Below are positions 1 to 64,000 of a stretch of DNA of 64,000 nucleotides, one piece after another (position 1 is the first letter of the stretch; the number at the start of each line of letters is the position of its first letter). The stretch lies in the IMG/VR virus record IMGVR_UViG_3300037462_000828, positions 1-64,000 of that record. The stretch is one strand, 5' to 3'. This DNA comes from a virus. The notes below the pieces were generated by a model, which was given only the letters and a program-made list of their open reading frames with translations, did no database searches and had not been told where the DNA came from. The position numbers were made by a program, and so were the translations under genes.

Positions 1-16
1 CCACACCTAACACTAA

Positions 17-313
17 AACCTTTTCCCCGCCCTGTGGGGGGGGGCCGCCCCGCCCGCCACGGCCGGCTTCGAGGTCGGCGACCGCCGGCTCGCGTGCCTC
101 TCGCTGACGAGCACCGTCGTCGGCGGCACGCTCGACGTCACGGTCCAGACCTCGGCCGACAACGCGACGTGGCGCACCGTCGCCGCGTTCGCGCAGCAAG
201 CGGCGCCGGGCAGCGAGCGCAAGTCGTTCGGGCCCTTCGATCGGTTCATTCGGCTTTCCAACGTCGTCGCGACCGGGGCGGCGACGTTCTCGGTCGCGGG
301 GGAGTTCATCTGA
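17..313 (+). CDS. 5'-truncated virion structural protein (beta-rich; ...GTLDVTVQTSADNATWRTV...FDRFIRLSNVV...)
   Basis: Open frame with phage-like codon usage ending at TGA 311-313 just before the next ATG. No start codon is visible; the first ~50 nt look like a poor-quality contig end. Confidence 0.55.
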   Translation, partial: NLFPALWGGAAPPATAGFEVGDRRLACLSLTSTVVGGTLDVTVQTSADNATWRTVAAFAQQAAPGSERKSFGPFDRFIRLSNVVATGAATFSVAGEFI

Positions 314-314
314 T

Positions 315-953
315 ATGTCCTACAAAAAGAACACCTCGGTCTTCGGCTACCCGATGCCGGGCGCCGATACGCGCGCCGAACTCAAGGCGATCCTCGGCCC
401 CGCGGCCGGCGACGTCTACCAACTCGCCGACGGATCGACCTGGCGCTTTAGCCCGACGGCGACCGCGGTCGAGGACGCTCTTCAGGCGTTCGTGCTCACG
501 CCGACCGCCGCGGCGTTCGCGACCGCCGGCCGCTGGCTCCGCGCCGACGCGGCGTTCGACCTGAGCATTCCGGTCTCGTTCGCGAACACCGACGCGCAGG
601 TGCTCGCCACGCTGCCCGCCGGCGTCGAGGTCCGGGTCGGACGGGCGTACCAAAACGTGACGACCGCGTGGACCGGCGGCAGTTCGAGCGCGATCGGCCT
701 TTCCTCCAGTAACGCGGCGTACAACACCAAGGGCGACCTCGCTGGCGCCGCCGCTGGCGACCTGCTCGCCGCCCTGACCGTCGGCAAGGGCCGCGGCGCC
801 CCCGGGACCAAGGTCTCTGCGGGCACCGTCATCCTCGTCGGCGGCGATACGATTCGGTTCGATCGGATCACCTCGGTGTACACGGCCGGCGCCGGCACCG
901 CGGTCATTCCCATGACGCTCGTCGCCAACGCCGGCGCCTTAGGCGCCCCGTAG
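315..953 (+). CDS. putative virion structural/head-associated protein
   Basis: 212 aa Gly/Ala/Thr-rich ORF with strong GC3 bias, upstream of the head-tail joining genes. Confidence 0.55.
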   Translation: MSYKKNTSVFGYPMPGADTRAELKAILGPAAGDVYQLADGSTWRFSPTATAVEDALQAFVLTPTAAAFATAGRWLRADAAFDLSIPVSFANTDAQVLATLPAGVEVRVGRAYQNVTTAWTGGSSSAIGLSSSNAAYNTKGDLAGAAAGDLLAALTVGKGRGAPGTKVSAGTVILVGGDTIRFDRITSVYTAGAGTAVIPMTLVANAGALGAP

Positions 954-1068
954 CGGCCCGACCCGAGGGCCGAGGCCCCGACCCCGGGGCCGCCCCCGCC
1001 CGCGCCCGCCTCGCCCCCGCCGGGGCCCGGCGCGCGCCGGCGGCGGCGGCCGGCGGAGACAGCAAGCC

Positions 1069-1551
1069 ATGACCCGCTATTTTGAAATCGAGCACCTCTA
1101 CCAATGGGGCGCCCCCGAGCGCCGGCTGCGCACGATCCGCGACCGGCTCATGGTCGACGCCGCGCGCGACGGAGACCCCCTCACCGAGGGGGAGGCTGAC
1201 GCCGCCTACGCGGCCGCGCTCAACGCCGGTATCGACGGGACGTGCGCCTTCGCCGACTCGTACATCGGCAAGGTCGCAACCCTGCCGCTGACGAGCTGGA
1301 CCGACGCGCTTCGCAAAATGCTCGCGCAAATCTGCGCCCTCGACCTGCTCGCAATCGTCGGCATTAACGCAACGAGCGAAGCGAACGACGCCCTGCTCGT
1401 CAAGCGCGCCGACGACGCTCGGCGCTGGCTCGAGTTCGTCGCGCAGGGGCGCGTCGCCGCCTTCTGGGTCGACTCGACCCCCGGCGCCGTCGCCGTCGCG
1501 ATCCCCTACGCGAGCGACCCGCCCCGGCGCTGGTCGCCCTGGCGGTGCTAA
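1069..1551 (+). CDS. head-tail adaptor, Mu gp36/DUF1320-like
   Basis: Motifs ADSYIG..TLPL..W...L....IC and R.DDA.RWL..VA.G; position before the morphogenesis gene. Confidence 0.75.
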   Translation: MTRYFEIEHLYQWGAPERRLRTIRDRLMVDAARDGDPLTEGEADAAYAAALNAGIDGTCAFADSYIGKVATLPLTSWTDALRKMLAQICALDLLAIVGINATSEANDALLVKRADDARRWLEFVAQGRVAAFWVDSTPGAVAVAIPYASDPPRRWSPWRC

Positions 1552-1555
1552 CGCC

Positions 1556-2029
1556 ATGGCCAAGGGCGGCCCCGTCGCCGAACTCGAGCGCATTCAAAAG
1601 GGCCTCAAAAAGGCGCCGACCCAAGCCGTCAAGGCCGTCGGCGACGCGGTCGCCGACGACGTCGAGTCGCTGATCCTCCTCGGCTTCGAAGACTCGAAGG
1701 CGCCCGACGGATCAGCCTGGGCGCCGCTCAAGTCCCGCCAGGGCCAGCCCCTTCGGCTGACGAGCGGGTCGGGCCTCATGGGCTCGATCACGAGCCGGTT
1801 TTCCGGCGGCTACGTCACGGCCGGCACGCCCAAGCCCTACGGTGTCTACCACCAGTCGGCCGAGCCGCGCGCCGTCTCGGCGTCGGGCGACGTCATCCTG
1901 CCGCGCCGGCCCTTCCTCCCCGACGAGGGCGAGGTGCCGGCGCCTTGGCAGAGCGTGCTCGAGGCGACGGCCGACGACGCGCTCGACGCCGTCATGCAGC
2001 GCCTGTTCGGCAAGCGAGCCCCGCGATGA
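1556..2029 (+). CDS. phage virion morphogenesis protein (Mu gpG/P2 gpS family)
   Basis: F..SKAPDG..WAPL, L..SI, GT...YG.YHQ and LPRRPFL motifs. Confidence 0.85.
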   Translation: MAKGGPVAELERIQKGLKKAPTQAVKAVGDAVADDVESLILLGFEDSKAPDGSAWAPLKSRQGQPLRLTSGSGLMGSITSRFSGGYVTAGTPKPYGVYHQSAEPRAVSASGDVILPRRPFLPDEGEVPAPWQSVLEATADDALDAVMQRLFGKRAPR

Positions 2030-2559
2030 GTTTCAAGCCCGTTTTTGACCAAATCAAGGCGGCCGTCCTGCCCTTCGCCCGGTGCGAACTCGGCGGCAAG
2101 TTCGCCCTCGACGCGGACGAGGCCCCCCCGCGCTACGTCTGGGTACCCAAGGGCGGCAAGTTCGCGGGCGCGACCGGGTCGGGCATCAACGGAAAGCAAC
2201 TACTCGACCGCAACCCGATCTTTCACGTCTACTGCCACGGCCGCGAGGACTACTTCGGCGCCGAGGCGCTCTTGCTCGCCCTGCCGACGGTGCTCAAAAA
2301 GATCGTGCGCGGAATGCCCAACTTCTCGATGGGCGACGAGGTCTGGCTCGAGCCCGACGGCGAGAAAAGCGGCAAGGGCGGATCGGTCGTCGTCGTGCCG
2401 GTGCAGTTCCTCCACCTTCCGGTCTACCAAGTCGCGCTCCCGACGGCGGCGAGCCGCGCCTCGATCGTTGCGCCGACCGTCGACGGCGACCTCGTCGCCG
2501 AGATCCTCGCGGTCCAAGCCCGCGCCGGCGCCGTTCTCGACCCGGGCGACGAGCCCTGA
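2026..2559 (+). CDS. putative tail terminator/completion protein
   Basis: ATGA overlap with the upstream stop; lies between the morphogenesis gene and the sheath. Confidence 0.55.
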   Translation: MSFKPVFDQIKAAVLPFARCELGGKFALDADEAPPRYVWVPKGGKFAGATGSGINGKQLLDRNPIFHVYCHGREDYFGAEALLLALPTVLKKIVRGMPNFSMGDEVWLEPDGEKSGKGGSVVVVPVQFLHLPVYQVALPTAASRASIVAPTVDGDLVAEILAVQARAGAVLDPGDEP

Positions 2560-2605
2560 TTCACCCAAGCGCCGCGGCCCTTTCGCCGCGGCGCGGGAGT
2601 TACGC

Positions 2606-2833
2606 ATGTCCGAAGAGAAGCCGGCCGCGACGAGCGGCCAGGCGGGGCCCCCGCGCGCCGCCGAGGCGCCCGAGCGCCGCAGCACGGTCGAGGACCACAT
2701 CGAGCGGCGCGGGCTCGGCGCCTTCGACGCCGCGCTCGTGCGCGCGCACAAGCGCTACCCGGTCGGGCTCGTCGTGTCCGACGCCGACTTTGACGCCGCG
2801 CTCGCCGAAGCGCGGGGGATTACCCTTCGATGA
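2606..2833 (+). CDS. small pre-sheath hypothetical protein
   Basis: GGGAG SD before ATG 2606; ATGA overlap with the sheath gene. Confidence 0.6.
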   Translation: MSEEKPAATSGQAGPPRAAEAPERRSTVEDHIERRGLGAFDAALVRAHKRYPVGLVVSDADFDAALAEARGITLR

Positions 2834-4242
2834 GCACCCCCGACGTCGTTCTCCAGGTCGTCGAGGGCGGGGGCCTTATCCCCGTATCGAACGCCAACGT
2901 CCACGTCAAAGTCGGCTACGCCTCGGGCGCGACGGCGAATACCCTCTACGGGGGGTACACGTCGAAAAAGCAACTCGTCGCCGACCTCGTCTCGGGCCCC
3001 GTCGTCGAGGCCGCGGCCTTCGCTCTCGAGCGCGGCGCCAAGCCCGTGTTCGTCATGGCCTCGGCCGCCTCGACCGCGGGCGTCGCCGGGACCGTGACCA
3101 AGGTCGGCGCGGGCGCCGGCACGATTGTCCTCTCGGGCACGCCGGTCGACACGTTCGACGTGCGCGTGCTCGTCGTTGTCGGCGGCGCGGTCGGCACGGC
3201 GACGATCAAGATCTCGACCGACGGGGGCGACACGTTCGGGCCCGAGACGGCGACGGCCGCGTCAATGCCCCTCAAGGCGACGGGCGGCGCGCAGACGGGC
3301 GTAACGATGGCGCTCGCCCTGACGTTCGCCGCGGGCGACACGTACTCGTTCCCGCTCACCTCGCCGGCGCCGACCTCGTCGGACCTCGGCGCGGCGCTCG
3401 ACGCGCTGCTCGCGTCGCAACTCGACTTCAACTTCGGCCACGTCGTCGGCGCGGCCTCGACCTCGGCGGGCCAGGCGACGATCGCCGCCGCCGTCGGGGC
3501 GAAGGCCGACGCGTTCTTCAACGCCTACCGCCCGACGTTCTTCGTCATCGAGGTCGGCGACGATAGCGACGCGAGCTACAAGACGGCCTTCGCCGCGTTC
3601 GCGCACGATCGCGTCGTCGTCGTCCCCCACTCGCACGAGATTACGTCGGCGATCGCGTCGACCTCCGACCGCCGCCCCCAAGCCTGGTCGCTCGCGCCGC
3701 GCATCGCCAAGCTCCGGCCGGGCGAAGACCCGGCGCGCTTTCGCGACGGCAACCTCGCGGGCGTCACGCGGCTCTACCGCAACGAGGGCGCGACCCCCGG
3801 GCTCGACGACTTCCGGTTTACGACCCTACGGACCTTCGTCGGCCAAGCCGGGTTCTACGTCAACCAAGCGAAGACCTTCGCCGCGCCGGGCTCCGACTTC
3901 GGGTTCGTCACCGACCGCCGGGTCATGGACCGGGCCTGCGTCGTCGCGCGCGCGGCGCTCATTAACTACCTCAACGACAACGTCGAACTCATCAAGGCCA
4001 CCGGGTTCATCGCCACGGCCGACGCCGACGCGATCGACGCCGAGGTCTCGTCGAAGCTCGAGGCCGACCTCGTCTCGAACAAGGACGCGAGCGCGGTTCG
4101 CTTCCTCGTCGACCGCAACGACAACCTCGTCGCGCTGCCCGAGCTTCAGGGCGAAATCGAGATTACCCGGCGCGGGTACATTCGAAACATCCGAGTCAAG
4201 ATCGGATACCAAAACCCGGCCCTGAGCCGGGCGGCAGGCTGA
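2830..4242 (+). CDS. contractile tail sheath protein (DUF2586-like)
   Basis: 470 aa; C-terminal GFYVN...SDF.FV.DRRVMD.A motif and size typical of sheaths; followed by the tube gene. Confidence 0.85.
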   Translation: MSTPDVVLQVVEGGGLIPVSNANVHVKVGYASGATANTLYGGYTSKKQLVADLVSGPVVEAAAFALERGAKPVFVMASAASTAGVAGTVTKVGAGAGTIVLSGTPVDTFDVRVLVVVGGAVGTATIKISTDGGDTFGPETATAASMPLKATGGAQTGVTMALALTFAAGDTYSFPLTSPAPTSSDLGAALDALLASQLDFNFGHVVGAASTSAGQATIAAAVGAKADAFFNAYRPTFFVIEVGDDSDASYKTAFAAFAHDRVVVVPHSHEITSAIASTSDRRPQAWSLAPRIAKLRPGEDPARFRDGNLAGVTRLYRNEGATPGLDDFRFTTLRTFVGQAGFYVNQAKTFAAPGSDFGFVTDRRVMDRACVVARAALINYLNDNVELIKATGFIATADADAIDAEVSSKLEADLVSNKDASAVRFLVDRNDNLVALPELQGEIEITRRGYIRNIRVKIGYQNPALSRAAG

Positions 4243-4245
4243 CGC

Positions 4246-5025
4246 ATGGCCCTCCCCGCACAGCCGCTCATCAACGGCTTTCGCTACGATTGGTCGAGCC
4301 TGACCATTCGCCTCATGGGGCAGTCGCTCCCCAACAGCTTCGGCAAGATCGCCTACTCGGTCGAGCGCGAGGGCCGGGCCCACGTCTACGGCAAGGGCAA
4401 AGACCCGATCGGGCAGACGCGCGGGCGCAACAAGCCGACCTGCTCGTTCACGACCCCGAAGGGCGACTGGGATCACCTCTGCTCGCTCGTGCCGGCGAAC
4501 ACGCCGCTCTCCGAGTTCTTCTTCGACATCGTGGTCTCGTACGAGGACGAGGGGAAAGTCATCACCGACAAGATCCTCGGCTGCACGATCACGAAGTTCG
4601 AGGACGACGCCGAGCAAGGTGGCGACGCCCTCATGGTCAGCGTCGAAGTGCTACCGACCCGCGTTCTGCCCAACGGCAGGGAGTTTTTACGCATGGCTTC
4701 TCTCGATCAAGGCGTCGTCGACGCCCTCAAAAAGGCGAACGGCCCCGACCTCCTCACCCACAAGCTCGGCGCCGAGGGCGAGCGCGTCGTCTTCGTGACG
4801 CGGCCGCTCTCCGAGCACGAGTTCCAAATGATCATCGACATGAGCCACGACGACAAAAAGAAGTCGTCGGCCTCGAAGCGCGCCGCCGAACTCGCGCTCG
4901 TCTACCCGGCGGCCGACGAGCGGGCGAAGATCTTCGCCCGCCGGCCGGGCTGGCTCATCAAGATCGGCGACAAGGTCGTCGAGGACGCGGGCATCGGCGG
5001 CGAGGTCGAAACCGAAAAACTGTGA
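4246..5025 (+). CDS. tail tube protein (aa 1-149) in frame with a tail assembly chaperone (internal ATG 4693)
   Basis: N-terminal part INGFRYDWSS...VYGKG..PIG.TRG...FDIVVSY...D.I.GC.I...QG.D is tube-like. The C-terminal 110 aa is chaperone-like and has its own GGGAG SD. Confidence 0.75.
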   Translation: MALPAQPLINGFRYDWSSLTIRLMGQSLPNSFGKIAYSVEREGRAHVYGKGKDPIGQTRGRNKPTCSFTTPKGDWDHLCSLVPANTPLSEFFFDIVVSYEDEGKVITDKILGCTITKFEDDAEQGGDALMVSVEVLPTRVLPNGREFLRMASLDQGVVDALKKANGPDLLTHKLGAEGERVVFVTRPLSEHEFQMIIDMSHDDKKKSSASKRAAELALVYPAADERAKIFARRPGWLIKIGDKVVEDAGIGGEVETEKL

Positions 5026-5195
5026 GGGCCTTCGACCGAGCGCGCCGGGACGAGAACCTCCTCCCGGCGTCGGCGGCCCTCTACGACCTCGCGATGGGCA
5101 TACCCGGGCGGCGCGCCCGGGTCGGCGCGCTCTTGCTCGCCGAGTTCCTCGCCCAGCACCGGCGCGCGCCGCAGCCCCGGCCTTGGGGCCGCTAA
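5022..5195 (+). CDS. tail assembly chaperone 'T' segment (-1 frame, likely reached by programmed frameshift at GAAAAAC 5014-5020)
   Basis: -1 frame ORF overlapping the chaperone stop, immediately upstream of the tape measure gene (lambda G/GT-like arrangement). Confidence 0.6.
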   Translation: MRAFDRARRDENLLPASAALYDLAMGIPGRRARVGALLLAEFLAQHRRAPQPRPWGR

Positions 5196-5312
5196 GCGCG
5201 GCGCGCCCGCCGGCGGACCCATCCCCCTAGACAAGACCCCGCGCGCCGGGACCGCCCGGCCTCGCGCGCTCCGGCGCGGGCCGCGCGGGCCGCGGCGCGC
5301 AGCGAGCGCACC

Positions 5313-7628
5313 GTGGCGAGTCAAACTTCCGAGTGGACCCTCAAAATCGGCCAAGCCGGCGCGTCGCGCGCGGCGTCGCAGGTCGGCAAACTCACGCGCT
5401 CGCTACGCGAGGCGACCGTCGCCTACGAGGGCCTGACGCGCGCCGCGACCGCGTTCGGCGGCGTCGGCGGAGGGGGCGGCGTCGGGGGGCCCCTCCGCGG
5501 GGGCGCGTCGAAGTCGGCGCGCCCGGCCCGCCCCCCCCGCGCCCCGGGCGCCCCGCGCCGGACCGCGGCCGGCCAAGGGGTCGCGCCGACGGTCGCCGGC
5601 GCGCCCGTAACGGTACTCCAACGCCCGGTCGCCGCGGCGTTCCGCCCCGCGCGCTCGGGCGCGATCGCGCAGCGGCCGGTCGCCGCCGCGATGCGCCCCG
5701 GCCGCTCGTCGCCGAAGACGCTCGTTCAGCGCCCGGTCGCCGCGGCCTTCAAGCGGCCCCCCGCGCCGCGGCCGGGCGGCGGCGCGGGCGGCGGCGGCGG
5801 CGGCGCCGGGGCGGCGGGCGGGTCGGTGAGCGGGGCGAGCGCGATGCTCGGCTCGATCGGCGGGCAGGCGGCGCTCCTCGGCGGCACGGCGGGCGCCGTC
5901 GTAGCGGCGGCGACGCAGGCGAAGGACCTCGCCGTTAGCGCCGGGACGATGGCCGTCAAGGGCGGCGCCTGGGTCGTCAAGACGGCCGAGGCCCGGAACA
6001 ACATGTTCACCGCCTTCGAGGTCATGCAGAAGAGCGAGGCGAAGGCCGCCGAACTCATGGGCGGCATCGAGAAGTTTGCGCGCGACACGCCCTTTACGAC
6101 CGACCAAGTCGGCGACGTGATGAAGCAACTCGTCGGCGCGGGCTACGACGCAAAGGAAGCGTTCGACATCTTCAAGCGCGTCGGCGACACGTCGGCGTTT
6201 GCGAACTTTTCCGACGACGCGCTCAAGGGCGTCACGCGCGCCATCACGCAGATCAAGTCGAAAGGCAAGCTCTCGGCCGAGGAGCTTAACCAAATCTTCG
6301 AGGCCGCCCCCGGCGCCGTCAGCCGCGAGACGCTCGTCGACATGCTGGCGAAAAACACCGGCCGGAGCGTGACGAAGATCAAGGACGAACTCGAGAACGG
6401 GAAGATCACGTCGGCCGAGGGCATCAAGGCGATCCTCGACACGATCGACTCGACGATCTCGGGCGGCGTCGCCGGCGGCCTCATGGCCAAACTCGGCTCG
6501 TCGATTACGGGCCGGCTCTCGTCGCTCGCCGACCTACCGTCGATGCTCGTCGGCATGACGCGCGATCTCCCCGGGCTCAAGCTCATGGGCGACGCGCTCG
6601 GCAACCTGCTCGCCGGGTTCGACGAGGCGGCGGGCCCGCTCAAGGCGCAAGTTCAGGGCGCCATCAACGACATTTTCGGCGCGCTCTTCGGCGGGCTCGG
6701 CGGCTCGGGCGGCAAGGACACGTTCAAGAACATCTTCCTCGGCATCGCCGAGGGCATCGCCTGGGTGCGCGAGACCGCGCGCACGCTCAAGCCCTACGTC
6801 CTCGAGGCGTACACGATCTTTCAGGCCTTTTGGGGCGGGTTCAAAGAGGCCTTCGTCGCGGTCGCGCCGGTCTTCGTCGCCATCTGGGAGGGCATCAAAA
6901 AAGCCTTCGGCGGCGAGAACAAGTCGATGCTCGAGACCGTGACGTGGCTCGCCCGCAAGTTCGGCGTCGCGCTCGGCTGGGTCGCCGTCATCGTCGGCAC
7001 GATCGTAAGCGCCATTATCGCCTTCGGGCAGTTGACGATCGGCATCATCACGGCGGTCGCCGGCGCCTTCGCGTGGATGACGACCTTCGTCGCGGGCCTT
7101 CTCGGCGGCACGCTGCTCGACGTCTTGGGCACCCTCCCGGCGCGGGCGCTTCAGGTCGGCATCGACTTCGTCGCGGGCCTTGCGAACGGTATTCTCTCGT
7201 CGCTCGGGCTCGTCTCGGGCGCCGCCGGCAAGGCGGCCGAGGCGGCCGTCTCGGGCACGACGACGCCGCTCGAAATCCACTCGCCGTCGCGCGTCGCCGA
7301 GCGGCTCGGCGGGCACTTCGCGGGCGGCTTCGCGGGCGGCATCGAGGGGTCGCTCGGCGGCGTCTCGGCCGCCGCCGGATCGATGGCCGACGCGGCGACG
7401 GGCGGCGCGAGCGTGGGCCTTCTCGGCGGGCCCGGGGGCGGCGGGGGCGCGGGCGCCGGGGGGGGCGGCCCCGTCGTCAACATCTACGTCGACGCGACGG
7501 GCCTCGGCGATCGGGAAGCGGGCGAGGCGGTCGGCGAAAAGCTCGGGGGCGTCGTCGCCGCCGAGCTCCGGCGGTACTTCGAAGAGGCGGCCGGCGCCAT
7601 GGGCGCGACCGGCTTCGCGGGGGCGTGA
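5313..7628 (+). CDS. tail tape measure protein
   Basis: 771 aa, Ala/Gly-rich; tape-measure motif FARDTPF...QI.SKGKL..EEL.Q; hydrophobic segments; IHSPSRV C-terminal motif. Confidence 0.92.
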   Translation: MASQTSEWTLKIGQAGASRAASQVGKLTRSLREATVAYEGLTRAATAFGGVGGGGGVGGPLRGGASKSARPARPPRAPGAPRRTAAGQGVAPTVAGAPVTVLQRPVAAAFRPARSGAIAQRPVAAAMRPGRSSPKTLVQRPVAAAFKRPPAPRPGGGAGGGGGGAGAAGGSVSGASAMLGSIGGQAALLGGTAGAVVAAATQAKDLAVSAGTMAVKGGAWVVKTAEARNNMFTAFEVMQKSEAKAAELMGGIEKFARDTPFTTDQVGDVMKQLVGAGYDAKEAFDIFKRVGDTSAFANFSDDALKGVTRAITQIKSKGKLSAEELNQIFEAAPGAVSRETLVDMLAKNTGRSVTKIKDELENGKITSAEGIKAILDTIDSTISGGVAGGLMAKLGSSITGRLSSLADLPSMLVGMTRDLPGLKLMGDALGNLLAGFDEAAGPLKAQVQGAINDIFGALFGGLGGSGGKDTFKNIFLGIAEGIAWVRETARTLKPYVLEAYTIFQAFWGGFKEAFVAVAPVFVAIWEGIKKAFGGENKSMLETVTWLARKFGVALGWVAVIVGTIVSAIIAFGQLTIGIITAVAGAFAWMTTFVAGLLGGTLLDVLGTLPARALQVGIDFVAGLANGILSSLGLVSGAAGKAAEAAVSGTTTPLEIHSPSRVAERLGGHFAGGFAGGIEGSLGGVSAAAGSMADAATGGASVGLLGGPGGGGGAGAGGGGPVVNIYVDATGLGDREAGEAVGEKLGGVVAAELRRYFEEAAGAMGATGFAGA

Positions 7629-7631
7629 GCC

Positions 7632-8351
7632 ATGGGCGTCATTCCGTCGGTACGCCAAGCCCCCGAGGCGTACAACACCGTCACGCTCGCGGGCCGCCCG
7701 CTGCCCGGCGTCGTCAACGTCAAGGTCGACCGCGGCCGCAAGATCGACAAGAAAAGCCCGAGCGGCAACGACGGCGCCGTGACCACGGACAAGGGCGCCG
7801 AGGCCGGGTCGCTCACCATCACCTGGACGATCTGGGACGACGTCAACCAGACCGTCACCGACGCGATGTTCGCCGAGGCCGAAGAGATCCTCGCCCGGTT
7901 GAGCCCCCCCGCTGGCTCGACCGTTCGGCCCGAGCCGCTTCAAGTCGCGCACCCCGTCGCGCGCCTTCTCGGGATGAAGGCCGTCGTCGTCGAGAAAGTC
8001 TCGGGGCAAGACGTCGATGACAAGGGGCTTCTCGTCTTTACCCTCGCGTGCGTCGAGTGGTCGCCCCCGAAGCCGAAGGGCACGAAGACGCCGAAGAAAG
8101 CCGACTTTTATGACGACGGCTTGACCGCCGACCAAAACCGCGCGGTCGGCCTCGGCATTCCGGTCACGGGCGACGCGACCCGCGACGGCCTCGCGGCCTC
8201 GATTCTCCGGTCGGACATCGCCCGCGAGGAAGCGAAGAAGAACCCGGTCGGCACCTCGCCGCCCGACCTCTCGGTCGTCGGCCCGTTCGGCGGCGGCCCC
8301 CCCGCGGGGCCACCGACCAAAACGGGCAAGCCGCCGGTCAACGAGTTCTAA
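7632..8351 (+). CDS. putative tail tube initiator/baseplate protein
   Basis: Directly after the TMP gene; LAG..LPG...V..DRG.KID.K..SG.DG pattern. Confidence 0.55.
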   Translation: MGVIPSVRQAPEAYNTVTLAGRPLPGVVNVKVDRGRKIDKKSPSGNDGAVTTDKGAEAGSLTITWTIWDDVNQTVTDAMFAEAEEILARLSPPAGSTVRPEPLQVAHPVARLLGMKAVVVEKVSGQDVDDKGLLVFTLACVEWSPPKPKGTKTPKKADFYDDGLTADQNRAVGLGIPVTGDATRDGLAASILRSDIAREEAKKNPVGTSPPDLSVVGPFGGGPPAGPPTKTGKPPVNEF

Positions 8352-8455
8352 CGAGTCGCCCCGCCGCGGGCCCCCGCCGCCCCTTGCCGGGCCCGGCGCT
8401 CGGCCCCCGGGCCCGGCGCCGAAGGGGGCCCGGCGAGGGCGCCTAGGGGCCGCCT

Positions 8456-9121
8456 ATGGCTAGCCAACTCTCGCTCAACGGCGCCCCTGTCCTCGGGGGC
8501 TGGCTCTCGCTCCCCCGCGTCGGCCTTTGGACGGCGGAGCTTACGCTCCCCGACGCCGTCGCGCTCGCCGCGGGCGACGTCGCGACGCTTACCCCCGAGG
8601 CGGGCACGACGCTAACGGGCGCGGTCGCCTCGGCCGGCGTCTACGCCGATACGACGCGCGTCCGGGTCGTCGGCGGCGCGGGGGGGCTCGCGCGCAAGCC
8701 GCCGCCGCAGACCTACCGCGACCTTACGGTCGGCGAGATGCTCGCCCATACGCTCGGGCTCGTCGGCGAGCGCCTCGCGGCGTCGACCGACGCGGCCGTC
8801 TCGGGCGCGCCGATCGCCGCCTACTCGCGCCTGCTCCAATCGGCGTCGTCGACCGTCGCCTTTTGGGCCGACGCGCTCGGCGTCGCCTGGCGCGCCCTGC
8901 CCGACGGCTCGATCTGGCTCGGCGCCGACGCGTTTCTCCCGGCACCCAAATCGTTCCCCTTCCTCGTCGTCGGGACCGAGCCCGAGACGAACGCCGACGT
9001 GCTCGCCCCCGACGCGATCGAGCCGCTCGCCGGCCTCTCGCTGACCGGCCGCCCGGTCGCGCACGTGACCTACCAAGTCGGCGCCGCGCTGCGCGCCGAG
9101 GTGCTCTACGAGTGGACCTAA
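8456..9121 (+). CDS. putative baseplate hub protein
   Basis: Position; LPRVGLWTAEL and WR..PDG.IW.G motifs. Confidence 0.55.
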   Translation: MASQLSLNGAPVLGGWLSLPRVGLWTAELTLPDAVALAAGDVATLTPEAGTTLTGAVASAGVYADTTRVRVVGGAGGLARKPPPQTYRDLTVGEMLAHTLGLVGERLAASTDAAVSGAPIAAYSRLLQSASSTVAFWADALGVAWRALPDGSIWLGADAFLPAPKSFPFLVVGTEPETNADVLAPDAIEPLAGLSLTGRPVAHVTYQVGAALRAEVLYEWT

Positions 9122-9690
9122 GCCTAAGCCGCGCCCTCGCCCCGCTCGTCGCGATCATCAACCACGTGATGAGGCGCGTCGACTACCTCGCGCTCTACGG
9201 CGCCGAGGTCATTTCGCAGAACGACGACGGGACGCTCGAACTCAAGCTCGCCGACCCGAAGGTCGCCGAGCGCGTCGGGCCCGCTTCGCGCGTGCCCATC
9301 AAATACGGCGCGCCCGGATACTCGGCGCGCGGCGTCAAAAAGGGCGCGCGTGTGCTCTACGGTTGGGAGGACGGCGACGCGCGCCGGCACTACGCCGCGC
9401 TCTGGTCGGACCCCTCGGCCGTCGCCGACGTCACGCTGACCGCGACCGGCGGCGTCGAGCTCAACGCCGCGCGCGTCAAGTTGACGGCGGCGGGCGCGCA
9501 GCCGGTCGCGCGCCAAGGCGACCTCGTTACGCTCGACACGCTTCCGGTCGGGCACCCCGTTCGGATCATCTTCATCGCGCCGGGCGGGCCGATCGTTCCG
9601 GGCACGCCCTACCAGGCGATGCTGGTTATCGACTCGGTCCTGCCGATGGTCGGTCAGATTTCGAGCGGCAACCCCGCTCTCGAGGGGTAA
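9112..9690 (+). CDS. baseplate spike/assembly protein V-like
   Basis: GTG start overlapping the upstream gene; OB-fold-like N-terminus (V..QNDDGTLEL...VP...G.RVL.GWEDGD) and VAR.GD...GQISSG C-terminus. Confidence 0.7.
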   Translation: MDLSLSRALAPLVAIINHVMRRVDYLALYGAEVISQNDDGTLELKLADPKVAERVGPASRVPIKYGAPGYSARGVKKGARVLYGWEDGDARRHYAALWSDPSAVADVTLTATGGVELNAARVKLTAAGAQPVARQGDLVTLDTLPVGHPVRIIFIAPGGPIVPGTPYQAMLVIDSVLPMVGQISSGNPALEG

Positions 9691-9692
9691 GC

Positions 9693-10367
9693 ATGGCTCT
9701 TACGTTCGTCGGCGAAGTGACCCTCGGCGTCGCCGCGCCGGGCTTTGCGGCCCTCTCGGCCGCGTACGCCTCGGCCCTCGCGCTCGCGGCCGACGCGGTC
9801 GGCTCGGCGAAACTCGCCCTCTCGGGCCTGCGCGGCAGCCTCGAGGCCGCCGTGCTCGCCGAGGTCGACGCGCAACTTTCGGCCTCGCTCGCGATGACGA
9901 CCGCGCTCAAGGCCTCGATTTCGAACCCCGCCGTCTACGTCGCGACGCAACTCCGGGGGGCGGCGCAGATTACGGCGAACGTCAAGGCGCTCGCCCCCTC
10001 GCTCGCGCTCTCGACCATGCTCTCGGCGCGCCTCGCCTTCGACGCAAAACTCGCCGCCAAAAAGGCCGCGCTCGTCGCCCTGCTCGGCATCCTCGCCAAG
10101 GTCTCGGCCGCGCTCGACGCGGCGATCGACGCGGGGCTTGCGGCCGTCGCGGGGCTCGCCGCCGCGATCGATTTTGCGGCCCCGGGCGTGCTTGCCTACC
10201 GGTATCAGGGCCCGCTCGGGCAGTTCGACGACGAGCTCGGAGCGGCCTTCGGGGCCGGGCAGACCGGGTCGCTGACGGGCGCGACGCCCGTTATCGCCTA
10301 CGTGCTCGCGGCCTCGACCGGCAACGTCGCGGCGTCGGGCGCGCTCGGCGCCGCCCTGGGGGGCTGA
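9693..10367 (+). CDS. Ala-rich helical baseplate-region protein
   Basis: ATG 3 nt after the spike stop codon; coding-like GC3. Confidence 0.55.
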   Translation: MALTFVGEVTLGVAAPGFAALSAAYASALALAADAVGSAKLALSGLRGSLEAAVLAEVDAQLSASLAMTTALKASISNPAVYVATQLRGAAQITANVKALAPSLALSTMLSARLAFDAKLAAKKAALVALLGILAKVSAALDAAIDAGLAAVAGLAAAIDFAAPGVLAYRYQGPLGQFDDELGAAFGAGQTGSLTGATPVIAYVLAASTGNVAASGALGAALGG

Positions 10368-10372
10368 CCGCC

Positions 10373-10843
10373 GTGGCCACGACCGACTACGGCCGCGACC
10401 TCGCCATGACGTTCGGCGAGGGCGGCACGCTCGACCTTGATCCGACCGGGGCGCTCGTCTCGGGCGTTCGCGCCGTCGCCGAGTCGGTCGCCCGGCGACT
10501 GACGACCCGGCGCGGCTCGCTCCTCGGCGCACCCGACTACGGGCTCGACGTTCGGTACTTCCTCGGCGATTCGTTCGACCCGGCCGGCGTCTTCGCCCTC
10601 GAGAGCGCCGTCGTCGACGAGTGCGGCAAGGAGGAGCGCGTTCGGCGCGCGACGTGCAAGGCCTCGCTCGACGCGGCGGGCGCGCTCTCGATCGAGGTCG
10701 ACGTCGAGAGCGACGTCGGGCCCTTCTCGCTCGTGCTCTCGGTCGGCCAAGTCACGCTGATTACGCTCAAGGGGGACAACGCCTTATGGCCCCGTCCGTC
10801 AGTCTCCTCGACCTGCTCCCGGTCCAGTCGCGCGACGACTTGA
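10373..10843 (+). CDS. baseplate wedge protein (gpW/gp25/Mu gp46-like)
   Basis: RRL.TRRGSL...PDYG..V motif; precedes baseplate J. Confidence 0.75.
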   Translation: MATTDYGRDLAMTFGEGGTLDLDPTGALVSGVRAVAESVARRLTTRRGSLLGAPDYGLDVRYFLGDSFDPAGVFALESAVVDECGKEERVRRATCKASLDAAGALSIEVDVESDVGPFSLVLSVGQVTLITLKGDNALWPRPSVSSTCSRSSRATT

Positions 10844-11919
10844 CCGAGGACCATCTCAACCTCTTGGCCGCCGCGCGGCTCCCGGTCACGGCGTGGCAGG
10901 AGGGCAACCCGCTCCGGTCGCTCACCGAGACGACCGACGAACTGCTCTCGAAGATCGGCCAATACGTCGCGCTTATCGCCGCGGGCGGCTACCCGTCGAC
11001 GGCGACCGCCGATTGGCTCACGGTCCTCGGCGAGGACTTCTTCGACGAGCCCCGCAAGCCGGCCGCGCGCGCGCGGCACCGCGTGCTCGTGAGGGACGTC
11101 GGCGGCGTCGGGCCCGCGACGTTTTCGCCCGGGCAGTGGATCGCCCGCGGCACGGGGGGGCTGCTCTTCAACCTCGTCACGGGCGGAACGGTCCCGCTCA
11201 ACGGGTCGCTCGCGTTCGAGGTCGAGGCCGCGGCGACGGGCCCGGCGTACAACCTCGGCGTCGGCGAAATCAACTCGTTCGTCATCGACCAGCCCGGGTT
11301 TTCGATTACCAACCCCGACCTCGGCGACGGCACGCTCTCGAGCCTGCTCGCGCTCGGCGCCGACCTCGAGCGCGACGCCGACTACGGGCCGCGCCTCCCG
11401 CTCAAGTGGGACGCCCAAGGCCGGGCGGGCAACGCCGACGCGTGGCAGTTTCACGCCCTTGCGTCCGACGACCAGGTCCGAAAAGCGCTCGTGCTCGAGC
11501 ACACGCCCGCCAACGGCGACGTCACGGTCTACCTCGCCGGCTCGACCGGGCCCGTCCCCTCGCTCGTCCTCGCCTCGGCGACGACGTACCTGAGCAACAA
11601 CGCCCGGCCGCTCGGCACGAACCTCTACGTCAACAACGCCTCGGTCTTGCTCGTGCCGGTCGTCGCGGTCGTTAGCGTCAAGGCGTCGAAGCGCGCGGCG
11701 GCGGTCGCGCAGATCAGCGCCGCGCTGCTCAAATACCAACTCGAACTCGCGTTCGGCGCAACGGTCGTCCGGGCAAAGACGTTCGACGCCGTCTCGAAGC
11801 CCGGCGACGACACGACGCTCGTCGCCGACGTCGCGATGACCTCGCCCGCCGCGAACGTAACGCCCTCGGTCGGGCAGCTACCCGTCTTCGTCCCGCAGCT
11901 TACGTTCGTCGAGGTGTGA
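10786..11919 (+). CDS. baseplate J-like protein
   Basis: TA..DWL...G......RKPA, EA...G..YN, GAD.E.DA.Y..R and G.V.VYL motifs. Confidence 0.85.
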   Translation: MAPSVSLLDLLPVQSRDDLTEDHLNLLAAARLPVTAWQEGNPLRSLTETTDELLSKIGQYVALIAAGGYPSTATADWLTVLGEDFFDEPRKPAARARHRVLVRDVGGVGPATFSPGQWIARGTGGLLFNLVTGGTVPLNGSLAFEVEAAATGPAYNLGVGEINSFVIDQPGFSITNPDLGDGTLSSLLALGADLERDADYGPRLPLKWDAQGRAGNADAWQFHALASDDQVRKALVLEHTPANGDVTVYLAGSTGPVPSLVLASATTYLSNNARPLGTNLYVNNASVLLVPVVAVVSVKASKRAAAVAQISAALLKYQLELAFGATVVRAKTFDAVSKPGDDTTLVADVAMTSPAANVTPSVGQLPVFVPQLTFVEV

Positions 11920-11922
11920 CCG

Positions 11923-12651
11923 ATGGCCGACGGCATTGACCCCGAGAAACTCGAGGACGAAGACGACGCGTTCGGCGGCTTTCACCAGTACGCGATCGAC
12001 GTCTCGCCGACGTTCCTCCGCGGCCCGAACGGGCGCGGCATCCAAACCGCGACGGGGCTGCTCGGCGACGGCCTGCTCGCGGCCGCGCGCGAGGCGAACC
12101 TGCAACGCCTCCCGGGCCGCTGCTCGAACGCGGCGCTCCGCTTCGTCGGCGCCGCCTCGAACCTCGAGCGCTACCCGATCGAGAGCGCCGACGTCTACCG
12201 CGCGCGCCTCAAAAACCGCTGGCGCGACTACCGGCTCGCCGGCACGCGCCCGCAGATGGTCGCCGCGCTCGCCGCCGCCGGCTACACGGCGCTCATCTAC
12301 GAGCGGCCCGACCTACCCGACGCGTTCCCGGCCGGCGTCGGCCCGAGCTTTTGGGTCTACCTCCCGAAGCCCAACAAGTGGCGCGGCGACGACGGCACGT
12401 GGGAATCGCCCGGCACGTGGGGCGAGCCCGGCGGCCTCGCCGACCCGCTCGGCCCCGACCGCGAGGTGATCCGGCGCATCGTCAAAAAGTGGAAGCCCGC
12501 CGGCGCCAGGTGCCTCGGCGTCGTCGTCGCGCTCGCCGGCTGGACGTGGGGCGAGGCCGAGTCGCTCGGCCGCACGTGGGCGCAGTGGCAGTCGTTTTTC
12601 GCCGGCCAAGGCTGGCCCGCTTCGCAAGTCGAACCGATCCGCGTCCGCTAA
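11923..12651 (+). CDS. baseplate wedge/tail protein I-like
   Basis: L..YP.ES...YRARL.....YRLAGT and I..IVKKWKPAG motifs; follows J. Confidence 0.7.
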   Translation: MADGIDPEKLEDEDDAFGGFHQYAIDVSPTFLRGPNGRGIQTATGLLGDGLLAAAREANLQRLPGRCSNAALRFVGAASNLERYPIESADVYRARLKNRWRDYRLAGTRPQMVAALAAAGYTALIYERPDLPDAFPAGVGPSFWVYLPKPNKWRGDDGTWESPGTWGEPGGLADPLGPDREVIRRIVKKWKPAGARCLGVVVALAGWTWGEAESLGRTWAQWQSFFAGQGWPASQVEPIRVR

Positions 12652-12670
12652 GGCGCGAGGAGCTACGCGC

Positions 12671-13714
12671 GTGCCCGTAAACCTTACCGAGTCGTCGACG
12701 TTCGATACGGCCGTCACGGTGCCGACGACCGTCGACGCGTTCTCGCTCGCCGGCCTCGTCGCCGCCTACCAAAACCTGACCAACCGCTCGCGCTACGTCA
12801 AAGACAACGCGCTCCTCTCGGGCGAGACGTTCACGGGCGCGAAGACGATCAACGCGGGCGCCCAGGGACTCACCATCACGGGCGGCGCGGGGGCGACAGC
12901 GATTACCCGCACCGTCGGGACGGTGGCCATCACGGGCGCGGGCGGCGCGTCGGTCTCGTCGGCCGCGGCCGCGTCGCTCGCCGGGACGGGGACCGGGACC
13001 GCGTCGGTCACGACCGCGAACGGCGCGGTGGCGGTCACCGCCGGGGGGGCGAACGCGGTCACCGTATCGGCCGGCGCGGGCGTCAGCGTCACGGCCGGCG
13101 CGGGCTCGGCCCTCGCGCTCGCCGCCGGGGGCGCGATTACGTTTGCGCCCGGCACGACGTGGGGGGGCGCGGCGAACAAGGCCGCGCTGACCGGCGCGGG
13201 CTACCCGAGCCGTGCGGCCCAATCGTTTTCCAACGTCGGCGTGCGCTGGACGGCGCAAAAGGACATCGCAACCAATACGTTTTTTTACAACATTACCGGG
13301 CCCGGCGAACTCGTTCACGGCGTCTCGACGCAAGAGACGATTACGATCGAACTCGTGCTCTCGCCGGCCGCGACGTACACGTCGTTTACGATCCGAATGC
13401 GCGGCGCCGATACCGTCGCGCTGCCGTCGACCAACGACGCGTTTCGCATTTTCGAGCAGGACGCCGAGACGTCGACCGCGCTCTCGTCCCTCGTCGTCGA
13501 CCCGGCGACGCCGATCGCGACCTACAAGGGCTACCACGACGTCGCGGTCGCGCTGACGACGACGCTGCGGCCCGTCGCCGGCCGGCGCTACTTCATGACG
13601 TGGCGCACGGCGAGCGGCGTCGGCACGATTACATCGTTCTTCGCCTCGGTCGTTAAAATCGGCGCGACCGGCGCGACCGACCTTTTCGGCGTCGGAAACG
13701 AGCCGTCGGCCTAA
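12671..13714 (+). CDS. tail fibre protein 1
   Basis: N-terminal attachment motif (..L.NRSRYVK), Gly/Ala/Thr repeats, globular C-terminus; position after baseplate genes. Confidence 0.7.
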   Translation: MPVNLTESSTFDTAVTVPTTVDAFSLAGLVAAYQNLTNRSRYVKDNALLSGETFTGAKTINAGAQGLTITGGAGATAITRTVGTVAITGAGGASVSSAAAASLAGTGTGTASVTTANGAVAVTAGGANAVTVSAGAGVSVTAGAGSALALAAGGAITFAPGTTWGGAANKAALTGAGYPSRAAQSFSNVGVRWTAQKDIATNTFFYNITGPGELVHGVSTQETITIELVLSPAATYTSFTIRMRGADTVALPSTNDAFRIFEQDAETSTALSSLVVDPATPIATYKGYHDVAVALTTTLRPVAGRRYFMTWRTASGVGTITSFFASVVKIGATGATDLFGVGNEPSA

Positions 13715-13737
13715 GGGCGTGGCGCCCGGGCGGGCGG

Positions 13738-14343
13738 CTAGCGCGAGGCTGCGACGGCCGACCAGAGCGCGAGGTCGCGCGCGCCGGGCGCGGGCCGGAC
13801 GCTCGCCGGGCCGTCGGCCATGAGCGCCGTTAGGTCGACGCGGTCGTCCGAGAGCCCGAGGACGTGCCCGAGTTCGTGCGCCATGAGCCCGGCGGCCGGG
13901 CGCTCGGCGCGGTCGGCGCGCACCGCGATCGTCGTCCGCGACGAGTCGCGCGTCGTCACGGCGCCGGCGCGGTAGTTCTCGTCGGGCGTCTTGAGTTTCG
14001 CCGACCCGTCGGGGCAGGCGAAGACGGTCACGCCGTCGCGCAGCCTGTCGTCGCCGAGAGGGATCTGCCGCACGTCGAACGAGACGCGGCCGCCGGTCGC
14101 GCGCTCCCACTCCCGGGCGGCGGCGCGAAGGTCGGCGTAGAGGGCGAGGCCGAGGTCGGCCGAGACCCAAACCGTTTCGCCGAACGGGCTCGGCTCGTCG
14201 TCGCCGTGACTCTCGCCGGCCGTCGGCGCCTCGCCGCAGACATCGCCGAACGTCTCGGGGCGAGCGCAGCCCGCGAGGAGCGAAAGGGCCGCGAAGGCGG
14301 CGAGGACGGCGAGCAATCGGTACGCGGCGGCGGGGAGGCTCAT
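13738..14343 (-). CDS. lipoprotein zinc metalloprotease (metzincin/matrixin-like), antisense moron
   Basis: Signal peptide with lipobox LAGC; HELGHVLGLSD zinc motif and ALM Met-turn. Confidence 0.8.
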   Translation of the reverse strand: MSLPAAAYRLLAVLAAFAALSLLAGCARPETFGDVCGEAPTAGESHGDDEPSPFGETVWVSADLGLALYADLRAAAREWERATGGRVSFDVRQIPLGDDRLRDGVTVFACPDGSAKLKTPDENYRAGAVTTRDSSRTTIAVRADRAERPAAGLMAHELGHVLGLSDDRVDLTALMADGPASVRPAPGARDLALWSAVAASR

Positions 14344-14357
14344 CGGCTACCCGACCG

Positions 14358-14386
14358 TTCTTAAGACGCTGGCCCGTCCTCGTCAA
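14358..14386 (-). promoter_or_regulatory. putative sigma70-type promoter of the metalloprotease gene (TTGACG-N17-TAAGAA)
   Basis: Hexamers read directly from the sequence, ~15 nt upstream of ATG 14343. Confidence 0.5.
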
Positions 14387-14510
14387 GGGGGGTGGGCGTT
14401 GAGCACCCCACCCGCGCCCGGCGCGCGGCCCCCTCTCGGGCCGCCCGGAGCGGCTTCCCAGGGCCCGCGCGACCGCCGCCCCCGCGGCGGCGCGCGGGCG
14501 AGGAACACGC

Positions 14511-15362
14511 ATGGCGAACATTGTTGAAGCGCCGACGTTTGACGAAACCGTCACGGTCCCCGACGACGGCGCGGCGCGCACCATCGGGAGCCTGCTCCCG
14601 GCGCTCGAGGTCATCACCGACCGGACGCGCTACCTCAAGGTCGAGCAAGACGCGGGCGCGCGGTTCAATCGCCGCGTGCTCAGTCTGCCGGCGCTCAAGG
14701 CCTTGACCGGCATGGTCGACGGCGAGTCGCGCCTCGTCGACGGGTTCGGGCTCTACCAGTATTTCGCGGCCGCCGTCGACGCGACGCTCGAGCCGCTTAT
14801 CGTCGTGCCGACGTCGGCGCCCGGGCGGTGGAAGCATTCGCAGATCGCGACCGCCGTCGCGAACGGGTTTGCCTCGCTCGACACCGACGGCAAGGTCAAG
14901 CGATCGCAACTCCGCGGCTTTTTGAGCCACGGGTTCGACTGCGTGACGTCGGGCGTGCCGTCGACGCCGACGACCTATACGGTGTCGGCAACGGGCGTCG
15001 TCGGCGCGACGCTCTTGCTTACGGCGCCGGTCGTGCCCGGTCCCGACGGCGTGCTCCTCGACAGCGGCGATCACCTGATCGCCTCGTGCTCGCTCTCGGC
15101 GAAGCTCGGCACGGCGGCCGACGTGACCTTTTTGATCGAACTCGAGACCGCGCTCGACGCCGTGCTCGTCGGGGGCATGAGCGGCGACCTGAGCACGGCC
15201 GAGTTCCGCACGCAGCAATCGTTCAAGGAAAGCGGTCGCTTCCTGCTCGACGGCGACTCGGTCGTTCAGGCGAAACTCCTGGCGTTCGCGGCGACGCCTG
15301 GCACGGTTATCATCAAAAACCCGCTCGCGTTCTCGGTTCACCTCACGAAGTTCAAGGGCTGA
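14511..15362 (+). CDS. tail fibre protein 2 (N-terminus paralogous to 12671)
   Basis: MANIVEAPTFDETVTVP...ITDRTRYLK versus MPVNLTESSTFDTAVTVP...LTNRSRYVK; NG.ASLD.DGKV fibre motif. Confidence 0.7.
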   Translation: MANIVEAPTFDETVTVPDDGAARTIGSLLPALEVITDRTRYLKVEQDAGARFNRRVLSLPALKALTGMVDGESRLVDGFGLYQYFAAAVDATLEPLIVVPTSAPGRWKHSQIATAVANGFASLDTDGKVKRSQLRGFLSHGFDCVTSGVPSTPTTYTVSATGVVGATLLLTAPVVPGPDGVLLDSGDHLIASCSLSAKLGTAADVTFLIELETALDAVLVGGMSGDLSTAEFRTQQSFKESGRFLLDGDSVVQAKLLAFAATPGTVIIKNPLAFSVHLTKFKG

Positions 15363-15385
15363 CGGCGGCCCGGGTCTTATCCGCA

Positions 15386-15868
15386 ATGGCATGGTCCAAT
15401 GTCGTGTTTCGCTGGAGCGCGCACGCGCGCTACCAGGACACGCCGCCGACGCTCGCCGACGGCGAGCTCGGCGAGCTACAGGCCGACGTCAACGGTTGCC
15501 TGAAAGTCGCCGTCGTCTCGACCGTCGAGCCCGCGGCGGCGACGGCGGTTCGCACGATCCCCGCGTCGGGGCTCGCGACCGCGTCGGGCACGATCGCTAC
15601 GGCGGCGGCCGAACTCATCGAGGTACAGGGGCACAGCGAGACGAATACGGCGTGTTACCTGATGTTCTTCGACACCGTCGGCACGCCGGTCAACGGCGCC
15701 GTGCCGAAGCAAAAACTCCGTATCCCGGCCGATTGCCCGATGTTCTCGTCGACGCTCAGTCTCAAGCCGGCCGCGTACGCGAACGGTATCAGGTGGGCCG
15801 CCTCGGCGACGGCGAATACGCTGACCACGGTCGCCGTCAACCTCTACGTCGAGGCCGTCTACCGATGA
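15386..15868 (+). CDS. putative tail/virion protein
   Basis: PTLADGE...LQ.D.NG.LKV motif; ATGA coupling to the next gene. Confidence 0.55.
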   Translation: MAWSNVVFRWSAHARYQDTPPTLADGELGELQADVNGCLKVAVVSTVEPAAATAVRTIPASGLATASGTIATAAAELIEVQGHSETNTACYLMFFDTVGTPVNGAVPKQKLRIPADCPMFSSTLSLKPAAYANGIRWAASATANTLTTVAVNLYVEAVYR

Positions 15869-17448
15869 GCGGCTTTATCCTCCCGGGCTCGGGCGGCGGC
15901 GGCGTCTCGCTCGGGTCGGCGACCCCCGTCGCCGTCTCGGGCGCGGCGGGCGCGGCGGGCGCCTCGGGCAGCGCGTCGCACGAGGACCACGTTCACCCGC
16001 TCGCGTTCGGCTCGGATGCGAACGGCGACATCATCGTGCGCGCCGGCGGCGCCTACGGCCGCAAGGGCGTCGGCTCGAACGGCCAGGTGCTCACGGTCGT
16101 CTCGGGCGCGCCCGATTGGGCGACGCCCGCCGCGGCGCCCGTCACGAGCGTCGGCGGCCGCACGGGCGTCGTCACGCTCACGCAGGGCGGGGGCATTGGC
16201 ATTACGCCGAGCGGGAGCGATCTCGCGTTCAAGCTCACGTTCACGAGCGAGACGCACGGGTCGCTCTGCTATTTCAACGGCACGGCGTGGGTGCAACTCG
16301 CGCCCGACACGGCCGGCAAGGTGCTTCAAACGAACGGCGCCGGCGCCGCCCCGACCTGGGTCACGCCCTCGGGCGGCGGCGCCGTCGCGAGCGTCGGCGG
16401 CGCGACCGGGACGGTCACGTTTTCGAACGCCGGCGGCGTCGTGGCCGGGGCCCCATCGGGCTCGGCCGTGCCGCTCTCGATTGGCTTCGGCTCGGACGCC
16501 CAGGGCGACTTGCCCGTGCGCGGCACGAGCGCCTACGCGCGGCTCGCCAAGGGCTCGGCCGACGCGCTGCTCGGCGTCGACGGCGCCGGGACGTCGCTCG
16601 CGTACACGCTGACGCCGTGGCTCACGGCCCTTCGCGTCGGCGCGGGCGGGTCAGTCGCGGCCGCCTCGTTCGGCACCGGGACGGTGCAAGCCGTCGGCGA
16701 CGCGACCAACGGCCAGGCCGTCGGGCTCAAGTCGTCGGGCGTCTCGGGCCGCGGCGTCGTCGCGCTCTTCGACTCGACCGATACGCTCCGGGGCCAGGTC
16801 GGCTACGACGAGGCGGGCGACCGCATTCTCGTCCGCGGCGACAGCAAGCCGGTCGTCGTCGCGACCGACGCGGCCGAGACCAAGGTCGCCCTCCGGGTCG
16901 AGGGCGATTCGTTCAACGTGGGCGCGTGCGGGGCCTCGGCCTACGGCACGAGCGGCAACGGGGTGTTCGCGATCGGGCTCGCGACGGTCGCCCCGTCGAC
17001 CAATCCCGCGAACACGATGATCTTGTACAACTCCGGCGGCAACGGGCATGTCTCGTGCACCGGGTCGATGGCCCTCGCCGTCGGCAACGTGGTCAAAGCG
17101 CGCGTGACCTCGGCCGAGGCTGCGCTCGTCGGACTCGTCTCGCTCGGGCAGACGGGCGGGTCGTTCGGCGGCGCGGCCGGCACCGCCGTCTACGTCAAAA
17201 ACGCGACGACCAACCCGACGACCAACCCGTCGGGCGGGCACATCTACTACGCGGCGCTGACGTCGAGCGAGCCGCTCTGGCGCACGTCGGCCGGCGCCGT
17301 CCGTTCGGCCGTGACCATCGGCGCGGCGTCGCTCTCAGGGCTCTTCGTCGCGACGTCGAGCGGCGGTTCGCCGACGCGCGAACTCAAGAAACGGACCATC
17401 ACCTGCTCGGACGGCACCACGTTCGAGATGCTCACCGCGGAGGCTTGA
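15865..17448 (+). CDS. long tail fibre protein with internal repeats
   Basis: Repeated FGSDA.GD..VR, G.VL...G.P.W.TP and V.SVGG.TG.VT units. Confidence 0.75.
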   Translation: MSGFILPGSGGGGVSLGSATPVAVSGAAGAAGASGSASHEDHVHPLAFGSDANGDIIVRAGGAYGRKGVGSNGQVLTVVSGAPDWATPAAAPVTSVGGRTGVVTLTQGGGIGITPSGSDLAFKLTFTSETHGSLCYFNGTAWVQLAPDTAGKVLQTNGAGAAPTWVTPSGGGAVASVGGATGTVTFSNAGGVVAGAPSGSAVPLSIGFGSDAQGDLPVRGTSAYARLAKGSADALLGVDGAGTSLAYTLTPWLTALRVGAGGSVAAASFGTGTVQAVGDATNGQAVGLKSSGVSGRGVVALFDSTDTLRGQVGYDEAGDRILVRGDSKPVVVATDAAETKVALRVEGDSFNVGACGASAYGTSGNGVFAIGLATVAPSTNPANTMILYNSGGNGHVSCTGSMALAVGNVVKARVTSAEAALVGLVSLGQTGGSFGGAAGTAVYVKNATTNPTTNPSGGHIYYAALTSSEPLWRTSAGAVRSAVTIGAASLSGLFVATSSGGSPTRELKKRTITCSDGTTFEMLTAEA

Positions 17449-17456
17449 CCGCGCCC

Positions 17457-17789
17457 ATGGCGAACGAAACCAGTCCCTACAACGAGGGATCGATGCGCGT
17501 GCTCATGGCGAGCGCGCTCGACGTCGACTTCGACGCAACGATCGGGTCGGGCAACGACGTGTCGTGCCCCGCGCTCGGCGTCACCGTCGTTTGCTCCGAG
17601 GAAGGCGCCGCGACGCTCGTTGCGCTCGCGAACGCCGGCATGAGCGCGGTCGACGCCGCCTACAACACGGCGCTCGAGACGCGCGATCGGCGGTTCAACG
17701 GCGTCCAATGCGCGCGGCAACTCGCCGACCAGATGCTTCGCCTCGCGACGGCGAACGCGCTCGCCGCGCAGCCCCCGGCCGAGGACTGA
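17457..17789 (+). CDS. hypothetical protein (possible fibre chaperone)
   Basis: GGAGG SD; follows the fibre gene. Confidence 0.5.
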   Translation: MANETSPYNEGSMRVLMASALDVDFDATIGSGNDVSCPALGVTVVCSEEGAATLVALANAGMSAVDAAYNTALETRDRRFNGVQCARQLADQMLRLATANALAAQPPAED

Positions 17790-17855
17790 GGCGCGCGGCC
17801 CGCTTCGGCCGCCGGCCCGCGGGCGGGGGCCGGGGCGTGCCACGCCTAGCGCACC

Positions 17856-18296
17856 ATGATCGAAGACCGAACTACCTCGCCGGCGTCGGCCGCCGCCGCA
17901 ACGGCCGAGCACGTGCGCCGCCTCTCGGTGCTCGAGCCCGGCTGGCTCGACGGCGAAGGCGCCGCGCTCCCCGCCCCCTGGCTCGAGACCAAGGCGGTCG
18001 AACTCGCCGCCGAGGTCGCCGCCGGCATGGCCCCCCCGTACGTCTACCCGACGCCGCGCGGGGGTATCTTGCTCGAATGGGAGGTCGGCCCCTGGGCCGT
18101 CTCGGCCGAGGCCTCCCCCGGCGGCGCGTCGTACGCCCTCGGCGCGACGTACCTCGGCGAGGCGCACCCCGGCGACGGGGCGTTTGACCTCGACGCCCCG
18201 GGCCTGAGCGCCGCCGAGCTTCGCCTCTCGCTCGCCGCGCTCGACGGCGCGCGCGCCCTCTTGGGGGCGGCGTACGCGCCGCGCGCCCGGTCGTGA
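17856..18296 (+). CDS. hypothetical protein
   Basis: L..GWLDGEG...P.VYPTP.GGI.LEW pattern; coupled to the exonuclease gene. Confidence 0.55.
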   Translation: MIEDRTTSPASAAAATAEHVRRLSVLEPGWLDGEGAALPAPWLETKAVELAAEVAAGMAPPYVYPTPRGGILLEWEVGPWAVSAEASPGGASYALGATYLGEAHPGDGAFDLDAPGLSAAELRLSLAALDGARALLGAAYAPRARS

Positions 18297-18886
18297 GCCG
18301 CCCGTTTATCGCGGTCGACGTCGAGACAACGGGGCTCGACCCTGAGCGGCACGAGATCGTACAACTCGGCATGGTCGGGCTCGGCGACGACCTCCAAGAG
18401 CTTTGGCTCTGGAGCGAAACGTTTCGCCCGCGCTGGCCCGAGCGCGCCGACCCCGAGTCGATGGCCGTTCACGGCCTCGGCGAAGAGCACTGGCGCGACG
18501 CGCTCCCGTTCGACGCGCACGCGGCCGACGTCGCGAACCTCCTGCGCGGCGCGACGCTCGTTGCCCATAACCCTTCGTTCGACGACAAGTTTCTGCGCGC
18601 CGCGCTCCGGCGCGCGCTCGGCCCGGGGCACGACCGCTGGTCGTACCGATTGGTCGATACCATGTCGATGGCGCTGCCCCTCGTGCGCGCCCTCGCGCCG
18701 GGCGGGTCGAGCTCGCTCGACGCCACGTGCAAGACGCTCGGCCTTGCGCGGGGCCGGTCGCACGACGCGCTGAGCGACGCGCGCGCGCACGCCGCCGTTT
18801 TTCGCGCCGTTACGGCGCGCTGGAAGGACACCGCCCCGGCCGCGCCCCCGGGGCCCGTCGGGCGCGGAGGGACCGACGGACGATGA
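18293..18886 (+). CDS. DEDDh 3'-5' exonuclease (DnaQ/epsilon-like)
   Basis: DVETTGL (ExoI), AHNPSFD (ExoII), HDALSDA (ExoIII). Confidence 0.93.
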   Translation: MSRPFIAVDVETTGLDPERHEIVQLGMVGLGDDLQELWLWSETFRPRWPERADPESMAVHGLGEEHWRDALPFDAHAADVANLLRGATLVAHNPSFDDKFLRAALRRALGPGHDRWSYRLVDTMSMALPLVRALAPGGSSSLDATCKTLGLARGRSHDALSDARAHAAVFRAVTARWKDTAPAAPPGPVGRGGTDGR

Positions 18887-19446
18887 CCTTTTCGAACCAA
18901 GAACCAGGCGCGCCTCGGGCGCCCCTCGACCCCGAGATCGACGCCGCTTTGCGCCACTTCGCGGCGGATATCTCGGCGCTCCGGTCGGCGATGACCGACC
19001 TCGATCGGCGGGTCGTCAAGCGCGACTCGATCGCCGAGAGCGAGACGCGCAAAATCGCCGAACTCGCCGTCGCGGTCCAGGCCGCCGAGAGCACGATCCG
19101 ACAACTTATCGACAAGCGCCGCGTGTCCGACCGGGCGCAGGCGCTTGTCATCGACGAACTCATGCGGCAGTCGAGCCAACTCGACAACCTCGTCAACGTC
19201 GTGCCCTCGATCGCGGGGCAGATTTCGCAACTGCACACCGCTGCCGAACTCAGCGTCGGGCGCAAGGCGGGTGCGGCCGTCTCGGCGGCGGTCTCGACGG
19301 AGTTCGCGCAGCGCGACCACCAAAAGCGCCGACGCAACGCGCTTTGGGCGATCGTCGTCACGGTCGTTTCGGCGCCGACGTTCGTGCCAAAACTCTTCGA
19401 ATACCTCGACCGGGCCGGCGCGTTTCTCGCCGCCCACTGGAAGTGA
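18883..19446 (+). CDS. coiled-coil membrane protein, lysis-module candidate
   Basis: Coiled-coil followed by a basic patch and one C-terminal hydrophobic segment. Confidence 0.5.
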   Translation: MTFSNQEPGAPRAPLDPEIDAALRHFAADISALRSAMTDLDRRVVKRDSIAESETRKIAELAVAVQAAESTIRQLIDKRRVSDRAQALVIDELMRQSSQLDNLVNVVPSIAGQISQLHTAAELSVGRKAGAAVSAAVSTEFAQRDHQKRRRNALWAIVVTVVSAPTFVPKLFEYLDRAGAFLAAHWK

Positions 19447-19940
19447 TGCCCATGCAAACGATTGCCGAGTTTTGGACTTCGTACGGCGGCGCCGTCGAGG
19501 CGATCGCCGTCTTCGTACTCGTCGCCGCGCTCAACGCCGCCGCGAGCCCCCCGGCCGACGGCAAGGGCGAGAGCACGCTCGTGCTCTTTCTCCGCCACGT
19601 CGGCCCCGACCTGCTCGGTTTCCTGCGCGCGCGCGCGGCGGCCCGGGCGGGGCGCGCGCCGGCGCGGCCCTCGTTCGAGGGGCCCTACCAAGCCCTGCCC
19701 GTCGGCCAAGCGGGCCAGGTTCTCGTTGACCCCGGGACGTGGGTCTACCCGCCCCCGGCGACGCCGCCGCAGCCCATCGGCGTCGACCGAAGCGCCGCCG
19801 CGTTCGACCGCGACGCGCTCTTGCGCAAGACGCTCAACCTGTCGCCCCCGCCGAGCCACGCCGCCGAGGCCGACACGACCGGCGTCGAGTCGCTCGAGGC
19901 CGTGGTCGAGCGCTTCGAGCAGAGCCGGAGGGCGAAGTGA
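19446..19940 (+). CDS. putative holin-like membrane protein
   Basis: N-terminal hydrophobic helix; translationally coupled within the lysis region. Confidence 0.4.
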   Translation: MPMQTIAEFWTSYGGAVEAIAVFVLVAALNAAASPPADGKGESTLVLFLRHVGPDLLGFLRARAAARAGRAPARPSFEGPYQALPVGQAGQVLVDPGTWVYPPPATPPQPIGVDRSAAAFDRDALLRKTLNLSPPPSHAAEADTTGVESLEAVVERFEQSRRAK

Positions 19941-20410
19941 AGCGCGCCCCCCGCCCGGGCCTCGCGCCCCTCGCCGCCCTCTGCCTCGCGCTCGTCGCCG
20001 GCTGCGGGGCGTCGAGCCCGCTTCTCGACCCGTCGACCGCCGCCGCGATGGCCGACGCCAACCGCCAGGCGGCCGGCGCCCTCGACCGGAGCAGCCGCGC
20101 GCTCGAGGGCGCCTACGGCCGGGCCCTCGCCGACGCGGTCGCCCCGTGCCGGGGCGGGGGGCCCGACGCGTGGCCCGCCGAGGCCGCCTGCGCCGCCAAG
20201 GCGGCCGCGCCGGTCGACGCCCGCTATGCCCCCGTCAACGCGGCCCTACGGGCCCTCGTCGCCGCGCAGCACCGGGTCGCCGACGCGGTCGGCGTCTACG
20301 TCGCGTGCCTCAAGGGCGCCGACGCGGTCTGCGCCGCCCGGGCCCTCGCCGCCTACGCGAACGCCTGGGCCGACGTCGCCCCCGCGCTGCCGAAGGGGGC
20401 CGCCAAGTGA
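19937..20410 (+). CDS. lipoprotein, spanin-like candidate
   Basis: GTG start; lipobox VAGC; helical Ala-rich body with 4 further Cys. Confidence 0.55.
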   Translation: MKRAPRPGLAPLAALCLALVAGCGASSPLLDPSTAAAMADANRQAAGALDRSSRALEGAYGRALADAVAPCRGGGPDAWPAEAACAAKAAAPVDARYAPVNAALRALVAAQHRVADAVGVYVACLKGADAVCAARALAAYANAWADVAPALPKGAAK

Positions 20411-20661
20411 GCGCCCCCGCCAACGCCGTCAACGCGGGCGACGTCGCCGCGATCGTCGCCGCGGTCGTTGCCAAGAGTCTCGGCGCCCGGGGGATCGGCG
20501 CGGAGGTGATCGCGGCGGTCGCGCGCGAAGCGGCCGACCTCGTCGAGCGGCTCGGCCGGGGCGACCGGCTCGACGCGATCCTCGGCGACCTCGACCGCGC
20601 CTCGCCCCCCGACCTCGAGGCCGTCAAGGCCCGCGTACTCGCAGCCGTGTTCTCTCGCTAA
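20407..20661 (+). CDS. small helical hypothetical protein
   Basis: GTGA overlap with the lipoprotein gene. Confidence 0.5.
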   Translation: MSAPANAVNAGDVAAIVAAVVAKSLGARGIGAEVIAAVAREAADLVERLGRGDRLDAILGDLDRASPPDLEAVKARVLAAVFSR

Positions 20662-20675
20662 GAGGCAACCGCCCC

Positions 20676-21224
20676 GTGTCGTACCCCTGCCCGACCCCGG
20701 TCCCCGTCGCGTTCCCGCCCCACGTCGCGCTCGATTGGTGCCGGCGCCGGTCGCTCTCGGGGCAAGAGTTTCGCCACCTGCTCTGCGACCCGATGGCGTT
20801 CCCCGACCAACTCGGGCTCGACACGGCGGGCTTTACGTGGTTCGAGCACGGGCTCGTCTTGTACAGCGCGGCGGAGCCGGTCGAGTACCTGCCCGCGCTC
20901 TACGTCCACGAGACGTACCACGTCGCGGCCGAGAACCTCGACAAGCGTATGACGGAGTCGGCCGAGGAGCTCGCCATCTCGGGCACCGACCGGCGGCTCG
21001 CCTACTTGCTCGCGCAAGACGGCTGGTCGATGCCACCGCTCCCGAAGGGCTACGGGGCGCTCGCCAAGCGGGCGCGCGAACGCTACGCCGAGGCGCGCCT
21101 CGCCGCCGCCGTCGCCGACTGCCCGGGCGCGCTCCGGCCCGACGACGCGCCGGGCGACGGGTTTCTCGCGCGCCCCCGCAAGGGCCCGGCGCAAGCGGGG
21201 CGCGGCGGGCGCGGCGCACGCTAA
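20676..21224 (+). CDS. HExxH zincin-like protein
   Basis: YVHETYHV motif with downstream EE. Confidence 0.55.
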   Translation: MSYPCPTPVPVAFPPHVALDWCRRRSLSGQEFRHLLCDPMAFPDQLGLDTAGFTWFEHGLVLYSAAEPVEYLPALYVHETYHVAAENLDKRMTESAEELAISGTDRRLAYLLAQDGWSMPPLPKGYGALAKRARERYAEARLAAAVADCPGALRPDDAPGDGFLARPRKGPAQAGRGGRGAR

Positions 21225-21228
21225 GACC

Positions 21229-22887
21229 ATGCGAAAGTTTCAATGGTCGGACGCCGACGCGACATTCGCCGAAGAGGCGCTTCGGCTCTACCGACACGAC
21301 CGAATCGACGACGCCGTCAAGACGATCGCCGCCGTGCTTCGGTGGCCCGTGACGCTGCAATCGCTCGAGAACGTGTTCCGGCGCCGCGGCAAGCCGACGC
21401 CGCGCAGCCTGACGCGAGGGCCGCGCTTGGGCGACGACTCCGACGACGGAGGCCCGACGCCGCACGAGGGCAGCGAGCTTGGCCGCCGCTACAACGCCGC
21501 GAAGGCGGCCGAGACGACGCGCGCTTTCGAAACGCGCATGGTCGCCGAAGGGACGCTCGCGGCCGACCCGGCGCCCCCGCCCGTCGCCCGGCAAGGCGAC
21601 GCCGTCGCCCTCGGCGCGACCGCCGGGCCGCCGCCGGGCCCTCCCCAGGGACCGCCCCCCGGGCCGATCGTCTTGGCCGTCCGGGGCGACACGGGCGCGA
21701 CGTTCCGCGCGCTCGACGAGTTCGAGGGCCCCCCGACCGAGCCGTCGGCCAAGCACGTGCCGGCGCCGCCCCCGCCGCGCCCGCGCCTCAAGAGCGGCGC
21801 GTTCGACGTCGCCGGCAACCCGGTTGAGGCGCCCTTCGCGCCGCCCGCCGCGGGCCCTGGGCTCGACCCCGAGGCGCAGGCGGTTGTCGACGCCGCCCGC
21901 AAGGCCAAAAAGGGCGGGGCCCGGTCGCTGACCGACCTCTGCGACGAACTCGACCTGAGCCCCCGTCGCCTACGCGACGCCCTCGAGCGGGCGCGCGAGG
22001 CGGGCTCGCCGATTCACGTCGTACACAACCACGTCGCCTTCGCGCTGCGCGAGCCCGACGAGGGAACGATGCGCGTCGTCGACGCCCTCGGCGCCCCGAG
22101 CCCCGTCGTCGGCGAACGCTACACGATCGGGTCGCTCTCGGATCTTCACCTCGGTAGCCGGTACTGCATGAGGGCGCAACTGCGCGACACGGTCGAGTAC
22201 CTCTACCACGAGCGCGGCGTGCGCGTCATCACGAGCAACGGCGACAACCTCGACGGCGACTACAAGCACGGCCGGTTCGAGGTCTCGCACGTCGGGCTCG
22301 AGGCGCAGACCGACGACCTCTACGAGACGATGCCGCAACTCCCGGGGCTCGCCTACTACGCGATCGACGGGAACCACGACGATACGCTCTCCGACGAGTC
22401 GGGGCTCGTCGCCGGCAAGTACGTCGAAATGGAGTTCCGTCGGCGCGGCCGCAACGATTGGCACCACCTCGGGCGCCGAAGCGCCTTCCTGCGCGTGGGT
22501 GGCGTCGTCATCAACCTGTGGCACCCGAAAGGGTCGATCGGCTACTCGACCGACTACAAGCTCTTGAAAAAGATCGAGAGTTACTCCCCCGGGTCGAAGC
22601 CGAATATCCTTCTGACCGGGCACTGGCACCGGTACTGCGTCTGCGAGAGCCGGGGCGTTATCGGGATCGCCTGCCCGACGTTCCAGGCCGGCGGCTCGGC
22701 CTTTGGCAACAGCCTCGTCGGTAACCCCGCGCTCGGCGGGCTCGCCCTCTCGTGGCAACTCACGGCCGAGGGGACGATGCGGCGTTTCGAGAGCGAGCGC
22801 ATCTCGTACTTCGAGCGCGAGCAGATGCGCGACCTCGACGGCCTGACCCACGGGCCGCGCGAAGTGGTCGAGGGCCGGGTCGCCTGA
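21229..22887 (+). CDS. calcineurin-like metallophosphoesterase with long N-terminal Pro-rich/HTH extension
   Basis: SDLHLG, GDNLDG, GNHD, WHP and GHWH motifs. Confidence 0.9.
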   Translation: MRKFQWSDADATFAEEALRLYRHDRIDDAVKTIAAVLRWPVTLQSLENVFRRRGKPTPRSLTRGPRLGDDSDDGGPTPHEGSELGRRYNAAKAAETTRAFETRMVAEGTLAADPAPPPVARQGDAVALGATAGPPPGPPQGPPPGPIVLAVRGDTGATFRALDEFEGPPTEPSAKHVPAPPPPRPRLKSGAFDVAGNPVEAPFAPPAAGPGLDPEAQAVVDAARKAKKGGARSLTDLCDELDLSPRRLRDALERAREAGSPIHVVHNHVAFALREPDEGTMRVVDALGAPSPVVGERYTIGSLSDLHLGSRYCMRAQLRDTVEYLYHERGVRVITSNGDNLDGDYKHGRFEVSHVGLEAQTDDLYETMPQLPGLAYYAIDGNHDDTLSDESGLVAGKYVEMEFRRRGRNDWHHLGRRSAFLRVGGVVINLWHPKGSIGYSTDYKLLKKIESYSPGSKPNILLTGHWHRYCVCESRGVIGIACPTFQAGGSAFGNSLVGNPALGGLALSWQLTAEGTMRRFESERISYFEREQMRDLDGLTHGPREVVEGRVA

Positions 22888-24182
22888 TGGGCCGCTTCGA
22901 GGTCATCGAGGGCCGCGTCGAGGACGTGCTCCCGACTCTCGATGCCGCGTCGTTCGACGCGGTTATATGCGACCCGCCCTACGGCTATACATTCATGGGC
23001 GCCGAATGGGACAAGGGCGTTCCGCCGGCGCCCGTCTGGCGCGAACTCGCGCGCGCCCTTCGCCCCGGCGCGCACGTGCTCGCGGCCGGCGGGACGCGCA
23101 CCTACCACCGGCTCGCGTGCGCCATCGAAGATGGCGGCCTCACGATCCGCGACTGCGTTGGCTACGCGTGGGTCTACTCGACCGGCTTTCCCAAGTCGCT
23201 TGACATCTCGAAGGCGCTCGACAAGGCGGCCGGCGCGAAACGCAGCAAGGTTGTGGGCACGAAGCTAGGCCGACCGGGCATGGCCAGAGACGGCAGCAAT
23301 CAGCGAAGCGGCTTCGACGCGGCCTTCGGCGGACAGGCCAGCGGGACCATGCCGACCGACATCTTGGCACCGGCAACACCCGATGCCGCCGCGTGGCAGG
23401 GCCAAGGCACCGCGCTCGCGCCGGCGTGGGAGCCCTTCGTGCTGGCCATGGCGCCGCTCGAGGGGACCTTCGTCGAGAACGCACGCAAGCACGGCGTCGC
23501 CGGCCTCAACATCGACGGCTCGCGCATTCCAGGCGCACCCGGATTGCCTGGTAACAAAGTCGACGACGCCGTGCCTCGCGATCGTACCGCGATGGCCGGG
23601 CCCATGGGCAATGTCGGCGCTAGCTATCGAGAGGCGGTCGTCGCCGGGGCCATCACGGGCCGCTTCCCGAAAAACCTTATCCTCGACGAAGGAGCCGGCG
23701 CGCTGCTCGACGCGAAGACGGGCGACCGAAAGAGCGGCGCCGTCAAGGGCGGCAAGATGACGCGCGGCAAAGAGGCGGGCGCGCTCGGCGCGTTCGCCGG
23801 CTATGTGCAGCCGAGCATCGGCGCCTCGACGGGCGGCGCATCGAGGTTCTTCTACTGCCCCAAGGCCTCGACGAAGGAGCGGCAAGAGGGCTTGCCCGAT
23901 GGCGTCAAGAACGGGCATCCGACACTAAAGCCAATCGCCCTCTGCCGCTACCTCGCGGGACTGCTCTTGCCGCCCGACACGGGCCGCCCACGCCGCCTGC
24001 TCGTGCCCTTCTCGGGCGCGGGCAGCGAGATGATTGGGGCGCTGCTAGCGGGCTGGGACGAGGTCGTCGGCGTCGAGATGGCGCCCGACTTCGCGGCTAT
24101 CGCCCGCCTTCGCATTGCCCATTGGACGCGCGACGACGCGTCGCCGCCGGCCGCGCAAATCGGCCTGCCCGGAGCCGCATGA
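22887..24182 (+). CDS. DNA N6-adenine/N4-cytosine methyltransferase (beta class)
   Basis: DPPY at the N-terminus; HPTLKP and PFSGAGS at the C-terminus. Confidence 0.92.
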   Translation: MGRFEVIEGRVEDVLPTLDAASFDAVICDPPYGYTFMGAEWDKGVPPAPVWRELARALRPGAHVLAAGGTRTYHRLACAIEDGGLTIRDCVGYAWVYSTGFPKSLDISKALDKAAGAKRSKVVGTKLGRPGMARDGSNQRSGFDAAFGGQASGTMPTDILAPATPDAAAWQGQGTALAPAWEPFVLAMAPLEGTFVENARKHGVAGLNIDGSRIPGAPGLPGNKVDDAVPRDRTAMAGPMGNVGASYREAVVAGAITGRFPKNLILDEGAGALLDAKTGDRKSGAVKGGKMTRGKEAGALGAFAGYVQPSIGASTGGASRFFYCPKASTKERQEGLPDGVKNGHPTLKPIALCRYLAGLLLPPDTGRPRRLLVPFSGAGSEMIGALLAGWDEVVGVEMAPDFAAIARLRIAHWTRDDASPPAAQIGLPGAA

Positions 24183-24907
24183 TCGACCCCCTCTACGTCC
24201 CGCCGACGCGGGTGCGCATCACGCGCCCGGCGCTCGTCGCCTCGTTCGCCGGAGCGGCCGCGGTGCTCTTCGGGCGGCCCGTATCGCGCCCGCTCGTCGA
24301 ACTCGTCGCGGCGCAGGCAGACCACGAGATGGCCGACGACGCCGAGACGCCCGAGGACGACGACGCCTGTTGGGTCTACAACTTCACGGGGCTCAAGCGC
24401 GAGAAGAGCAAAAAGGGCGAGAAGGGCAAGCCCTGGACGACGCTCGGCACGCACGAGGTCGTCAAAGACGAGGACGCCCAAGCGTTTATCGACAAGGGGC
24501 TCGCAACCAAGGCGAAGTTTCCGCACAAGGCGCCCGTCGGCTATCGAGCGGTGTACTTCAAGAACCTCGGGCCCGAGCGCTCGCATCGGGCGACGCACTT
24601 CGCGGCGTTCGGCTCGGCGGCCGAGGGCGCGGTCGCCTCGCTGCTCAAGTACGCGCCGGCCGAGGGCGAGAGGAAGGCGGGCCGGTACGCGACGCCGAAG
24701 GTGCTCGCGGCGCTCTACGCGGGCGACCCAATCGCCTTCGCCAAAGCGCTCAAGCCGCTGTACTACTACACGGCCGACGAGGGCGAATACGGCGCGTCGG
24801 TCGCGAGCCGCTTGCCCCGCGCGCGCGCCGCGGCCGACGCGCTCGATTGGGGCGACCTCGGCGCCGAGACCTTCGGCGACGGACTACTCGCCCGTCTCGA
24901 CGACTAG
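24179..24907 (+). CDS. putative endolysin, GH73/FlgJ-like lysozyme fold
   Basis: AQADHE (catalytic Glu), YNFTGLK, FAAF.S..EG and YYTA motifs in GH73 order. Confidence 0.65.
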   Translation: MIDPLYVPPTRVRITRPALVASFAGAAAVLFGRPVSRPLVELVAAQADHEMADDAETPEDDDACWVYNFTGLKREKSKKGEKGKPWTTLGTHEVVKDEDAQAFIDKGLATKAKFPHKAPVGYRAVYFKNLGPERSHRATHFAAFGSAAEGAVASLLKYAPAEGERKAGRYATPKVLAALYAGDPIAFAKALKPLYYYTADEGEYGASVASRLPRARAAADALDWGDLGAETFGDGLLARLDD

Positions 24908-24932
24908 AGGCCCGGGCCGACGCGCGCTACAC

Positions 24933-24980
24933 CGCCCCGGGCGGCCCCTTGGCGGGGGCTTCCCGGGGCGTTCGTCGTTT
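24933..24980 (+). terminator. hairpin terminator candidate at the convergence of the late (+) and early (-) blocks
   Basis: CGCCCCGGG..GCCCC/GGGGC..CCCGGGGCG stem followed by TTCGTCGTTT. Confidence 0.55.
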
Positions 24981-26956
24981 CAAGGGACCGGGGGCGCAGG
25001 CGCGGGGGGCTCGGCCGCCGGCAGGGGGCCGAACCGAACCCAGCGCCGGGGCCCTACCGTCGACACGCCGGTCGATTCGTAGGCGTACACCCAGCCCTCG
25101 AAGGCGAACTCGCCGGCGTTCGGCGAGAGGTTGTAAAGGCGGTCGCCGGGCAGCGCGTCGGGGAACGCGGTCGGCAGGGCCGCCTCGGCCTTCGGATCGT
25201 AGAGGCCGAGCAGGCGCGGCCCCGACCCGGCGCTCGTGGGCGACGGGGGCGCGGCCGCCTGCGCGCCGACGAGAATGCCGCGGGGGGCGACGGCGAGCCC
25301 CGGGCGCGCGTGCTTGCCGTCGGTGACGCCGAGCGCCGAGGGCTGCGCCGCCGGCGAGTGGAGTTTGAACCCGAAGACCTTGGTCAGCGGGTCGTGCACG
25401 AAAAAGAGCCGCGAGAGGAGCGCCCCGTAGGCGCCGTACGCCTTGCTCTCGAAGAGCCCGAACTGCCTCGCCGCCGACACGTCGCCGTCGGCCCGCGCGG
25501 TCGCGTCGCCGAAGATGCTCGAGGCGCCGTTCGCGCCCGCGATTTCGAACACTTTCTTGGCGACGAAGCGGTTTTGCGCCGTGTAGAGGACCGACGCGCC
25601 GCCCTTCGCGTCGACGAGCGACCCCTCGCCCATGGCCGTGATGACCATCGCGTTGCCGTCGAGGAGCGCCGGCCCCTCTTGGTCGTGCGCGACGACGTAC
25701 TCGGCGCTGTGCTCGGTGTAGCAATCGTCGAAGCGCGCGCGGCTCGGCGCGCCCCCGTTGCCCGTCGCGCGATAGCCCGCGATGTGATTGTTTCGCGTGT
25801 GGCAAGACTCGTAGCGGTTGCCGAGCTTCGAAGCGTCGTAGAAGCCGAACCCGTCGTCGTCGACGCGGCGCCGGCCGTTGACCATGCTGTTGACGCCGCG
25901 CACGACGCACACGTTTGCGTCGCCGCCCGAGATAAAGACGCCGGACAGGCCGCAGTCGCGAACGGTCCCCATCTCGAGCGTTGCCATTGAGGCGTTGCCG
26001 TTCTCGGGCGCGGCGAGCGCGTTGGCAACGATATGCACCCCGTGCCCGGGGAAGCCCCGGACGACGAAGCGGCGCAGGCTCGAGACGCGCTCGAGGTTGA
26101 TGCCGTGGCGGTCGACGGCCTCGGTGTTCGGCCCGACGTACTCGACGGCGAGCCCCTCGAGGTGAAGGCCCCCGACGGTGAGCGTCGTCGGCGCGACGGG
26201 GAACCTCTTGACCTCGATGCCGGCGCAGCCGTGAAAGACGAGCCGCGTCGCGCCGGCTCGGTGGGGCGTGCAGACGCCGGCCATTTCGACCGGGTGGTTG
26301 GCGATGAAGGGCGACCACGCGTGGTAGGCGGCGCGACCCGAGAAATGAATGCGCGCCGGCCGGAGGGGGAACCCTTGCTTGACGCCGGCGGTCAGGATCG
26401 CCATGATCCTGCCGAACGCCGGCGCGAAGTCGAGGTCGGGGTCGCCGAGCACGTCGGCGCGGTCGCGATCGTCGGCGCGCGGGGGGCCGGAGTAGCCGGG
26501 GCGAACGTCGCCGGGCTCCCAGTAGTCGTCGATCAGGAACTCGATCGCGTCCTCGCCGGGGGCGAAGGTCGCGGCGGCCGACATCGGCGCGAAGTAGTTT
26601 CGAATGGTGGCGAACGCGCGGCGGAGGGATAGCACCCCGCCAGCGTGACCGCGCGCGCCGCCGCCCCCGCGCGCGCGGCCTAAGTCGGGCAGCCCCTTCG
26701 GCGCGGGTGCCAAGCCCCCGTAGGCCCAGCCGACGTTGCGCGCGAGGTCGTCGGGATCGTCGCGGCCGTCGATGAGCAGCGCCGCCGCCGAGATCGTCCA
26801 CATGCTCTTGCCGAACTCGGCGATAGCCCCCCACTCCGAAGACAGGCCCCAGCCGTTGCGAGGGGCCGCGACGGCCCAGGCCTTCGCCGCGAAGGCTTCG
26901 CACGCAGCGTGGTTGTCGGCCGCGTAGCGGCAGATCTCTTGCCGGGCGCGGCTCAC
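24980..26956 (-). CDS. right-handed beta-helix (pectate lyase-like/tailspike-like) protein; may start at ATG 26584
   Basis: D.D.APAF...I start of the helix domain and repeated G..I..N/G.F..D/C....N...G rungs. Confidence 0.65.
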   Translation of the reverse strand: MSRARQEICRYAADNHAACEAFAAKAWAVAAPRNGWGLSSEWGAIAEFGKSMWTISAAALLIDGRDDPDDLARNVGWAYGGLAPAPKGLPDLGRARGGGGARGHAGGVLSLRRAFATIRNYFAPMSAAATFAPGEDAIEFLIDDYWEPGDVRPGYSGPPRADDRDRADVLGDPDLDFAPAFGRIMAILTAGVKQGFPLRPARIHFSGRAAYHAWSPFIANHPVEMAGVCTPHRAGATRLVFHGCAGIEVKRFPVAPTTLTVGGLHLEGLAVEYVGPNTEAVDRHGINLERVSSLRRFVVRGFPGHGVHIVANALAAPENGNASMATLEMGTVRDCGLSGVFISGGDANVCVVRGVNSMVNGRRRVDDDGFGFYDASKLGNRYESCHTRNNHIAGYRATGNGGAPSRARFDDCYTEHSAEYVVAHDQEGPALLDGNAMVITAMGEGSLVDAKGGASVLYTAQNRFVAKKVFEIAGANGASSIFGDATARADGDVSAARQFGLFESKAYGAYGALLSRLFFVHDPLTKVFGFKLHSPAAQPSALGVTDGKHARPGLAVAPRGILVGAQAAAPPSPTSAGSGPRLLGLYDPKAEAALPTAFPDALPGDRLYNLSPNAGEFAFEGWVYAYESTGVSTVGPRRWVRFGPLPAAEPPAPAPPVP

Positions 26957-27261
26957 GGCGCGTACCCCGGCAGACCGGCCGCGGCGAGGGCTGTCTCGCC
27001 AAGCGCGCCGAGCCCAGCGCCGCCGACCTCGCGCGCGATGCGCGCCGCGACGAAGGCCTCGAGCGCGCGCGTCTGGCTCCGGTCGTCGTAGACCGCGGCG
27101 AGGTACGACGCCTCGCGCATGGCGCGCCCCGACACGAAGACGCGCGCGAGCACGGGGCCCCAGGCCATCGCGGCGTTGAGCCCGTCAAAGAGCACGTCGC
27201 CATCGGTCGAGATGCGCGCGCCCTTGGGCCAAAGACGAGGGGAAAGAAACGCGGCCCTCAC
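26953..27261 (-). CDS. hypothetical protein
   Basis: GTGA-coupled small ORF in the - strand operon. Confidence 0.5.
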   Translation of the reverse strand: MRAAFLSPRLWPKGARISTDGDVLFDGLNAAMAWGPVLARVFVSGRAMREASYLAAVYDDRSQTRALEAFVAARIAREVGGAGLGALGETALAAAGLPGYAP

Positions 27262-27614
27262 GGCGCCCAGCCCTTCGGGGGCCGACGGAAGTAGGCGAGC
27301 GCGGCGTGCCCCTTGCCGGTCAGCCGGGACCACGACGCGTCGAGCCACCCCGCCTCTCTGGCAAAGATGCGAGCGTTCCAGTCGGCGGCGTCAGCACGCC
27401 CGGACAACCGAGCGGCCGCGCCGCCGCGCCGAGCACGGCGCAGCACGTCGAGAACGTTGGGCCAAGCGGCCTTCGAGCGCGGCACGACGCCCTCGACGAG
27501 GTCGAATACGTCGCGCTCGACGCCGTCGAGCGTTGACCGAAAGGCGCAGGCCGCGCCGAGCCTCCGCGCGCGCTTGCCTGCCTCGGCCCAAACGCGGTCG
27601 CCGACGCCGCTCAT
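27258..27614 (-). CDS. hypothetical protein
   Basis: Coupled overlaps at both ends. Confidence 0.55.
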   Translation of the reverse strand: MSGVGDRVWAEAGKRARRLGAACAFRSTLDGVERDVFDLVEGVVPRSKAAWPNVLDVLRRARRGGAAARLSGRADAADWNARIFAREAGWLDASWSRLTGKGHAALAYFRRPPKGWAP

Positions 27615-27907
27615 GGCTTGCCCGTGTCGGCAAAGGTCGCGTTCTCCGTCCGCTCTCGCTCGGGCAGGATCGCGATACGAAGCCCGAGGCGGGCGTCGGC
27701 GGCGTTCCCAGATGTTAGCATTTTCTCGGCTATCACGAGTTCGCGCGTGAGCCTATCGACCTCGGCGAGCAGCGCCTTGACGTCGGCGATGGCCGTCGAG
27801 GGCATCTCGTCGGCCCAGTGCGTTCCGGCGTCTACCCGACGCGCGTGCGCCCACCTCTTCCTGATGCGTTCGATGTAGAAAAACGTTCGGTCTTTGGGGG
27901 AGGTCAT
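27611..27907 (-). CDS. hypothetical protein (DV.ALLAEV.RL coiled-coil)
   Basis: ATGA overlaps; common phage early-gene motif. Confidence 0.55.
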   Translation of the reverse strand: MTSPKDRTFFYIERIRKRWAHARRVDAGTHWADEMPSTAIADVKALLAEVDRLTRELVIAEKMLTSGNAADARLGLRIAILPERERTENATFADTGKP

Positions 27908-28431
27908 GGCGACACCTGGTAGGGCACGAGGTCGGTCACATATTTTGCCATGAGTGGGTGTTGGGGGGCGCCGGTCTTGGGCGTCACGGCGATGCACTCG
28001 ACGGTCTTGTGGTAGATGGTCGCGATTCGGTCGAAGACAAGACCGCGGCCGTAGACGTTGTTCGCGCCCCAGGCCGCGACGACGCGGCCGGCGCGCGCGA
28101 TGGCCTCGATCAGGTAGCGATCGTTCTCGGGCCCGACGACGTCGACGCCTCGGCGCATCTCGGCGTAGAGCTTTTTCGGGTACGGCGTGACGAGGGCGAA
28201 CATGTTGACGACGACGAACCGGTCGAAGCCGAGCCGGTCGGCGAAGCCGACGCACTTCGTTACGGTCGGGTCGGGCTTGGTCGCGTCGGCTGTCGAAGGG
28301 TTGAGCATCGCGAACACGATCCATCGGCCCTCGTCGGCCGCGCCGGGGCGCGCGCGCCAGAGCTTGTAGCGGTAGCGGCCGCAGGCGCTAAAGGTAGCGC
28401 CGCCGGCCCACGGCGGGGGCTTCGGCTTCAC
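27904..28431 (-). CDS. DUF1643 family protein
   Basis: FS.CG.YRY.L.R, MLNPSTAD...DPT, NMFA, VVAAWG and P.HPL motifs. Confidence 0.9.
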   Translation of the reverse strand: MKPKPPPWAGGATFSACGRYRYKLWRARPGAADEGRWIVFAMLNPSTADATKPDPTVTKCVGFADRLGFDRFVVVNMFALVTPYPKKLYAEMRRGVDVVGPENDRYLIEAIARAGRVVAAWGANNVYGRGLVFDRIATIYHKTVECIAVTPKTGAPQHPLMAKYVTDLVPYQVSP

Positions 28432-28784
28432 GGAGCGCCGCCCTTCTCGGCGTCGACGACGCCGCTGCCTTCGCAGCGCGCGCACGGCTTGCGGTCGTGG
28501 ATGCCCTCGCCCCCGCACGCGGCGCACGGCGCTTCGCCGCGAGCCTTTTTGAGCGCCGTCTCGGCGACGCACCATTCGATGAACGGGGCGCACCGAACCC
28601 ACCCGTCGTGTTCGCTTACCTCGGCGTTTTCTCGGGCGGCTTCGAAGCCGTCGGCAAGGCCTGCCTTGAACACGGCGCGCAGGCCCTCGGCGAGGCGCTC
28701 GGGCTCCGAGAGGCCGGGCTTGCGCACGCGGCCGGCGGCAAAGACGGCGAGCAGTTCGGCGTCGGTTCTCGATTCGGCGGTCAC
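28428..28784 (-). CDS. hypothetical protein with DnaJ-type Zn finger (CxxCxGxG x2)
   Basis: CAACGGEG...CARCEGSG. Confidence 0.6.
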   Translation of the reverse strand: MTAESRTDAELLAVFAAGRVRKPGLSEPERLAEGLRAVFKAGLADGFEAARENAEVSEHDGWVRCAPFIEWCVAETALKKARGEAPCAACGGEGIHDRKPCARCEGSGVVDAEKGGAP

Positions 28785-29272
28785 GCGTCTTCACTCCCGG
28801 GCTGCGCCTCGCCGAGGGCGGCGAATGCCGCCGCCGTCGCGGCCGAGAGGCTATCCCAGTCGTCGGCCTCGGGGTCTTCGTCGACGACGCGGTGGGCGCG
28901 CCGGGCGAGTTCGAGAAGCGGGGCGCGAAGGGGGTTCTCGTCGGGCGGGGCCGCGCGCTCGACGACGCGGCGCCAGCCCGCCTTTTGCGCTTGTAGCAGC
29001 GACGACGCGTCGCCCGGTGGGTTCTCGTACCACGCGTCGCGCTTGACGTAGATCGCTTGCCCCCGGGTCTTGAGCAACTGCATCGCGGCGCCCGCGACCT
29101 CGACGTACGCCGGCACGGGCGACATGTTGATAGCCCGCATAAGGGCCCGAAGGGATTGCCCTTCGCCGGGCTTGAGCGCGGCGAGAAAGTCGGCGGCGAC
29201 GCCCTCGACGTGGGCGTTCCACGCGGCGGTATGGCGCCCCTTCTGGCGCGTCTTGATAGGCGTTTCTTTCAT
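28781..29272 (-). CDS. hypothetical protein (possible winged helix)
   Basis: Coupled ORF with coding-like composition. Confidence 0.5.
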   Translation of the reverse strand: MKETPIKTRQKGRHTAAWNAHVEGVAADFLAALKPGEGQSLRALMRAINMSPVPAYVEVAGAAMQLLKTRGQAIYVKRDAWYENPPGDASSLLQAQKAGWRRVVERAAPPDENPLRAPLLELARRAHRVVDEDPEADDWDSLSAATAAAFAALGEAQPGSEDA

Positions 29273-29521
29273 GTCCTTGGCAACGGCCGGCCCTGGCGAA
29301 CCTTTAGCGGCTTCGCAGCCAGGCGCCGATGGCCACGTCGTGAAGCGTCTTGAGGGCGCCGCGGTAGGCCGTGTCGGGCTCGGCGTGTCGAACGCGGCGC
29401 GGTGGCGGCTCGGGTCGGTCGCGCGCGGCCTCGCTGGCGTAGAAGGTGCGCGACCCGTCGGCGTGCGTGACGGCGAGCCCGTCGCGCGACGGCGCGTCGC
29501 CCGCACCCCGCGTACGGCCCG

Positions 29522-30223
29522 TCACGGGGCCACCAAGGCGCCGCGCGCCTCGAGCTTGGCGACGAGGCCCGCTAGGTCTCCGAGCCCGTAGACGAGGCGC
29601 CCCGGCACACCGGCGGGGGTGTACGCCCGTAGGTCGCCCGGCGCGTGGCGAACGAATCGCCGGCCGACCCTTTGGATACACCCGTCGGGGAGCGTGTCGG
29701 GGTCGGGCCCGTCGCGGTCGGGCTGCCCGCCGTCGACCGAGACCGTGAGGCCGTCGGGCGTCTCGTCGACGACCGAGAGGGCGTGCGCCTGCTGTTTCGC
29801 TCGCTCTCCGATGATCACGACGTAACCGGGCCGGGGCCAAGGGGCGTCGAGGCGCGGGTCGCCGCGGCCGGCGCCGGGCACGCGGACGGGAAGGTCGACC
29901 CACGCCCCGTAGGCGCGGAGCACGCCGTGAACGAGCACCATCGCGTCGTTCCGACCGGAGTAGGGCCGGCGCAGGCGCTTGTCGTCGAGGCCCGCGTCCT
30001 CGTACTCGCGCAGTACACGCAAGGCGCACGTAAACTGTTTTTTGAACAGCGCCATCGCGACGTCGATCGGGTCGCGCGGGTAGAGTAGCGCGGCGCCGTG
30101 CTCGAGCCCCTCGCCCGATCCGTTGGGGCCGAGCCCGACCGAGGCGTCGAGCCGGGCGCGCATCGCGTCGAGGGCGCGCTGGCGCGCCGGGTCGGGGTCG
30201 GTGTAGTGGTAACTGACGGTCAT
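29522..30223 (-). CDS. CHAP/NlpC-like cysteine amidase candidate
   Basis: TCAL...PG.VVII......H...V.....G..SVDGGQ gives a Cys/His/polar triad layout. Confidence 0.5.
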   Translation of the reverse strand: MTVSYHYTDPDPARQRALDAMRARLDASVGLGPNGSGEGLEHGAALLYPRDPIDVAMALFKKQFTCALRVLREYEDAGLDDKRLRRPYSGRNDAMVLVHGVLRAYGAWVDLPVRVPGAGRGDPRLDAPWPRPGYVVIIGERAKQQAHALSVVDETPDGLTVSVDGGQPDRDGPDPDTLPDGCIQRVGRRFVRHAPGDLRAYTPAGVPGRLVYGLGDLAGLVAKLEARGALVAP

Positions 30224-30379
30224 GCCCCGCAGCGTGACCGCCGAACGAACGCCCCCCTACCGCGCGCCCTAAGAAACGCCCCCGCCGGCGGGGGAAGGTT
30301 GGGACCGATCGATCCGCCGGCGGGAGCGAGGGAGACCCTACGCGGTCCCGGCCCGCTGCGCAAGAGCTAGCGTTGGTCC

Positions 30380-31060
30380 CTAGGCCGCCGCTCGCTTCCC
30401 GCCCGGCACGAGGGCGTCGGCGAGGCCCTGCGCGGTCAGGTCGAGGGCGGCGAGCATCTCGCTCGTGCGGGCGCGCTCTTCGGCGATCCGGCGCTCGGCG
30501 CGCTCTTTTCGAGCGGTCAAGTCTTGGCGCAGGTTGTCGATAGCGGCGTGCGCGGCGCCGGCTATCGTGAAATAGGCGCCGCCGAACGTGCCGTCGCCTT
30601 CCGATCCGCGGGCGGTCACAGAGCAGAACCAGCCTCGGCGGTCGCGATCGTCGGGGTCGACGGCACGGCGGCAGAACGAAGCCTCGGCGCGAATGGCGTC
30701 GCCCCCGACGGCGAGCGCCCACGCCTCGTAGAGGCGCTCGGCCTCGGCGGCGAGGGCCTCGGTAGACCATTCGCCGTAGGGGTCGGCGGCTCGTAGCACC
30801 TCGCGACCTACGGCGTCGGCCTCCGATTCGTACACCAAGACGCCGTCGAAGTCGTCGGGCGCCACGACCCAAGCGCCGAGGGCGACGGCGTAGGCGCGGC
30901 CCTGCGGCGCCGCCGTCGAGAAGGCCTCTGCGAGCAACGGGTGGCCGTTGGCTTTTAGGTACGAATAGATCTGATACCGTTGACAGTTCGTGGCGGCTGG
31001 CAAAAGAGCCGCTAGTCCGGCCGCTAGCGCGGCTTCGTTCTCAAGAATGGTGTCGCTCAT
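30380..31060 (-). CDS. hypothetical protein
   Basis: 226 aa ORF with ATG start. Confidence 0.6.
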   Translation of the reverse strand: MSDTILENEAALAAGLAALLPAATNCQRYQIYSYLKANGHPLLAEAFSTAAPQGRAYAVALGAWVVAPDDFDGVLVYESEADAVGREVLRAADPYGEWSTEALAAEAERLYEAWALAVGGDAIRAEASFCRRAVDPDDRDRRGWFCSVTARGSEGDGTFGGAYFTIAGAAHAAIDNLRQDLTARKERAERRIAEERARTSEMLAALDLTAQGLADALVPGGKRAAA

Positions 31061-31298
31061 GACGCGGAAAAGCCCGGGGCCGCGGTTTTCCGCGGCCTTG
31101 TCCGGGCCGGGCCGCCTCTGCCGGGCGGGGCGCCGACGGGGCGCTATGGGCTCGCTGGGCCGATCGGTCTATAGTCGCTCCCGGTCGCTACCTCGGCCCG
31201 GTTGAGGCGGTCGTTACCCGCCGCGCGCATGGGTCACCTCGTAAGGGAAATGCCTTGTTGCCGGCGCGATCGTGGTCGGGCGCCGGCTCCCGACGTTC

Positions 31299-31607
31299 TT
31301 ACCAACGGCCCGGGCCGTCCGGCCGTAAGGGGCGTTTGCTAGGCCCGGCGATTTTTCGCCAGAGGGCGCGCAGGCGTCGGGCCGTTCGGCGCCAGAGCCG
31401 GCGCGCGGGCGTGTCCGGGGGCAGCGAGGCGACGAGGCGCTCGACGAGGCCCGGCGGGGGCGCGACGGGCGGTAGGTTCCGAAGCTCGTCTTGCAGACGC
31501 AGGTACGCCGCCCCGCGCTCGGGGTCGGGGTGCGGCGCGCTCGACCCCTGCTGCTGCTCAAGGAGCCACGCGACGTCGTCGCGGTCTTCGTCGCGGGGGC
31601 CGGTCAC
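31299..31607 (-). CDS. small protein resembling an anti-sigma factor N-terminal segment
   Basis: Y..L...L..LP...PPPG..ER..A.L.....RR.W pattern; no membrane or periplasmic part. Confidence 0.4.
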   Translation of the reverse strand: MTGPRDEDRDDVAWLLEQQQGSSAPHPDPERGAAYLRLQDELRNLPPVAPPPGLVERLVASLPPDTPARRLWRRTARRLRALWRKIAGPSKRPLRPDGPGRW

Positions 31608-32293
31608 GCCGCGACCCTCGCGGCGGCGTCGCGCTCGGCGCGCGCTTGCCTGCGTCCTTCGGCCGACTGCTCGCGTAGGCGGGCGGCGAGCGCCTCGCTT
31701 TCGGCGAATACCCCGAGCGATTCGGCAAGGTCGTCGGCCGCGTCGGCCGTCGCTTCGAACGCGCCGGCGAGCGCGCGCAGATCGGCCGCCTCGCCCGGCT
31801 CGGCCTTCGCCGACGCGGCCTTGAGCGCCTCGGCCGCCTCGCAGTAGCGGTCGGTACGCCGTTCGCGCAAGCGCGCGACGCCTTGGCGGGCCAGCGATTT
31901 CACCGCCCCGACCTCGCCGCCGAGCACGCCGAACATGCGGCGGCCGCAGCAGGCGTTGTCCTCGTACTCCTCGGCCTCTTGGTGCCGGAGCGCTTCGACC
32001 GCCGCCGCGTACTCTTTGCGGGCCCGAACGCGCCCCCAGCCCTGGCGGCCGCCGAGCCGAGAGCGGGCGAGCCGCTCGGCCGCGACGGCGGCCAGCGTGT
32101 CGGCGTGGCCCTCGAACTCGCACACGTGCATCTCGGCCTCGGCGTAGTCGCCGAGCAGCGCCGTGCGGGCCTCGGGGGCGAGCGGATCGCCCCGGTCGTA
32201 GAGACGGCTCGCGAGCGCCGTGGCGCGCGCAATCGCCTCGGCGAGGTCGGCGGGTCGGGCGTTCGGGTCGGCGGAAACGTTGGTCGCGGTCAT
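31604..32293 (-). CDS. helical hypothetical protein (early cassette gene)
   Basis: AAGGGG SD; follows hairpin repeat H1. Confidence 0.6.
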   Translation of the reverse strand: MTATNVSADPNARPADLAEAIARATALASRLYDRGDPLAPEARTALLGDYAEAEMHVCEFEGHADTLAAVAAERLARSRLGGRQGWGRVRARKEYAAAVEALRHQEAEEYEDNACCGRRMFGVLGGEVGAVKSLARQGVARLRERRTDRYCEAAEALKAASAKAEPGEAADLRALAGAFEATADAADDLAESLGVFAESEALAARLREQSAEGRRQARAERDAAARVAA

Positions 32294-32329
32294 TGTCCCC
32301 TTGTCTTTCTGGCGGCGTCGGCGCCGCCC

Positions 32330-32372
32330 CTCACGCGGCAAAGCCCCCGGGCGCTTGCGCACGCGGGGGCGG
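32330..32372 (-). repeat. intergenic bulged-hairpin repeat H1 (identical to H6 over 43 bp)
   Basis: CCGCCCCCGCGTGC-GCAA-GCGCCCGGGGGCTTTGCCGCGTGAG on the - strand. Confidence 0.9.
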
Positions 32373-32390
32373 CAGAGGGGCGGGCGTTCG

Positions 32391-32663
32391 TTAGGCAGTC
32401 GAAAATCGGTCGAGCTCGTAGCCGTGCGCCTTCGCGGCCAGTTCGGCGAGTGAGTAAGCTTTTTCTCGCAGGGTCGAGGTGGGCGCGTTCCGGCCGATTT
32501 CGGCGCGGAAGCACGAGTAGAGCCGGCCGCTACCGAGGTAGGTGACCTCGACGATGGCGGAGCGAGCAGAGCGACGCTCGAAGGTGGCCCACGCGAGCAA
32601 ACGAACGGGGGCCGACTTGGGAGCTACGCCGGGGGAGCGGAGGGTTTCGGGGCAGGTCGTCAT
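32391..32663 (-). CDS. small early orphan protein
   Basis: ORF exactly fills the interval between H2 and H1. Confidence 0.55.
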   Translation of the reverse strand: MTTCPETLRSPGVAPKSAPVRLLAWATFERRSARSAIVEVTYLGSGRLYSCFRAEIGRNAPTSTLREKAYSLAELAAKAHGYELDRFSTA

Positions 32664-32671
32664 GTGGGCTT

Positions 32672-32708
32672 CTAACGCCCGAAGCCCCAGGCTTGCGCTC
32701 TGGGGCGG
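32672..32708 (-). repeat. intergenic hairpin repeat H2
   Basis: GCCCCAG-A-GC-GCAA-GC-CTGGGGC-TTCGGGCGTTAG. Confidence 0.85.
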
Positions 32709-32731
32709 GGGCGGCAGGAGAGGTGGTCGAG

Positions 32732-32950
32732 TCACGTTTTGAACGTGATTGCGCGCATTGAGCCGATCCGTTGGCTGCTTCCCCGCCGCACGACGCCACG
32801 CACAGGGAAGCGCACCATGACCTCGGCGCCAGGCTCGAGCCCAAGGAGCCGAGCGTAGTTTTGCGCCGCTTCCTTCGCTTTTTCAGCGGGCGAACGAACC
32901 CAATAGCCGACCCGCGAAACGAGCACTTCAAACGAACGTAGTTGCGCCAT
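32732..32950 (-). CDS. small early orphan protein
   Basis: GGAGG SD; lies between H3 and H2. Confidence 0.6.
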   Translation of the reverse strand: MAQLRSFEVLVSRVGYWVRSPAEKAKEAAQNYARLLGLEPGAEVMVRFPVRGVVRRGSSQRIGSMRAITFKT

Positions 32951-32984
32951 CGTCTCACCCTCCGCTGCGCCCTCGGCGCCGCCT

Positions 32985-33032
32985 CTCACGCGCCGAAGCC
33001 CCAGGCCCGGGGGAGGGCTCTGGGGCTCGGCG
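32985..33032 (-). repeat. intergenic hairpin repeat H3
   Basis: CGCCGAGCCCCAG-A-GCCC-loop-GGGC-CTGGGGCTTCGGCG-CGTGAG. Confidence 0.8.
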
Positions 33033-33045
33033 GATAGCGGGGCGC

Positions 33046-33351
33046 TCAGACGGCGGAGCACTCCCACGCGCCGTAGTAATACGACCCGCTCTCGACGCCG
33101 CGGCGCGAGACGGGGCCGCCGTCGGGAACGAACACGAGCCGGTCGGCCCGCTCTTCGGCGGGGATTTTCGACACTTGGTAGACGTCCAGCCGACGTAGCT
33201 CGATGGTCGACGACGCGTGCAGCGCCAGTGCGGCCGCGTCGAAGGCGGCCTTGCCGAGGCCGGAGGCGGCGCGAATGGCCTTGACTTGGGTCGTCTCGGT
33301 GACCGAGGAGCGGACGGAGCGCAGGGCAGAGAGGACGGCGGCGGTGTTCAT
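33046..33351 (-). CDS. small early protein, first gene after promoter PA
   Basis: ATG 33351 with GAGG; possible winged-helix pattern (IRAASGL.K..FD.A...L). Confidence 0.6.
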   Translation of the reverse strand: MNTAAVLSALRSVRSSVTETTQVKAIRAASGLGKAAFDAAALALHASSTIELRRLDVYQVSKIPAEERADRLVFVPDGGPVSRRGVESGSYYYGAWECSAV

Positions 33352-33371
33352 GGGGCCTCGGTAGTTCTCGC

Positions 33372-33428
33372 CGGCGGTCTCGCCCGCCGACAACTAGAAC
33401 ATACGTCCGAGTGGCGGACTTGTAAAGG
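33372..33428 (-). promoter_or_regulatory. early promoter PA (TTTACA-N17-TATGTT) with operator-like palindrome and 5' stem-loop
   Basis: Member of a six-copy repeat family. Confidence 0.85.
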
Positions 33429-33803
33429 TCAAATCGACATCGGCTCGACCGTCCAGGCGCCCGACGAGTCGGGGGAGGCCTCGGCCGGGTCGGGCGCGGC
33501 GGGCCAGTAGCAGAGGGCGTGGCCGGCGAGGCAGACGGTCGCGGTCGCGCCGGCGCGGGCGAGGGCCCGGGCGGCCGCCATCGCGGCGCCCTCGTCGCCG
33601 CCGGAGGGCTCGACGCGGGGGCGGCCCCCGGGACCGCAAAGCCGAACGGTGTAGGCCGGCGCGGGGGCCGGCGCGGGGCGCCCGAGGCGGCGGGCGAGTC
33701 GTCGTACGAGTGCGAGCATGGTCCCTAGTTCTTCCCGAGCCCGCCCCCTCCCCCGGCGGGCCCTTCCTGCGGTTGCTATACTACGCCCCCCCCCGGGAGC
33801 GCT

Positions 33804-34244
33804 TCAGTCGGCCCAGGCCCGGGCGCCCCACCCCCGGGCGCGCGCGGCCCGCACGAGGGCGGGGATCATCTGCGACCGGGGCGTTACCTTCGGGCCGCGC
33901 TTGCGGTACTGCGGCGATCGCTCTTGCGGGTGCTCGCGGCAGAGCCGCGAGAGCGCGGCGCCGTCGGCGGCGGTCAGCCGGTAGTCGAGCCGCGCGACGT
34001 CGCCGGCCGGGCGGTCGACGGGGTCGAGGGGCCAGCGCTCGGCGGCGGCCGACCGGACGAGCAGCCCGAGCAGGAACGATTCGCTCGCGCCGAGGGCGGC
34101 CGCGAGTTCGGCGAGGCGCCGGCGGTCGCCCGCCTCGAGTTCGCAGGTCGAGTGCGTCTTCGTGCCCTCGCTCGCCGGGGCGCGCGCGCGGCCCCGGCCG
34201 CCGGCTCTCGAGAGGGTTTTCGGGTCGCTTCGGTCGTCGGTCAT
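33804..34244 (-). CDS. tandem ribbon-helix-helix DNA-binding protein (candidate repressor)
   Basis: Two strand-helix-helix units (STCEL..DRRRLAELAAALG.SES.LL; LDYRLT..D...L..L....SQMI..LV). Confidence 0.6.
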   Translation of the reverse strand: MTDDRSDPKTLSRAGGRGRARAPASEGTKTHSTCELEAGDRRRLAELAAALGASESFLLGLLVRSAAAERWPLDPVDRPAGDVARLDYRLTAADGAALSRLCREHPQERSPQYRKRGPKVTPRSQMIPALVRAARARGWGARAWAD

Positions 34245-34274
34245 GATCGGGGGCGGGCCTCCTGCCCGTCGGTC

Positions 34275-34302
34275 AACCTACGCCCCTATGGCGTAGGGTC
34301 AA
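34275..34302 (-). promoter_or_regulatory. promoter PF (TTGACC-N16-TAGGTT) overlapping the perfect palindrome CCTACGCC-N5-GGCGTAGG
   Basis: Read directly; immediately upstream of the RHH gene. Confidence 0.75.
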
Positions 34303-34312
34303 GGCCCCGCCC

Positions 34313-34522
34313 CTAGCGACCGCGGCCGGGCCCGAGCACGAGCGGCATCCGGGCGGCCGCCTCGCGGCGGGCGGCGTTGGCGGCGCGTCGTGCGGCGTCG
34401 GCGCGGCGCGAGGCCTCGAGGCTGCGCATCGCGACGCGGATCGCCTCGGCGCCGAGGTCGAGCTTGGCGAGGGTCGGGGAAGGGGCGGGGAACATGCTGC
34501 TAACGGCGGTACGGGTCGACAT
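34313..34522 (-). CDS. small hypothetical protein
   Basis: ACCCCATG start context shared with other early genes. Confidence 0.5.
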   Translation of the reverse strand: MSTRTAVSSMFPAPSPTLAKLDLGAEAIRVAMRSLEASRRADAARRAANAARREAAARMPLVLGPGRGR

Positions 34523-35102
34523 GGGGTTCGTTGGTCTCAAACCTAACGAACGGCCCGGGCCGCCCGGGCCCGTAGGGGCTAATCGACGAGGGCCGGCGGC
34601 GCCGGGTCGGCCGGGGGCGGCTCGTCGCGGGGGCAACGCCCGGCGCATTGGCCAAAAACGAGCGGGCTGCCCCCGCTCGCGATCCACCGAAGCGGCCCCG
34701 GGTCGCTCTGCCCCCAATGGCTCGGCGGCTTGAGCAGGCACCGGGCGGCGGGCGAGACCAGTTCGAGCCGAAGCCGGTTGCGCGAGCGGCGCACGCCGTC
34801 GAGGCCTTCGGGGTCGGCCGGCTGTACGCGGCTAGGGCACGCGGCGCGGTCGGTCGGGGGCGGCTCGCCCTCGAGAACCTCGCACGCGGCGATCGCGGCG
34901 ATCGCGGCGTCGGGGCCGACGAGGGCGACGAAAAGCTGCGCCGCGCCGAACGCGTCGGCGCCCTCCTCGAGGGTCTCGCCCGAAGGAACGTCGCGCCAGT
35001 CGATGACCGAACCGCGCCCGGCCGTCACGCGCGGGCCGTGAAGCACGGCGCCGGCGAGCAGGTGCCGCGCCGCGCGCCGAACGGCCGCGAAGGTCTCGGC
35101 GC

Positions 35103-35507
35103 TCACGTCGCCGACTCCGAGCGGAGCGTCGGAGGGCAGGGTTCGGACGGGCGCCCCTCGGGGGGCGGCGCGCGCCAGCCGTCGCAAGGGGCGCCGTCCT
35201 CGTAGCGGGCGAGCACGCGCCCCGTGCGACGGTCGAACGCCTCGACGACGCCCGAGCGGTCGAGGCTCTCGGCGAACGCGTCGACGACGACCTCGGCGCG
35301 GCCCTCGTCGGTGCCGGGCCAGCCCCCGTCGAGTTCGACCTTGTAGTCGGTCCCCGCGTCGCCCCCGGTCGTCTCGGTCACGCGCAGGCCGTAGCGCGGA
35401 AGGCGCGCGTAGAGGTCGGCCCGTAGGCTGTCCTCGCGGCTTACCTCGGCGAGGTCGGCGGCCTCGGCCGCGAGGCGCTCGCGCTCGTAGGAAACGGTGC
35501 TTGTCAT
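35103..35507 (-). CDS. early orphan protein
   Basis: AGAAAGACAAGGGGACATG start region shared with the gene starting at 32293; follows H4. Confidence 0.6.
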   Translation of the reverse strand: MTSTVSYERERLAAEAADLAEVSREDSLRADLYARLPRYGLRVTETTGGDAGTDYKVELDGGWPGTDEGRAEVVVDAFAESLDRSGVVEAFDRRTGRVLARYEDGAPCDGWRAPPPEGRPSEPCPPTLRSESAT

Positions 35508-35549
35508 GTCCCCTTGTCTTTCTCTGCGGGTCGGCTTCGGCGCCGACCC

Positions 35550-35594
35550 CTCACGCGGCAATGCCCCCGGGCGCCTTGCGGGGCGCGGGGGCGG
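35550..35594 (-). repeat. intergenic hairpin repeat H4
   Basis: GCCCCCGCGCCCC-GCAA-GGCGCCCGGGGGCATTGCCGCGTGAG. Confidence 0.85.
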
Positions 35595-35599
35595 TCAGG

Positions 35600-35917
35600 T
35601 CAGGCGGCGACGTCGCAACGGAACGCGTCGGCGCCAGAGGTCAGGTGACCGAGAACGGTGCGGCGAATCGCGTCGAACGCCTTGCCGGCCTCCGTGGGCG
35701 GGAACATGTCGGCCCCGCCGGACAGCCCGTACGTCCACCCGCCCGCGCGGTAACGCACCTGCCAGCCCTCGGCGCCGCTCTTGCGGCTGGCGGCGGCGGT
35801 GCGCGTCTGTCGGGCGCAGACGATGAGCACGAAATCGAACCGAGGCATCGCCTTGGCGGCGAGCGCCACATCCCAAACCTTCGCCGAAATCGCCGCCTGA
35901 ATCTCCGCTTTCGTCAT
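35600..35917 (-). CDS. small early protein, first gene after promoter PB
   Basis: AAGGA SD; ORF fills the PB-H4 interval. Confidence 0.65.
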   Translation of the reverse strand: MTKAEIQAAISAKVWDVALAAKAMPRFDFVLIVCARQTRTAAASRKSGAEGWQVRYRAGGWTYGLSGGADMFPPTEAGKAFDAIRRTVLGHLTSGADAFRCDVAA

Positions 35918-35941
35918 GGGGTCTGGTTCCTTTTTGCCGCC

Positions 35942-35995
35942 GGGTCTCGCCCGCCGACAACGAGAACCTACGACCTAGTGTCGTAGTTGTAAAGG
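35942..35995 (-). promoter_or_regulatory. early promoter PB (TTTACA-N17-TAGGTT) with perfect palindrome CTACGAC-N5-GTCGTAG
   Basis: Repeat family member. Confidence 0.88.
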
Positions 35996-36631
35996 CCCGT
36001 CCGGTCGATTATTGCCGAGGGCCTCGGCGGGCGAGCGCCCGAGCCACCAACCCGGCGACGTGCCGTCGGGCCGGTAGAGGGCCATGACGTCGGCGAAGAT
36101 GGGCGTAGGTACGAGCCCCCCGACGGTCTCCCAATCGCCGCGGCGGGCGGCCTCGCGCACGGCGGTCGAACTCGCGGCCGGGGGCTGAGGCAGGTGAAAA
36201 TACCGATAGCCCTTGCGCCCAACGATGATCGGCGGGGCGAGCGCGCAGAGTTCGGCCCAGTAGGCCTCGCCCCAGGTCGGCCCCCGCTCGTACGTGTCGG
36301 CGCCGACCGCGAACCGAAGGGCCCAGTCGGTGTGCTCGGCGAGCAAGTGCTTGACCGTGCGGAGCGTCAGGCTCTCGCCGCCGAGCCGGCCCTCGACGTC
36401 GCTCACCTCGGCGCGGGGCACCCAAGCGAAGGCCTTGCGGGCCATCGCGAGGCGGGCCTCGAAGGGGGCGAGGCTCTTGCCGGCCTGCTGGTAGCACGGC
36501 ACGACGAGCACGCGGTCGACCTCGCCCGAGAGGGCGATGCTCGCGGCGGCGACGACGTGCCCGACGTGGGTCGGGTCGAGTGAGCCGCCGTAGAGGGCGA
36601 CGCGCGTCGGGCGGGGAGAGGGGGGCGTCAT
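35975..36631 (-). CDS. nadD: nicotinate/nicotinamide mononucleotide adenylyltransferase (NadD-like)
   Basis: LYGGSLDPTHVGH (HxGH), T.RT..L, VGAD and SSTAVR motifs in NadD order. Confidence 0.85.
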   Translation of the reverse strand: MTPPSPRPTRVALYGGSLDPTHVGHVVAAASIALSGEVDRVLVVPCYQQAGKSLAPFEARLAMARKAFAWVPRAEVSDVEGRLGGESLTLRTVKHLLAEHTDWALRFAVGADTYERGPTWGEAYWAELCALAPPIIVGRKGYRYFHLPQPPAASSTAVREAARRGDWETVGGLVPTPIFADVMALYRPDGTSPGWWLGRSPAEALGNNRPDGPLQLRH

Positions 36632-37004
36632 GGCCGGAGCCTGGCGCGCCGCCGGGGCGGGCCGCGCGCCGGGGGCCGCTACCGCGCGGCGCCGAGGCAC
36701 CACGCGACGAGCCGGTCGTGCTCCTCGGCGGCGGGCCCCTCGATCGAGACCGTACGCGCGAGCGCGTCGGCGGCCGCCCCCGGGGGCGCGCCGTCTCCGC
36801 CGCCGAAGCGCTTGGTCGACGGCGGCTCGTCCTCGCCCCCGGCCGGCGGGGGGTCGGAGCGGGGCGCCGCCGGGAAGGCCTGGCGGTAGGGCCCCGGCGG
36901 GGGGTCGGAGCGGGGCGCCGCAGGCCGAGGCCGGGCCCGCGGTGGCTTGGCGGCGCCGAGGCCGCACAGGGCCGCGAGGGCGGCGAGGGGCGAACGGCGC
37001 ACGG

Positions 37005-37643
37005 CTACGCCCCCTCGGCCGGCGCGGGCGGCAGGTTGCAGATGACGACGTAGGCCCGAACGGGGTGCTTGGTCTTGAGGTTTCGAAACCCAATCATCGC
37101 GCGCCGGAAAACGTCGCGGTCGACCGAAACGTCGACGCGCCAGCCGGCGGCGTCGTCGCTTTGAAAGACGAGCCGCGCGCGCCGGCGCCACGAAGCGCCA
37201 TGGCACGCGCCGAAGTCGTAGTCGGGCTCGCGCGCCTCGACGAGCGTAAAGGGTTCGGCCGCATCGCCTCGTTCGCCCGCAACGCTTGCGAACCGCGCGA
37301 GGGCCCCGGCGAGCGCCCCCGACTGCTCGGCCGACGATAGGGCGGTGGCGGCAAGCGCGAGCGGCCGCGCGTCCTCGGCCTCGCGGCACCGGGCCTCGAA
37401 ATAGGAGGCCTTGGTCGCGAGCAGCCAGACGAGCACGCGGTCGCCGACGCCCGCGGCCGTATCGGTCGGCTCGACGGCGAAGCGCTCGACGTGGTCGGGC
37501 CACCAGCGGGGGCACGCGACGCGGAGCGCCCAATGGTCGACCGGGTCGCGCTCGACGGTAAAATCTGCGGCCCGCACGTCGGTGCGCGTCGGCCGGGCGG
37601 AAAGCACGCGGTCGACGACGAGGTCGGCGAAGGTCTTGGCCAT
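37005..37643 (-). CDS. hypothetical protein
   Basis: ATG coupled to the upstream stop codon. Confidence 0.55.
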   Translation of the reverse strand: MAKTFADLVVDRVLSARPTRTDVRAADFTVERDPVDHWALRVACPRWWPDHVERFAVEPTDTAAGVGDRVLVWLLATKASYFEARCREAEDARPLALAATALSSAEQSGALAGALARFASVAGERGDAAEPFTLVEAREPDYDFGACHGASWRRRARLVFQSDDAAGWRVDVSVDRDVFRRAMIGFRNLKTKHPVRAYVVICNLPPAPAEGA

Positions 37644-38332
37644 CAGCCGACCCCGAGAAGCGCGATCGACGCGCCGTAGCGGCGCACGGCCTCGGAGCAA
37701 CCGTCGCGGTCGTCGGCGATGCGCGCGCGGAGCACGCGGCGCAGGCCCTCGAGGTCGGCGGCGAGCCCGATCGGGCGGTTGTCGACGCAGAATACCTCGC
37801 GCTCGGCGCCAGACAAAAACGTCGCGCCGATCGACGAAGGCCGGACGAAAAAGCCGACCGTCGGGCCGTCGCGCTCGATGCTTAGGGCGAGGTCGGGACG
37901 CTTGGCGAGCCCGGGGGCGAAGGCGAGTTTTGCCGCCTCGAGAAGGCGGCCGGTCTTGTACGGGTCGAGGGGGGCCTGGTCGTCGGTCATGGTTGGTTTC
38001 TCCGCCGAGGGGTACGGCCCGCCTCGGCCGGCGCGTAAGGGCTTTTTCGGGAAGGGCAGCGGAATCGTTCGGGCGGCGGGGTCGCCGGGCGGGGCGCCCT
38101 CGGCCATCGCGTCGAGCGCGTCGGCGAGGGCGTCGTCCTCGGTGTCGAAGAGGTCGGGCCGCCCGCGCCCCGTCGGCAAACTGCGGGCGTGGGCGCCGAC
38201 GAGAAGCTGCCCGAGGCGCAGCGCGGGACAGGCGAGCCACGCGGCGAGCAGGGCCTCGACGACGAGGCGCTTTTGCGCGGGCTCGGCGGCGCGCCCCGGG
38301 GGCGGCCCGGGGAAGTGGCGCGGCGGGCTCAT
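37643..38332 (-). CDS. hypothetical protein (possibly two in-frame genes; second start at ATG 37990)
   Basis: AW..CP.LRLGQL motif in the N-terminal half; GGAG SD before the internal ATG. Confidence 0.5.
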   Translation of the reverse strand: MSPPRHFPGPPPGRAAEPAQKRLVVEALLAAWLACPALRLGQLLVGAHARSLPTGRGRPDLFDTEDDALADALDAMAEGAPPGDPAARTIPLPFPKKPLRAGRGGPYPSAEKPTMTDDQAPLDPYKTGRLLEAAKLAFAPGLAKRPDLALSIERDGPTVGFFVRPSSIGATFLSGAEREVFCVDNRPIGLAADLEGLRRVLRARIADDRDGCSEAVRRYGASIALLGVG

Positions 38333-38790
38333 CCGAACGGGCAGCTCTCGGGCGCTGGCTCGACGCCGAGTTCGTCGCACGCGTCAAGGATGGCCTGGTG
38401 TTGGCAGCACGCTTCGGTAAACCGGGCCGTGGCCGCTTGGGCCGACCGGTCGGCCTCCTCGGCGTCGCGGCCCGAACGCTTGGCGAGGTTGGCGACGAGG
38501 TCGAGTACGGCGAGCAGCGGCTCGTCGTTGCGATCGGATCCCCACGCGTGCGCAACGCCCGACGCGACGATCGCCGGGCCCTGCTCGTCCTCGGGGCAAT
38601 GGCCATCGAACGTTTCGACCAGTTCGGCGACGTACTGGCCCGACGAGCCCGGCGCCCCCGGGTCGAGCAGCCGAAGCTCGAACGAGCGCCCCGTGTAGGC
38701 CGACTCAACGGCGCGCTCGAGCACGGCGATGGCCTTGCCGAGGCCGCGCACCCGGCCCTCGACGGGGGCCGTTCGGTAGGCGGGTATCAT
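38329..38790 (-). CDS. hypothetical protein
   Basis: Coupled ORF. Confidence 0.55.
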   Translation of the reverse strand: MIPAYRTAPVEGRVRGLGKAIAVLERAVESAYTGRSFELRLLDPGAPGSSGQYVAELVETFDGHCPEDEQGPAIVASGVAHAWGSDRNDEPLLAVLDLVANLAKRSGRDAEEADRSAQAATARFTEACCQHQAILDACDELGVEPAPESCPFG

Positions 38791-39431
38791 GGCGCGGCCT
38801 CGGGCGTGCGCGGCAGGACGGCGGTCCTCCCGGCGGCGTACGTCGCGGCCTTCGCCTCGCAGCGGCCGGCAAGGTAGCGCGCCGCCTCGTCGAGGGCGGA
38901 GAGCGAGCCGTCGTTGCGCACGACGACGTCGAAGATCGCGTCGGGCAGATCGCCGAGTTCGCGCTCGCTTTGGTGCGCGCCGGCGTCGCCCGCGAGCCCG
39001 GCCCCGGGCCGGACGATCCGAACGAGCAGGGCGCCGACGTCGGCGAACGCGAAGAGTTCGTTTTGAAAGCGCGCGTCGTCGAAGACGAGAAGGCCCGCGC
39101 CGCCGGCGGGCTCGTCGGCCTCGGCCATGCGGCGGGCGGCGTCGATCCAGACCCGCGGGTAGATCTGCCGGCCGACCTCGGTGCCGAGCTTCTGAAGCGC
39201 CTCGCGCGGCGTCAGGCACGTGCCGTCGGCGCGGGGGAAGCGCGGGTCGGGCCGGTTTCTCGCCTCGCTCGGGCCGTAGAGCTGCGCGTGCGAGAAGCCG
39301 AAGACAATCGCCGCCGCTTGCTTGAGCGGCGCCGCGAACGACGACCGAAGAAAGCCGTGGTTGCGTACGAGGGCGGTCGCGAGCGTGCTTTTGCCGGCGC
39401 CGGCGGCACCGGACAAGAGAATGACCTTCAT
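38787..39431 (-). CDS. deoxynucleoside monophosphate kinase (T4 gp1/T5 dnk-like)
   Basis: GAAGAGKST P-loop; FAAPLK, TPREALQKLGTE, DARFQNE and HQSE motifs. Confidence 0.9.
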   Translation of the reverse strand: MKVILLSGAAGAGKSTLATALVRNHGFLRSSFAAPLKQAAAIVFGFSHAQLYGPSEARNRPDPRFPRADGTCLTPREALQKLGTEVGRQIYPRVWIDAARRMAEADEPAGGAGLLVFDDARFQNELFAFADVGALLVRIVRPGAGLAGDAGAHQSERELGDLPDAIFDVVVRNDGSLSALDEAARYLAGRCEAKAATYAAGRTAVLPRTPEAAP

Positions 39432-39692
39432 GACTTGAACCTCACCCTTTCGTTGACGGCCGCGAGCACGCTCGCGACCAGCGGCCAGAACCCGCGCGCG
39501 GGGTAGGCCATGACCTCGAACCGTTCGTCGACGCCGGTGACCAGGCACCGGCCGCGGCACGCCTGGGGCATCGCCTCGCCCGGGTCGCGCGCGCCGACGC
39601 CCTCGATTTCGGCCTCGCCGAGCACTTCGTCGAGGGCCTCGACGCCGCCGGGCCGCAGAATGACTTTGACGATGATCATCTCGCGTGGCCTT

Positions 39693-40613
39693 TCAAAACT
39701 CTAGAACTTCGTTGACCGGCTCGGCCGCGCGCGGCCGCAGCGGCGCGGGCCGGTAGCCTGCTGTTACGACGACCTCGAGCACGTCGCCGCGCGCGTCGGC
39801 GTCCGCGGCGATCGAGCGGGGGGCGGGCAGGGGCTCGACCCGAAACGGGTGCCCGGCGTACCAGCCCGTGACCTTCTCGGTCAGACCGTTCGAGGCCATG
39901 ACCTTCGCGCCCCGGCCGGCGGCGGCGCGCAGGGCCGCGGCGAGCCGCGCTTGGTCCTTGTCGCCGAACCCCTCGGCGGTGTACGCGGTGAACGATTTCT
40001 TGCCCGGCGGCGCGTCGTAGGGCGGGTCAGCGTAGACGAAATCGCCGGCCCGCGCCGCCGCGACGGTCGCGTCGAACGGGCAGCAGACGAGTTCGGCGCG
40101 CGTGCGGCGCAGGGCGTCGGAGCAGGCGTAAAGGTTCGCCTCGCCGAGGTCGGGGGGGAGCCGCTTTTTCCCCCAGGGCGTGTTCATCCGGCCGTCCCCC
40201 TTGTTGACCCGATAGAGCCCGTTGTAGCAAAGCCGGTTGAGGAAGATCATCCGGCCGGCGACCTCGCCCGGCTCGAGCGCATCGGGGTCGAGAGCGCGCG
40301 CGGCGTAGTAGTCGGCCTCGGCGATGACAACCCCCTCGGGGGCGAAGCGGCGGAAGGCGTTGGCGACGCCCGAGGGGTCGTCGCGCACGGCCTCGTAGGT
40401 CGTGACGAGTTCTCTGTTCGCGTCGGCGAGCAGGGGGCGCCGGCCGTCGAGCCGGCCCTGCGCGGCGAGCTCCCAAAAGAGGGCGCCCCCGCCGAGGAAG
40501 GGCTCGACGTAGCGGCCGCGCCAGCCACCGCGCGGCAGGCGCGCGAGGAGCGACGGCATGAGGCCGCGCTTGCCGCCGGGCCAGCGCAGGAAGGGCTCGG
40601 GGCGGGCGGTCAT
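39693..40613 (-). CDS. dam: Dam-family DNA adenine methyltransferase (D12 class)
   Basis: LRWPGGK, EPFLGGG, LNRLCYNGLYRVN and YADPPY motifs. Confidence 0.92.
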   Translation of the reverse strand: MTARPEPFLRWPGGKRGLMPSLLARLPRGGWRGRYVEPFLGGGALFWELAAQGRLDGRRPLLADANRELVTTYEAVRDDPSGVANAFRRFAPEGVVIAEADYYAARALDPDALEPGEVAGRMIFLNRLCYNGLYRVNKGDGRMNTPWGKKRLPPDLGEANLYACSDALRRTRAELVCCPFDATVAAARAGDFVYADPPYDAPPGKKSFTAYTAEGFGDKDQARLAAALRAAAGRGAKVMASNGLTEKVTGWYAGHPFRVEPLPAPRSIAADADARGDVLEVVVTAGYRPAPLRPRAAEPVNEVLEF

Positions 40614-40860
40614 TCGGGCGCGCCGACGTTCTTGCACTGCTCGGTTCGCTCGCGCTCGACCTCTTCGAGCGCGCCGCGGGCGCAGCGCAGGGCGGTCTTG
40701 AGCCGGTCGACGGCCAGGCGGGCGCGCTTGACGCGTTCGGCGGCGCTCGGGTGAACGCGCTTGTGCGTTCGGTTGACGACGTCTAGATCGCGGCTCGCCA
40801 AGAACGCCGCGCTGGCCGCGCGACCGGCGAGTTCCGACGCGTTTGGGTTCGGGTCTGGTT

Positions 40861-41649
40861 TCACGCAGCCTTCTTTCTCGAGGCCTTGGGCTTCGGGGCG
40901 CGCTTGGCTTTCGGCTCGGCCGGGCGCGCGACCCGATCGGCGAGCACCTCGTGCGGGGCGACGACGATGACCTTGACGCGCGCGCCGAAGTGCGCCGCGT
41001 CGACGCGGCGGATCGGGTTGAACCCGGCGATGCGTCGGTCGTCGGGAAACGCCCACCCGTTGAGCCCGTCCCCGATCGCCTTGAACACGTTGTCGAGATC
41101 GGCGTTGTCGGCGGCAAGCGTTACGTCGGCCTCGACGAAGTAGCGCGCGCGGGGGTCACGCCAGCCGCCGGGGGGCCAGCCCGAGAAGGCCATCGCGGCG
41201 GCGGCCGACGCGCGCACGGCGGCCTCGTAGTCGAGCGTGCGCTTCGGCGTGTAGGTGAGCGACCCGCCGCGCACGACCCGCGGGCGCTCTTTGGCGACGG
41301 GGCGCGCCTCGACGACGAAGTCGAGCGTGGCCAATCCCAGGCCGAGAGCACGGGCTTGCTTGTGGAGGCCGGCGCGCTCGTAGGTCGGGGCCCAGTCGCC
41401 GAGCGGCCAGGCGAACCGAGGATCGGTCGACGCGCGCAGGGCGGGCACGCCGGGCGGCGGGGCGGGCTTGGCTGGCCGGCGTCGTCGCTTGCCATTCGCG
41501 CCGCCCTTGCGGGCCCGCGGCGGCCCCTTGGCAGGCGCCGCCTTGGCCGGACGGGCCGGAGGGCGGCCGCCGGTCAAGAGGGCCGCGGCGGCGTCGCCGT
41601 GGCTCTTGCGCACGGCCTCGACGAGATGAAGGGAAGGTGGGCGCCTCAC
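40861..41649 (-). CDS. rusA: RusA-like Holliday junction resolvase with basic N-terminal extension
   Basis: P..KERPR...YTPK.T..YE and DLDNVFKAIGDGLN...DD motifs. Confidence 0.85.
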   Translation of the reverse strand: MRRPPSLHLVEAVRKSHGDAAAALLTGGRPPARPAKAAPAKGPPRARKGGANGKRRRRPAKPAPPPGVPALRASTDPRFAWPLGDWAPTYERAGLHKQARALGLGLATLDFVVEARPVAKERPRVVRGGSLTYTPKRTLDYEAAVRASAAAAMAFSGWPPGGWRDPRARYFVEADVTLAADNADLDNVFKAIGDGLNGWAFPDDRRIAGFNPIRRVDAAHFGARVKVIVVAPHEVLADRVARPAEPKAKRAPKPKASRKKAA

Positions 41650-42152
41650 GGCCGGCGCCCCCGAGCCGCCGACACAAAAACGGGGCTGGCCGCGCGTCGC
41701 TTTTCGTCGTCGATGCGCCGGCCCTGGCGCGCTCGGTAGTTGAGGCGCTCGATCAGCCGGTCGAGTTCGGCCACGCCTTCGAGCACGTCGGCGAGTCGGA
41801 CCTTGCCGCCGTGCTTGTCGTCGGCGTCGACGTCTCTTAGCCGGTGCCCCATCATCTCGAGCCACGCCCCCGTAGGCAGGCCGTCGGCGAGGGCGAAGAT
41901 CTCCTCGAGTACGGCGGCGTCGACCGGGACCGTCGGACGGCCGAGGAACGGGTCGGCGATGATTTCGCGCAGGCCAGGAGGGTAGAGCTCGGCCTCGGCC
42001 TCGCGCGCGAGGTGCCGTACCTGGGCCATCGTCTCGGGCTTCGGCTGCGGGCCGGGCGGCGAGACCCGGCCCACGCCGTGGCAGACGTCGCAAGGCACCT
42101 CGGCCTTGTGACCTTTGCCGCCGCAAAACTGGCAAGCGACGAGGGCGGTCAC
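41646..42152 (-). CDS. hypothetical protein with DnaJ-type Zn finger
   Basis: CQFCGGKG...CDVCHGVG. Confidence 0.6.
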   Translation of the reverse strand: MTALVACQFCGGKGHKAEVPCDVCHGVGRVSPPGPQPKPETMAQVRHLAREAEAELYPPGLREIIADPFLGRPTVPVDAAVLEEIFALADGLPTGAWLEMMGHRLRDVDADDKHGGKVRLADVLEGVAELDRLIERLNYRARQGRRIDDEKRRAASPVFVSAARGRRP

Positions 42153-42399
42153 GACAGCCTCCGGTTTGCCCGGTAGACGATCCACCGGCGGTGCCGAGAC
42201 GAGCCGCCCTCCCAAAACGGGTAGCTCATCGCGTCGATCCAGTGCACCGACGCCCACTCGGCCCGGCCCCGTAGCCGGCGCTTCGCCGCGGCCAAGGCCG
42301 ACCGGAAGCGACGGTACACGCGCGGCAGCGTCGCGCCGTCGACGGCGACGCGCCAGCGGCCAAGGCCGCGGCGCGAGCACGAGAGTTTCGCGCGGCCGC

Positions 42400-42615
42400 T
42401 CATGCGGGCACCGCCGAGACTTCGCAGAGGCGCGCCCGGCGATCGCGGGCTCGGCGCACGATCTGGCAGATGCGGGCCGCCGTTACCCCGAGTTCGGCCG
42501 CCACCTCGACCTGTTTCTTGCCGCCCTCGACGGCGGCGAGAACGCGCGCGTCGCGCTCGATCGCCTCGGCGACGGTCGACGGGCGCGGGCAGGCCATGCT
42601 GAGGGGCGCGCTCAT
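42400..42615 (-). CDS. small HTH protein (sigma region 4-like)
   Basis: G.KQ.EVAAELGVT..RI.QI helix-turn-helix. Confidence 0.75.
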   Translation of the reverse strand: MSAPLSMACPRPSTVAEAIERDARVLAAVEGGKKQVEVAAELGVTAARICQIVRRARDRRARLCEVSAVPA

Positions 42616-43120
42616 CGGACGACCTCGTAGACAACGGCGCCGCCGGCGGTGCGCTCGCCGCGGCAGGTCGACCCGCACGGGACGACGCGGCCCGGGCCGC
42701 GCGGGGGGCGCAGCCGCGACTCGACGGCGCTTAGCCAAACGCCGCCGCCCGCGTCCTCGTAGAGGTTGCGCGGCGCGCTCGGGCTCGACGCCCGAAGGCG
42801 CCCCCCGGACGGGGGGAGTCGTAGCCCCCGGGCCCTCGGGCAACGTAGAACCGCGGCGCCTCGGCGCCCCTTCTCGCTCTCGACCATATCGACCGCTCCT
42901 TTGCCGGCGCGCCCGCGCGCGCCCTCCGGTAAGGGTGACGGCCGACCGGGGGCGGCGCGTAAGGGCGCAAGCGCCCGGGCACCGACGAAACTCTACGGCC
43001 CGGCGGGTCGCTCGCCTCGCCGCCGGCCGAAGGGGGCCGGGCTCGGCGGCGGACGACAAAACGCCGACGCCCCGAGTCAGCGCTCGGGGCGTCGCGCAGG
43101 CGGCGGTGTCTCCCGGGCCG

Positions 43121-43522
43121 CTAGCCCGGGCTTGAGACGAGGGGCGTGACGTCGATCGTCGGCGCGTCGTGGTCGTCGTCGGGCTCGTCGGTCGTGCGGA
43201 ACGGCGGCGGCGCGATCGCGTTTGCCGCGGCGTGAAGCGGCGAGAGCCCGCAAAACGTGCGCTCGTTGCGCGGCACGTCGTCGTCATGGCGCCCGACCGT
43301 AATCGACGGTGACTTGGCGCGCGCCTCGGCGATGAGGGCGTCGCTCTGCCGCGAGAGCCGGGCGGCGCGCGCCGCTTCGGCCTCTGCCAGTTTGCGCCAC
43401 CAGCGCGCCTCGCCCCGGGCGAAGAGCAGCGCGCGCTCGGCGGCGACGCGCCGGCGGCGGTCGTCGAGCACGACGGCGAAAAGACCCCAGAGCACGAAAA
43501 ACGCAAGGCCGACGTAGATCAT
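43121..43522 (-). CDS. membrane-anchored hypothetical protein
   Basis: N-terminal TM helix followed by a coiled-coil. Confidence 0.55.
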   Translation of the reverse strand: MIYVGLAFFVLWGLFAVVLDDRRRRVAAERALLFARGEARWWRKLAEAEAARAARLSRQSDALIAEARAKSPSITVGRHDDDVPRNERTFCGLSPLHAAANAIAPPPFRTTDEPDDDHDAPTIDVTPLVSSPG

Positions 43523-43607
43523 GGTTCCCAACCTTCCCTCTTGCGGGGGCGCCGAGCGCGCCCGCGTCTTTTGCCAACGGCCGCGCGGCGCGGCCCCTAA
43601 GTGCGTC

Positions 43608-43886
43608 TCAGCGATCGGCCTCGACGGCCGCGAGGGCCGCCTCGCGCGTCGGGTAGTACCCGTTTTTCGACCCGGGCAGATTGTCGTAGGCGTGGTGCGG
43701 GCACGGGCTGCCGCCGCCCCCGAAGAACTCGGCGCGCCAGGCGCCGACGAACAGCCCGTCGGCGGACGAGACGACCCAGTACGTTCGGCCGTCGGCGCGG
43801 GCGTAGACCTCGCCGGTTGACCAGTCGCGGAAGACCTTCGTGCCGGACGCGGGCGCCGACGCGTGGTCGCATTTCGTTGCCTTCAT
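43608..43886 (-). CDS. small early orphan protein
   Basis: ATG abuts the 3' end of hairpin H5. Confidence 0.6.
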   Translation of the reverse strand: MKATKCDHASAPASGTKVFRDWSTGEVYARADGRTYWVVSSADGLFVGAWRAEFFGGGGSPCPHHAYDNLPGSKNGYYPTREAALAAVEADR

Positions 43887-43936
43887 AACGCCCGAAGCCC
43901 CCGGGCGCCGGTCAAGGCACGCGGGGGCCGGGCGTC
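43887..43936 (-). repeat. intergenic hairpin repeat H5
   Basis: GACGCCCG-GCCCCCGCGTGCC-loop-GGCGCCCGGGGGC-TT-CGGGCGTT. Confidence 0.85.
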
Positions 43937-43948
43937 GGGCGGGATCGG

Positions 43949-44248
43949 TCAGAAGGCCTTGCCCTCGACGATAAGGATCGTTTCGTCGGCGACCCGGTCA
44001 ACTTCCTCGGCGAGGTCGCTCCCGTCGGCCTCGACGGAGCCGCACGGGTGCACGACCAACTCGCCCACCGTCGGGCCGTCCGCTCCCTCTTTGCGAAGCA
44101 AAACCGCGAAGCGAGGCGACCGGGCGGCGCGCGCGTCGGCCTCGGGGTCCCAGCCGACGCGCGCGGTGGCGCCGATCTTGGCGGCGGCGAGCACAACGGC
44201 GATGAGGCTATCTTTGGCGACGCGGGTAGGCTTGGAAACGGTCGACAT
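43949..44248 (-). CDS. small early orphan protein
   Basis: AGGAG SD. Confidence 0.65.
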   Translation of the reverse strand: MSTVSKPTRVAKDSLIAVVLAAAKIGATARVGWDPEADARAARSPRFAVLLRKEGADGPTVGELVVHPCGSVEADGSDLAEEVDRVADETILIVEGKAF

Positions 44249-44287
44249 GGGGGTCTATCTCCTGCGCGGTTCGGGGGGGGTGTCGGT

Positions 44288-44455
44288 TCAGGTCAGGCCG
44301 GGGTCGTAGGCGGAGACCCACGCGTCGGCGCCGGCTTCGTCCCACGGTCGGCCGAGAAAGGCCGCGTCGCGCTCCGTCCGGTAGGCGCCGAGGGCCTCGG
44401 CCTCTTCGGGCGACTCGCGGTGGCTCACGTCGTCAATCGGGTCGTAGGTCGTCAC
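44288..44455 (-). CDS. small acidic protein, first gene after promoter PC
   Basis: GTG start; D/E-rich, 55 aa. Confidence 0.5.
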   Translation of the reverse strand: MTTYDPIDDVSHRESPEEAEALGAYRTERDAAFLGRPWDEAGADAWVSAYDPGLT

Positions 44456-44481
44456 GGTCGGCTGCTCGTTCGGTTCGTCGG

Positions 44482-44535
44482 GGGTCTTGCCCGCCGACAA
44501 CCAAAACCTACGACCGAGTGCCGTACTTGTAAAGG
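44482..44535 (-). promoter_or_regulatory. early promoter PC (TTTACA-N17-TAGGTT) with operator and 5' stem-loop
   Basis: Repeat family member. Confidence 0.88.
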
Positions 44536-44622
44536 GGGCGCCCGTGCGATTGTTGCGGCGAGGCTTCTTTCGGCCCTGGCGTCGCTACCGCGTCGAGGCG
44601 ATTCCCGGGCCGGCGAGCGAGG

Positions 44623-45066
44623 TCAAGGGCTGGGCGTCTCGCCCCCGCCCCCGGTATCCCAACCAAGCAAGAACCGCCCGACAGGAGGGCGGGGCGGGAC
44701 GACTACCTGCCGCAGTTCCCACTCGGGCGCGGCCGTAACGTCGATCTGGTCGACGACCTGACGGGCGATCTCGCCCGCCTCCCTCAGGTAGATCGTGGCA
44801 TCGAAGCGCAGCCATATGGCCCTCTCGGGCCCCAGCCTGGGGAGAGAGAGACGGGCGATCGATCGGTCGGCCCAGCCGACACGCCGAGTAGCGTCGGCCA
44901 ACTTCTCGATCGCCCAGGCCCTCGCCGGCCCGGTCTCCCGGCCGCGCACCTCGCGTTCCAGAGATGCCGCAGAGCACCTCGCGAGGTGCTCTTGGGCACA
45001 CTCGATCATTCCCGCGGCGTGGAGCCGCAACTCCCAAATCTCCGGCCAGTTCTTGTCGTGTTGCAT
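44623..45066 (-). CDS. hypothetical protein
   Basis: AGGAG SD before ATG. Confidence 0.55.
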   Translation of the reverse strand: MQHDKNWPEIWELRLHAAGMIECAQEHLARCSAASLEREVRGRETGPARAWAIEKLADATRRVGWADRSIARLSLPRLGPERAIWLRFDATIYLREAGEIARQVVDQIDVTAAPEWELRQVVVPPRPPVGRFLLGWDTGGGGETPSP

Positions 45067-45177
45067 CTTCTCTCCTCGCCGGCATCGCCGGCATCGCCGG
45101 ATGTCGTGGTTGCGGCCGAGCCGCGCCGTCGAGGCCCCACGCGGGGGCGCCGGCGGCGGGGAGCGCCCGCGCTCGGG

Positions 45178-45723
45178 TCAGCCGAGGCGGGGGATCAGCG
45201 CGTTGACCGACTCCCACACCAGCGCGGCCGGGGCGTAAAAACGCACGGGCTCGCCGACCGAGCCCCGACGGCGGTCGACCCGCACGCCGGCGTCGCGCAG
45301 GGCGACGAGCAGGGCGCGCGAGTGGCTCGCCGCGTCGCGGGCGGCGTAGTCGATCGCGTCCGATAGGCTCGGCGTCGACGCGCCCCACGGCGCTTGCTCC
45401 TTCAGCCCGCACCACGCGGCGATCTCGGGCCACTCGGCCCAGCCGCGGCCGGCGCGCCAACGGCCGGCGAGGACAACGAGCGTGTACGCGAGGCCGAGCC
45501 CCTCGTAGTCGACGCCGCCTCGGCCGGGCCCGAGGTCGGCGAGGGCGTCGCCGTCGTCGGTCGCGTGGTAGTCGTCGACCGTGCAGATAAAAAAGTCGTT
45601 GACGCACCCGGTGTCGCGCAAGGCGATCATCGCCTCGGCGCGCTCGGCGGCCGAGGCCGGGCGGCCCTCTCGGATGTGGGTCAGGGGAACGTCGCGCCAG
45701 CTGGGGTTCTTGGTCTTCGGCAT
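45178..45723 (-). CDS. early orphan protein
   Basis: Start lies just downstream of H6. Confidence 0.65.
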   Translation of the reverse strand: MPKTKNPSWRDVPLTHIREGRPASAAERAEAMIALRDTGCVNDFFICTVDDYHATDDGDALADLGPGRGGVDYEGLGLAYTLVVLAGRWRAGRGWAEWPEIAAWCGLKEQAPWGASTPSLSDAIDYAARDAASHSRALLVALRDAGVRVDRRRGSVGEPVRFYAPAALVWESVNALIPRLG

Positions 45724-45733
45724 GGGGTGGTCT

Positions 45734-45776
45734 CTCACGCGGCAAAGCCCCCGGGCGCTTGCGCACGCGGGGGCGG
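45734..45776 (-). repeat. intergenic hairpin repeat H6 (identical to H1)
   Basis: 43/43 match to 32330-32372. Confidence 0.9.
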
Positions 45777-45793
45777 TTCAAAGGGTCGGGCGG

Positions 45794-45961
45794 CTATTGC
45801 GCGCGTGTAAAAAGAACGATGTTGTCGAGCCGCGTGACGGCTCGCCAGGGCTTCGGGGTCTGCCCAGGATAGCCACGGAACCGGCGAAGCGTTGGGCGTG
45901 CCTGCAAAATTATGCCGGCGTCCGCGTCGTGCCAAACCAAAAGCCGAGTCGTTCGCTTCAT
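45794..45961 (-). CDS. small basic early protein (55 aa)
   Basis: GGAGGGTAAGACGATG start context nearly identical to that of the gene starting at 32950. Confidence 0.65.
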   Translation of the reverse strand: MKRTTRLLVWHDADAGIILQARPTLRRFRGYPGQTPKPWRAVTRLDNIVLFTRAQ

Positions 45962-45993
45962 CGTCTTACCCTCCGAAGCGCCATCGGGCGCCC

Positions 45994-46036
45994 CTAACGC
46001 CCGAAGCCCCAGGCTTTCGCTCTGTGGCGGGGCGTC
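45994..46036 (-). repeat. intergenic hairpin repeat H7
   Basis: GACGCCCC-GCCACAG-A-GC-GAAA-GC-CTGGGGC-TTCGGGCGTTAG. Confidence 0.85.
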
Positions 46037-46059
46037 GGTCGGGCCCCCCGGCCCGCCTT

Positions 46060-46182
46060 TCAGAAGTCGTCGTCTTCGTCGGCGTCGTAGGTCCCGAGGC
46101 CCTGAAGGCTCTCGTCGAGGGCCTTCCAAGCCTCGATCTCTTTGAGGCTCTTTTCGGCGCGTTCTTTTTCGGAGGCGTTCAT
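46060..46182 (-). CDS. 40-aa acidic peptide MNASEKERAEKSLKEIEAWKALDESLQGLGTYDADEDDDF (not in the ORF track)
   Basis: Manual translation; purine-rich upstream region and ACCCCATG context; first ORF after promoter PD. Confidence 0.7.
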   Translation of the reverse strand: MNASEKERAEKSLKEIEAWKALDESLQGLGTYDADEDDDF

Positions 46183-46207
46183 GGGGTCGGTCTCTTTCGT
46201 TCGGCGG

Positions 46208-46264
46208 CGGCGGTCTCGCCCGCCGACAACGAGAACCTACGACCGAGTGGCGTACTTGTAAAGG
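46208..46264 (-). promoter_or_regulatory. early promoter PD (TTTACA-N17-TAGGTT) with operator and 5' stem-loop
   Basis: Repeat family member. Confidence 0.88.
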
Positions 46265-46272
46265 CCTGCCGA

Positions 46273-46728
46273 TCAAAAAGGCAAATCGAGGCCGAAAAAC
46301 CACGTCAGCGGCAGGGCCGACCCCTTGCCGTGGTTGCAGTCGCCGCAGGCGGGGGCGACGTTGCTCGGGTCGTTCGGCCCGCCTGCGGCGAGGGGGTAGA
46401 CGTGCTCGAGTTCGAGGGGCACGCCAGAGGCGCCGCACCACCCGCAGCGGTGACCGAAGAGGTCGAGCAGGCCCCGCCAGTCGGCCGCCGCGAGCGTGCC
46501 GCCGACGCCCGCGCGCCGGGCCCGCGCGCCGGCCCGCGTGACCTGCTTTCGCTCGAGGTACTTCGCCTTGTGCTTGCGCTCGGAGGCGACCACTTGGCCG
46601 GTCTTGCAGGCCTTGCAGCGCGAATCGAGGCCGTCGTAGGTTCCCGCCTTGCGGTGAAAGGGCCCGGCCCCGCCGCATTGCCTACACGCCTTCGTCGGGA
46701 CCGCCGCCACCGCGCACGCTGCCGTCAT
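46273..46728 (-). CDS. HNH endonuclease with N-terminal Zn finger
   Basis: CGWCG...EHVYPL..GG.N..SN..PAC..CN..K. Confidence 0.9.
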   Translation of the reverse strand: MTAACAVAAVPTKACRQCGGAGPFHRKAGTYDGLDSRCKACKTGQVVASERKHKAKYLERKQVTRAGARARRAGVGGTLAAADWRGLLDLFGHRCGWCGASGVPLELEHVYPLAAGGPNDPSNVAPACGDCNHGKGSALPLTWFFGLDLPF

Positions 46729-47273
46729 GCCCGAAGGCAACGGCCGAACCCGACGGCGGCTAAGGGCGGCCGACGAAGAACGGCGCCGAGCGCCTCGGCG
46801 GCGGCGCGTACGAGCGGGTGCGCCGCGAGCGCCTCGAGCGCCTCGGGGTCGGCCGCCGCGGTCTCGACGCGCTCGCCGGGGGCGGGGCGCTCGCCCTCGT
46901 AGACCGCGCCGAGCTTGACGAGCACGCGGGCGAGCGAGCCGCGGTGGCACCGCTCGGGCCCCGGGCAGTGGCAGAGCAGCGTCACCTCGGGCCGGGCGAG
47001 CAGCGCGGCGAAGGGGCCCCGGTCGGCCCGGTAGCGGGCGCGGAGCTCGGCGAGGTAGGCGGCCTCGTAGCGGGCCCAATCGGCGTCGGCCTCGGCCGAC
47101 GAGCGGCGCTGGCGGCGCCGGGCGAGGTACGGCCGGAGGAGCCCCCACGACGGGGCGAAGACGACGCCAAGCGGGTGAGCCCCGGCCCTCGAGACGTCGA
47201 GCCCGTCCTCGGCCCGGTAGGCGCCGACGCGGCCCGTAAAGACGCGGCAGGGGGCCGGGGCGGCTTCGGCCAT
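46725..47273 (-). CDS. DUF488-like protein
   Basis: FAPS..LL...W..Y...Y..E and TLLC.C...RCHR motifs. Confidence 0.7.
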   Translation of the reverse strand: MAEAAPAPCRVFTGRVGAYRAEDGLDVSRAGAHPLGVVFAPSWGLLRPYLARRRQRRSSAEADADWARYEAAYLAELRARYRADRGPFAALLARPEVTLLCHCPGPERCHRGSLARVLVKLGAVYEGERPAPGERVETAAADPEALEALAAHPLVRAAAEALGAVLRRPPLAAVGFGRCLRA

Positions 47274-47601
47274 CGGTCGGCCTACCGGTAGCGGGCGGCG
47301 CGGAGGGCGTCGACCGTAAACCAAGACCCCTTGCGCTCCGGCCCGATCACATAGGCGAGCCCGGCGACGTCGCGGCCCGGGTCGGGCACGTGGTGGTCGA
47401 GCGCGTAGCCGGCCGCGACGAGGTCGCCGAGCCGGCGCGCGGGGTAGATGCTCATGCGCGCCGGCTCGCCGCCGATATGCACGACGGCGCACGTCGCTCC
47501 GTGGTCGGCGAGCACCCACGAGAGAAGTTCGCCGAGCGACGTCGACCCCTCGCGCCACGACCGGACGGGCTCGGGCGCTCGACCGGCCCGCGCGGTCGGC
47601 G

Positions 47602-48432
47602 TCACGCCCCGCCCCCCGGGAACGCACGCACGCGCAGGTGCTCGGGCCACTCGTCGGGGTCGCCGCCCTTAGGGTGCTTGGCTCCGTTCGCCTTGGCCCA
47701 GGGCGAACCCAACTGCTTAACAAACACGTCGGCGCCGGCAAGGTAGCCCGCGTGGACCGCCGCGTCGAACCACGCCATTTCCGTCGGCCGCGCGCCGGGC
47801 CCGCTCTCGCCCCCGACGATGAGCCAGTCGACGCCGTCGATGCTCACGTTCGTCAGGTCGCCGAGCAGGGGCTCGGCCGAGACGAAGCGCACGGCGGCGG
47901 GCGCGTGGCGCAAGTGCGTGATGCGTCCGGCGACGGCGGCCGACTCGACCGATGTACCGAGCCAGACGTTCGGGAGCGGCCAGCCGGGCCACGCCTCGTT
48001 GCCGGGAACGCGGCGGCGCACCTCGCCGACGAACTCCGGCGACTCGAAGAGGTCCGACGCGCGCGCGGGCCGCTTGGTCAAGACTTGGTAGGTATGGCGC
48101 GGCGTCGCCGCCATCGTCGCGAACGCCTCGTGCAAGACCTCGGGCGGCACGTCTTCGTGAAAGGTGTCGCTCAGCGAGTTGACGAAGATGCGCCGCGGCT
48201 CGCGCCACGACATCGGCGTGCGGAAAAACTTCGGCACGGGGCGGACCTCGCCGGTCCAGACCGGGCCCTTTTTGCCGAGGCGCACGAGCCCGGCGTAGGG
48301 CAGGCCCTCGGCGTTGAACCGGTAGGCATGGCGCTCGGCGTAGCAGTGCTCGCAGCCGGCGCTCACGCGCGAGCAGCCGCGCAAAAAATTCCACGTCGCG
48401 TCGGTCCACTCGATCTTCGACTGGTCAGCCAT
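47602..48432 (-). CDS. Gp37/Gp68 (DUF5131) family protein
   Basis: SKIEWTDATWN...GC..VS.GC.HCYA, FVNS.SD.FH, LTKRP, S.EPLL and IVGGESG motifs. Confidence 0.93.
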   Translation of the reverse strand: MADQSKIEWTDATWNFLRGCSRVSAGCEHCYAERHAYRFNAEGLPYAGLVRLGKKGPVWTGEVRPVPKFFRTPMSWREPRRIFVNSLSDTFHEDVPPEVLHEAFATMAATPRHTYQVLTKRPARASDLFESPEFVGEVRRRVPGNEAWPGWPLPNVWLGTSVESAAVAGRITHLRHAPAAVRFVSAEPLLGDLTNVSIDGVDWLIVGGESGPGARPTEMAWFDAAVHAGYLAGADVFVKQLGSPWAKANGAKHPKGGDPDEWPEHLRVRAFPGGGA

Positions 48433-49138
48433 CGGCGCACACCTCGTAGTAGTAGGCCTTGATCGCCTCGGCGCACGCCGTCGGCCGGAGGTGGTCCTCG
48501 ACGCCCGAGCCCCGAAGGCCAGGCGCGAGGTTGAGGTCGGTCGCGAACATCGCGCCCCAATACGAGACCGCGAGGTCGATCGCGAGAAGCGGCGACTTGT
48601 AGATCCGCATGAGGTGCTCGCAGAGCGCGTCGACCGACGGCGGCAGGGTCGTCGCCTCGACCTTGATCTCGTCCGTGCCGACGTTCGAGCGCCAGTCGCC
48701 GGGGCTCCGGTAGCGGAGCACGAACCCGAGCGCGCCGACGCGGAGCCAGCGCACCGACTCGCCGCCCGTCGCCGGGTGCGGGACGAACTCGGCCCAGCAC
48801 TCGTGGCCGAGCACGCCGGCGAGCGACCCGAGGCGCTTGCCGAGCCCCTGATGCATCGTCTCGTCTTCGTAGACGACGACGCGCTCGCCGAGGCCGACGC
48901 GCGACCGGCCCGAGGCCGGGTGATGCTGCTCGCGGCCGATGCCCCAGCGCGGTACGCCGCCGCCGGTGAGCGGGAAGCGCTCGAAGGCGCAGGCAAGCGC
49001 GTTGAGTTGCTCGCGCCGCGTCGGGAAGTCGTCGCGGGTATTGCGCCGCCAGACCGGTACGCCGGGCCCCCGCCGGTCGAGCATACAATCGTAGTAGTCG
49101 GTGTAGGGGTACGGCGCGAGCGCCAGGGGGCCGGTCAT
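48425..49138 (-). CDS. ATP-grasp (RimK-like C-terminal) protein
   Basis: EFV......R, DWRSNV and AIDL.......TD.N.APG motifs. Confidence 0.6.
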   Translation of the reverse strand: MTGPLALAPYPYTDYYDCMLDRRGPGVPVWRRNTRDDFPTRREQLNALACAFERFPLTGGGVPRWGIGREQHHPASGRSRVGLGERVVVYEDETMHQGLGKRLGSLAGVLGHECWAEFVPHPATGGESVRWLRVGALGFVLRYRSPGDWRSNVGTDEIKVEATTLPPSVDALCEHLMRIYKSPLLAIDLAVSYWGAMFATDLNLAPGLRGSGVEDHLRPTACAEAIKAYYYEVCADG

Positions 49139-49452
49139 CGGAGCCCCCCGGGGCGCCACGTCGCCGGGCGCTGCGCGCGACACGTCGAGCCGAACGACCA
49201 GCGCCCCGGGCACTCGACGGGCAGGATCGCTTTCCCCCCGCCGGGCGCGTCGTAGGCGAGCGTGCACGAGACGTAGCCGTCGCCGTCCGTGTCGTAGTCG
49301 GCGCAGACGGCGCGCGCGCCCTCGATCCCGGTCTGCTCGGCGAACGCGCGGGCCTCGCGCGCGGCGGCGTCGCCGGCGGGGCGCACCGCGACGACGAGCG
49401 CGACGAGAGCGGCCACGCAGAAAAACAAGATCGAGCCTTCTTTGACGTTCAC
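49135..49452 (-). CDS. membrane-anchored Cys-rich protein with DxDxDG loop
   Basis: N-terminal TM; CADYDTDGDGYVSC. Confidence 0.6.
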   Translation of the reverse strand: MNVKEGSILFFCVAALVALVVAVRPAGDAAAREARAFAEQTGIEGARAVCADYDTDGDGYVSCTLAYDAPGGGKAILPVECPGRWSFGSTCRAQRPATWRPGGLR

Positions 49453-49881
49453 GAGAACCTCCAGAACGAGGGGCGGCCATCGGGGCGGCCGAAGACAATC
49501 GACGTGGCGGTGCCCACGGCCAGCGCGGCGAGCGCGCCCGCGGCGAGGGCCGAGAGGAAGGCCGAGGCCGCACAGGCCCCGGCGAGAAGGGCGGCGCGCT
49601 TCATCGTTGGTCGGCCCCGTAGCCGACCGCGCCGCTGGGCACGGAGGCGCGAATGCCGCGCGCGACAGCCTCGAGAGCCCCGGCGACCCGGAGCGCCGCC
49701 TCGTCGCCGACCTCGGATCGAGCCTTGCCGGGCGAGAGCGCGACGCAGTCGGGCGGGTCGCCGAGCGCGCCGTGCTCGAGCCGAAGGTCGGCCGATCCGT
49801 TCACGGGGCAGACCGTGACGACGACGCGCGGCCGCTCGAGAGTCACGCTCACCGAGCGTTCGAAGGTCAAGCGCGGCTCGC

Positions 49882-50529
49882 TCACGGCGCGCTCCCGGCC
49901 GGCGCGCGGCCCTCTTCTTTGGCGGCGTAGTCGGCGAGGGAGTAGCCCGCCGGGTACCGCGCGGCGAGTTTCGCTTGGTTGGCGGCCATCGCCGCGGTCA
50001 GGCTCGAGCCGCACCACGCGAGGCCGTGGGCGACGAGCGCGACGACGCGGCCGACCGCGTCGAACACGTCTTCGCGGGTTACGTCGTTGCCCGCCGAGAG
50101 TAGGTCGCCCGCGACGGCCATCACGCGCGCGAAGAGACCGGCCGGCACGAGCACGACGGCGTTGCGCACGGCCGCCGGCGGAACGTCCGAGGCCGCGCAC
50201 CAATCATCGGCCCGGACGGTCAGGTCGCCGACGCACGCGCTAAGCGGCACGCCGATCGCCTCGGCGAGGTAGGCGCAATACCAAAGCACGTCGCCCGACT
50301 CGTCGTTGAGGCGATCGAGGTCGACGGGCCGGCCGTGAAAGGCCGACTTTTTGATGACACCGAAGAGTTCGCCCGCCTCGCCGGCGAGGCTCGAGGCGCC
50401 GTAGAAAAACCGGTAGGTCATCGGCTTCGGCTCGCGCGACTGACCCGAGCGCGTCATCGCCTCGGCTTGGTACGCGTCGAGTTCGGCCGCGTCGGCGGCG
50501 ACGCGCGGGGGCTGCGGGGTGGTCGTCAT
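49882..50529 (-). CDS. MazG-like nucleotide pyrophosphohydrolase
   Basis: LAGEAGE..G.IKK..FHG, ESGDVLWY and N.AKL..RYP motifs. Confidence 0.88.
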   Translation of the reverse strand: MTTTPQPPRVAADAAELDAYQAEAMTRSGQSREPKPMTYRFFYGASSLAGEAGELFGVIKKSAFHGRPVDLDRLNDESGDVLWYCAYLAEAIGVPLSACVGDLTVRADDWCAASDVPPAAVRNAVVLVPAGLFARVMAVAGDLLSAGNDVTREDVFDAVGRVVALVAHGLAWCGSSLTAAMAANQAKLAARYPAGYSLADYAAKEEGRAPAGSAP

Positions 50530-50745
50530 TTCGTCGGGGTCCTTTCGTAATGCTTGCACGTGTCGCCCGGCGCGCGGGCTTTGCCGTAGAGCCGCTCGAC
50601 GGGGCCGTCGAACCAAAACCCGTGCGACTGAACTTTCGGCCGGTGCGTCGCGTCGAGCGAATAGCAGGCGCCGCCGGCGGGCCCGCTCGCGAGGTAGTGC
50701 GCGCAGCCCGAGCAGAGGCGCGGGGGCGGCGCGGCGATGGGGAGG

Positions 50746-51585
50746 CTAGCGCCTGGCACGGGCGCCCCCCTTGCTCGGGGCCTTCGCCGCGGCCGGGGCC
50801 GGCGCGCGCGCCGCGCCGTAGGGGCGCCAGACGGGCACCCCGAGGCCGCGCGCGGCGCGCACGGTGTACTCGGTCCCGTTGCCGCCCGGCAGGGCGACAA
50901 CGAGGTGCGGGCGCACGGAGGCGAGCATCATGTCGTTGCGCTCGAGGGGGGCGCGCCGCCCGGCGCGGTCGTAGTCGGCTTGCGTGACCGGAAAGCGCAA
51001 CCGCTGGTCTTGCGGAACGCCGCGCGCGTCGGCCCAGGCGTCGGCGAGTCGGTCGGCGCCCTCGGCCGCGCCGTGGGCGAGAACGGGACGAAAGCGCGGG
51101 GGGAACTGGAGCGCTCGGTAGGCGCCGGCGACGACGCGGTCGCACGCGAGGGCCGCGCCGGCGAGGTCGTCGTAGGCGCGGCCGCCCGTCACGACCCAGC
51201 GCACCTCGTCGACCCAATCGGTCGGGCGCGGGTACGGCACGAGCGGGGCCATCGCGGCGTGGTTCGGCGCCATCGACCACGATCGCAGGAGCGCCGAGAC
51301 GACGCAATCCTCCGCGACGGCGCGCACGAACGGAGATCCGCCGCGCGCGCCGAACGGAACGAGGCCGCCCTTGCCGTCGGTCCAGGCCTCGAAGAGGTTC
51401 CCGCGCTCGTCATCGACGAAGACGATCTCGCGCAGGCCCGTCGTCAAAAACGACGCGTACTGCTCGGCCGCCTGCGTGTTGGATCGCCCGGCGTACGCCA
51501 TCGCCGGGCGCCCGGGCGCGAAGGCGACAAGCGCGCGCCCGCGCACGTATTCGTCGGTAGGAGTCTCCTCGATAGATGGGGTCAC
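50746..51585 (-). CDS. SLOG-superfamily (YspA/DUF2493-like) protein with N-terminal extension
   Basis: VTGGR.Y.D, HGAA.GADRLA, RN..M and ALPGG.GT motifs. Confidence 0.85.
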   Translation of the reverse strand: MTPSIEETPTDEYVRGRALVAFAPGRPAMAYAGRSNTQAAEQYASFLTTGLREIVFVDDERGNLFEAWTDGKGGLVPFGARGGSPFVRAVAEDCVVSALLRSWSMAPNHAAMAPLVPYPRPTDWVDEVRWVVTGGRAYDDLAGAALACDRVVAGAYRALQFPPRFRPVLAHGAAEGADRLADAWADARGVPQDQRLRFPVTQADYDRAGRRAPLERNDMMLASVRPHLVVALPGGNGTEYTVRAARGLGVPVWRPYGAARAPAPAAAKAPSKGGARARR

Positions 51586-51993
51586 GCGGTCGGCCTTTCG
51601 TTCGTTGCGCGGCGCCGTTCGCCGCTGGTAGTTCGAACGGCCGGCGCGCGCCCCGCGTTAAGCGCGCCCGGTTCTTTTTGCCGAGCTCGGCCCGGGCGCG
51701 CAGGCCGGCGACGACCTCGGCGAGGGCCTCGCGCAAGAGCGTCTCTTCGACCGGCGTTCGGTCGTCGAGCCGTAGAAAATCGGTCGCATCCCATCCCGAC
51801 GCCGCGTCGAACGACGTCGCGATGCCGTCGCACACGAAGCGCACGGCCTCGTCTTTCGAGAACGCCGCGCCCTTCGGCTTGCGTCGGCCCGCACGGTCGG
51901 GCTCCGGCCGCTCGACCGCGGCGTTGAGGCAGTCGACGCACGTAACCTCGAGTTCGACCTCGTCCTCGCTCCGGTAGCACTGTGCGCAGTGGC

Positions 51994-52560
51994 TCACGAG
52001 AGCCTCGGCGCCGAGACGGGCGGCAGGGGGCCGACGGGGGCGCCGGGCCAGCGGCCGTCGCGGCCGAACGCCTCGACCTTGCGGTCGTAGATGGCCGCCT
52101 GCGCGTCGAGCGCGACGCGCTCGCGCTGCCCGTGGGGCAGGGCGACGAGGGCCCCCCGGTCGACCTCGTAGGCCGCCTCGCCGCCCGAGCGCGCCCACCA
52201 CGCGGCGAGCGCCGCGGCGAGGTCGCCGTAGGCCGCCGGGCCGAACTCGCCGCGGGGCGCCATCTCGAGGGCGGCGTCGGCGCACGCGGCCGGAAGGGGC
52301 ACGGGGCGGCAGGGGTGGAACGCCGCCGGCACGTCGGCGACGAGTACGTCGGCCGCGCCCTCGGCGAGCGCCGCGGCGAGCGCGTGCTCGTCGACGAAGA
52401 GCCGCCCCGCGCCCCCGCGCCACGCCGGCACGTAGAGGGCGCGGGCGTAGCCGAGGCTCGGCTCGTAGGCCCACGCGTCGTAGGCTAGCGCCGCGGGCGC
52501 GATCGCTTCGAGCACGGCCGAACAAGCGCGGGCGTCGCCCGCGCGCATTGTCGTCGTCAT
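51994..52560 (-). CDS. hypothetical protein, first gene after promoter PE
   Basis: GGAAGG SD. Confidence 0.6.
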   Translation of the reverse strand: MTTTMRAGDARACSAVLEAIAPAALAYDAWAYEPSLGYARALYVPAWRGGAGRLFVDEHALAAALAEGAADVLVADVPAAFHPCRPVPLPAACADAALEMAPRGEFGPAAYGDLAAALAAWWARSGGEAAYEVDRGALVALPHGQRERVALDAQAAIYDRKVEAFGRDGRWPGAPVGPLPPVSAPRLS

Positions 52561-52626
52561 AGAGCCTTCCCTTTACTTCCGCGCGGTCCCTGCGCGTCGC
52601 GCCGGCCCGGTGCCGACGCGCTATCA

Positions 52627-52656
52627 AACCTACGCCACTTGGGCGCGATGTAAAGG
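52627..52656 (-). promoter_or_regulatory. promoter PE (TTTACA-N16-TAGGTT) with degenerate operator
   Basis: Same hexamers as PB-PD. Confidence 0.7.
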
Positions 52657-53428
52657 GGGTCTCGAGGCGATCGGTCTAAATCGAGGTCACGCGGCCCGCC
52701 GCCGCGGCGACGAGCAAGGCGTTGCGGGCCCGGGCGCCGCCGTCGAGGGCGGCCGCGCTCGGGCCGCCGCCCGGGCCCGGACGGTAGGCGCCGGCCTCGG
52801 CGTAAAACCGGACGGCCCGGGCGTAGGCGTCGCGCTGGGCCCGGAGGCGGTTGCACTCGGCGGCGAGCTGACGGACGAGCGGCGGCTCGTCGGCCTCGCC
52901 CCCGGCGCCCCCGCCGCCCTCGGTCGTCACGACCGACCGCCGCCGCCGTGCCCGGCGACCGCGCGGGCGAGGGCGTCGAGCCCGGCCGGGCGAAGGGCGG
53001 CGCCGAGCGCGGTCTCGAGCGCCGCGGCTTGGCCCGCGAGCGCCCGGCCCCGGGCGGCCGACGCGCCAAGGCCCGCCGCGTCGGCGGCGCGGGCCGCTTC
53101 GGCGAGAACGCGCCGGGCCTCGGCGACAAGGTCGCGGGCGAAGCCGACGGCCTCGCGGCTCTCGTCGAGGCCGTCGAGGGCGGCTTGGCCGGTCGGGGGG
53201 AGGGGGGTTGAGGGGGGCATGAGAAGTAGCGTGGCCATGGCTCTTTCTACGGCGGGAGGGGCGCCGAGATAAGCGACCCCCGGCGCGCCGTCTACGGGCC
53301 TGGCGGCGCCCCCCGTGGAAAACTGCCCCGTGTGGCTTATTGCGACGCCGCGTCGGCCGTTGGCTCGAAACGAGCCGCCTCGCGCGCCGCTCGCGCCCGC
53401 CCCTCCCCCTAGCCCCGAGCCCGACCGT

Positions 53429-54274
53429 ATGTCCCAGACCGCCCCGGCCCCCGTACCCGCCCTCTGCCTCGTTCCCCCCCCGCCTCCCGCCCGCGCGCCG
53501 CTCCGGTCGGGCGTGCGCCCCTCGACCCCGCCGCGCGCTAGAGCCGAGCGCGTGCCCCCCGCCGCCCCCGCCCCCGTCGCCGACCCGCGGTCGATCGCGA
53601 CGGCCGAAGCCTGCGTCGGCTGCGGCCGCCCGCGCGGCGGGCCGCCGATCGCCGACCCGCGGGTACCGGCCGAGCAAACGAGCGCCTTTTGGCACTGCCC
53701 CCGGTGCCTCGCGCCGAGCTTCAAAACGCGGGCCGCGAAGCGTATTTTGGCCGAGGAGATCGTGCGCGTCGCCGACCGGGGGGAGGGCACGCTGCTCGGG
53801 CTCGCGGCCGAGGTGGCGGGGCACCTCGCCGAGCAGACCGTGCGCCGGCGGGCGCGCGCGGTCGGGGTCGGGGTCAACCCCCCGGCCTGGTCGGCGTACG
53901 AGGGGGGGCCTCACCGATGGTTCGTCGCGGCGGGTCGGCTGCTCTTGCCCTTCGTCGAGACCCACCGCACGTGGGCCGAACTCGAGGCATGGGCGGCCGA
54001 CCAGGGCTGGACGACCGAGGACGTGCGCGAACTCGTCGCGTGGCTCGCCAAAAAGGGCGACGCCGCGTACGTGCGCGAGGCCGGCCCGAGGCTGCCGCCC
54101 TGGGACGAAAAAGAACTCGGGCCCGACACGCGCGACGGGCACCCCCGGTGGTGGGTCGTCGCGACGCCCGACGACGACCCCGAGCCCGCCGCCGACGCGA
54201 CCCCGGCGTGGGCCGCTTCGCTCGGCCCGGCCGCCTTGGCGGGCGCCGGCCACGCGCCGCGGGGGGGCCGCTAG
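53429..54274 (+). CDS. hypothetical protein with CxxC...CxxC Zn finger; first gene of the divergent replication block
   Basis: CVGC...CPRC; start codon uncertain. Confidence 0.5.
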   Translation: MSQTAPAPVPALCLVPPPPPARAPLRSGVRPSTPPRARAERVPPAAPAPVADPRSIATAEACVGCGRPRGGPPIADPRVPAEQTSAFWHCPRCLAPSFKTRAAKRILAEEIVRVADRGEGTLLGLAAEVAGHLAEQTVRRRARAVGVGVNPPAWSAYEGGPHRWFVAAGRLLLPFVETHRTWAELEAWAADQGWTTEDVRELVAWLAKKGDAAYVREAGPRLPPWDEKELGPDTRDGHPRWWVVATPDDDPEPAADATPAWAASLGPAALAGAGHAPRGGR

Positions 54275-54598
54275 GTGCCGACCCGGAGGCTCCCGGCGCC
54301 GCCGCCCTCGGCGCGCGACGCGATGCTCGCGCGCTGGCGCGAGCAGGACAGGCAGCGGGCGCGGGACCAACGCCGGCGAAGCCGATCGGGCGCCGCGTCG
54401 CGCCCGAGCGCCGACCCGACCCACCCGCTCGGGGCCGCGCGCGTCGCCGAGCGCGCGGCGGCGCGGGCTGCGGCCCTCGCGGCGCTTGAGCCGCCGCCGG
54501 CCGACCTCTCCGAGCTTTGCGCCGACGGCGAGGCCCCGATCTGGGGCGCGCTCTACGGCGGCTAAACGACGCGCCCGCCCCGGCCGTACCCCCGAACG

Positions 54599-55174
54599 AT
54601 GACCTCCTCCGCTACGCCCTACCCCCCCGCCGAAAGCCGCAAGCACCTTCACCCCGGCCGCTACGAGGCCCACGACAACGGCGGCGGCTTCGAGAGCGGC
54701 CGCCTCCTCGACGCCGTCACCCACTTCGCCGCGGCCCTTCAGGTCGGCGGCGTGCGCCTGCGCGCCGCCTGCCCGAGGCGCTACACCGCCCTGACCGGCG
54801 CGGCCGCCGCGGGCCCGGTCGTGCCCGCCGCCGAACTCTACCTCGAAGGCCCGGGCGGCGCCGAGGGCGCGATCGCGGTCGTACTCCTTCCCGCCTCCGA
54901 CGCCGACGTTGCCTACGCCGTCGCGTGGCTCGGCGAGCACGCCCGTCGGGCCGACGAGGCGCGCCGCCAGGCGCTCGTCTACGGCTTCGCGCGCCCGGGC
55001 GGCGAGGGCGACTGGCTCCGCGCCTCGGCCGAGGTCTCGCTCGCCCCGCCCCCGATGCGCGCGGCCGAAAACAGTCACGTGCGCTTCGTCGCCGACGGGC
55101 TCGCCCCCGACCCGGCCGACGCGCTGCCCCCGACCGAGCGGGCGCCCTCGAGCGCCGCCCGGGGGGCCGCCTAG
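54599..55174 (+). CDS. hypothetical protein
   Basis: Coding-like GC3 in this frame. Confidence 0.55.
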   Translation: MTSSATPYPPAESRKHLHPGRYEAHDNGGGFESGRLLDAVTHFAAALQVGGVRLRAACPRRYTALTGAAAAGPVVPAAELYLEGPGGAEGAIAVVLLPASDADVAYAVAWLGEHARRADEARRQALVYGFARPGGEGDWLRASAEVSLAPPPMRAAENSHVRFVADGLAPDPADALPPTERAPSSAARGAA

Positions 55175-55621
55175 TGCCCCGCGCCGTGCTCGTCACGTGG
55201 GCCGCGGCGGGCGGCGTCGGCCGCACCGCGGTCGTCGTATCGCGCCCCCGCGGCGGTCGCGCCGAGGTCGCGCGCCGGGCCCTCGCCGCTTCGTCGATGG
55301 CCGCCGACCTGCCGGGCTACCCGACGCACCTCTGCCGGCTCGCGCCCGCCGAGGTCTCGGTCGACGGGCGGCCCTACCGCGTCCGCTTCGACGGCGACGT
55401 GCGCCACGCCGGCCTTCGCCTCGAGCCGACGCCGTGACCGCCGCCCGCGCCCTCTACGCCCTCGGCGCGCTGCTTGTCGCCGCGCGCCGCGCCGCCTCCG
55501 AACTGCGCGCCGGCCGGGGCTTCGGCCCCCTCGCCGGGCTCGCGCGCTGGCCCTGAAAACAACTGCGCCCCGGTCTCGCGGGAACGAGCCGGGGCGCCAC
55601 GACAACGAAGGAAGTAGGTCT

Positions 55622-56152
55622 ATGACACGAAACGCACAGGATTGTCAACGGCCGAGCCGGTTTTGCATGGTGACGAGATTCGTTTTTTCGCCGTCCCTGG
55701 CCCGTCTCAGCGGCGAGGCATTCCGCCTCTGGTTCAACGCATTTGGCTTTTGCTACGAGATCGATTCGCACGGGCGCGTACCCGTCGCGTCCCTTCGCGC
55801 CGTGTCTGTCGCCCGTCGGGTCAAAGCGGCGGCGGCGGAGTTGTGCCGCGCCGGCCTGTGGCTGCGTGAGCGTGACGAATACGTCATCGCGGACTTTGCG
55901 ACTTGGTCGAGGCCGTACGACGACGCCGCGAAAGATCCGGACCTTCGCCCCGGCCGACGATACGACGTACTGGCGCGCGACGGGTTCGCTTGCCGGTACT
56001 GCGGCCGCAAGGCCCCCGAGGTGACGCTGCACGTCGATCACGTCGTGCCCCGAGCCAAGGGCGGCTCGGACGACCCGAGCAACCTCGTTGCGGCCTGCTC
56101 CGCGTGCAACCAAGGCAAAGGCGTCAAGAGCCTCGAGGGGGCCGTCTCGTGA
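55622..56152 (+). CDS. HNH endonuclease with N-terminal replication-initiator-like domain
   Basis: R..VL.RDGF.C.YCG...LHVDHVVP..KGG.D..SNL..AC..CN.GK. Confidence 0.92.
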   Translation: MTRNAQDCQRPSRFCMVTRFVFSPSLARLSGEAFRLWFNAFGFCYEIDSHGRVPVASLRAVSVARRVKAAAAELCRAGLWLRERDEYVIADFATWSRPYDDAAKDPDLRPGRRYDVLARDGFACRYCGRKAPEVTLHVDHVVPRAKGGSDDPSNLVAACSACNQGKGVKSLEGAVS

Positions 56153-57378
56153 GCGGCGAGCCCTGGATCGCGCTCTCGGTCAAGTCGAAGCGGCACCCGA
56201 AGGTCGCGCCGCTGAGCGACGCTGCCTACCGGGTCTGGATCGCCTCGCTGCTCTACTGCCGCGAGTACACGACCGACGGCGTCGTCACGCCGGACAAGAT
56301 CCGCGACCTGATGGCCGAGGTAACGACGTGCCGCCGGCCGGCGAAGCTCATCGACGAACTATGCGCTCTCGGCCGCTGGGTGGCCAAGCCGGGCGGCGGC
56401 TGGAGCGTGCGCAACTACGCGTCGTGGCAGCAGACGCGCGAAGAGATCCGAGCCGACAGCACCGGGGCGGCCGGGCGTATGCGCGCCAAGCGGGCGCGCG
56501 ACGCGGCGAAGGGCGTCGCCGAGCCGCCGCCGCCCCCCCGGGCGCCGCTCGAAAGCGGGGTGTTTCCGTCCGAAAACGCCGCGATTACCGCCGGTAAATC
56601 GGCGGAAAATCCTGAGAAAATCGCCGAGTTTTCGGCCGAAAATCTCGGCAAAAGTTGCCCAACCAAAAACGTGCCACACGCTGTTTTTGGCTCCAAAGCC
56701 GCTTCCGTTACGGGCGTAACCTCGCGTGCGCCTTCGCGTGAGCCCGCGTCAGATCTTAGATCTCTAGATCGAGAGAGTAGAGAAGAAGAGATCCAATCCC
56801 CCCCCCTACCCCCCGCCGTGCCGGCCGAGTCGTCGGCCGGGGCCCGGGGCCCGGGGGGGGGAGGGGGTTTGCCGGTCGAGGGTTCCAAGCCGGTCGGCCC
56901 GACGCCGGGCCACGGCGGGGCCGTCCCGGCCCAGACCGCCGCCGGACGGCCCGGCGCCTACCCCCCGGCCGGCGAGGGCCGCCAAGGGGCGCCTACGGCC
57001 GACCCGGCCCCCCTGCTCGCCGGGAGCCTCGGCCCGAGCGCGGCGGCGATCCTCGCCGCCCTCGAGGCCTGCCCGGCGCTCGCCGAGATCGCCCGGCCGG
57101 CGCTCGCCCAACAGCTCGCCGCCCACGTCGACGGCGGCTCGAAACGGCTCTCGTGGGTGCTCGCCGCCATCGCCAAGGCCGGCAAGACGGCCGCGACCGA
57201 CAACGCGACCGACCAGCCCATGCCGGCCCGAACCCTCGGGCGGTTCGTCGAGGGGGCCGTCGCGAGGTGCGGCGACCCGGCCCAGACCGCGGTGGCGAAG
57301 CCCGGCGGTGCAGCCCCGTGGCGCCCAGGCGGCGGCGCGCCGTACCACGCCCCCCCCAAAACCAAGATGAGCGCCTGA
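56149..57378 (+). CDS. phage replication initiator protein (lambda O-like architecture)
   Basis: N-terminal HPK...LS..A.R.W...L.YC....TDG domain, low-complexity linker carrying repeats, directly upstream of DnaB. Confidence 0.7.
   Translation: MSGEPWIALSVKSKRHPKVAPLSDAAYRVWIASLLYCREYTTDGVVTPDKIRDLMAEVTTCRRPAKLIDELCALGRWVAKPGGGWSVRNYASWQQTREEIRADSTGAAGRMRAKRARDAAKGVAEPPPPPRAPLESGVFPSENAAITAGKSAENPEKIAEFSAENLGKSCPTKNVPHAVFGSKAASVTGVTSRAPSREPASDLRSLDRESREEEIQSPPLPPAVPAESSAGARGPGGGGGLPVEGSKPVGPTPGHGGAVPAQTAAGRPGAYPPAGEGRQGAPTADPAPLLAGSLGPSAAAILAALEACPALAEIARPALAQQLAAHVDGGSKRLSWVLAAIAKAGKTAATDNATDQPMPARTLGRFVEGAVARCGDPAQTAVAKPGGAAPWRPGGGAPYHAPPKTKMSA
56570..56795. other. putative replication origin within the initiator gene
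   Basis: AT-richer patch; G(A/T)AAATC at 56594, 56605, 56616 and 56638; AGATC at 56751, 56758, 56766 and 56789. Confidence 0.55.
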
Positions 57379-57379
57379 C

Positions 57380-60028
57380 ATGACCCAACCCATGCTCTCG
57401 CCCGGCGGCCGCGTGCCCCCGCACGATCTCGATGCAGAGTCGGCCGTTCTCTCGGCCGTGATGCTCGAGCCCAAGGCGCTCGGCCGCGTCGCGCCGATCC
57501 TGCGCGCCGGCCCCGAGTCGTTCTACTCGCCGGCGAACCGGCGCATCTACGAGGCCTGCGTCGCGCTCGCCAAGGTCGGCACGCCGATCGACGTGGTCAC
57601 GGTCGCCGGCTGGCTCAAGGATCGCGAGCGTCTCGCCGAGGTCGGCGGCGTGCCGTACCTCGGCGCGATCGTCGACTCGGTGCCGAGCGTCGCGAACCTC
57701 GAGGCGTACGCCAAGCGCGTCGCCGACAAGAAAAAAAAGCGCGACATGATCGCCCTGCTCCGGGCGATGGCGGCCGAGGGCTACGACGACGAGGGCGACG
57801 CCGACGCGTGGTGCTCGACCGTCGCGCACGCCGCCTCGCGCGTCGCTTCCGAGGGCGTCAAGAGCCGTTCGCGCAAGCTCTTCGACGTAGCCAAGGGCGT
57901 TTTCGAAGACCTGAGCGCCGGCAAAAAGACGGGCGTGCCGACCGGATACGCGGTCTTCGACCGAGCGACGAGCGGGGGGCCGCGGCCGGGCGATCTTATC
58001 GTCGTCGCGGGCCGACCCGGCATGGGTAAGGCGCAGCCCCTCGAGGCCCCCGTCCTGACCCCGACGGGGTGGCGTCCGATGGGCGACCTTCGCGTCGGCG
58101 ACCGAGTCGTCGGCGCCGACGGGCGTCCGTGCTTCGTTACGGGCGTTTTCCCCCAGGGCGAGAAGGACGTCTACCGTGTTGTCGTCGACGACGGGTCGTC
58201 GGCCGAATGCTGCGACGACCACCTGTGGCTGACCCGCACGAAGGCCGACCGCAAGGCCAGCCGCGTCGGGACGGTCAAGACGCTTTCGGAGGTGCGGCGT
58301 CGCCTGCGCGTTGGCGCCCACGCGAACCACAGCCTGCCGTTCGTGGGGCCCGTCGAGTTCGACGCGCCAGCCGAACTCGCCCTCGACCCGTACGTGCTCG
58401 GCGTCTACCTCGGCGACGGATCGTACGAGGGCCAGAACAGCGTGTCGATCCATACGCCGCAGGTCGACGTGCAAGAGCGCGTCGCCGAGCGCCTGCCCGT
58501 GGGCGATCAGACGTCGCCGATGGAACTCGGCGTGCGGATCAAGAGCCGGGTATTTTCACGCGGCGGGTCGAGCACGGCGAACGCGCTTCGGGCGCTCGGC
58601 CTCGCCGGCCTCGAGGCGCACGAAAAGTTCATTCCGCCGTCGTACCTGAGGGGCACCGTCGAGCAGCGATGGTGGCTGCTGCGCGGCCTCTGCGACACCG
58701 ACGGGTACGTCACCGACCCGAGCGGCAAGTCGATCGAGTACACGACGGCCTCGCCAGCGCTGCGCGACGGCGTGACCGAACTCGCGCGATCGCTCGGCGG
58801 TCGCGTGTCGTGCGTCGAGAAGCGCCCGACATACGAGTACCTCGGCGAGAAGCGCGAGGGGCGACTCTGCTACCGCCTCAACGTTGCGTTCCCCGCCGGC
58901 GGCGCCACGCCGGTGGCCGCGATCAAGCACCTGATCAAGTGGCGACCCTCCCCTTCGCGCGTCACCGAGCGGTACGTCGAGCGCGTCGAGTTCGTTGGGC
59001 GCAAAGCGTGCCAGTGCATCGCCGTTTCCGCGCCCGACCATCTCTACGTCACCGAAGGGTTTTTGGTCACGCACAATACGGCTTGGACGATGGGCGCCGT
59101 CGCCGGCGCGTGGCTCGACGAGACGTTCGCCGAGCAGTCGGCGTCGCTCTTTTTCACGCTCGAGATGCCGGCCGCGCAAATCGCCCTGCGGCACCTCTGT
59201 TCGGAGACCGGCGTCAGCATCGGCGACATGCGCAAGGGCCGGCTCGGGGCCTACCGGCGCGACCCGTTCGACCGGGGCGAGCACCCGACGGACGGCTGGG
59301 CGCTCCTGACCGAGCAGATGTCGTGGCTCGCGCAGAGCGACGCGCCGGTGTGGCTCTATGACCAGTCGGGCGTGACGATCGAGGGGGTCTGCGCCGAGGC
59401 CCGGCGCGTCGCCGCCGAGGCGGCCGCCGAGCGCGAGCCCGACGTGCCTGCTCAGATCGACGCCTACGGCAACGTCGTCGCGCCGGGTCGCAAGGGCCGA
59501 CCGCGTAAACTCCGCGTTATCGCGGTCGACTACATCGGGCTCGTCGAGGAGCAGGCGAGCCGCTCGCGGTCGGAAACGCGCGAGCAGCAGGTCGCGCTCG
59601 TGACGCGCACGCTCAAGAACCTGGCGAAAGAACTCGACTGCGTCGTCTACGCCCTCTCGCAACTCAACCGCACCGTCGAGCAGCGCGCCGACAAGCGCCC
59701 CCTCATGAGCGACCTGCGCGAGTCGGGGGCCATCGAGCAGGACGCGGACATGGTCGCCATGCTCTACCGCGACGAATACTACAACGGCGACGACGAGCTT
59801 ACGGTCGACGCGGCCGAGGGAAGCGAGGCGTTTCTGCGCGGCGAGCGCGAGGTCAAGGCGTCGAACCGCAACATCGCCGAAGTGCTTATTCGCAAGTTCC
59901 GCAACGGCGAGACGCAGGGCCTTTACATGCTGTTTCACGGGCCGACGACCAGCTTTTCGAGCCTGCGCGACCACCCCCTCTTGCGCGCGATGCCCCGCCG
60001 CGACGACGAAGATGGCGAGGCCGCTTAA
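57380..60028 (+). CDS. dnaB: replicative DNA helicase DnaB (intein-containing)
   Basis: PPHDLDAESAVL N-domain; GRPGMGK|T P-loop; VDYIGL, LSQLNR, SDLRESGAIEQDAD and KFRNG motifs. Confidence 0.97.
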   Translation: MTQPMLSPGGRVPPHDLDAESAVLSAVMLEPKALGRVAPILRAGPESFYSPANRRIYEACVALAKVGTPIDVVTVAGWLKDRERLAEVGGVPYLGAIVDSVPSVANLEAYAKRVADKKKKRDMIALLRAMAAEGYDDEGDADAWCSTVAHAASRVASEGVKSRSRKLFDVAKGVFEDLSAGKKTGVPTGYAVFDRATSGGPRPGDLIVVAGRPGMGKAQPLEAPVLTPTGWRPMGDLRVGDRVVGADGRPCFVTGVFPQGEKDVYRVVVDDGSSAECCDDHLWLTRTKADRKASRVGTVKTLSEVRRRLRVGAHANHSLPFVGPVEFDAPAELALDPYVLGVYLGDGSYEGQNSVSIHTPQVDVQERVAERLPVGDQTSPMELGVRIKSRVFSRGGSSTANALRALGLAGLEAHEKFIPPSYLRGTVEQRWWLLRGLCDTDGYVTDPSGKSIEYTTASPALRDGVTELARSLGGRVSCVEKRPTYEYLGEKREGRLCYRLNVAFPAGGATPVAAIKHLIKWRPSPSRVTERYVERVEFVGRKACQCIAVSAPDHLYVTEGFLVTHNTAWTMGAVAGAWLDETFAEQSASLFFTLEMPAAQIALRHLCSETGVSIGDMRKGRLGAYRRDPFDRGEHPTDGWALLTEQMSWLAQSDAPVWLYDQSGVTIEGVCAEARRVAAEAAAEREPDVPAQIDAYGNVVAPGRKGRPRKLRVIAVDYIGLVEEQASRSRSETREQQVALVTRTLKNLAKELDCVVYALSQLNRTVEQRADKRPLMSDLRESGAIEQDADMVAMLYRDEYYNGDDELTVDAAEGSEAFLRGEREVKASNRNIAEVLIRKFRNGETQGLYMLFHGPTTSFSSLRDHPLLRAMPRRDDEDGEAA
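58031..59077 (+). mobile_element. intein (349 aa, Ala1/class 3 type) with LAGLIDADG homing endonuclease, inserted in the DnaB P-loop
   Basis: GK|AQPL...DDHLW...CQCIAV...VTHN|T; LGVYLGDG and LRGLCDTDG motifs. Confidence 0.93.
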
Positions 60029-60094
60029 CGCGCCGGCCGGGCGGCCGTTGACCTTGGGCGAAGGGCCCGCCGAGCGCGGGCCGGAAAGGCACCA

Positions 60095-61603
60095 ATGTTT
60101 ACCGACATGGCAAAGAGGGCGCGCGTCGAGGCGTGGGCCGCGGGCCTGCCGAAGGGGGCCGTCGTACTCGCCTCGGGCACGACCGAGGACGCGGCGGCCG
60201 ACCTCGGAAGCGAGATCGCTCGGGCCGTCGCGGCGTCGGGCCGCATGGTCACGACATGGTCGATCTCCCCGCGCGACGCGCAACTCGACCCGGTCGACGT
60301 CCGGCGCTACGCGCGCTCGTCGCGCAAGACGATCGTCTGCGTCCTCGACCCGGCGCGCGCGGCGCCCTCGGGCCTCGAGCACGAGGCCGACGCGCACCTC
60401 GCCGACGGCGCCGACCTCGTCGTCGTCAAGAGCCGCACCGGGCAGGTCGGCCCCTTGCCGCCCGCCGAGACGACGGCGCCCGAGGGGCCGGCCGAACTCG
60501 CGGCGCGTATGAAGCGCCTCGCGGCCGTCGCGACCGACGGCCCGTGGGTCATCGCGGGCGTGCTCGGCGACGAACCACCCGACGCCGACGGGCGCGCGCG
60601 CGTCAAGTGCGACTGGCACCCGCCCGCGGCGAAGCTCTACGACGAACTCTCCGTCGGCTCGCGCTTGCCGGTCGACGGCGACGACGGCCTCTTCGTCTGC
60701 CGGGGCATGACGGGCCCGAACCGGGCCAACAACGCCGCGTTCCTCGCGGCGTGCCGCGAGGGCGTACCCGCGCTTTGCGCGGCGCTTGTGCGTGCGCTCA
60801 AAGAGGGGTCGGAGTCGCGCGCCCTTCGGGCTCAACTCAAGGATCAACTCGACCAGGCGTCGGCCGCGCACGAGGCGGAGATACGAGCCATCGACGAGGC
60901 GCTCGAGGCGTCGGCGACCGTCGGGGGTGCGTTCGATAGCCCGGTCGCCGGGCACCCCGAGATCATTCGCGAGATCGTCGCCGAACGCAACGCGGCGCGC
61001 GCCGACAACGCGGCCCTGCGCGCCGAACTCGCCGCCGTGCGCCTCACCGAGGCGAACCTGCGCGAGGCGCTGACCGACCTCCGCGTTTCGTCGCAAGCGA
61101 TCGCCTCGACCTACGACCACGACGCCGACGCCGTCAGCGATTGGAACTATCTCGGCCGCGACATCAACGCCGCCGGCAAGGCGCTCGCCTACGTGCCGGG
61201 CCCCGACGCCGAGCGCCCGGCCCCCGTGCCCGCGATCGACGTGCTGCGCAAGATCGCCGGTCTCTTCGAAGGGGGCGACCTCGCGTTCGTTCGGGAGCAC
61301 GCCAAGGGCGACGACGAGGCCGCTGGCTTCGCCAAGGCGATCGCGATGGCCGTCGAGTGGGCGCGCCTCGCGCTCGCCGGCGTCGAACGACCGATCCCCC
61401 ACGTCTTGCTCGAGGTCGAGGCGGCGATGGATCGGGCCCGCGCCGACCTGGACGCTCACGCGCTCGGGAGAGGGGCTCTCGACGCTGTTGCCGCGGGCGC
61501 CCAAGACCCCGACGCGGCCGTCTTTCAGGCGGCGAAGCGGGTCGTCTACGCCGAGCGCGTACTCGCCGCGGCTGGTTCGGTCGGCAAGGAAGGCGGCGCG
61601 TGA
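60095..61603 (+). CDS. multidomain protein with an Ead/Ea22-like segment and coiled-coil
   Basis: ATDGPW...NAAFLAACR..VPAL motif. Confidence 0.55.
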   Translation: MFTDMAKRARVEAWAAGLPKGAVVLASGTTEDAAADLGSEIARAVAASGRMVTTWSISPRDAQLDPVDVRRYARSSRKTIVCVLDPARAAPSGLEHEADAHLADGADLVVVKSRTGQVGPLPPAETTAPEGPAELAARMKRLAAVATDGPWVIAGVLGDEPPDADGRARVKCDWHPPAAKLYDELSVGSRLPVDGDDGLFVCRGMTGPNRANNAAFLAACREGVPALCAALVRALKEGSESRALRAQLKDQLDQASAAHEAEIRAIDEALEASATVGGAFDSPVAGHPEIIREIVAERNAARADNAALRAELAAVRLTEANLREALTDLRVSSQAIASTYDHDADAVSDWNYLGRDINAAGKALAYVPGPDAERPAPVPAIDVLRKIAGLFEGGDLAFVREHAKGDDEAAGFAKAIAMAVEWARLALAGVERPIPHVLLEVEAAMDRARADLDAHALGRGALDAVAAGAQDPDAAVFQAAKRVVYAERVLAAAGSVGKEGGA

Positions 61604-62118
61604 CGGCCGACAAGCGCGTCGCCGTCCGGGTCGACGCCATTACGCCAGGCCCGTTCTCGGGCGAGCGCGTCTGGGCCGTTGCGTCGGCCGACGGCGGCGA
61701 GCCCATCGTCGGGATCGCCCCGACGGCGTGGTGTCACGACGGCAACCTCGTCAACGCGACCGCGATCGAAGGCGACGCGCCCGAGGGCTTCGTTGACGTC
61801 TCCCTGCCCGTTGGCCAAGGGTGCTGCGACGTCTATCGCGTCCCGGCCGATCGCGTCGTTCCCCGACCCGGGTCGGCCGGCGCACTCTCGGCCGAGGTCG
61901 CCCGGCTGCGGGCCGAGAACGATCGGCTGCGCGACCTACTCGACCGCGCCGGCGAGACGCTTTCGATCGCCCGCGGGGCGTGCCAGGACGCGAGCCTTCA
62001 GCCCGGCGATCGGTACGGTACGGCGGTCGCGCGCATCGACCGCCTCTTCGACGAGTTCAGCGCGAGCCCCGACAAGCGCCGCGGACCCTTACGGGTCGGC
62101 GGGGGCGGCCGTTGGTAG
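61600..62118 (+). CDS. hypothetical protein
   Basis: GTGA coupling with AAGGAAGG SD. Confidence 0.55.
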   Translation: MTADKRVAVRVDAITPGPFSGERVWAVASADGGEPIVGIAPTAWCHDGNLVNATAIEGDAPEGFVDVSLPVGQGCCDVYRVPADRVVPRPGSAGALSAEVARLRAENDRLRDLLDRAGETLSIARGACQDASLQPGDRYGTAVARIDRLFDEFSASPDKRRGPLRVGGGGRW

Positions 62119-62133
62119 GGGTAGGAGGCTACG

Positions 62134-62751
62134 ATGCTCGAACCGAAACCACGCCGACCCGCCAAAGACCCTACGCCCTCGCGCCCGACAGCGGCGATCC
62201 GCCGGGGCGGCCGCCTTACCCGCAACGACGGCGTTTCCCTTCGCCGCTACCCTCGGGGCGGCGGCCGATTCTTTTTCGTGAGCGCACTCGGCCGTATCGC
62301 CGGGCGATCGTCGGTCGTCGTCGACTTTTTCGACGTCATGGCCGACGCGCGCGCCCGCCTCGAGGCGGGTTGCGTGCTCTTTGTTCTCGACCGGCCAGGG
62401 CCCGACGGCCTGCCCGAGGCGTGCGCGGTCGCCGCCCGGGCGTGGGGCTACGGCCGCGCCGAGGCGGTCTACCTCAACCCGGGCGGCTCCGGCGCCGTCG
62501 GCTACGTCGACCCGGTCGTCGCCGTCGGGCGCAGGGGCGCCCTCGCGCGGGCGTCGCGCATCGTCGCCGCCTGGGGGGATGCGTCGAGCGCCGCCCTATC
62601 GTTCCACGACCTCTGGGCCGAGGGCCGCCCCGTTGGCGCGATGGCCCTCGGCCCCCGCGGCGAGCCCGTCAAGCCGGCCGACGCGCCGACCCCGGGCGCC
62701 GGTCCCGTGCCGTTTCTCGACGACTTCGGGGGCGCCCGTGGCGGCGCGTAA
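62134..62751 (+). CDS. divergent DUF1643-like protein
   Basis: ARAWGYG...V.L and RIVAAWG...LG..GEP.KP resemble the DUF1643 C-terminal half; the NPSTA motif is missing. Confidence 0.4.
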   Translation: MLEPKPRRPAKDPTPSRPTAAIRRGGRLTRNDGVSLRRYPRGGGRFFFVSALGRIAGRSSVVVDFFDVMADARARLEAGCVLFVLDRPGPDGLPEACAVAARAWGYGRAEAVYLNPGGSGAVGYVDPVVAVGRRGALARASRIVAAWGDASSAALSFHDLWAEGRPVGAMALGPRGEPVKPADAPTPGAGPVPFLDDFGGARGGA

Positions 62752-62949
62752 GCGAGGCAAGGCCGAGTGCGTGCTCGACGCGGCGCGCCACGTGCGCATG
62801 GCCGAGCACGCGCTCCAGGGCGTCGCCGATACGATCCTTTCGGCCGGGTCGAGCCGATCGCCGGAAACCGAAGAGGAGTGCCTGCGCGACGCGGCGCTAC
62901 GCATTCGCCTAGCCCTTAGCGACTTGGCGGCCGAGAAAAAGGCCCCCCG

Positions 62950-63513
62950 ATGACGAGCCCGAGCCTACCCGATCTTGTCGACCTCGCGCGCGAGGTGCTC
63001 GGCGTGCGAGCCGTCAAGTGGCGCAACGCCGACAAGTTTACGCTTCATCATATCCCCCGCTACGGCGCGGGGCACGACAGCCGCAAGCGCGTCGTCGAGT
63101 CGGGCCTCTCCCGCGAGGATCTCGCCGCGCGCGTGCTTGAGGCGGCCGACCGAAGCGCCGTCGAAGCCGTGGCCAGCGTAAACTGGGCGCGCGATGCGCT
63201 CGACGTGCTTGTCGCTCGGCACCGAAAAGAATCGGAGGCCGCGTCGGCGGCTATCGACGAGCGACGGGCCGAGGCGAAGCGCCTCTACAACCTACGCGCC
63301 CGCGTGCGCGACGAACTCGGCGTCGGCCCCGGCGACGAGGAGGCCGACCCGCCGCCCTACGCGGCGCCCGCCGAAGGCGTTCCGGGCCGCGAGCGTTGCC
63401 GCCCCCGTCACGGGTCGTGCGGCAAGACGTGGCCGCATAGCGGCGGCTGCAACGCAAGCGCCGGGCCCTTCGCCGGCCAGCCCTACCCGCCCGGGGGCGA
63501 CGACGATGGCTAG
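62950..63513 (+). CDS. hypothetical protein
   Basis: ATGA coupling. Confidence 0.55.
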   Translation: MTSPSLPDLVDLAREVLGVRAVKWRNADKFTLHHIPRYGAGHDSRKRVVESGLSREDLAARVLEAADRSAVEAVASVNWARDALDVLVARHRKESEAASAAIDERRAEAKRLYNLRARVRDELGVGPGDEEADPPPYAAPAEGVPGRERCRPRHGSCGKTWPHSGGCNASAGPFAGQPYPPGGDDDG

Positions 63514-63862
63514 GCGCGGCCTTCGCCTGGGGCCGACGGCGCGCCCGCTCGGCATTCAAATCTGCTCGAGCGACGACGACCGCGCCATCCTGTCGAAGGG
63601 GCACCACGACCCCGACGTTTTCATGGCGCAGGCGCGCGCCGACGGCTTCGACCTCGCGTGGGCCCGGCTCGGGCAGCCGAAGCACGTCTGGTACCGGGCC
63701 GTGCCGAAGCACCCGGGCAGCGGCGATACGAGCTACGTCGAGGTCGCGCCCCGGTCGCGGGGCGCCTTCGCGGCGACCGTCGCGTGGGAGACCTACGACG
63801 CGGGCGACCTCTACGGCATTCCGATGCCGCCCGTCGGCGGCTGGGAGACTCTCGATGTCTAA
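63506..63862 (+). CDS. hypothetical protein
   Basis: Overlapping start; coding-like composition. Confidence 0.55.
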   Translation: MARRGLRLGPTARPLGIQICSSDDDRAILSKGHHDPDVFMAQARADGFDLAWARLGQPKHVWYRAVPKHPGSGDTSYVEVAPRSRGAFAATVAWETYDAGDLYGIPMPPVGGWETLDV

Positions 63863-64000
63863 CACGAACAAGGTATCGATGTTTGCGGGCCTCGACGCGC
63901 TTCTCGAAGGCAAAGCGGCCGACGCGGCGGCGCTCTTCGCCTCGGCGCTCGGCGGCGTGTGGCCGCCCCGCCGCGCGCTCAAGCTGGCGCTGTGGGGGGT

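Follow-up and report, generated by a model that had tools for sequence, protein, structure and literature searches.

Promoter heads and promoter-less hairpin modules in the ORFan arrays of a high-GC myovirus-like phage, and their possible role in gene exchange

Promoter-early stem-loops (PeSLs) have been described in the T4-type phages RB49/phi1, T4/PST and KVP40/nt-1 as conserved intergenic composites of about 100 bp with a sigma70-like promoter, a stem-loop that often lies between the -35 and -10 elements, and a 3' Shine-Dalgarno sequence and start codon, and their terminator activity, promoter activity and mini-circles have been shown (Arbiol et al. 2010, PMC2839356; Comeau et al. 2014, PMC4122927). 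In Cluster K mycobacteriophages, the start-associated sequence (SAS), GGGATAGGAGCCC, is conserved before unrelated genes and about half of its copies have an inverted repeat upstream; for the repeats of the extended SAS (ESAS), RNA pairing was not supported and the authors favoured DNA binding (Pope et al. 2011, PMC3203893). Lambdoid morons are extra genes of deviant composition that lie between conserved genes and are bracketed by regulatory signals (PMC2839356).

We analysed a window of 64,000 nucleotides from the 111.7-kb record (72% GC; completeness 87%) of an uncultured, myovirus-like phage and found four promoter heads and seven hairpin modules, termed H, with arrays of small genes. The analogy with PeSLs drawn by the first-pass annotation holds for the four heads, while H is a second, promoter-less kind of element. 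As with PeSLs, ORFans are flanked in hyperplastic regions, and close relatives insert, delete or replace an ORF between cassettes, replacement being seen here in the contigs L098 and L111. Unlike PeSLs, the present elements belong to a 72% GC non-T4 myovirus with polycistronic genes, most junctions (7-8) are promoter-less H modules whose hairpin is not inside a promoter and whose tail bears the ribosome binding site (RBS), and the predicted promoter heads have an extra 5' leader hairpin. SAS resembles H as an asymmetric, conserved, Shine-Dalgarno-containing motif a few nucleotides upstream of start codons, in one orientation, in the non-structural part only of a high-GC phage genome and absent from host genomes; however, the two sequences differ, the H stems covary as RNA helices, and cassette replacement is not reported at SAS sites (PMC3203893). 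The cassette genes share with morons their deviant base composition and their insertion between conserved genes, but morons have their own promoter and terminator without conserved flanking linkers, whereas here the flanks are conserved and the genes appear to be co-transcribed.

The early polycistron made by the host RNA polymerase in T7 and T3 also contains intercistronic hairpins, the RNase III signals R0.3-R1.3, which are built of two stems, upper and lower, with an internal loop between them, span about two helical turns and leave a protective 3' hairpin on the upstream message after cleavage. These sites are not known to be linked to gene shuffling. H, as read from the genome, is likewise an intercistronic hairpin with upper stem, internal loop and lower stem, except that one of its two classes (class A) has 11 bp and no lower stem.

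Layout of the heads and arrays

Four minus-strand units share one layout, with a head, small genes and H between the cistrons, just as the first-pass annotation had described (Table 1). The genes that it listed are present, but the arrays are longer, with D4 and C4 added and, in the PA array, A5 and a gene at 31060-30380, through which the PA operon probably runs on to the terminator at 30294-30279. The heads form a 60-nt repeat family with 78-92% identity (33369-33428, 35936-35995, 44476-44535 and 46205-46264) and follow one design, in which TTTACA-N17-TAGGTT, whose spacer contains a palindrome, precedes a 5' leader hairpin and a start region; judged from these motifs, the promoter is predicted to be of the sigma70 type. 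In PA, the -35 element is TTTACA (33426-33421), the -10 element is TATGTT (33403-33398), the 17-nt spacer contains the palindrome GTCCG..CGGAC, and the leader hairpin is GUCGGCGG-GCGAGA-CCGCCGGC (33391-33370). PB has TTTACA-N17-TAGGTT with a perfect 7-bp spacer palindrome, CTACGAC..GTCGTAG, and the leader hairpin of PC is GUCGGCGGG-CAAGA-CCCCCGAC. Three related promoters without leader hairpin or H arrays were observed at 34302 and 52654 in the window and at 90828 beyond it; position 84662 on the + strand gave a fourth, looser match.

The cassette genes are unrelated orphans, as had been proposed: blastp revealed no paralogy, and the ten cassette proteins tested had no match in Pfam and PHROG. 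Those adjoining class B modules have a GC content of 0.59-0.68 versus 0.72. In a search of 5.8 billion proteins, D3 matched nothing but its own 90% cluster. Genes for RecA, RecT or a tyrosine recombinase were not found in the 87%-complete record.

Table 1. Features of the four arrays (hairpin energies in kcal/mol)
Feature	Coordinates	Strand	Remarks
Head PA	33352..33426	-	start region up to ATG 33351
PA array genes	31299..33351	-	A1 to A5
A1	33351-33046	-	101 aa
H3	32986..33026	-	class B/intermediate; hairpin 33026-32998, -23.0; tail UUCGGCGCGUGA; 3' of it second hairpin and RBS module GGAGGGUGAGACG, 32985-32951
A2	32950-32732	-	72 aa, GC 0.61
H2	32673..32706	-	class B; hairpin GCCCCAG-A-GC GCAA GC-CUGGGGC; tail UUCGGGCGUUA; ATG 9 nt past tail
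A3	32663-32391	-	90 aa, GC 0.66
H1	32331..32370	-	class A; C.C mismatch, GCAA loop, -22.5; tail UUUGCCGCGUGA; 3' of it second hairpin and RBS module AGAAAGACAAGGGGACA, 32330-32294
A4	32293-31604	-	229 aa
A5	31607-31299	-	102 aa
Degenerate eighth H-like element	31061..31096	-	GCGGAAAACCGCGGCCCCGGGCUUUUCCGCGUC; directly before ATG 31060; R1 E 0.08
Head PB	35918..35993	-	leader hairpin; start region up to ATG 35917
PB array genes	34313..35917	-	B1 to B4
B1	35917-35600	-	105 aa
H4	35551..35592	-	class A; hairpin -21.9; tail AUUGCCGCGUGA; 3' of it second hairpin GGGUCGGC..GCCGACCC and RBS module as after H1, 35550-35508
B2	35507-35103	-	134 aa
B3	35187-34579	-	
B4	34522-34313	-	
Head PC	44456..44533	-	promoter, leader hairpin; start region up to GTG 44455
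PC array genes	43065..44455	-	C1 to C4 and terminal hairpin
C1	44455-44288	-	55 aa
C2	44248-43949	-	99 aa
H5	43886..43928	-	class A stem, class B tail; hairpin -25.1; tail UUCGGGCGUUAUG
C3	43886-43608	-	92 aa
C4	43522-43121	-	133 aa
PC array end	43094-43065	-	12-bp hairpin and GCGUUUUG
Head PD	46183..46262	-	promoter, leader hairpin; start region up to ATG 46182
PD array genes	44623..46182	-	D1 to D4
D1	46182-46060	-	40 aa, GC 0.59
H7	45995..46028	-	class B; hairpin GCCACAG-A-GC GAAA GC-CUGGGGC, -10.0; tail UUCGGGCGUUA; 3' of it second hairpin and RBS module GGAGGGUAAGACG, 45994-45962
D2	45961-45794	-	55 aa, GC 0.61; slot replaced in relatives
H6	45735..45774	-	class A; tail into GAGAGA, 7 nt, ATG 45723
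D3	45723-45178	-	181 aa
D4	45066-44623	-	147 aa

Structure and covariation of the H modules

All seven H copies are intergenic, on the minus strand and within the four arrays. The GC-rich hairpin starts 7-31 nt past the upstream stop codon and is followed by a conserved, single-stranded tail of 11-12 nt, UUYGSS(G)CGUKA, and then by a purine-rich G-R-R-G stretch. When we searched for the tail pattern GGGGCWTYGSS(N)CGTKA, seven matches were found in the window versus 0.03 expected, none of 100 shuffles reached seven, and the whole 111.7-kb genome had no match outside the seven copies. Class A has a helix of 11 bp in total without an outer or lower stem, while in class B an asymmetric internal loop separates the upper stem from a lower one of 5-7 bp; the outer stem of H2 is formed by upstream CGCCC and tail GGGCG, and that of H7 is GACGCCC/GGGCGUU. 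The stem defect, a C.C mismatch or a bulged A, is conserved, but the mismatch that had been assigned to H4 is better drawn as a CC bulge and H7 has an extra A.G mismatch. GNRA loops, also noted earlier, are present in H1, H2, H6, H7 and arguably H4, but not in H3 and H5. We could reproduce the identity of H1 and H6 over 43 nt (32330-32372 and 45734-45776) and the paired start regions after H1/H4 and after H3/H7. H1 is a mosaic module, equal to H6 in its 5' part and to H4 in its 3' part, and the modules look homogenised within genomes.

The view of H as a real structured family is supported. Covariance model R1, built from class A copies only, finds all seven H including the three class B copies (E 8e-5 to 3e-3), and its genome search gave nothing beyond the seven at E <= 1. 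In the alignment, 97.5% of cells pair versus 84.8% in shuffles, counts that are inflated because the alignment was fitted to the model. Compensatory double changes occur in 6 of the 11 pairs (e.g. C-G to A-U and G-C to U-A), the observed covariation score was reached in 0 of 500 shuffles, and slid controls stayed at or below 62%. G.U pairs, possible in the sense RNA only, are also present in the stems. Folding Z-scores of the whole intergenic regions were modest (-0.5 to -3.9), and the Rfam search that had been proposed earlier showed that the family is absent from Rfam. The H hairpins have energies of -10 to -25 kcal/mol with only 2-3 U in the next 8 nt, while the operon-end hairpins at 30294 and 43094 are followed by 4-5 U. 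The 3' tail is conserved as claimed, but it is not a separate RNA module: it supplies the gene that follows with its spacer and Shine-Dalgarno region, so that H consists of a hairpin plus a translation-initiation region. In H5, the tail (..GCGTTATG) even provides the AUG of C3.

Gene replacement in relatives

The prediction that relatives carry different genes between conserved modules was borne out in two short metagenome contigs, L098 and L111 (1.3 and 1.05 kb), with breakpoints at the edges of the P and H modules. L098 has 85% identity over 46877-45986 and 88% over 45777-45571, and an unrelated 71-aa gene replaces D2 between H7' and H6'; the homology ends at ...GGGCGTTA and restarts 3 nt before the H6 hairpin. 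L111 shows 88% identity up to the PA start codon and then the unrelated genes X1, X2 and X3, with a hybrid H (H2 hairpin joined to the H3 RBS module) and a class A H between them, and in this contig the class B outer stem is weakened without compensation. At the protein level, cluster member P0003 has an N-terminal extension of 94 aa, which implies a third allele upstream of H6-D3. Metagenome assemblers can mis-join at repeats of 40-50 nt, and the assignment to the same slot therefore rests on contig integrity and one protein-level hint. D3 occurs at 91-99% identity in three other contigs, which indicates that genes downstream of H are maintained. In distant records (G002 and G004), H-type arrays carry the same tail, each 7-9 nt before ATG, and the tail is kept near letter for letter in the unrelated G002, G004 and G001.

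Possible roles of the modules

Since the class B outer stem can be weakened and class A has none, the near-exact tail asks for a sequence-specific reader. H might be the site of such a factor, a host RNase or a phage translational repressor, which would be compatible with a shuffling role and which we regard as unlikely. RNase III would act on the two-stem class B, or RNase E between GC and UUU just 3' of the hairpin, and cleavage of the polycistronic early RNA would yield stable monocistronic messages, as at the early RNase III sites of T7. The class B architecture, the conserved stem defect, the confinement of the modules to arrays and the tail sequence kept beyond structure in unrelated records argue for a factor, whereas the class A helix, without a lower stem, is too short for canonical RNase III. 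A repressor would silence all the cassette genes at once, in the manner of T4 RegA or of the role proposed for Cluster K SAS/ESAS. In an ESM-atlas feature search, D3 was nearest to RegA-type translational repressors at 0.86-0.87, a weak lead to its putative function under the tool threshold of 0.9; however, its predicted structure (pLDDT 43.6) was unusable and PF01818 (RegA) had no match anywhere in the genome. The genome search for an antisense or guide-like copy of the tail elsewhere was also negative, which argues against a factor.

It is very doubtful that H copies are weak intrinsic terminators or attenuators spread by duplication, with an incidental position at exchange points. Any intergenic repeat would then do, and turnover would proceed by illegitimate recombination as with morons. 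Each GC-rich H hairpin indeed has UUU or UUC directly 3' of it, the true terminators of this phage also have CCCCC..GGGGG stems, and the low-GC inserted genes are moron-like. However, the U-tract is short, and promoter-less genes conserved by relatives come after each H, so H is not an efficient terminator; in addition, conservation reaches 12-17 nt past the stem into the RBS, the L098 and L111 breakpoints coincide with module edges on both sides, and mosaic modules such as the L111 hybrid, with their homogenised look, do not fit. An action on DNA is highly improbable, whether H is taken as a stoperator-like half-site for a phage repressor binding the TACGNC-N5-GNCGTA palindromes of the promoter spacers, with the RHH protein encoded at 33804-34244 as candidate, or as an integron-like site of a site-specific recombinase. 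The tail GGGCGTTAGG resembles the right operator half and -10, GGGCGTAGGT, at promoter 34302, but with a one-base insertion and as only one half-site. All copies have one orientation relative to transcription, as stoperators do, and promoter-less ORFs between imperfect palindromes recall attC arrays; against this, no tyrosine recombinase was found in the 87%-complete record, the sequences contain no R''/R' core sites, and an RNA helix is indicated by the compensatory changes together with the G.U pairs.

We suggest that the promoter heads and promoter-less H linkers probably organise polycistronic ORFan arrays, presumably expressed early, and serve as homology patches for gene exchange, an explanation that names no sequence-specific reader for the tail. 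The first-pass annotation had named RNA processing, stabilising or antitermination as candidate roles of the hairpins and host takeover or anti-defence as putative functions of the genes. At the RNA level, the hairpin most likely acts as an insulator between adjacent cistrons: where processing or partial termination has taken place, it would shield the 3' end of the upstream message, and it would place the next ribosome site just 3' of a fixed structure. On DNA, the conserved modules of 40-90 bp would be patches at which homologous recombination, either between relatives that infect the same cell or among the copies of a single genome, may swap the gene between two modules and leave the expression of the neighbouring genes undisturbed.

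Anatomy and base pairing of the intergenic modules

Reading of the window sequence bore out the positions that the first-pass annotation had given for all elements, and repeat comparison did the same for its observation that a 43-nt stretch is identical in the modules H1 and H6. Every H module is composed of a hairpin and a tail (UUUGCCGCGUGA, UUCGGCGCGUGA or UUCGGGCGUUA), is encoded on the minus strand, and separates a stop codon from the following start. The tail pattern occurs seven times in the window compared with an expectation of 0.03, a count reached in none of 100 shuffles, and was found nowhere else in the 111,726-bp genome. The main hairpin is 23-32 nt long (-10 to -25 kcal/mol). 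In class A modules the stem is GCCCCCG-C-...-C-CGGGGGC with a C.C mismatch (H1, H5, and H6), which is replaced by a CC bulge in H4, and in class B modules (H2, H3, and H7) it is GCCCCAG-A-..-CUGGGGC with a bulged A. The class B copies have an outer stem of 5-7 bp, in which GGGCG of the tail pairs with CGCCC located 5' of the hairpin, while no consistent outer stem was found in class A. Since H3 is intermediate between the two classes, they form one family.

The tail runs on into GAGAGA, GAGAGG, AGGAGG, or AGAAG. An ATG follows this Shine-Dalgarno-like end after 5-9 nt in H2, H6, the H6 counterpart of the metagenome relative L098 (H6'), and copies in two other phage records (G004 and G002), and the ATG lies inside the tail (GCGUUAUG) in H5, the H7 counterpart of L098 (H7'), and one G002 copy. 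Since the tail continues in this manner to a Shine-Dalgarno-like stretch and an ATG, it is, as judged from sequence, the stretch that supplies the following gene with its spacer and Shine-Dalgarno region, which is a new point. The H1/H4 and H3/H7 pairs carry an inserted second hairpin together with a second ribosome-binding site, and the arms of these hairpins differ with their pairing kept. An eighth, degenerate H-like element lies directly before the ATG of a gene, and in this copy an A-run further upstream forms base pairs with the U-rich tail (GCGGAAAA...UUUUCCGC). A protein-coding interpretation of H (GTG start in the tail, an ATGA end for the upstream ORFs, or read-through as far as a tail stop) was rejected, as the frames are inconsistent among copies and the stem indels would break any frame. 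A trans-acting guide, antisense RNA, or ribozyme arm was also rejected, as the genome holds no complementary copy of the tail elsewhere.

The proposal that H forms a structured RNA family was upheld by covariation in a model-based alignment. A covariance model (R1) trained on the class A copies alone recovered the class B copies H2, H3, and H7 with E values from 8e-5 to 3e-3 and had no other match in the genome at E <= 1. In the alignment of 26 matches from the window, its relatives, and other phages, standard pairs fill 97.5% of the cells compared with 84.8% in shuffles, a percentage that is inflated because the alignment is fitted to the model. Two-sided changes were observed at 6 of 11 pairs, the covariation score was reached by none of 500 shuffles, and pairing fell to 33-62% when the partner was slid by 1-3 columns. 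Compensatory changes are visible by eye, namely C-G/A-U at pair 6 and G-C/U-A at pair 7, besides inner stems that differ entirely. An RNA helix is favoured because G.U pairs are present in the sense strand (e.g. GUGC/GCGC in H1, H5, and H6). No Rfam match reached the gathering score in the whole genome, and the two matches at E <= 1 over 30-47 kb were at chance level. A hairpin listing of the whole genome was uninformative at 72% GC. Elsewhere in the genome, a bidirectional terminator-like hairpin (CCCCGGGG..CCCGGGG) has a U6 tract on the minus strand and a plus-strand tail (CTTCGCGCGTCGA) that resembles the H3 tail; R1 gives it no score at E <= 1.

Promoter heads, cassette genes, and genomic setting

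The record (111,726 bp, 72% GC) is rated 87% complete and encodes a tail sheath, a baseplate wedge protein, a tape-measure protein, and a DnaB-type helicase. Close relatives were found neither in INPHARED using blastn and tblastn nor in IMG/VR using proteins adjoining the arrays. All four arrays sit within a minus-strand block of nucleotide-metabolism and DNA genes from about 52.6 to 25 kb, which includes a cytidylyltransferase-like protein, dNMP kinase, Dam methylase, RusA, HNH, DUF488, and DUF5131. Searches of the record for RecA and RecT family genes gave no match. ARAGORN called a tRNA-Arg(GCG) inside the tail-sheath gene, which is probably a false positive.

The four promoter heads PA-PD form a 60-nt repeat family with 78-92% identity. 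Each head contains TTTACA, a 17-nt spacer with a 5-8-bp palindrome (CTACGAC-ACTAG-GTCGTAG in PB), and then TAGGTT or TATGTT. A leader hairpin starts six nt after the -10 element, and its 5' arm GUCGGCGGG is invariant while its 3' arm varies (CCGCCGGC or CCCCCGAC) with pairing kept. Three promoters of this type are without the leader hairpin, and a looser match was found at 84662. A palindrome of approximately TACGNC-N5-GNCGTA is present in the spacer of every head-type promoter. The longest, perfect one (CCTACGCC-ATAG-GGGCGTAGG) precedes a 146-aa gene for which no Pfam match was found.

Positions of promoters, genes, and other elements (window positions unless marked genome)
Feature	Position	Strand	Remark
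Head-type promoter	33398-33426		
Head-type promoter	34275-34302		no leader hairpin
Head-type promoter	35965-35993		
Head-type promoter	44505-44533		
Head-type promoter	46234-46262		
Head-type promoter	52627-52654		no leader hairpin
Head-type promoter	90800-90828 (genome)		no leader hairpin
Eighth H-like element	31061-31096	-	degenerate
Gene after eighth element	31060-30380		
146-aa gene	33804-34244		
A3	32391-32663		low GC
A2	32732-32950		low GC
D4	44623-45066		low GC
D3	45178-45723	-	181 aa
D2	45794-45961		low GC
D1	46060-46182	-	40 aa; low GC
Terminator-like hairpin	102089-102111 (genome)		bidirectional
tRNA-Arg(GCG) call	4060-4145	-	
Tail-sheath gene	2830-4242	+	

The cassette genes had been described as unrelated orphans, and we found no resemblance among the 19 array proteins and no Pfam or PHROG match for the ten cassette proteins tested. 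Among 5.8 billion proteins, D3 had no match outside its own 90% cluster, and a feature search of a protein atlas with A4 gave no usable match. The genes A2, A3, D2, D1, and D4, all on the minus strand, have a GC content of 0.59-0.68 compared with 0.72 for the genome, which suggests from composition that they are of recent foreign origin; the cassette genes that adjoin class B modules fall in this range. D1 ends in ...YDADEDDDF, where the acidic tip and an aromatic residue resemble the C-terminal tail found in bacterial SSB. Its last 22 residues are identical in L098, and it may be an SSB-tail mimic. The label 'host-takeover or anti-defence' for the cassette genes is conjecture.

Gene replacement in relatives and occurrence in other phages

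The 90%-identity clusters of D3, C3, B2, and the gene at 37643-38332 include members on other contigs. A 19-mer of the promoter heads gave no match in IMG/VR and 51 loci in metagenomes, two of which are true relatives. In these two short contigs, L098 (1312 bp) and L111 (1050 bp), different genes were indeed present between conserved modules, at the D2 slot and in place of A1-A3, respectively. L098 is 85% identical to 46877-45986, spanning the HNH end, PD, D1, and H7, and 88% identical to 45777-45571, spanning H6 and the first part of D3. Between these two stretches lie 232 nt that match nothing in the genome and encode an unrelated 71-aa protein, which replaces D2 between H7' and H6'; the homology stops at ...GGGCGTTA and picks up again 3 nt ahead of the H6 hairpin. 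In L111, identity to 33352-33609 is 88% as far as the PA start codon. Past its own head (PA'), L111 carries X1 (99 aa), an H module, X2 (61 aa, GC 0.61), a class A H module, and a third unrelated ORF, and A1-A3 are thus replaced both past PA' and between H modules. The first of these H modules combines an exact H2 hairpin with an H3-type ribosome-binding module, and no homologues of X1, X2, or the third ORF were found in the window's genome. The replacement genes Y of L098 and X2 are low-GC too. In addition, a member of the D3 cluster (P0003) lengthens D3 by 94 residues, of which the last 11 are translated H6 tail; since the remainder has no match here, a third allele at the D2 slot is implied.

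When their sequences are compared, the H and head modules are mosaic and look homogenised within lineages. Besides the identity of H1 and H6 in the window, the second H module of L111 (L111-Hb) and H6' of L098 share inner-stem changes relative to H1/H6, and the PD leader of L098 bears the 3' arm of the window PC. D3 is 91-99% identical in three contigs; a dN/dS estimate over 43 D3 codons comes from too small a sample, and that of the HNH gene is invalid because of indels. This HNH endonuclease gene lies immediately upstream of PD, the head of the most variable array, and its DNA is about 85% identical between L098 1-600 and window 46273-46877, with indels in the N-terminal half.

When IMG/VR was scanned for the 16-mer of class B, the 18-mer of class A, and a 15-mer, TTGCCGCGTGAGAGG, most matches were due to chance, and genuine H-like copies were observed only in G001, G002, and G004, which have almost no proteins in common with this phage in the record parts compared. 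G002 (IMGVR_UViG_3300035695_000001) is a 162.8-kb DTR phage for which no protein in common was detected in the parts compared, and in which the region at 147.6-150.6 kb (loci L174, L176, and L184) contains a 1.3-kb ORF-free leader and then four H-type modules in a row (148.9-150.6 kb; tails UUUGCCGCGUGAGAGG, UUGACCGCGUGAGAGG, UUGCGGCGUUAGGAGG, and AUGCCGCGUUGUGAGG), preceding genes of 188, 192, 89, and 325 aa. G004 has H pairs at 8.1/8.5 kb and 57.7/58.0 kb, with exact H3 and H1 tails among them, and G001 has one H-type module. A host repeat of the REP/MITE type was rejected, since the class A 18-mer occurs 23 times in 185,579 prokaryote species genomes, as chance matches only and never behind a CCCC..GGGG hairpin.

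Functional readings and comparison with known systems

The best-supported reading of the H modules is a function at two levels, as an RNA insulator or protector and as a DNA linker. At the RNA level, the hairpin would insulate cistrons from each other and protect 3' ends, sitting just 5' of an ordinary ribosome site, and possibly serve as an attenuator or processing site. At the DNA level, the modules on either side of a gene would be linkers through which that gene is homologously exchanged.

The hairpins are unlikely to be efficient intrinsic terminators, because each H is followed by conserved genes that lack a promoter; moreover, the 8 nt past the hairpin contain only 2-3 U, compared with at least 4-5 U in a canonical U-tract and 4-5 past 30294 and 43094, where the PA and PC units end, and none of the seven modules is in the terminator scan list. 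Readings at the DNA level, as an operator or an integron-like element, are weak, since the pairing obeys RNA rules, the tyrosine recombinase family PF00589 is absent from the record, and, unlike in integron attC arrays, no consistent R''/R' cores (RYYYAAC...GTTRRRY) flank the hairpins. A sequence-specific reader of H is a serious rival because the tail is conserved, and it is compatible with the two-level function. Such a reader could be RNase III acting on class B, RNase E acting at GC|UUU, or a translational regulator of the RegA/SAS type. RNase III sites of the T7 early type are interrupted helices of about 20 bp with an internal loop; class B modules have 9 + 5-7 bp with an internal loop, and class A only 11 bp. 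The sole hint of a phage-encoded reader is the resemblance of D3 to T4 RegA-type translational repressors, which came nearest to it when features of a protein language model were searched, although their scores (0.86-0.87) fall short of the lead threshold. Neither Pfam nor a PDB sequence search supports this assignment, nor does the failed AlphaFold model (pLDDT 43.6).

A further and rather improbable extension is that a dedicated trans-acting factor common to several unrelated high-GC phages uses the tail as its address. This phage translational repressor or endoribonuclease would switch the entire cassette regulon off or cut it to single messages, with the module as a portable 'socket'. The factor would perhaps be array-encoded, with D3 as a weak RegA-like lead. 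If true, phage lineages would be exchanging a plug-in system that works at the RNA level and has no promoter, and any incoming ORF would be expressed and regulated at once via the 'socket'.

The analogy to the promoter-early stem-loops (PeSL) of T4-type phages, drawn in the first-pass annotation, holds for the four heads and fails at the promoter for the H modules. The heads have a sigma70-like promoter (TTTACA-N17-TAGGTT/TATGTT) in a repeated intergenic element and, as in PeSL, a palindrome between -35 and -10, and an ORFan is replaced between two cassettes in the short contigs L098 and L111. However, neither a regular expression nor a promoter scan found a -35/-10 pair in the seven H modules. 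H is therefore a different module that is PeSL-like in its evolution. For PeSL, promoter and terminator activity as well as mini-circles have been demonstrated. Module mosaicism, homogenisation, and low-GC cassettes are the pattern reported for PeSL-mediated modular shuffling (PMC2839356, PMC4122927). H also resembles the start-associated sequences (SAS/ESAS; PMC3203893) in position and composition, with the Shine-Dalgarno-like tail end 5-9 nt before the ATG in the copies named above, but its repeats covary as RNA, and its motif differs from the 13-bp SAS motif (GGGATAGGAGCCC) located 3-8 bp upstream of the start in Cluster K mycobacteriophages.

Most descriptions of PeSL-type shuffling concern AT-rich T4-like phages, in which each cassette has its own promoter. 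Here the same logic is found in an unrelated 72% GC myovirus, together with a second, promoter-less module of an RNA hairpin and a ribosome site that is backed by covariation and by gene replacement in relatives, and the tail of which recurs in otherwise unrelated phage records. The H module thus provides a concrete motif for asking how phages keep newly gained ORFans expressed within operons, and shows where to seek accessory genes that are hypervariable, and that possibly serve in counter-defence, among uncultured high-GC phages.

Follow-up and report, generated by a model that had tools for sequence, protein, structure and literature searches.

The window, that is, the whole stretch of 64,000 nucleotides analysed here, covers the first 64 kb from a viral record of 111.7 kb with 73% GC. 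The source is an uncultivated, contractile-tailed phage, and the record is 87% complete.

Promoter-like sites in the leftward gene block

A leftward block of about 28 kb consists of small orphan and DNA-metabolism genes and is split into transcription units, each with a promoter-like site of the housekeeping-sigma (sigma-A/sigma-70) type at its head. Six promoter-like sites (PA to PF, Table 1) lie in gaps of 57-115 nt, each upstream of a leftward gene, and all point toward a start codon that follows after 30-66 nt. All six promoters of the original prediction are present at their coordinates, and their strand, which had not been given, is minus throughout. The set of six holds for the window, but the genome total is eight, because the motif search over the full genome found two further sites, P90800 and P84670, beyond it. 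In these two, the -10 hexamer occupies positions -12 to -7 relative to the ATG, i.e. it ends 6 nt before it, which is the geometry of leaderless transcripts. The eight sites, called class B in the following, share the consensus CC-TT[T/G]AC[A/C]-N16/17-TA[G/T]GTT. A 64%-identical homologue of the gene behind PE is encoded on a contig of a diverged relative.

The pattern TTTACA-N17-TAGGTT with at most one mismatch has four matches in the window (0.01 expected), and a looser sigma70-like pattern has eight matches in the genome versus 0.03 expected from 100 dinucleotide shuffles. A generic genome scan (TTGACA-like, 16-18 nt, TAnnnT) gave eight intergenic matches, seven of which carry the dyad described below; P84670 is a class-B site outside these seven and was recovered by a weight matrix. 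Judged by their hexamers, spacing, intergenic position, and direction toward start codons, the class-B sites look like real sigma-A-type promoters. From gene content alone they would be early, and we infer that they are read by the host.

Table 1. Coordinates of the class-B promoters, their dyads, and associated features (. in the strand column, no strand assigned).
Feature	Position	Strand	Remarks	Dyad
PA	33398-33426	-	TTTACA-N17-TATGTT; first ATG at 33351, 46 nt past the -10	33402-33418, 4/6 pairs; shifted perfect dyad GTCCG-N5-CGGAC at 33405-33419
PF	34275-34302	-	TTGACC-N16-TAGGTT; ATG at 34244, 30 nt past the -10; without the shared leader	CCTACGCC-ATAGG-GGCGTAGG, 34277-34297, perfect, 8-bp arms
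PB	35965-35993	-	TTTACA-N17-TAGGTT; ATG at 35917	CTACGAC-ACTAG-GTCGTAG, 35968-35986, perfect, 7-bp arms
PC	44505-44533	-	TTTACA-N17-TAGGTT; likely GTG start at 44455	TACGGC-ACTCG-GTCGTA, 44509-44525
PD	46234-46262	-	TTTACA-N17-TAGGTT; ATG at 46182 starts a 40-aa ORF	TACGCC-ACTCG-GTCGTA, 46238-46254
PE	52627-52654	-	TTTACA-N16-TAGGTT; ATG at 52560 starts a 188-aa orphan	CGCGCC-CAAGT-GGCGTA, 52631-52647, 4/6 pairs
P90800	90800-90828	-	beyond the window	
P84670	about 84656-84690	+	beyond the window; A at -7	
Promoter-plus-leader cassette, 60 nt, copy 1 of 4	33369-33428	-	repeat family D4	
Other cassette copies	35936-35995; 44476-44535; 46205-46264			
Dyad copy with one mismatch	33181-33197	.	221 bp downstream of PA, in coding DNA	GACGTCCAGCCGACGTA
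Dyad copy with one mismatch	52466-52482	.	165 bp downstream of PE	TAGGCCCACGCGTCGTA
P0005, 146-aa orphan	33804-34244	-	candidate operator-binding protein, gene directly behind PF	
71-aa helix-turn-helix protein	42400-42615	-	PC transcription unit; second candidate regulator inside the window	

Symmetry and copies of the dyad

The dyad comprises 17 bp (TACGNC-N5-GNCGTA) with half-site centres 11 bp apart, and occupies the spacer on its downstream side. It keeps a fixed register to the -10 hexamer and overlaps this by two bases, the final two of the dyad being the initial two of the hexamer. The quality of the dyads had been described correctly: PF and PB are perfect, PF being the longest palindrome of the set, PC and PD contain one non-complementary pair each (a G.T in PC), and PA and PE match in four of six pairs, PE retaining only the inner four. 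The strict dyad TACG.C-N5-G.CGTA matches the genome seven times compared to expectations of 0.03 (shuffles) and 0.26 (calculated from the numbers of half-sites actually present), while half-sites at any spacing other than five give no or one match. The bases C3, G4, and C6 of the left arm and G12, C14, G15, T16, and A17 of the right arm are invariant in all eight sites and mirror-symmetric, and the single variable position is symmetric as well. PF and P90800 have perfect arms despite different five-nucleotide centres, and have no leader in common with the cassette of PA to PD. The two arms had also been said to change together. This comes down to a single event (A-T in PB versus C-G in PF, PE, and P90800), and with four of the eight sites complementary versus about 2.6 expected from the column frequencies, the variable pair does not covary significantly.

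PA, PB, PC, and PD are copies of one 60-nt cassette with identities of 78-92% and are therefore not independent observations. The conserved 5' leader of the cassette (GUCGGCGGG...) forms a 5'-proximal hairpin, whose 3' arm varies among the copies with the pairing kept. In addition, all eight promoters have CC-TT(T/G)AC in common, as well as a large part of the spacer, and six of them have ACT in the dyad centre. Their sequences point to a probable single ancestor, and thus the conservation is only weakly independent as evidence. Outside the promoters there are eight dyads with one mismatch, three of which lie on the downstream side of a class-B promoter: 165 bp from PE, 167 bp from P90800 (outside the window), and 221 bp from PA. 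For such near-copies within +/-400 bp of promoters we estimate P at about 0.02. It is possible that those downstream of PA and PE are auxiliary operators.

A candidate operator and its putative binding proteins

A protein bound across the spacer and the -10 blocks the sigma-70 holoenzyme, examples being lambda OR/OL and P22 Arc on Pant. With slightly more confidence than doubt, we infer that the dyad is the operator of one phage protein that represses the class-B early promoters together, by binding there. The binder would be phage-encoded, either dimeric or a single-chain pseudo-dimer, and would keep RNA polymerase off the -10, so that all class-B promoters would be repressed together. Binding would be strongest at PF, PB, and P90800 and weakest at PA, PE, and P84670, and the near-copies 165-221 bp downstream might assist, perhaps through looping. 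The symmetric invariant bases, the fixed register to the -10, the near-copies, and the candidate proteins support the original prediction in part, in which the repression and its graded affinity are putative. No related phage was retrieved for footprinting of the sites. To let one repressor control all early promoters was an overstatement, given that a second promoter-like motif (class C), with 19 sites, is interleaved within the leftward block.

It is plausible that the phage encodes operator-binding proteins, and among the putative binders we prefer P0005. The gene is located directly behind PF and would therefore be autoregulated if its product were the binder. In the first AlphaFold2 model P0005 contains the succession strand-helix-helix twice, whereas the second model has no strands, and the pLDDT of both is low (55 and 53). 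The best structural match of residues 28-138 is 9f0x_E (Z 4.1), a chain of the F-plasmid relaxosome that we take to be TraY, the PDB entry being listed without a chain name. TraY is a single-chain tandem ribbon-helix-helix protein (PMC12117103). Many ribbon-helix-helix repressors and antitoxins match residues 27-72 with an rmsd of about 2 Å. No sequence match to P0005 was found in Pfam, PHROG, NCBIfam, or the PDB, and no relatives outside its own 90% cluster. The ribbon-helix-helix signal of P0005 is weak. Second in preference is the N-terminal HTH domain of the phage sigma factor. It gives matches to 434 Cro (E 3e-5) as well as to P22 C2 and is fused to the sigma part in a single continuous coding frame. 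The 71-aa HTH protein, with sub-threshold matches to Sigma70_r4 and KorA (the latter below Pfam's threshold), comes last.

The best of the other explanations is a strong promoter that was duplicated and has no dedicated repressor. In that case, reading by the polymerase would preserve the spacer, the left arm would persist through shared ancestry, and the palindrome would be incidental. The sigma of this polymerase would be either sigma-A of the host or the RpoD/RpoS-like factor of the phage itself, and the sequence read would include G.CGT, which lies just upstream of the -10 and overlaps it. The high identity of PA to PD across the 60 nt fits this, as do the conservation of CC before the -35 and of ACT in the dyad centre and the lack of significant covariation. 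The phage sigma has retained the RpoD region 4.2 residues RER.RQ, which in RpoD read TTGACA-like -35 boxes. Furthermore, class C shares the G.CGT of the right arm as its conserved downstream element: G.CGT[A/T] recurs in the 19 sites, and its distance from a comparable element, CC-CTTAC, hardly differs. This part of the right arm may thus be read by RNA polymerase instead of a repressor, and part of the symmetry may result from polymerase recognition because this arm overlaps the -10. However, duplication does not account for the mirror symmetry of the invariant positions, the 8-bp arms of PF, the restriction of strict dyads to a spacing of five, or the near-copies in coding DNA downstream of three promoters, where promoter features are absent. 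The class-C sites do not have an in-register left arm. We therefore regard a merely duplicated promoter as unlikely, though it deserves serious consideration.

A regulator of the probably actinobacterial host, e.g. an XRE/ClgR-like or a stress-responsive repressor, seems quite improbable as the binder; if it were true, early phage transcription would be tied to host physiology. Actinobacterial regulators of the XRE family, ClgR for example, typically bind short, GC-rich dyads with a five-nucleotide centre, which the dyad resembles. Of the sigma relatives that were retrieved, those nearest to the phage sigma belong to Solirubrobacteraceae and Thermoleophilaceae MAGs, a weak indication of an actinobacterial host. 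On the other hand, the metagenome matches to the promoter-plus-dyad pattern are at chance level and have no genes in common with the phage. The best site stands directly before the phage gene of a putative DNA-binding protein, in line with autoregulation. Least probable of all is a small RNA or DNA hairpin with a U-rich tract (GGUUCUCGUUGU), which would serve as a weak terminator or as a processing site joined to the promoter that follows: the sites are all within a co-directional gene block, so that read-through would transcribe the dyad, a terminator scan flags PA, PB, and PC (hairpin and T-rich tail), the PC mismatch is a G.U pair as RNA, and A4>C and T15>A in both PA and P84670 break the main dyad and create the shifted GTCCG/CGGAC stem. 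However, the stabilities are low and vary between sites: PA, PC, PD, PE, and P84670 (-5.0 to -7.3 kcal/mol) do not surpass shuffles, and the sole sites to stand out are PF (-14.7) and PB (-9.9 kcal/mol). PF, PE, and P90800 lack the T-rich tail, the genuine terminator-like hairpins of the genome have 8-12 GC-rich pairs, and the arms are conserved in primary sequence beyond mere pairing.

Comparison with known systems

With the phage repressor as the preferred reading, the closest counterpart of PF and P0005 is found in immI of P22, where the small ribbon-helix-helix repressor Arc binds a pseudo-symmetric operator of about 21 bp between the -35 and -10 of the sigma-70 promoter Pant. The half-site centres of the Arc operator are about 11 bp apart, and arc is located within the unit that Arc represses. 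PF and P0005 would share this logic. However, Arc controls one promoter pair and the phage described here has eight promoters over 57 kb, and Arc (53 aa) is dimeric and forms tetramers on DNA whereas P0005 would be a single chain of 146 aa with two units of putative fold. In lambda, 434, and P22, HTH dimers (cI/Cro) bind with graded affinities to 14-18-bp dyad operators overlapping the core of the early promoters PR/PL. The phage also encodes an HTH domain, the closest solved relatives of which are 434 Cro and P22 C2, but it is fused to a sigma factor, unlike lambdoid Cro. Lambdoid operators are grouped in threes, as two clusters between divergent repressor genes, in contrast to the single sites at eight dispersed promoters; a cI-like gene, an integrase, or a divergent switch were not found in the phage record.

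In temperate phages, P1 C1 and mycobacteriophage L5 gp71 (operators/stoperators) are single repressors acting with differing affinities at many dispersed sites of a large genome. Many of these sites overlap promoters, and their dispersal resembles the arrangement proposed here. The operators of P1 (17 bp) and L5 (13 bp) are asymmetric and serve lysogenic immunity, while the dyad is symmetric and the record, at 87% completeness, showed no lysogeny module except for a 246-aa resolvase-type recombinase. In large lytic phages such as T4, many near-identical strong sigma-70 early promoters are conserved past the hexamers and are followed by phage-directed classes. Near-identical sigma-70 promoters heading small early genes are common to both, but the extra conservation in those phages is not a dyad, and we know of no shut-off of their early promoters by an operator-bound repressor. 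KorA of the RK2 KorA/KorB system is a small HTH repressor that binds a short palindrome over the -10 of several promoters, with affinity classes and autoregulation. The dyad, which likewise extends into several -10 boxes, and the KorA match of the 71-aa protein are reminiscent of this; RK2 is, however, a plasmid and not a phage, and its operator (GTTTAGCTAAAC) differs from the dyad. The proposed circuit would be ordinary, familiar phage control logic, and what is new is its setting in a phage without known relatives.

Class-B promoters and their shared dyad

The six promoters of the original prediction, PA to PF, are all present on the minus strand where they had been placed, and a scan of the whole genome extends the set from six to eight by adding P90800 and P84670, which lie beyond the window. 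Together they are called class B here (see table, in which G000 marks the numbering of the whole viral record). The -35 hexamers are close to TTGACA (six TTTACA, one TTGACA, and one TTGACC), each matching it at five or six of the six positions. PF and PE have spacers of 16 bp and the other six sites spacers of 17 bp, and the -10 box is TAGGTT or TATGTT in all sites except P84670, whose TATTGA lacks the T at -7. Four matches to the promoter pattern are found in the window while 0.01 are expected, and a looser pattern has eight matches in the whole genome against an expectation of 0.03. The six sites of the window are located in gaps of 57-115 nt, with the start codon 30-66 nt downstream. At P90800 and P84670 the ATG follows exactly 6 nt after the -10 box, so that the hexamer occupies positions -12 to -7 of a leaderless message, and this spacing provides independent positional support for working promoters. 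A generic scan (TTGACA-like, 16-18, TAnnnT) detects ten sites in the genome, of which eight are intergenic and seven of these belong to class B; the eighth, which follows the 40-aa ORF behind PD and precedes the next gene, does not contain a dyad. Judged from sequence, the class-B sites look like sigma-70/sigma-A promoters with respect to -35, spacer, -10, and intergenic orientation. Because they fit an ordinary housekeeping sigma, they are likely read by the sigma factor of the host.

When aligned on the -10 box, all sites share a 17-bp dyad, TACGNC-N5-GNCGTA, whose last TA doubles as the first two bases of the -10 and whose half-site centres are 11 bp apart, which is about one helical turn. 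The graded quality that had been described for the dyads is borne out: all six pairs are formed in PB and PF, five in PC (with a G.T pair) and PD, and four in PA and PE, and beyond the window P90800 and P84670 score six and four of six, respectively. PF has arms of 8 bp, and PB has arms of 7 bp. All eight sites agree in C3, G4, C6, G12, C14, G15, T16, and A17, a mirror-symmetric set, and the one position that varies freely (5/13) is likewise symmetric. It had also been claimed that both arms change together; one such contrast, A-T versus C-G, does exist, but the covariation is not statistically significant. The strict dyad occurs seven times in the genome, compared to 0.03 copies expected from shuffled sequences and 0.26 expected from the real half-site counts (223 x 129 / 111,726), and spacings other than five yield zero to one copies. 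PA and P84670 contain one-mismatch versions in addition to these seven.

PA, PB, PC, and PD are copies of a 60-nt cassette, 78-92% identical, that runs into a conserved leader, and most of the spacer is common to six of the eight class-B sites. Thus, the sites cannot all be counted as independent. Independent information comes from three sources, namely PF and P90800, which have a different centre and perfect arms and do not carry the common leader, PE, in which the inner four pairs are kept, and the dyad copies outside promoters. The hairpin of the leader is located within a few nucleotides of the expected 5' end (-13.5 to -17.6 kcal/mol), and while its 5' arm is constant the 3' arm differs in each copy with the pairing kept. 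It may stabilise the 5' end or be a stem-loop to which a protein binds. In addition, a 43-nt GC-rich repeat is present between genes shortly downstream of PA, PB, and PD, in the case of PB and PD right after the first gene. It is hairpin-like (CCCCCGCG...CGGGGG) followed by CTTTGCC and may act as attenuator or terminator inside the cassettes.

Positions and properties of the class-B promoters and other features
Feature	Position	Strand	-35	Spacer (bp)	-10	Remarks
PA		-	TTTACA	17	TATGTT	
PB, PC, PD		-	TTTACA	17	TAGGTT	
PE		-	TTTACA	16	TAGGTT	
PF		-	TTGACC	16	TAGGTT	
P90800		-	TTGACA	17	TAGGTT	dyad perfect
P84670		+	TTTACA	17	TATTGA	spacer PA-like
Intergenic sigma70-like site	45907-45935	-	TTGGCA	17	TAATTT	
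Leader of PA-PD (GUCGGCGGG...)	33370-33391, 35936-35958, 44477-44498, 46201-46226	-				hairpin
43-nt repeat	32330-32372, 35550-35592, 45734-45776					two copies 100% identical
Perfect dyad	6795-6811					in tape measure gene
Perfect dyad	20901-20917					in tail gene at 20676-21224
Class C	29282, 31304, 38013, 43576, 46739, 51636, 53248	-				in window
Class C	53336, 54562, 60024, 62088, and others	+				in window
71-aa HTH protein	42400-42615					
Sigma fusion	G000 82555-84069	+				504 aa; HTH_3, Pro-rich linker, sigma-70 regions 2 and 4
Recombinase and 103-aa protein	G000 89598-90933					
Split DnaB-type helicase	57380-60028	+				
tRNA-Arg(GCG) call	4060-4145	-				within tail sheath gene

Proposed operator and competing readings

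The best single explanation of the dyad is that it is the operator of a repressor, a reading to which we give somewhat better than an even chance. Outside promoters, two perfect dyads are found in tail genes, where both are in frame and encode Tyr-Val-x-Glu-x-Tyr (YV.E.Y). They may therefore be a coding coincidence (Poisson P ~0.03), so that either chance or real binding sites may account for them. One-mismatch dyads that are not part of a promoter occur eight times in the genome, and three of these, which are devoid of promoter features, are located downstream of class-B promoters, 221 bp from PA, 165 bp from PE, and 167 bp from P90800. By our own estimate, P is ~0.02 for three of ten copies being within 400 bp of a class-B promoter, the test being post hoc. 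The resemblance of these near-copies to auxiliary, looping operators is suggestive.

The most probable rival reading is that of a conserved promoter module, in which part of the right arm of class B could be a polymerase contact. It draws on a second, promoter-like motif, class C (CT[TA]A-N16/17-G[CA]CGT[AT]), of which 19 copies are present in both arms of the genome, 12 in the window (29282-62113) and 8 more beyond. They are mostly intergenic, many of them 9-11 nt ahead of an ATG, and the divergent region 53239-53551 contains a back-to-back pair. Class C is not sigma-A-like, because it has neither A at -11 nor T at -7. When aligned on CGT, both classes have CC-(C)TT(T)AC and G.CGT in common at nearly equal distance, and this shared G.CGT geometry is the main argument for a promoter module.

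Alternatively, a regulator of the host may bind the dyad. The nearest relatives retrieved for the sigma factor of the phage, from Solirubrobacteraceae, Thermoleophilaceae, and Gemmatimonadales MAGs at 27-36% identity, give a weak hint to the host. Among known sites, to our knowledge neither LexA boxes nor the Deinococcus RDRM nor CsoR fit TACG-N9-CGTA.

An RNA hairpin or terminator has formal support in that the terminator scan flags the dyads of PA, PB, and PC. However, five of the eight dyad hairpins do not fold better than shuffled sequences (-5 to -7 kcal/mol), a T-rich tail is missing at PF, PE, and P90800, and the dyads do not combine a stable GC-rich hairpin with a U tract as intrinsic terminators do. 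A search of Rfam returned no family in the region 27000-54000. A MerR-like mechanism, in which the dyad is within a spacer of 19-20 bp, is ruled out by the spacers of 16-17 bp, a length that is optimal for unaided sigma-70 binding.

Candidate binding proteins and the sigma fusion

Three proteins are candidates for binding the dyad: P0005, the HTH_3 domain of the sigma fusion, and a 71-aa HTH protein, whose matches to Sigma70_r4 and KorA are both sub-threshold. P0005, an orphan of 146 aa, is encoded directly behind PF, the promoter with the best palindrome. It does not match any entry in Pfam, PHROG, NCBIfam, or PDB sequences, and among 1.8 billion representatives no relatives were found beyond its own 90% cluster. 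Homologues at 95-97% identity come from three contigs, of 14.1, 8.9, and 0.8 kb. In the Atlas it has one neighbour cluster (0.88), 11% of whose members are with Arc. A first AlphaFold2 model contains strand-helix-helix twice at low confidence (pLDDT 55), and a second model of the trimmed protein consists of helices only, without strands and without a gain in confidence (pLDDT 53). Based on the low-confidence model, residues 27-72 superpose in VIA-align on many ribbon-helix-helix proteins, including PutA, NikR, Omega, AmrZ, ParG, and antitoxins, with an rmsd of ~2 A and Z of ~3. The top matches of Foldseek and VIA-align are chains of the F-plasmid relaxosome (E 0.05; Z 4.1, residues 28-138), which are presumably TraY. 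F TraY is a single chain with a whole ribbon-helix-helix dimer fold and is present in three copies in the relaxosome structure (PMC12117103). The assignment of P0005 as a ribbon-helix-helix protein is a lead and not a result. The leaderless gene behind P90800 encodes P0001, an Ala-rich, helical protein that gave no family match.

The sigma fusion, a phage HTH domain joined to a sigma factor, is encoded in a single continuous frame. Its HTH_3 domain is recognized by Pfam (E 2e-8), and the nearest solved relatives of this domain are 434 Cro (E 3e-5) and P22 C2, and the sigma part is most similar to RpoS and RpoD. In a search for other XRE-sigma fusions, which was limited by low-complexity words, only the protein itself was found among 5.8 billion entries. 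The gene is located behind a class-C site (81697) and is not preceded by a class-B promoter. Region 2.4 of the phage sigma differs from RpoD at the positions reading -12, and from these sequences class C is more likely the target of the phage sigma. Taken one step further, the fusion could be the switch itself, with both halves of an early-to-middle transition in one polypeptide. Its Cro-like domain would then bind TACGNC-N5-GNCGTA and turn off the early promoters read by the host sigma, and the RpoD/RpoS-like sigma regions 2-4 would redirect RNA polymerase to the 19 class-C sites. We consider this improbable.

Phage, host, and known circuits

The IMG/VR record is linear, comprises 111,726 bp at 73% GC, and is estimated to be 87% complete; its first 64 kb make up the window. 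The window encodes a contractile tail (DUF2586 sheath, tape measure, and baseplate J protein), and a Mu-type portal is encoded further along the record. A megablast search against cultivated phages did not reveal a close relative, and the nearest sheath proteins, those of Thermus, Meiothermus, and Myxococcus phages, are 34-37% identical. Within the sheath gene, ARAGORN calls an antisense tRNA-Arg(GCG), which is probably spurious, the coding DNA there being GC-rich. According to position-specific GC content and a codon-usage gene finder, the genome is divided into three blocks, in which genes run rightward (1-24.9 kb), leftward (25.0-53.2 kb), and rightward again (53.5-111.6 kb). The leftward block contains about 55 genes, mostly small orphans, together with a Dam-type methylase, RusA, a dNMP kinase, a MazG-like protein, DUF5131, and a SLOG-family protein. 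Such gene content is usual in early or host-takeover regions, and we infer that the leftward block is the early region. In the rightward arm, an intein-like insert, which contains LAGLIDADG/Hom_end homing-endonuclease domains, splits a DnaB-type helicase gene. Scanning ~125 of the 175 proteins predicted from the 87% complete record, a 246-aa resolvase-family recombinase was the only lysogeny-type gene found. Next comes the sole leftward gene of the rightward arm, which has a leaderless ATG behind P90800, encodes an Ala-rich protein of 103 aa, and diverges from a class-C site. This arrangement resembles a small module that was inserted or is switch-like.

Neither the promoter-plus-dyad pattern nor the conserved leader has a match in IMG/VR, and the bare 14-base dyad pattern gives about 100 single matches, which is chance level. 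In metagenomes, six matches to the 29-nt pattern were rejected; they are on contigs of 43-63% GC that have no protein in common with the phage, and their number is about that expected by chance. Relatives of DUF5131 were found at 52% identity at most. For the PE gene, homologues of 96% and 64% identity exist; a search with its alignment gave no match in metagenome or viral contigs.

Should the dyad be an operator, the phage would have a compact, sequence-defined early regulon that is run from one type of site and resides in a high-GC, probably actinobacterial, host lineage. We know of no phage regulatory circuit described for this lineage. TTTACA-N17-TAGGTT with the embedded 17-bp dyad would provide promoter/operator parts with sites of three apparent strengths. 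These parts are directly testable with the three small candidate proteins, which would show whether the sigma-fused Cro-like domain recognizes DNA. Even if the dyad does not serve as an operator, a clean housekeeping-type promoter consensus, including leaderless promoters, is still obtained for an uncultivated phage-host system.

In the literature we did not find a described equivalent of the circuit. The arrangement resembles that of P22 Arc on Pant in having the putative operator in the spacer and the candidate repressor gene downstream, and it would work like the Cro/cI operators of lambdoid phages. With the regulons of P1 C1, L5 gp71, and RK2 KorA it shares the many dispersed promoters. 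The temperate examples differ from the phage analysed here, whose sites are single and symmetric and whose ~125 scanned proteins did not reveal a lysogeny module. The likeness to these systems concerns the arrangement. The proposed circuit would be of a known kind in a new setting.
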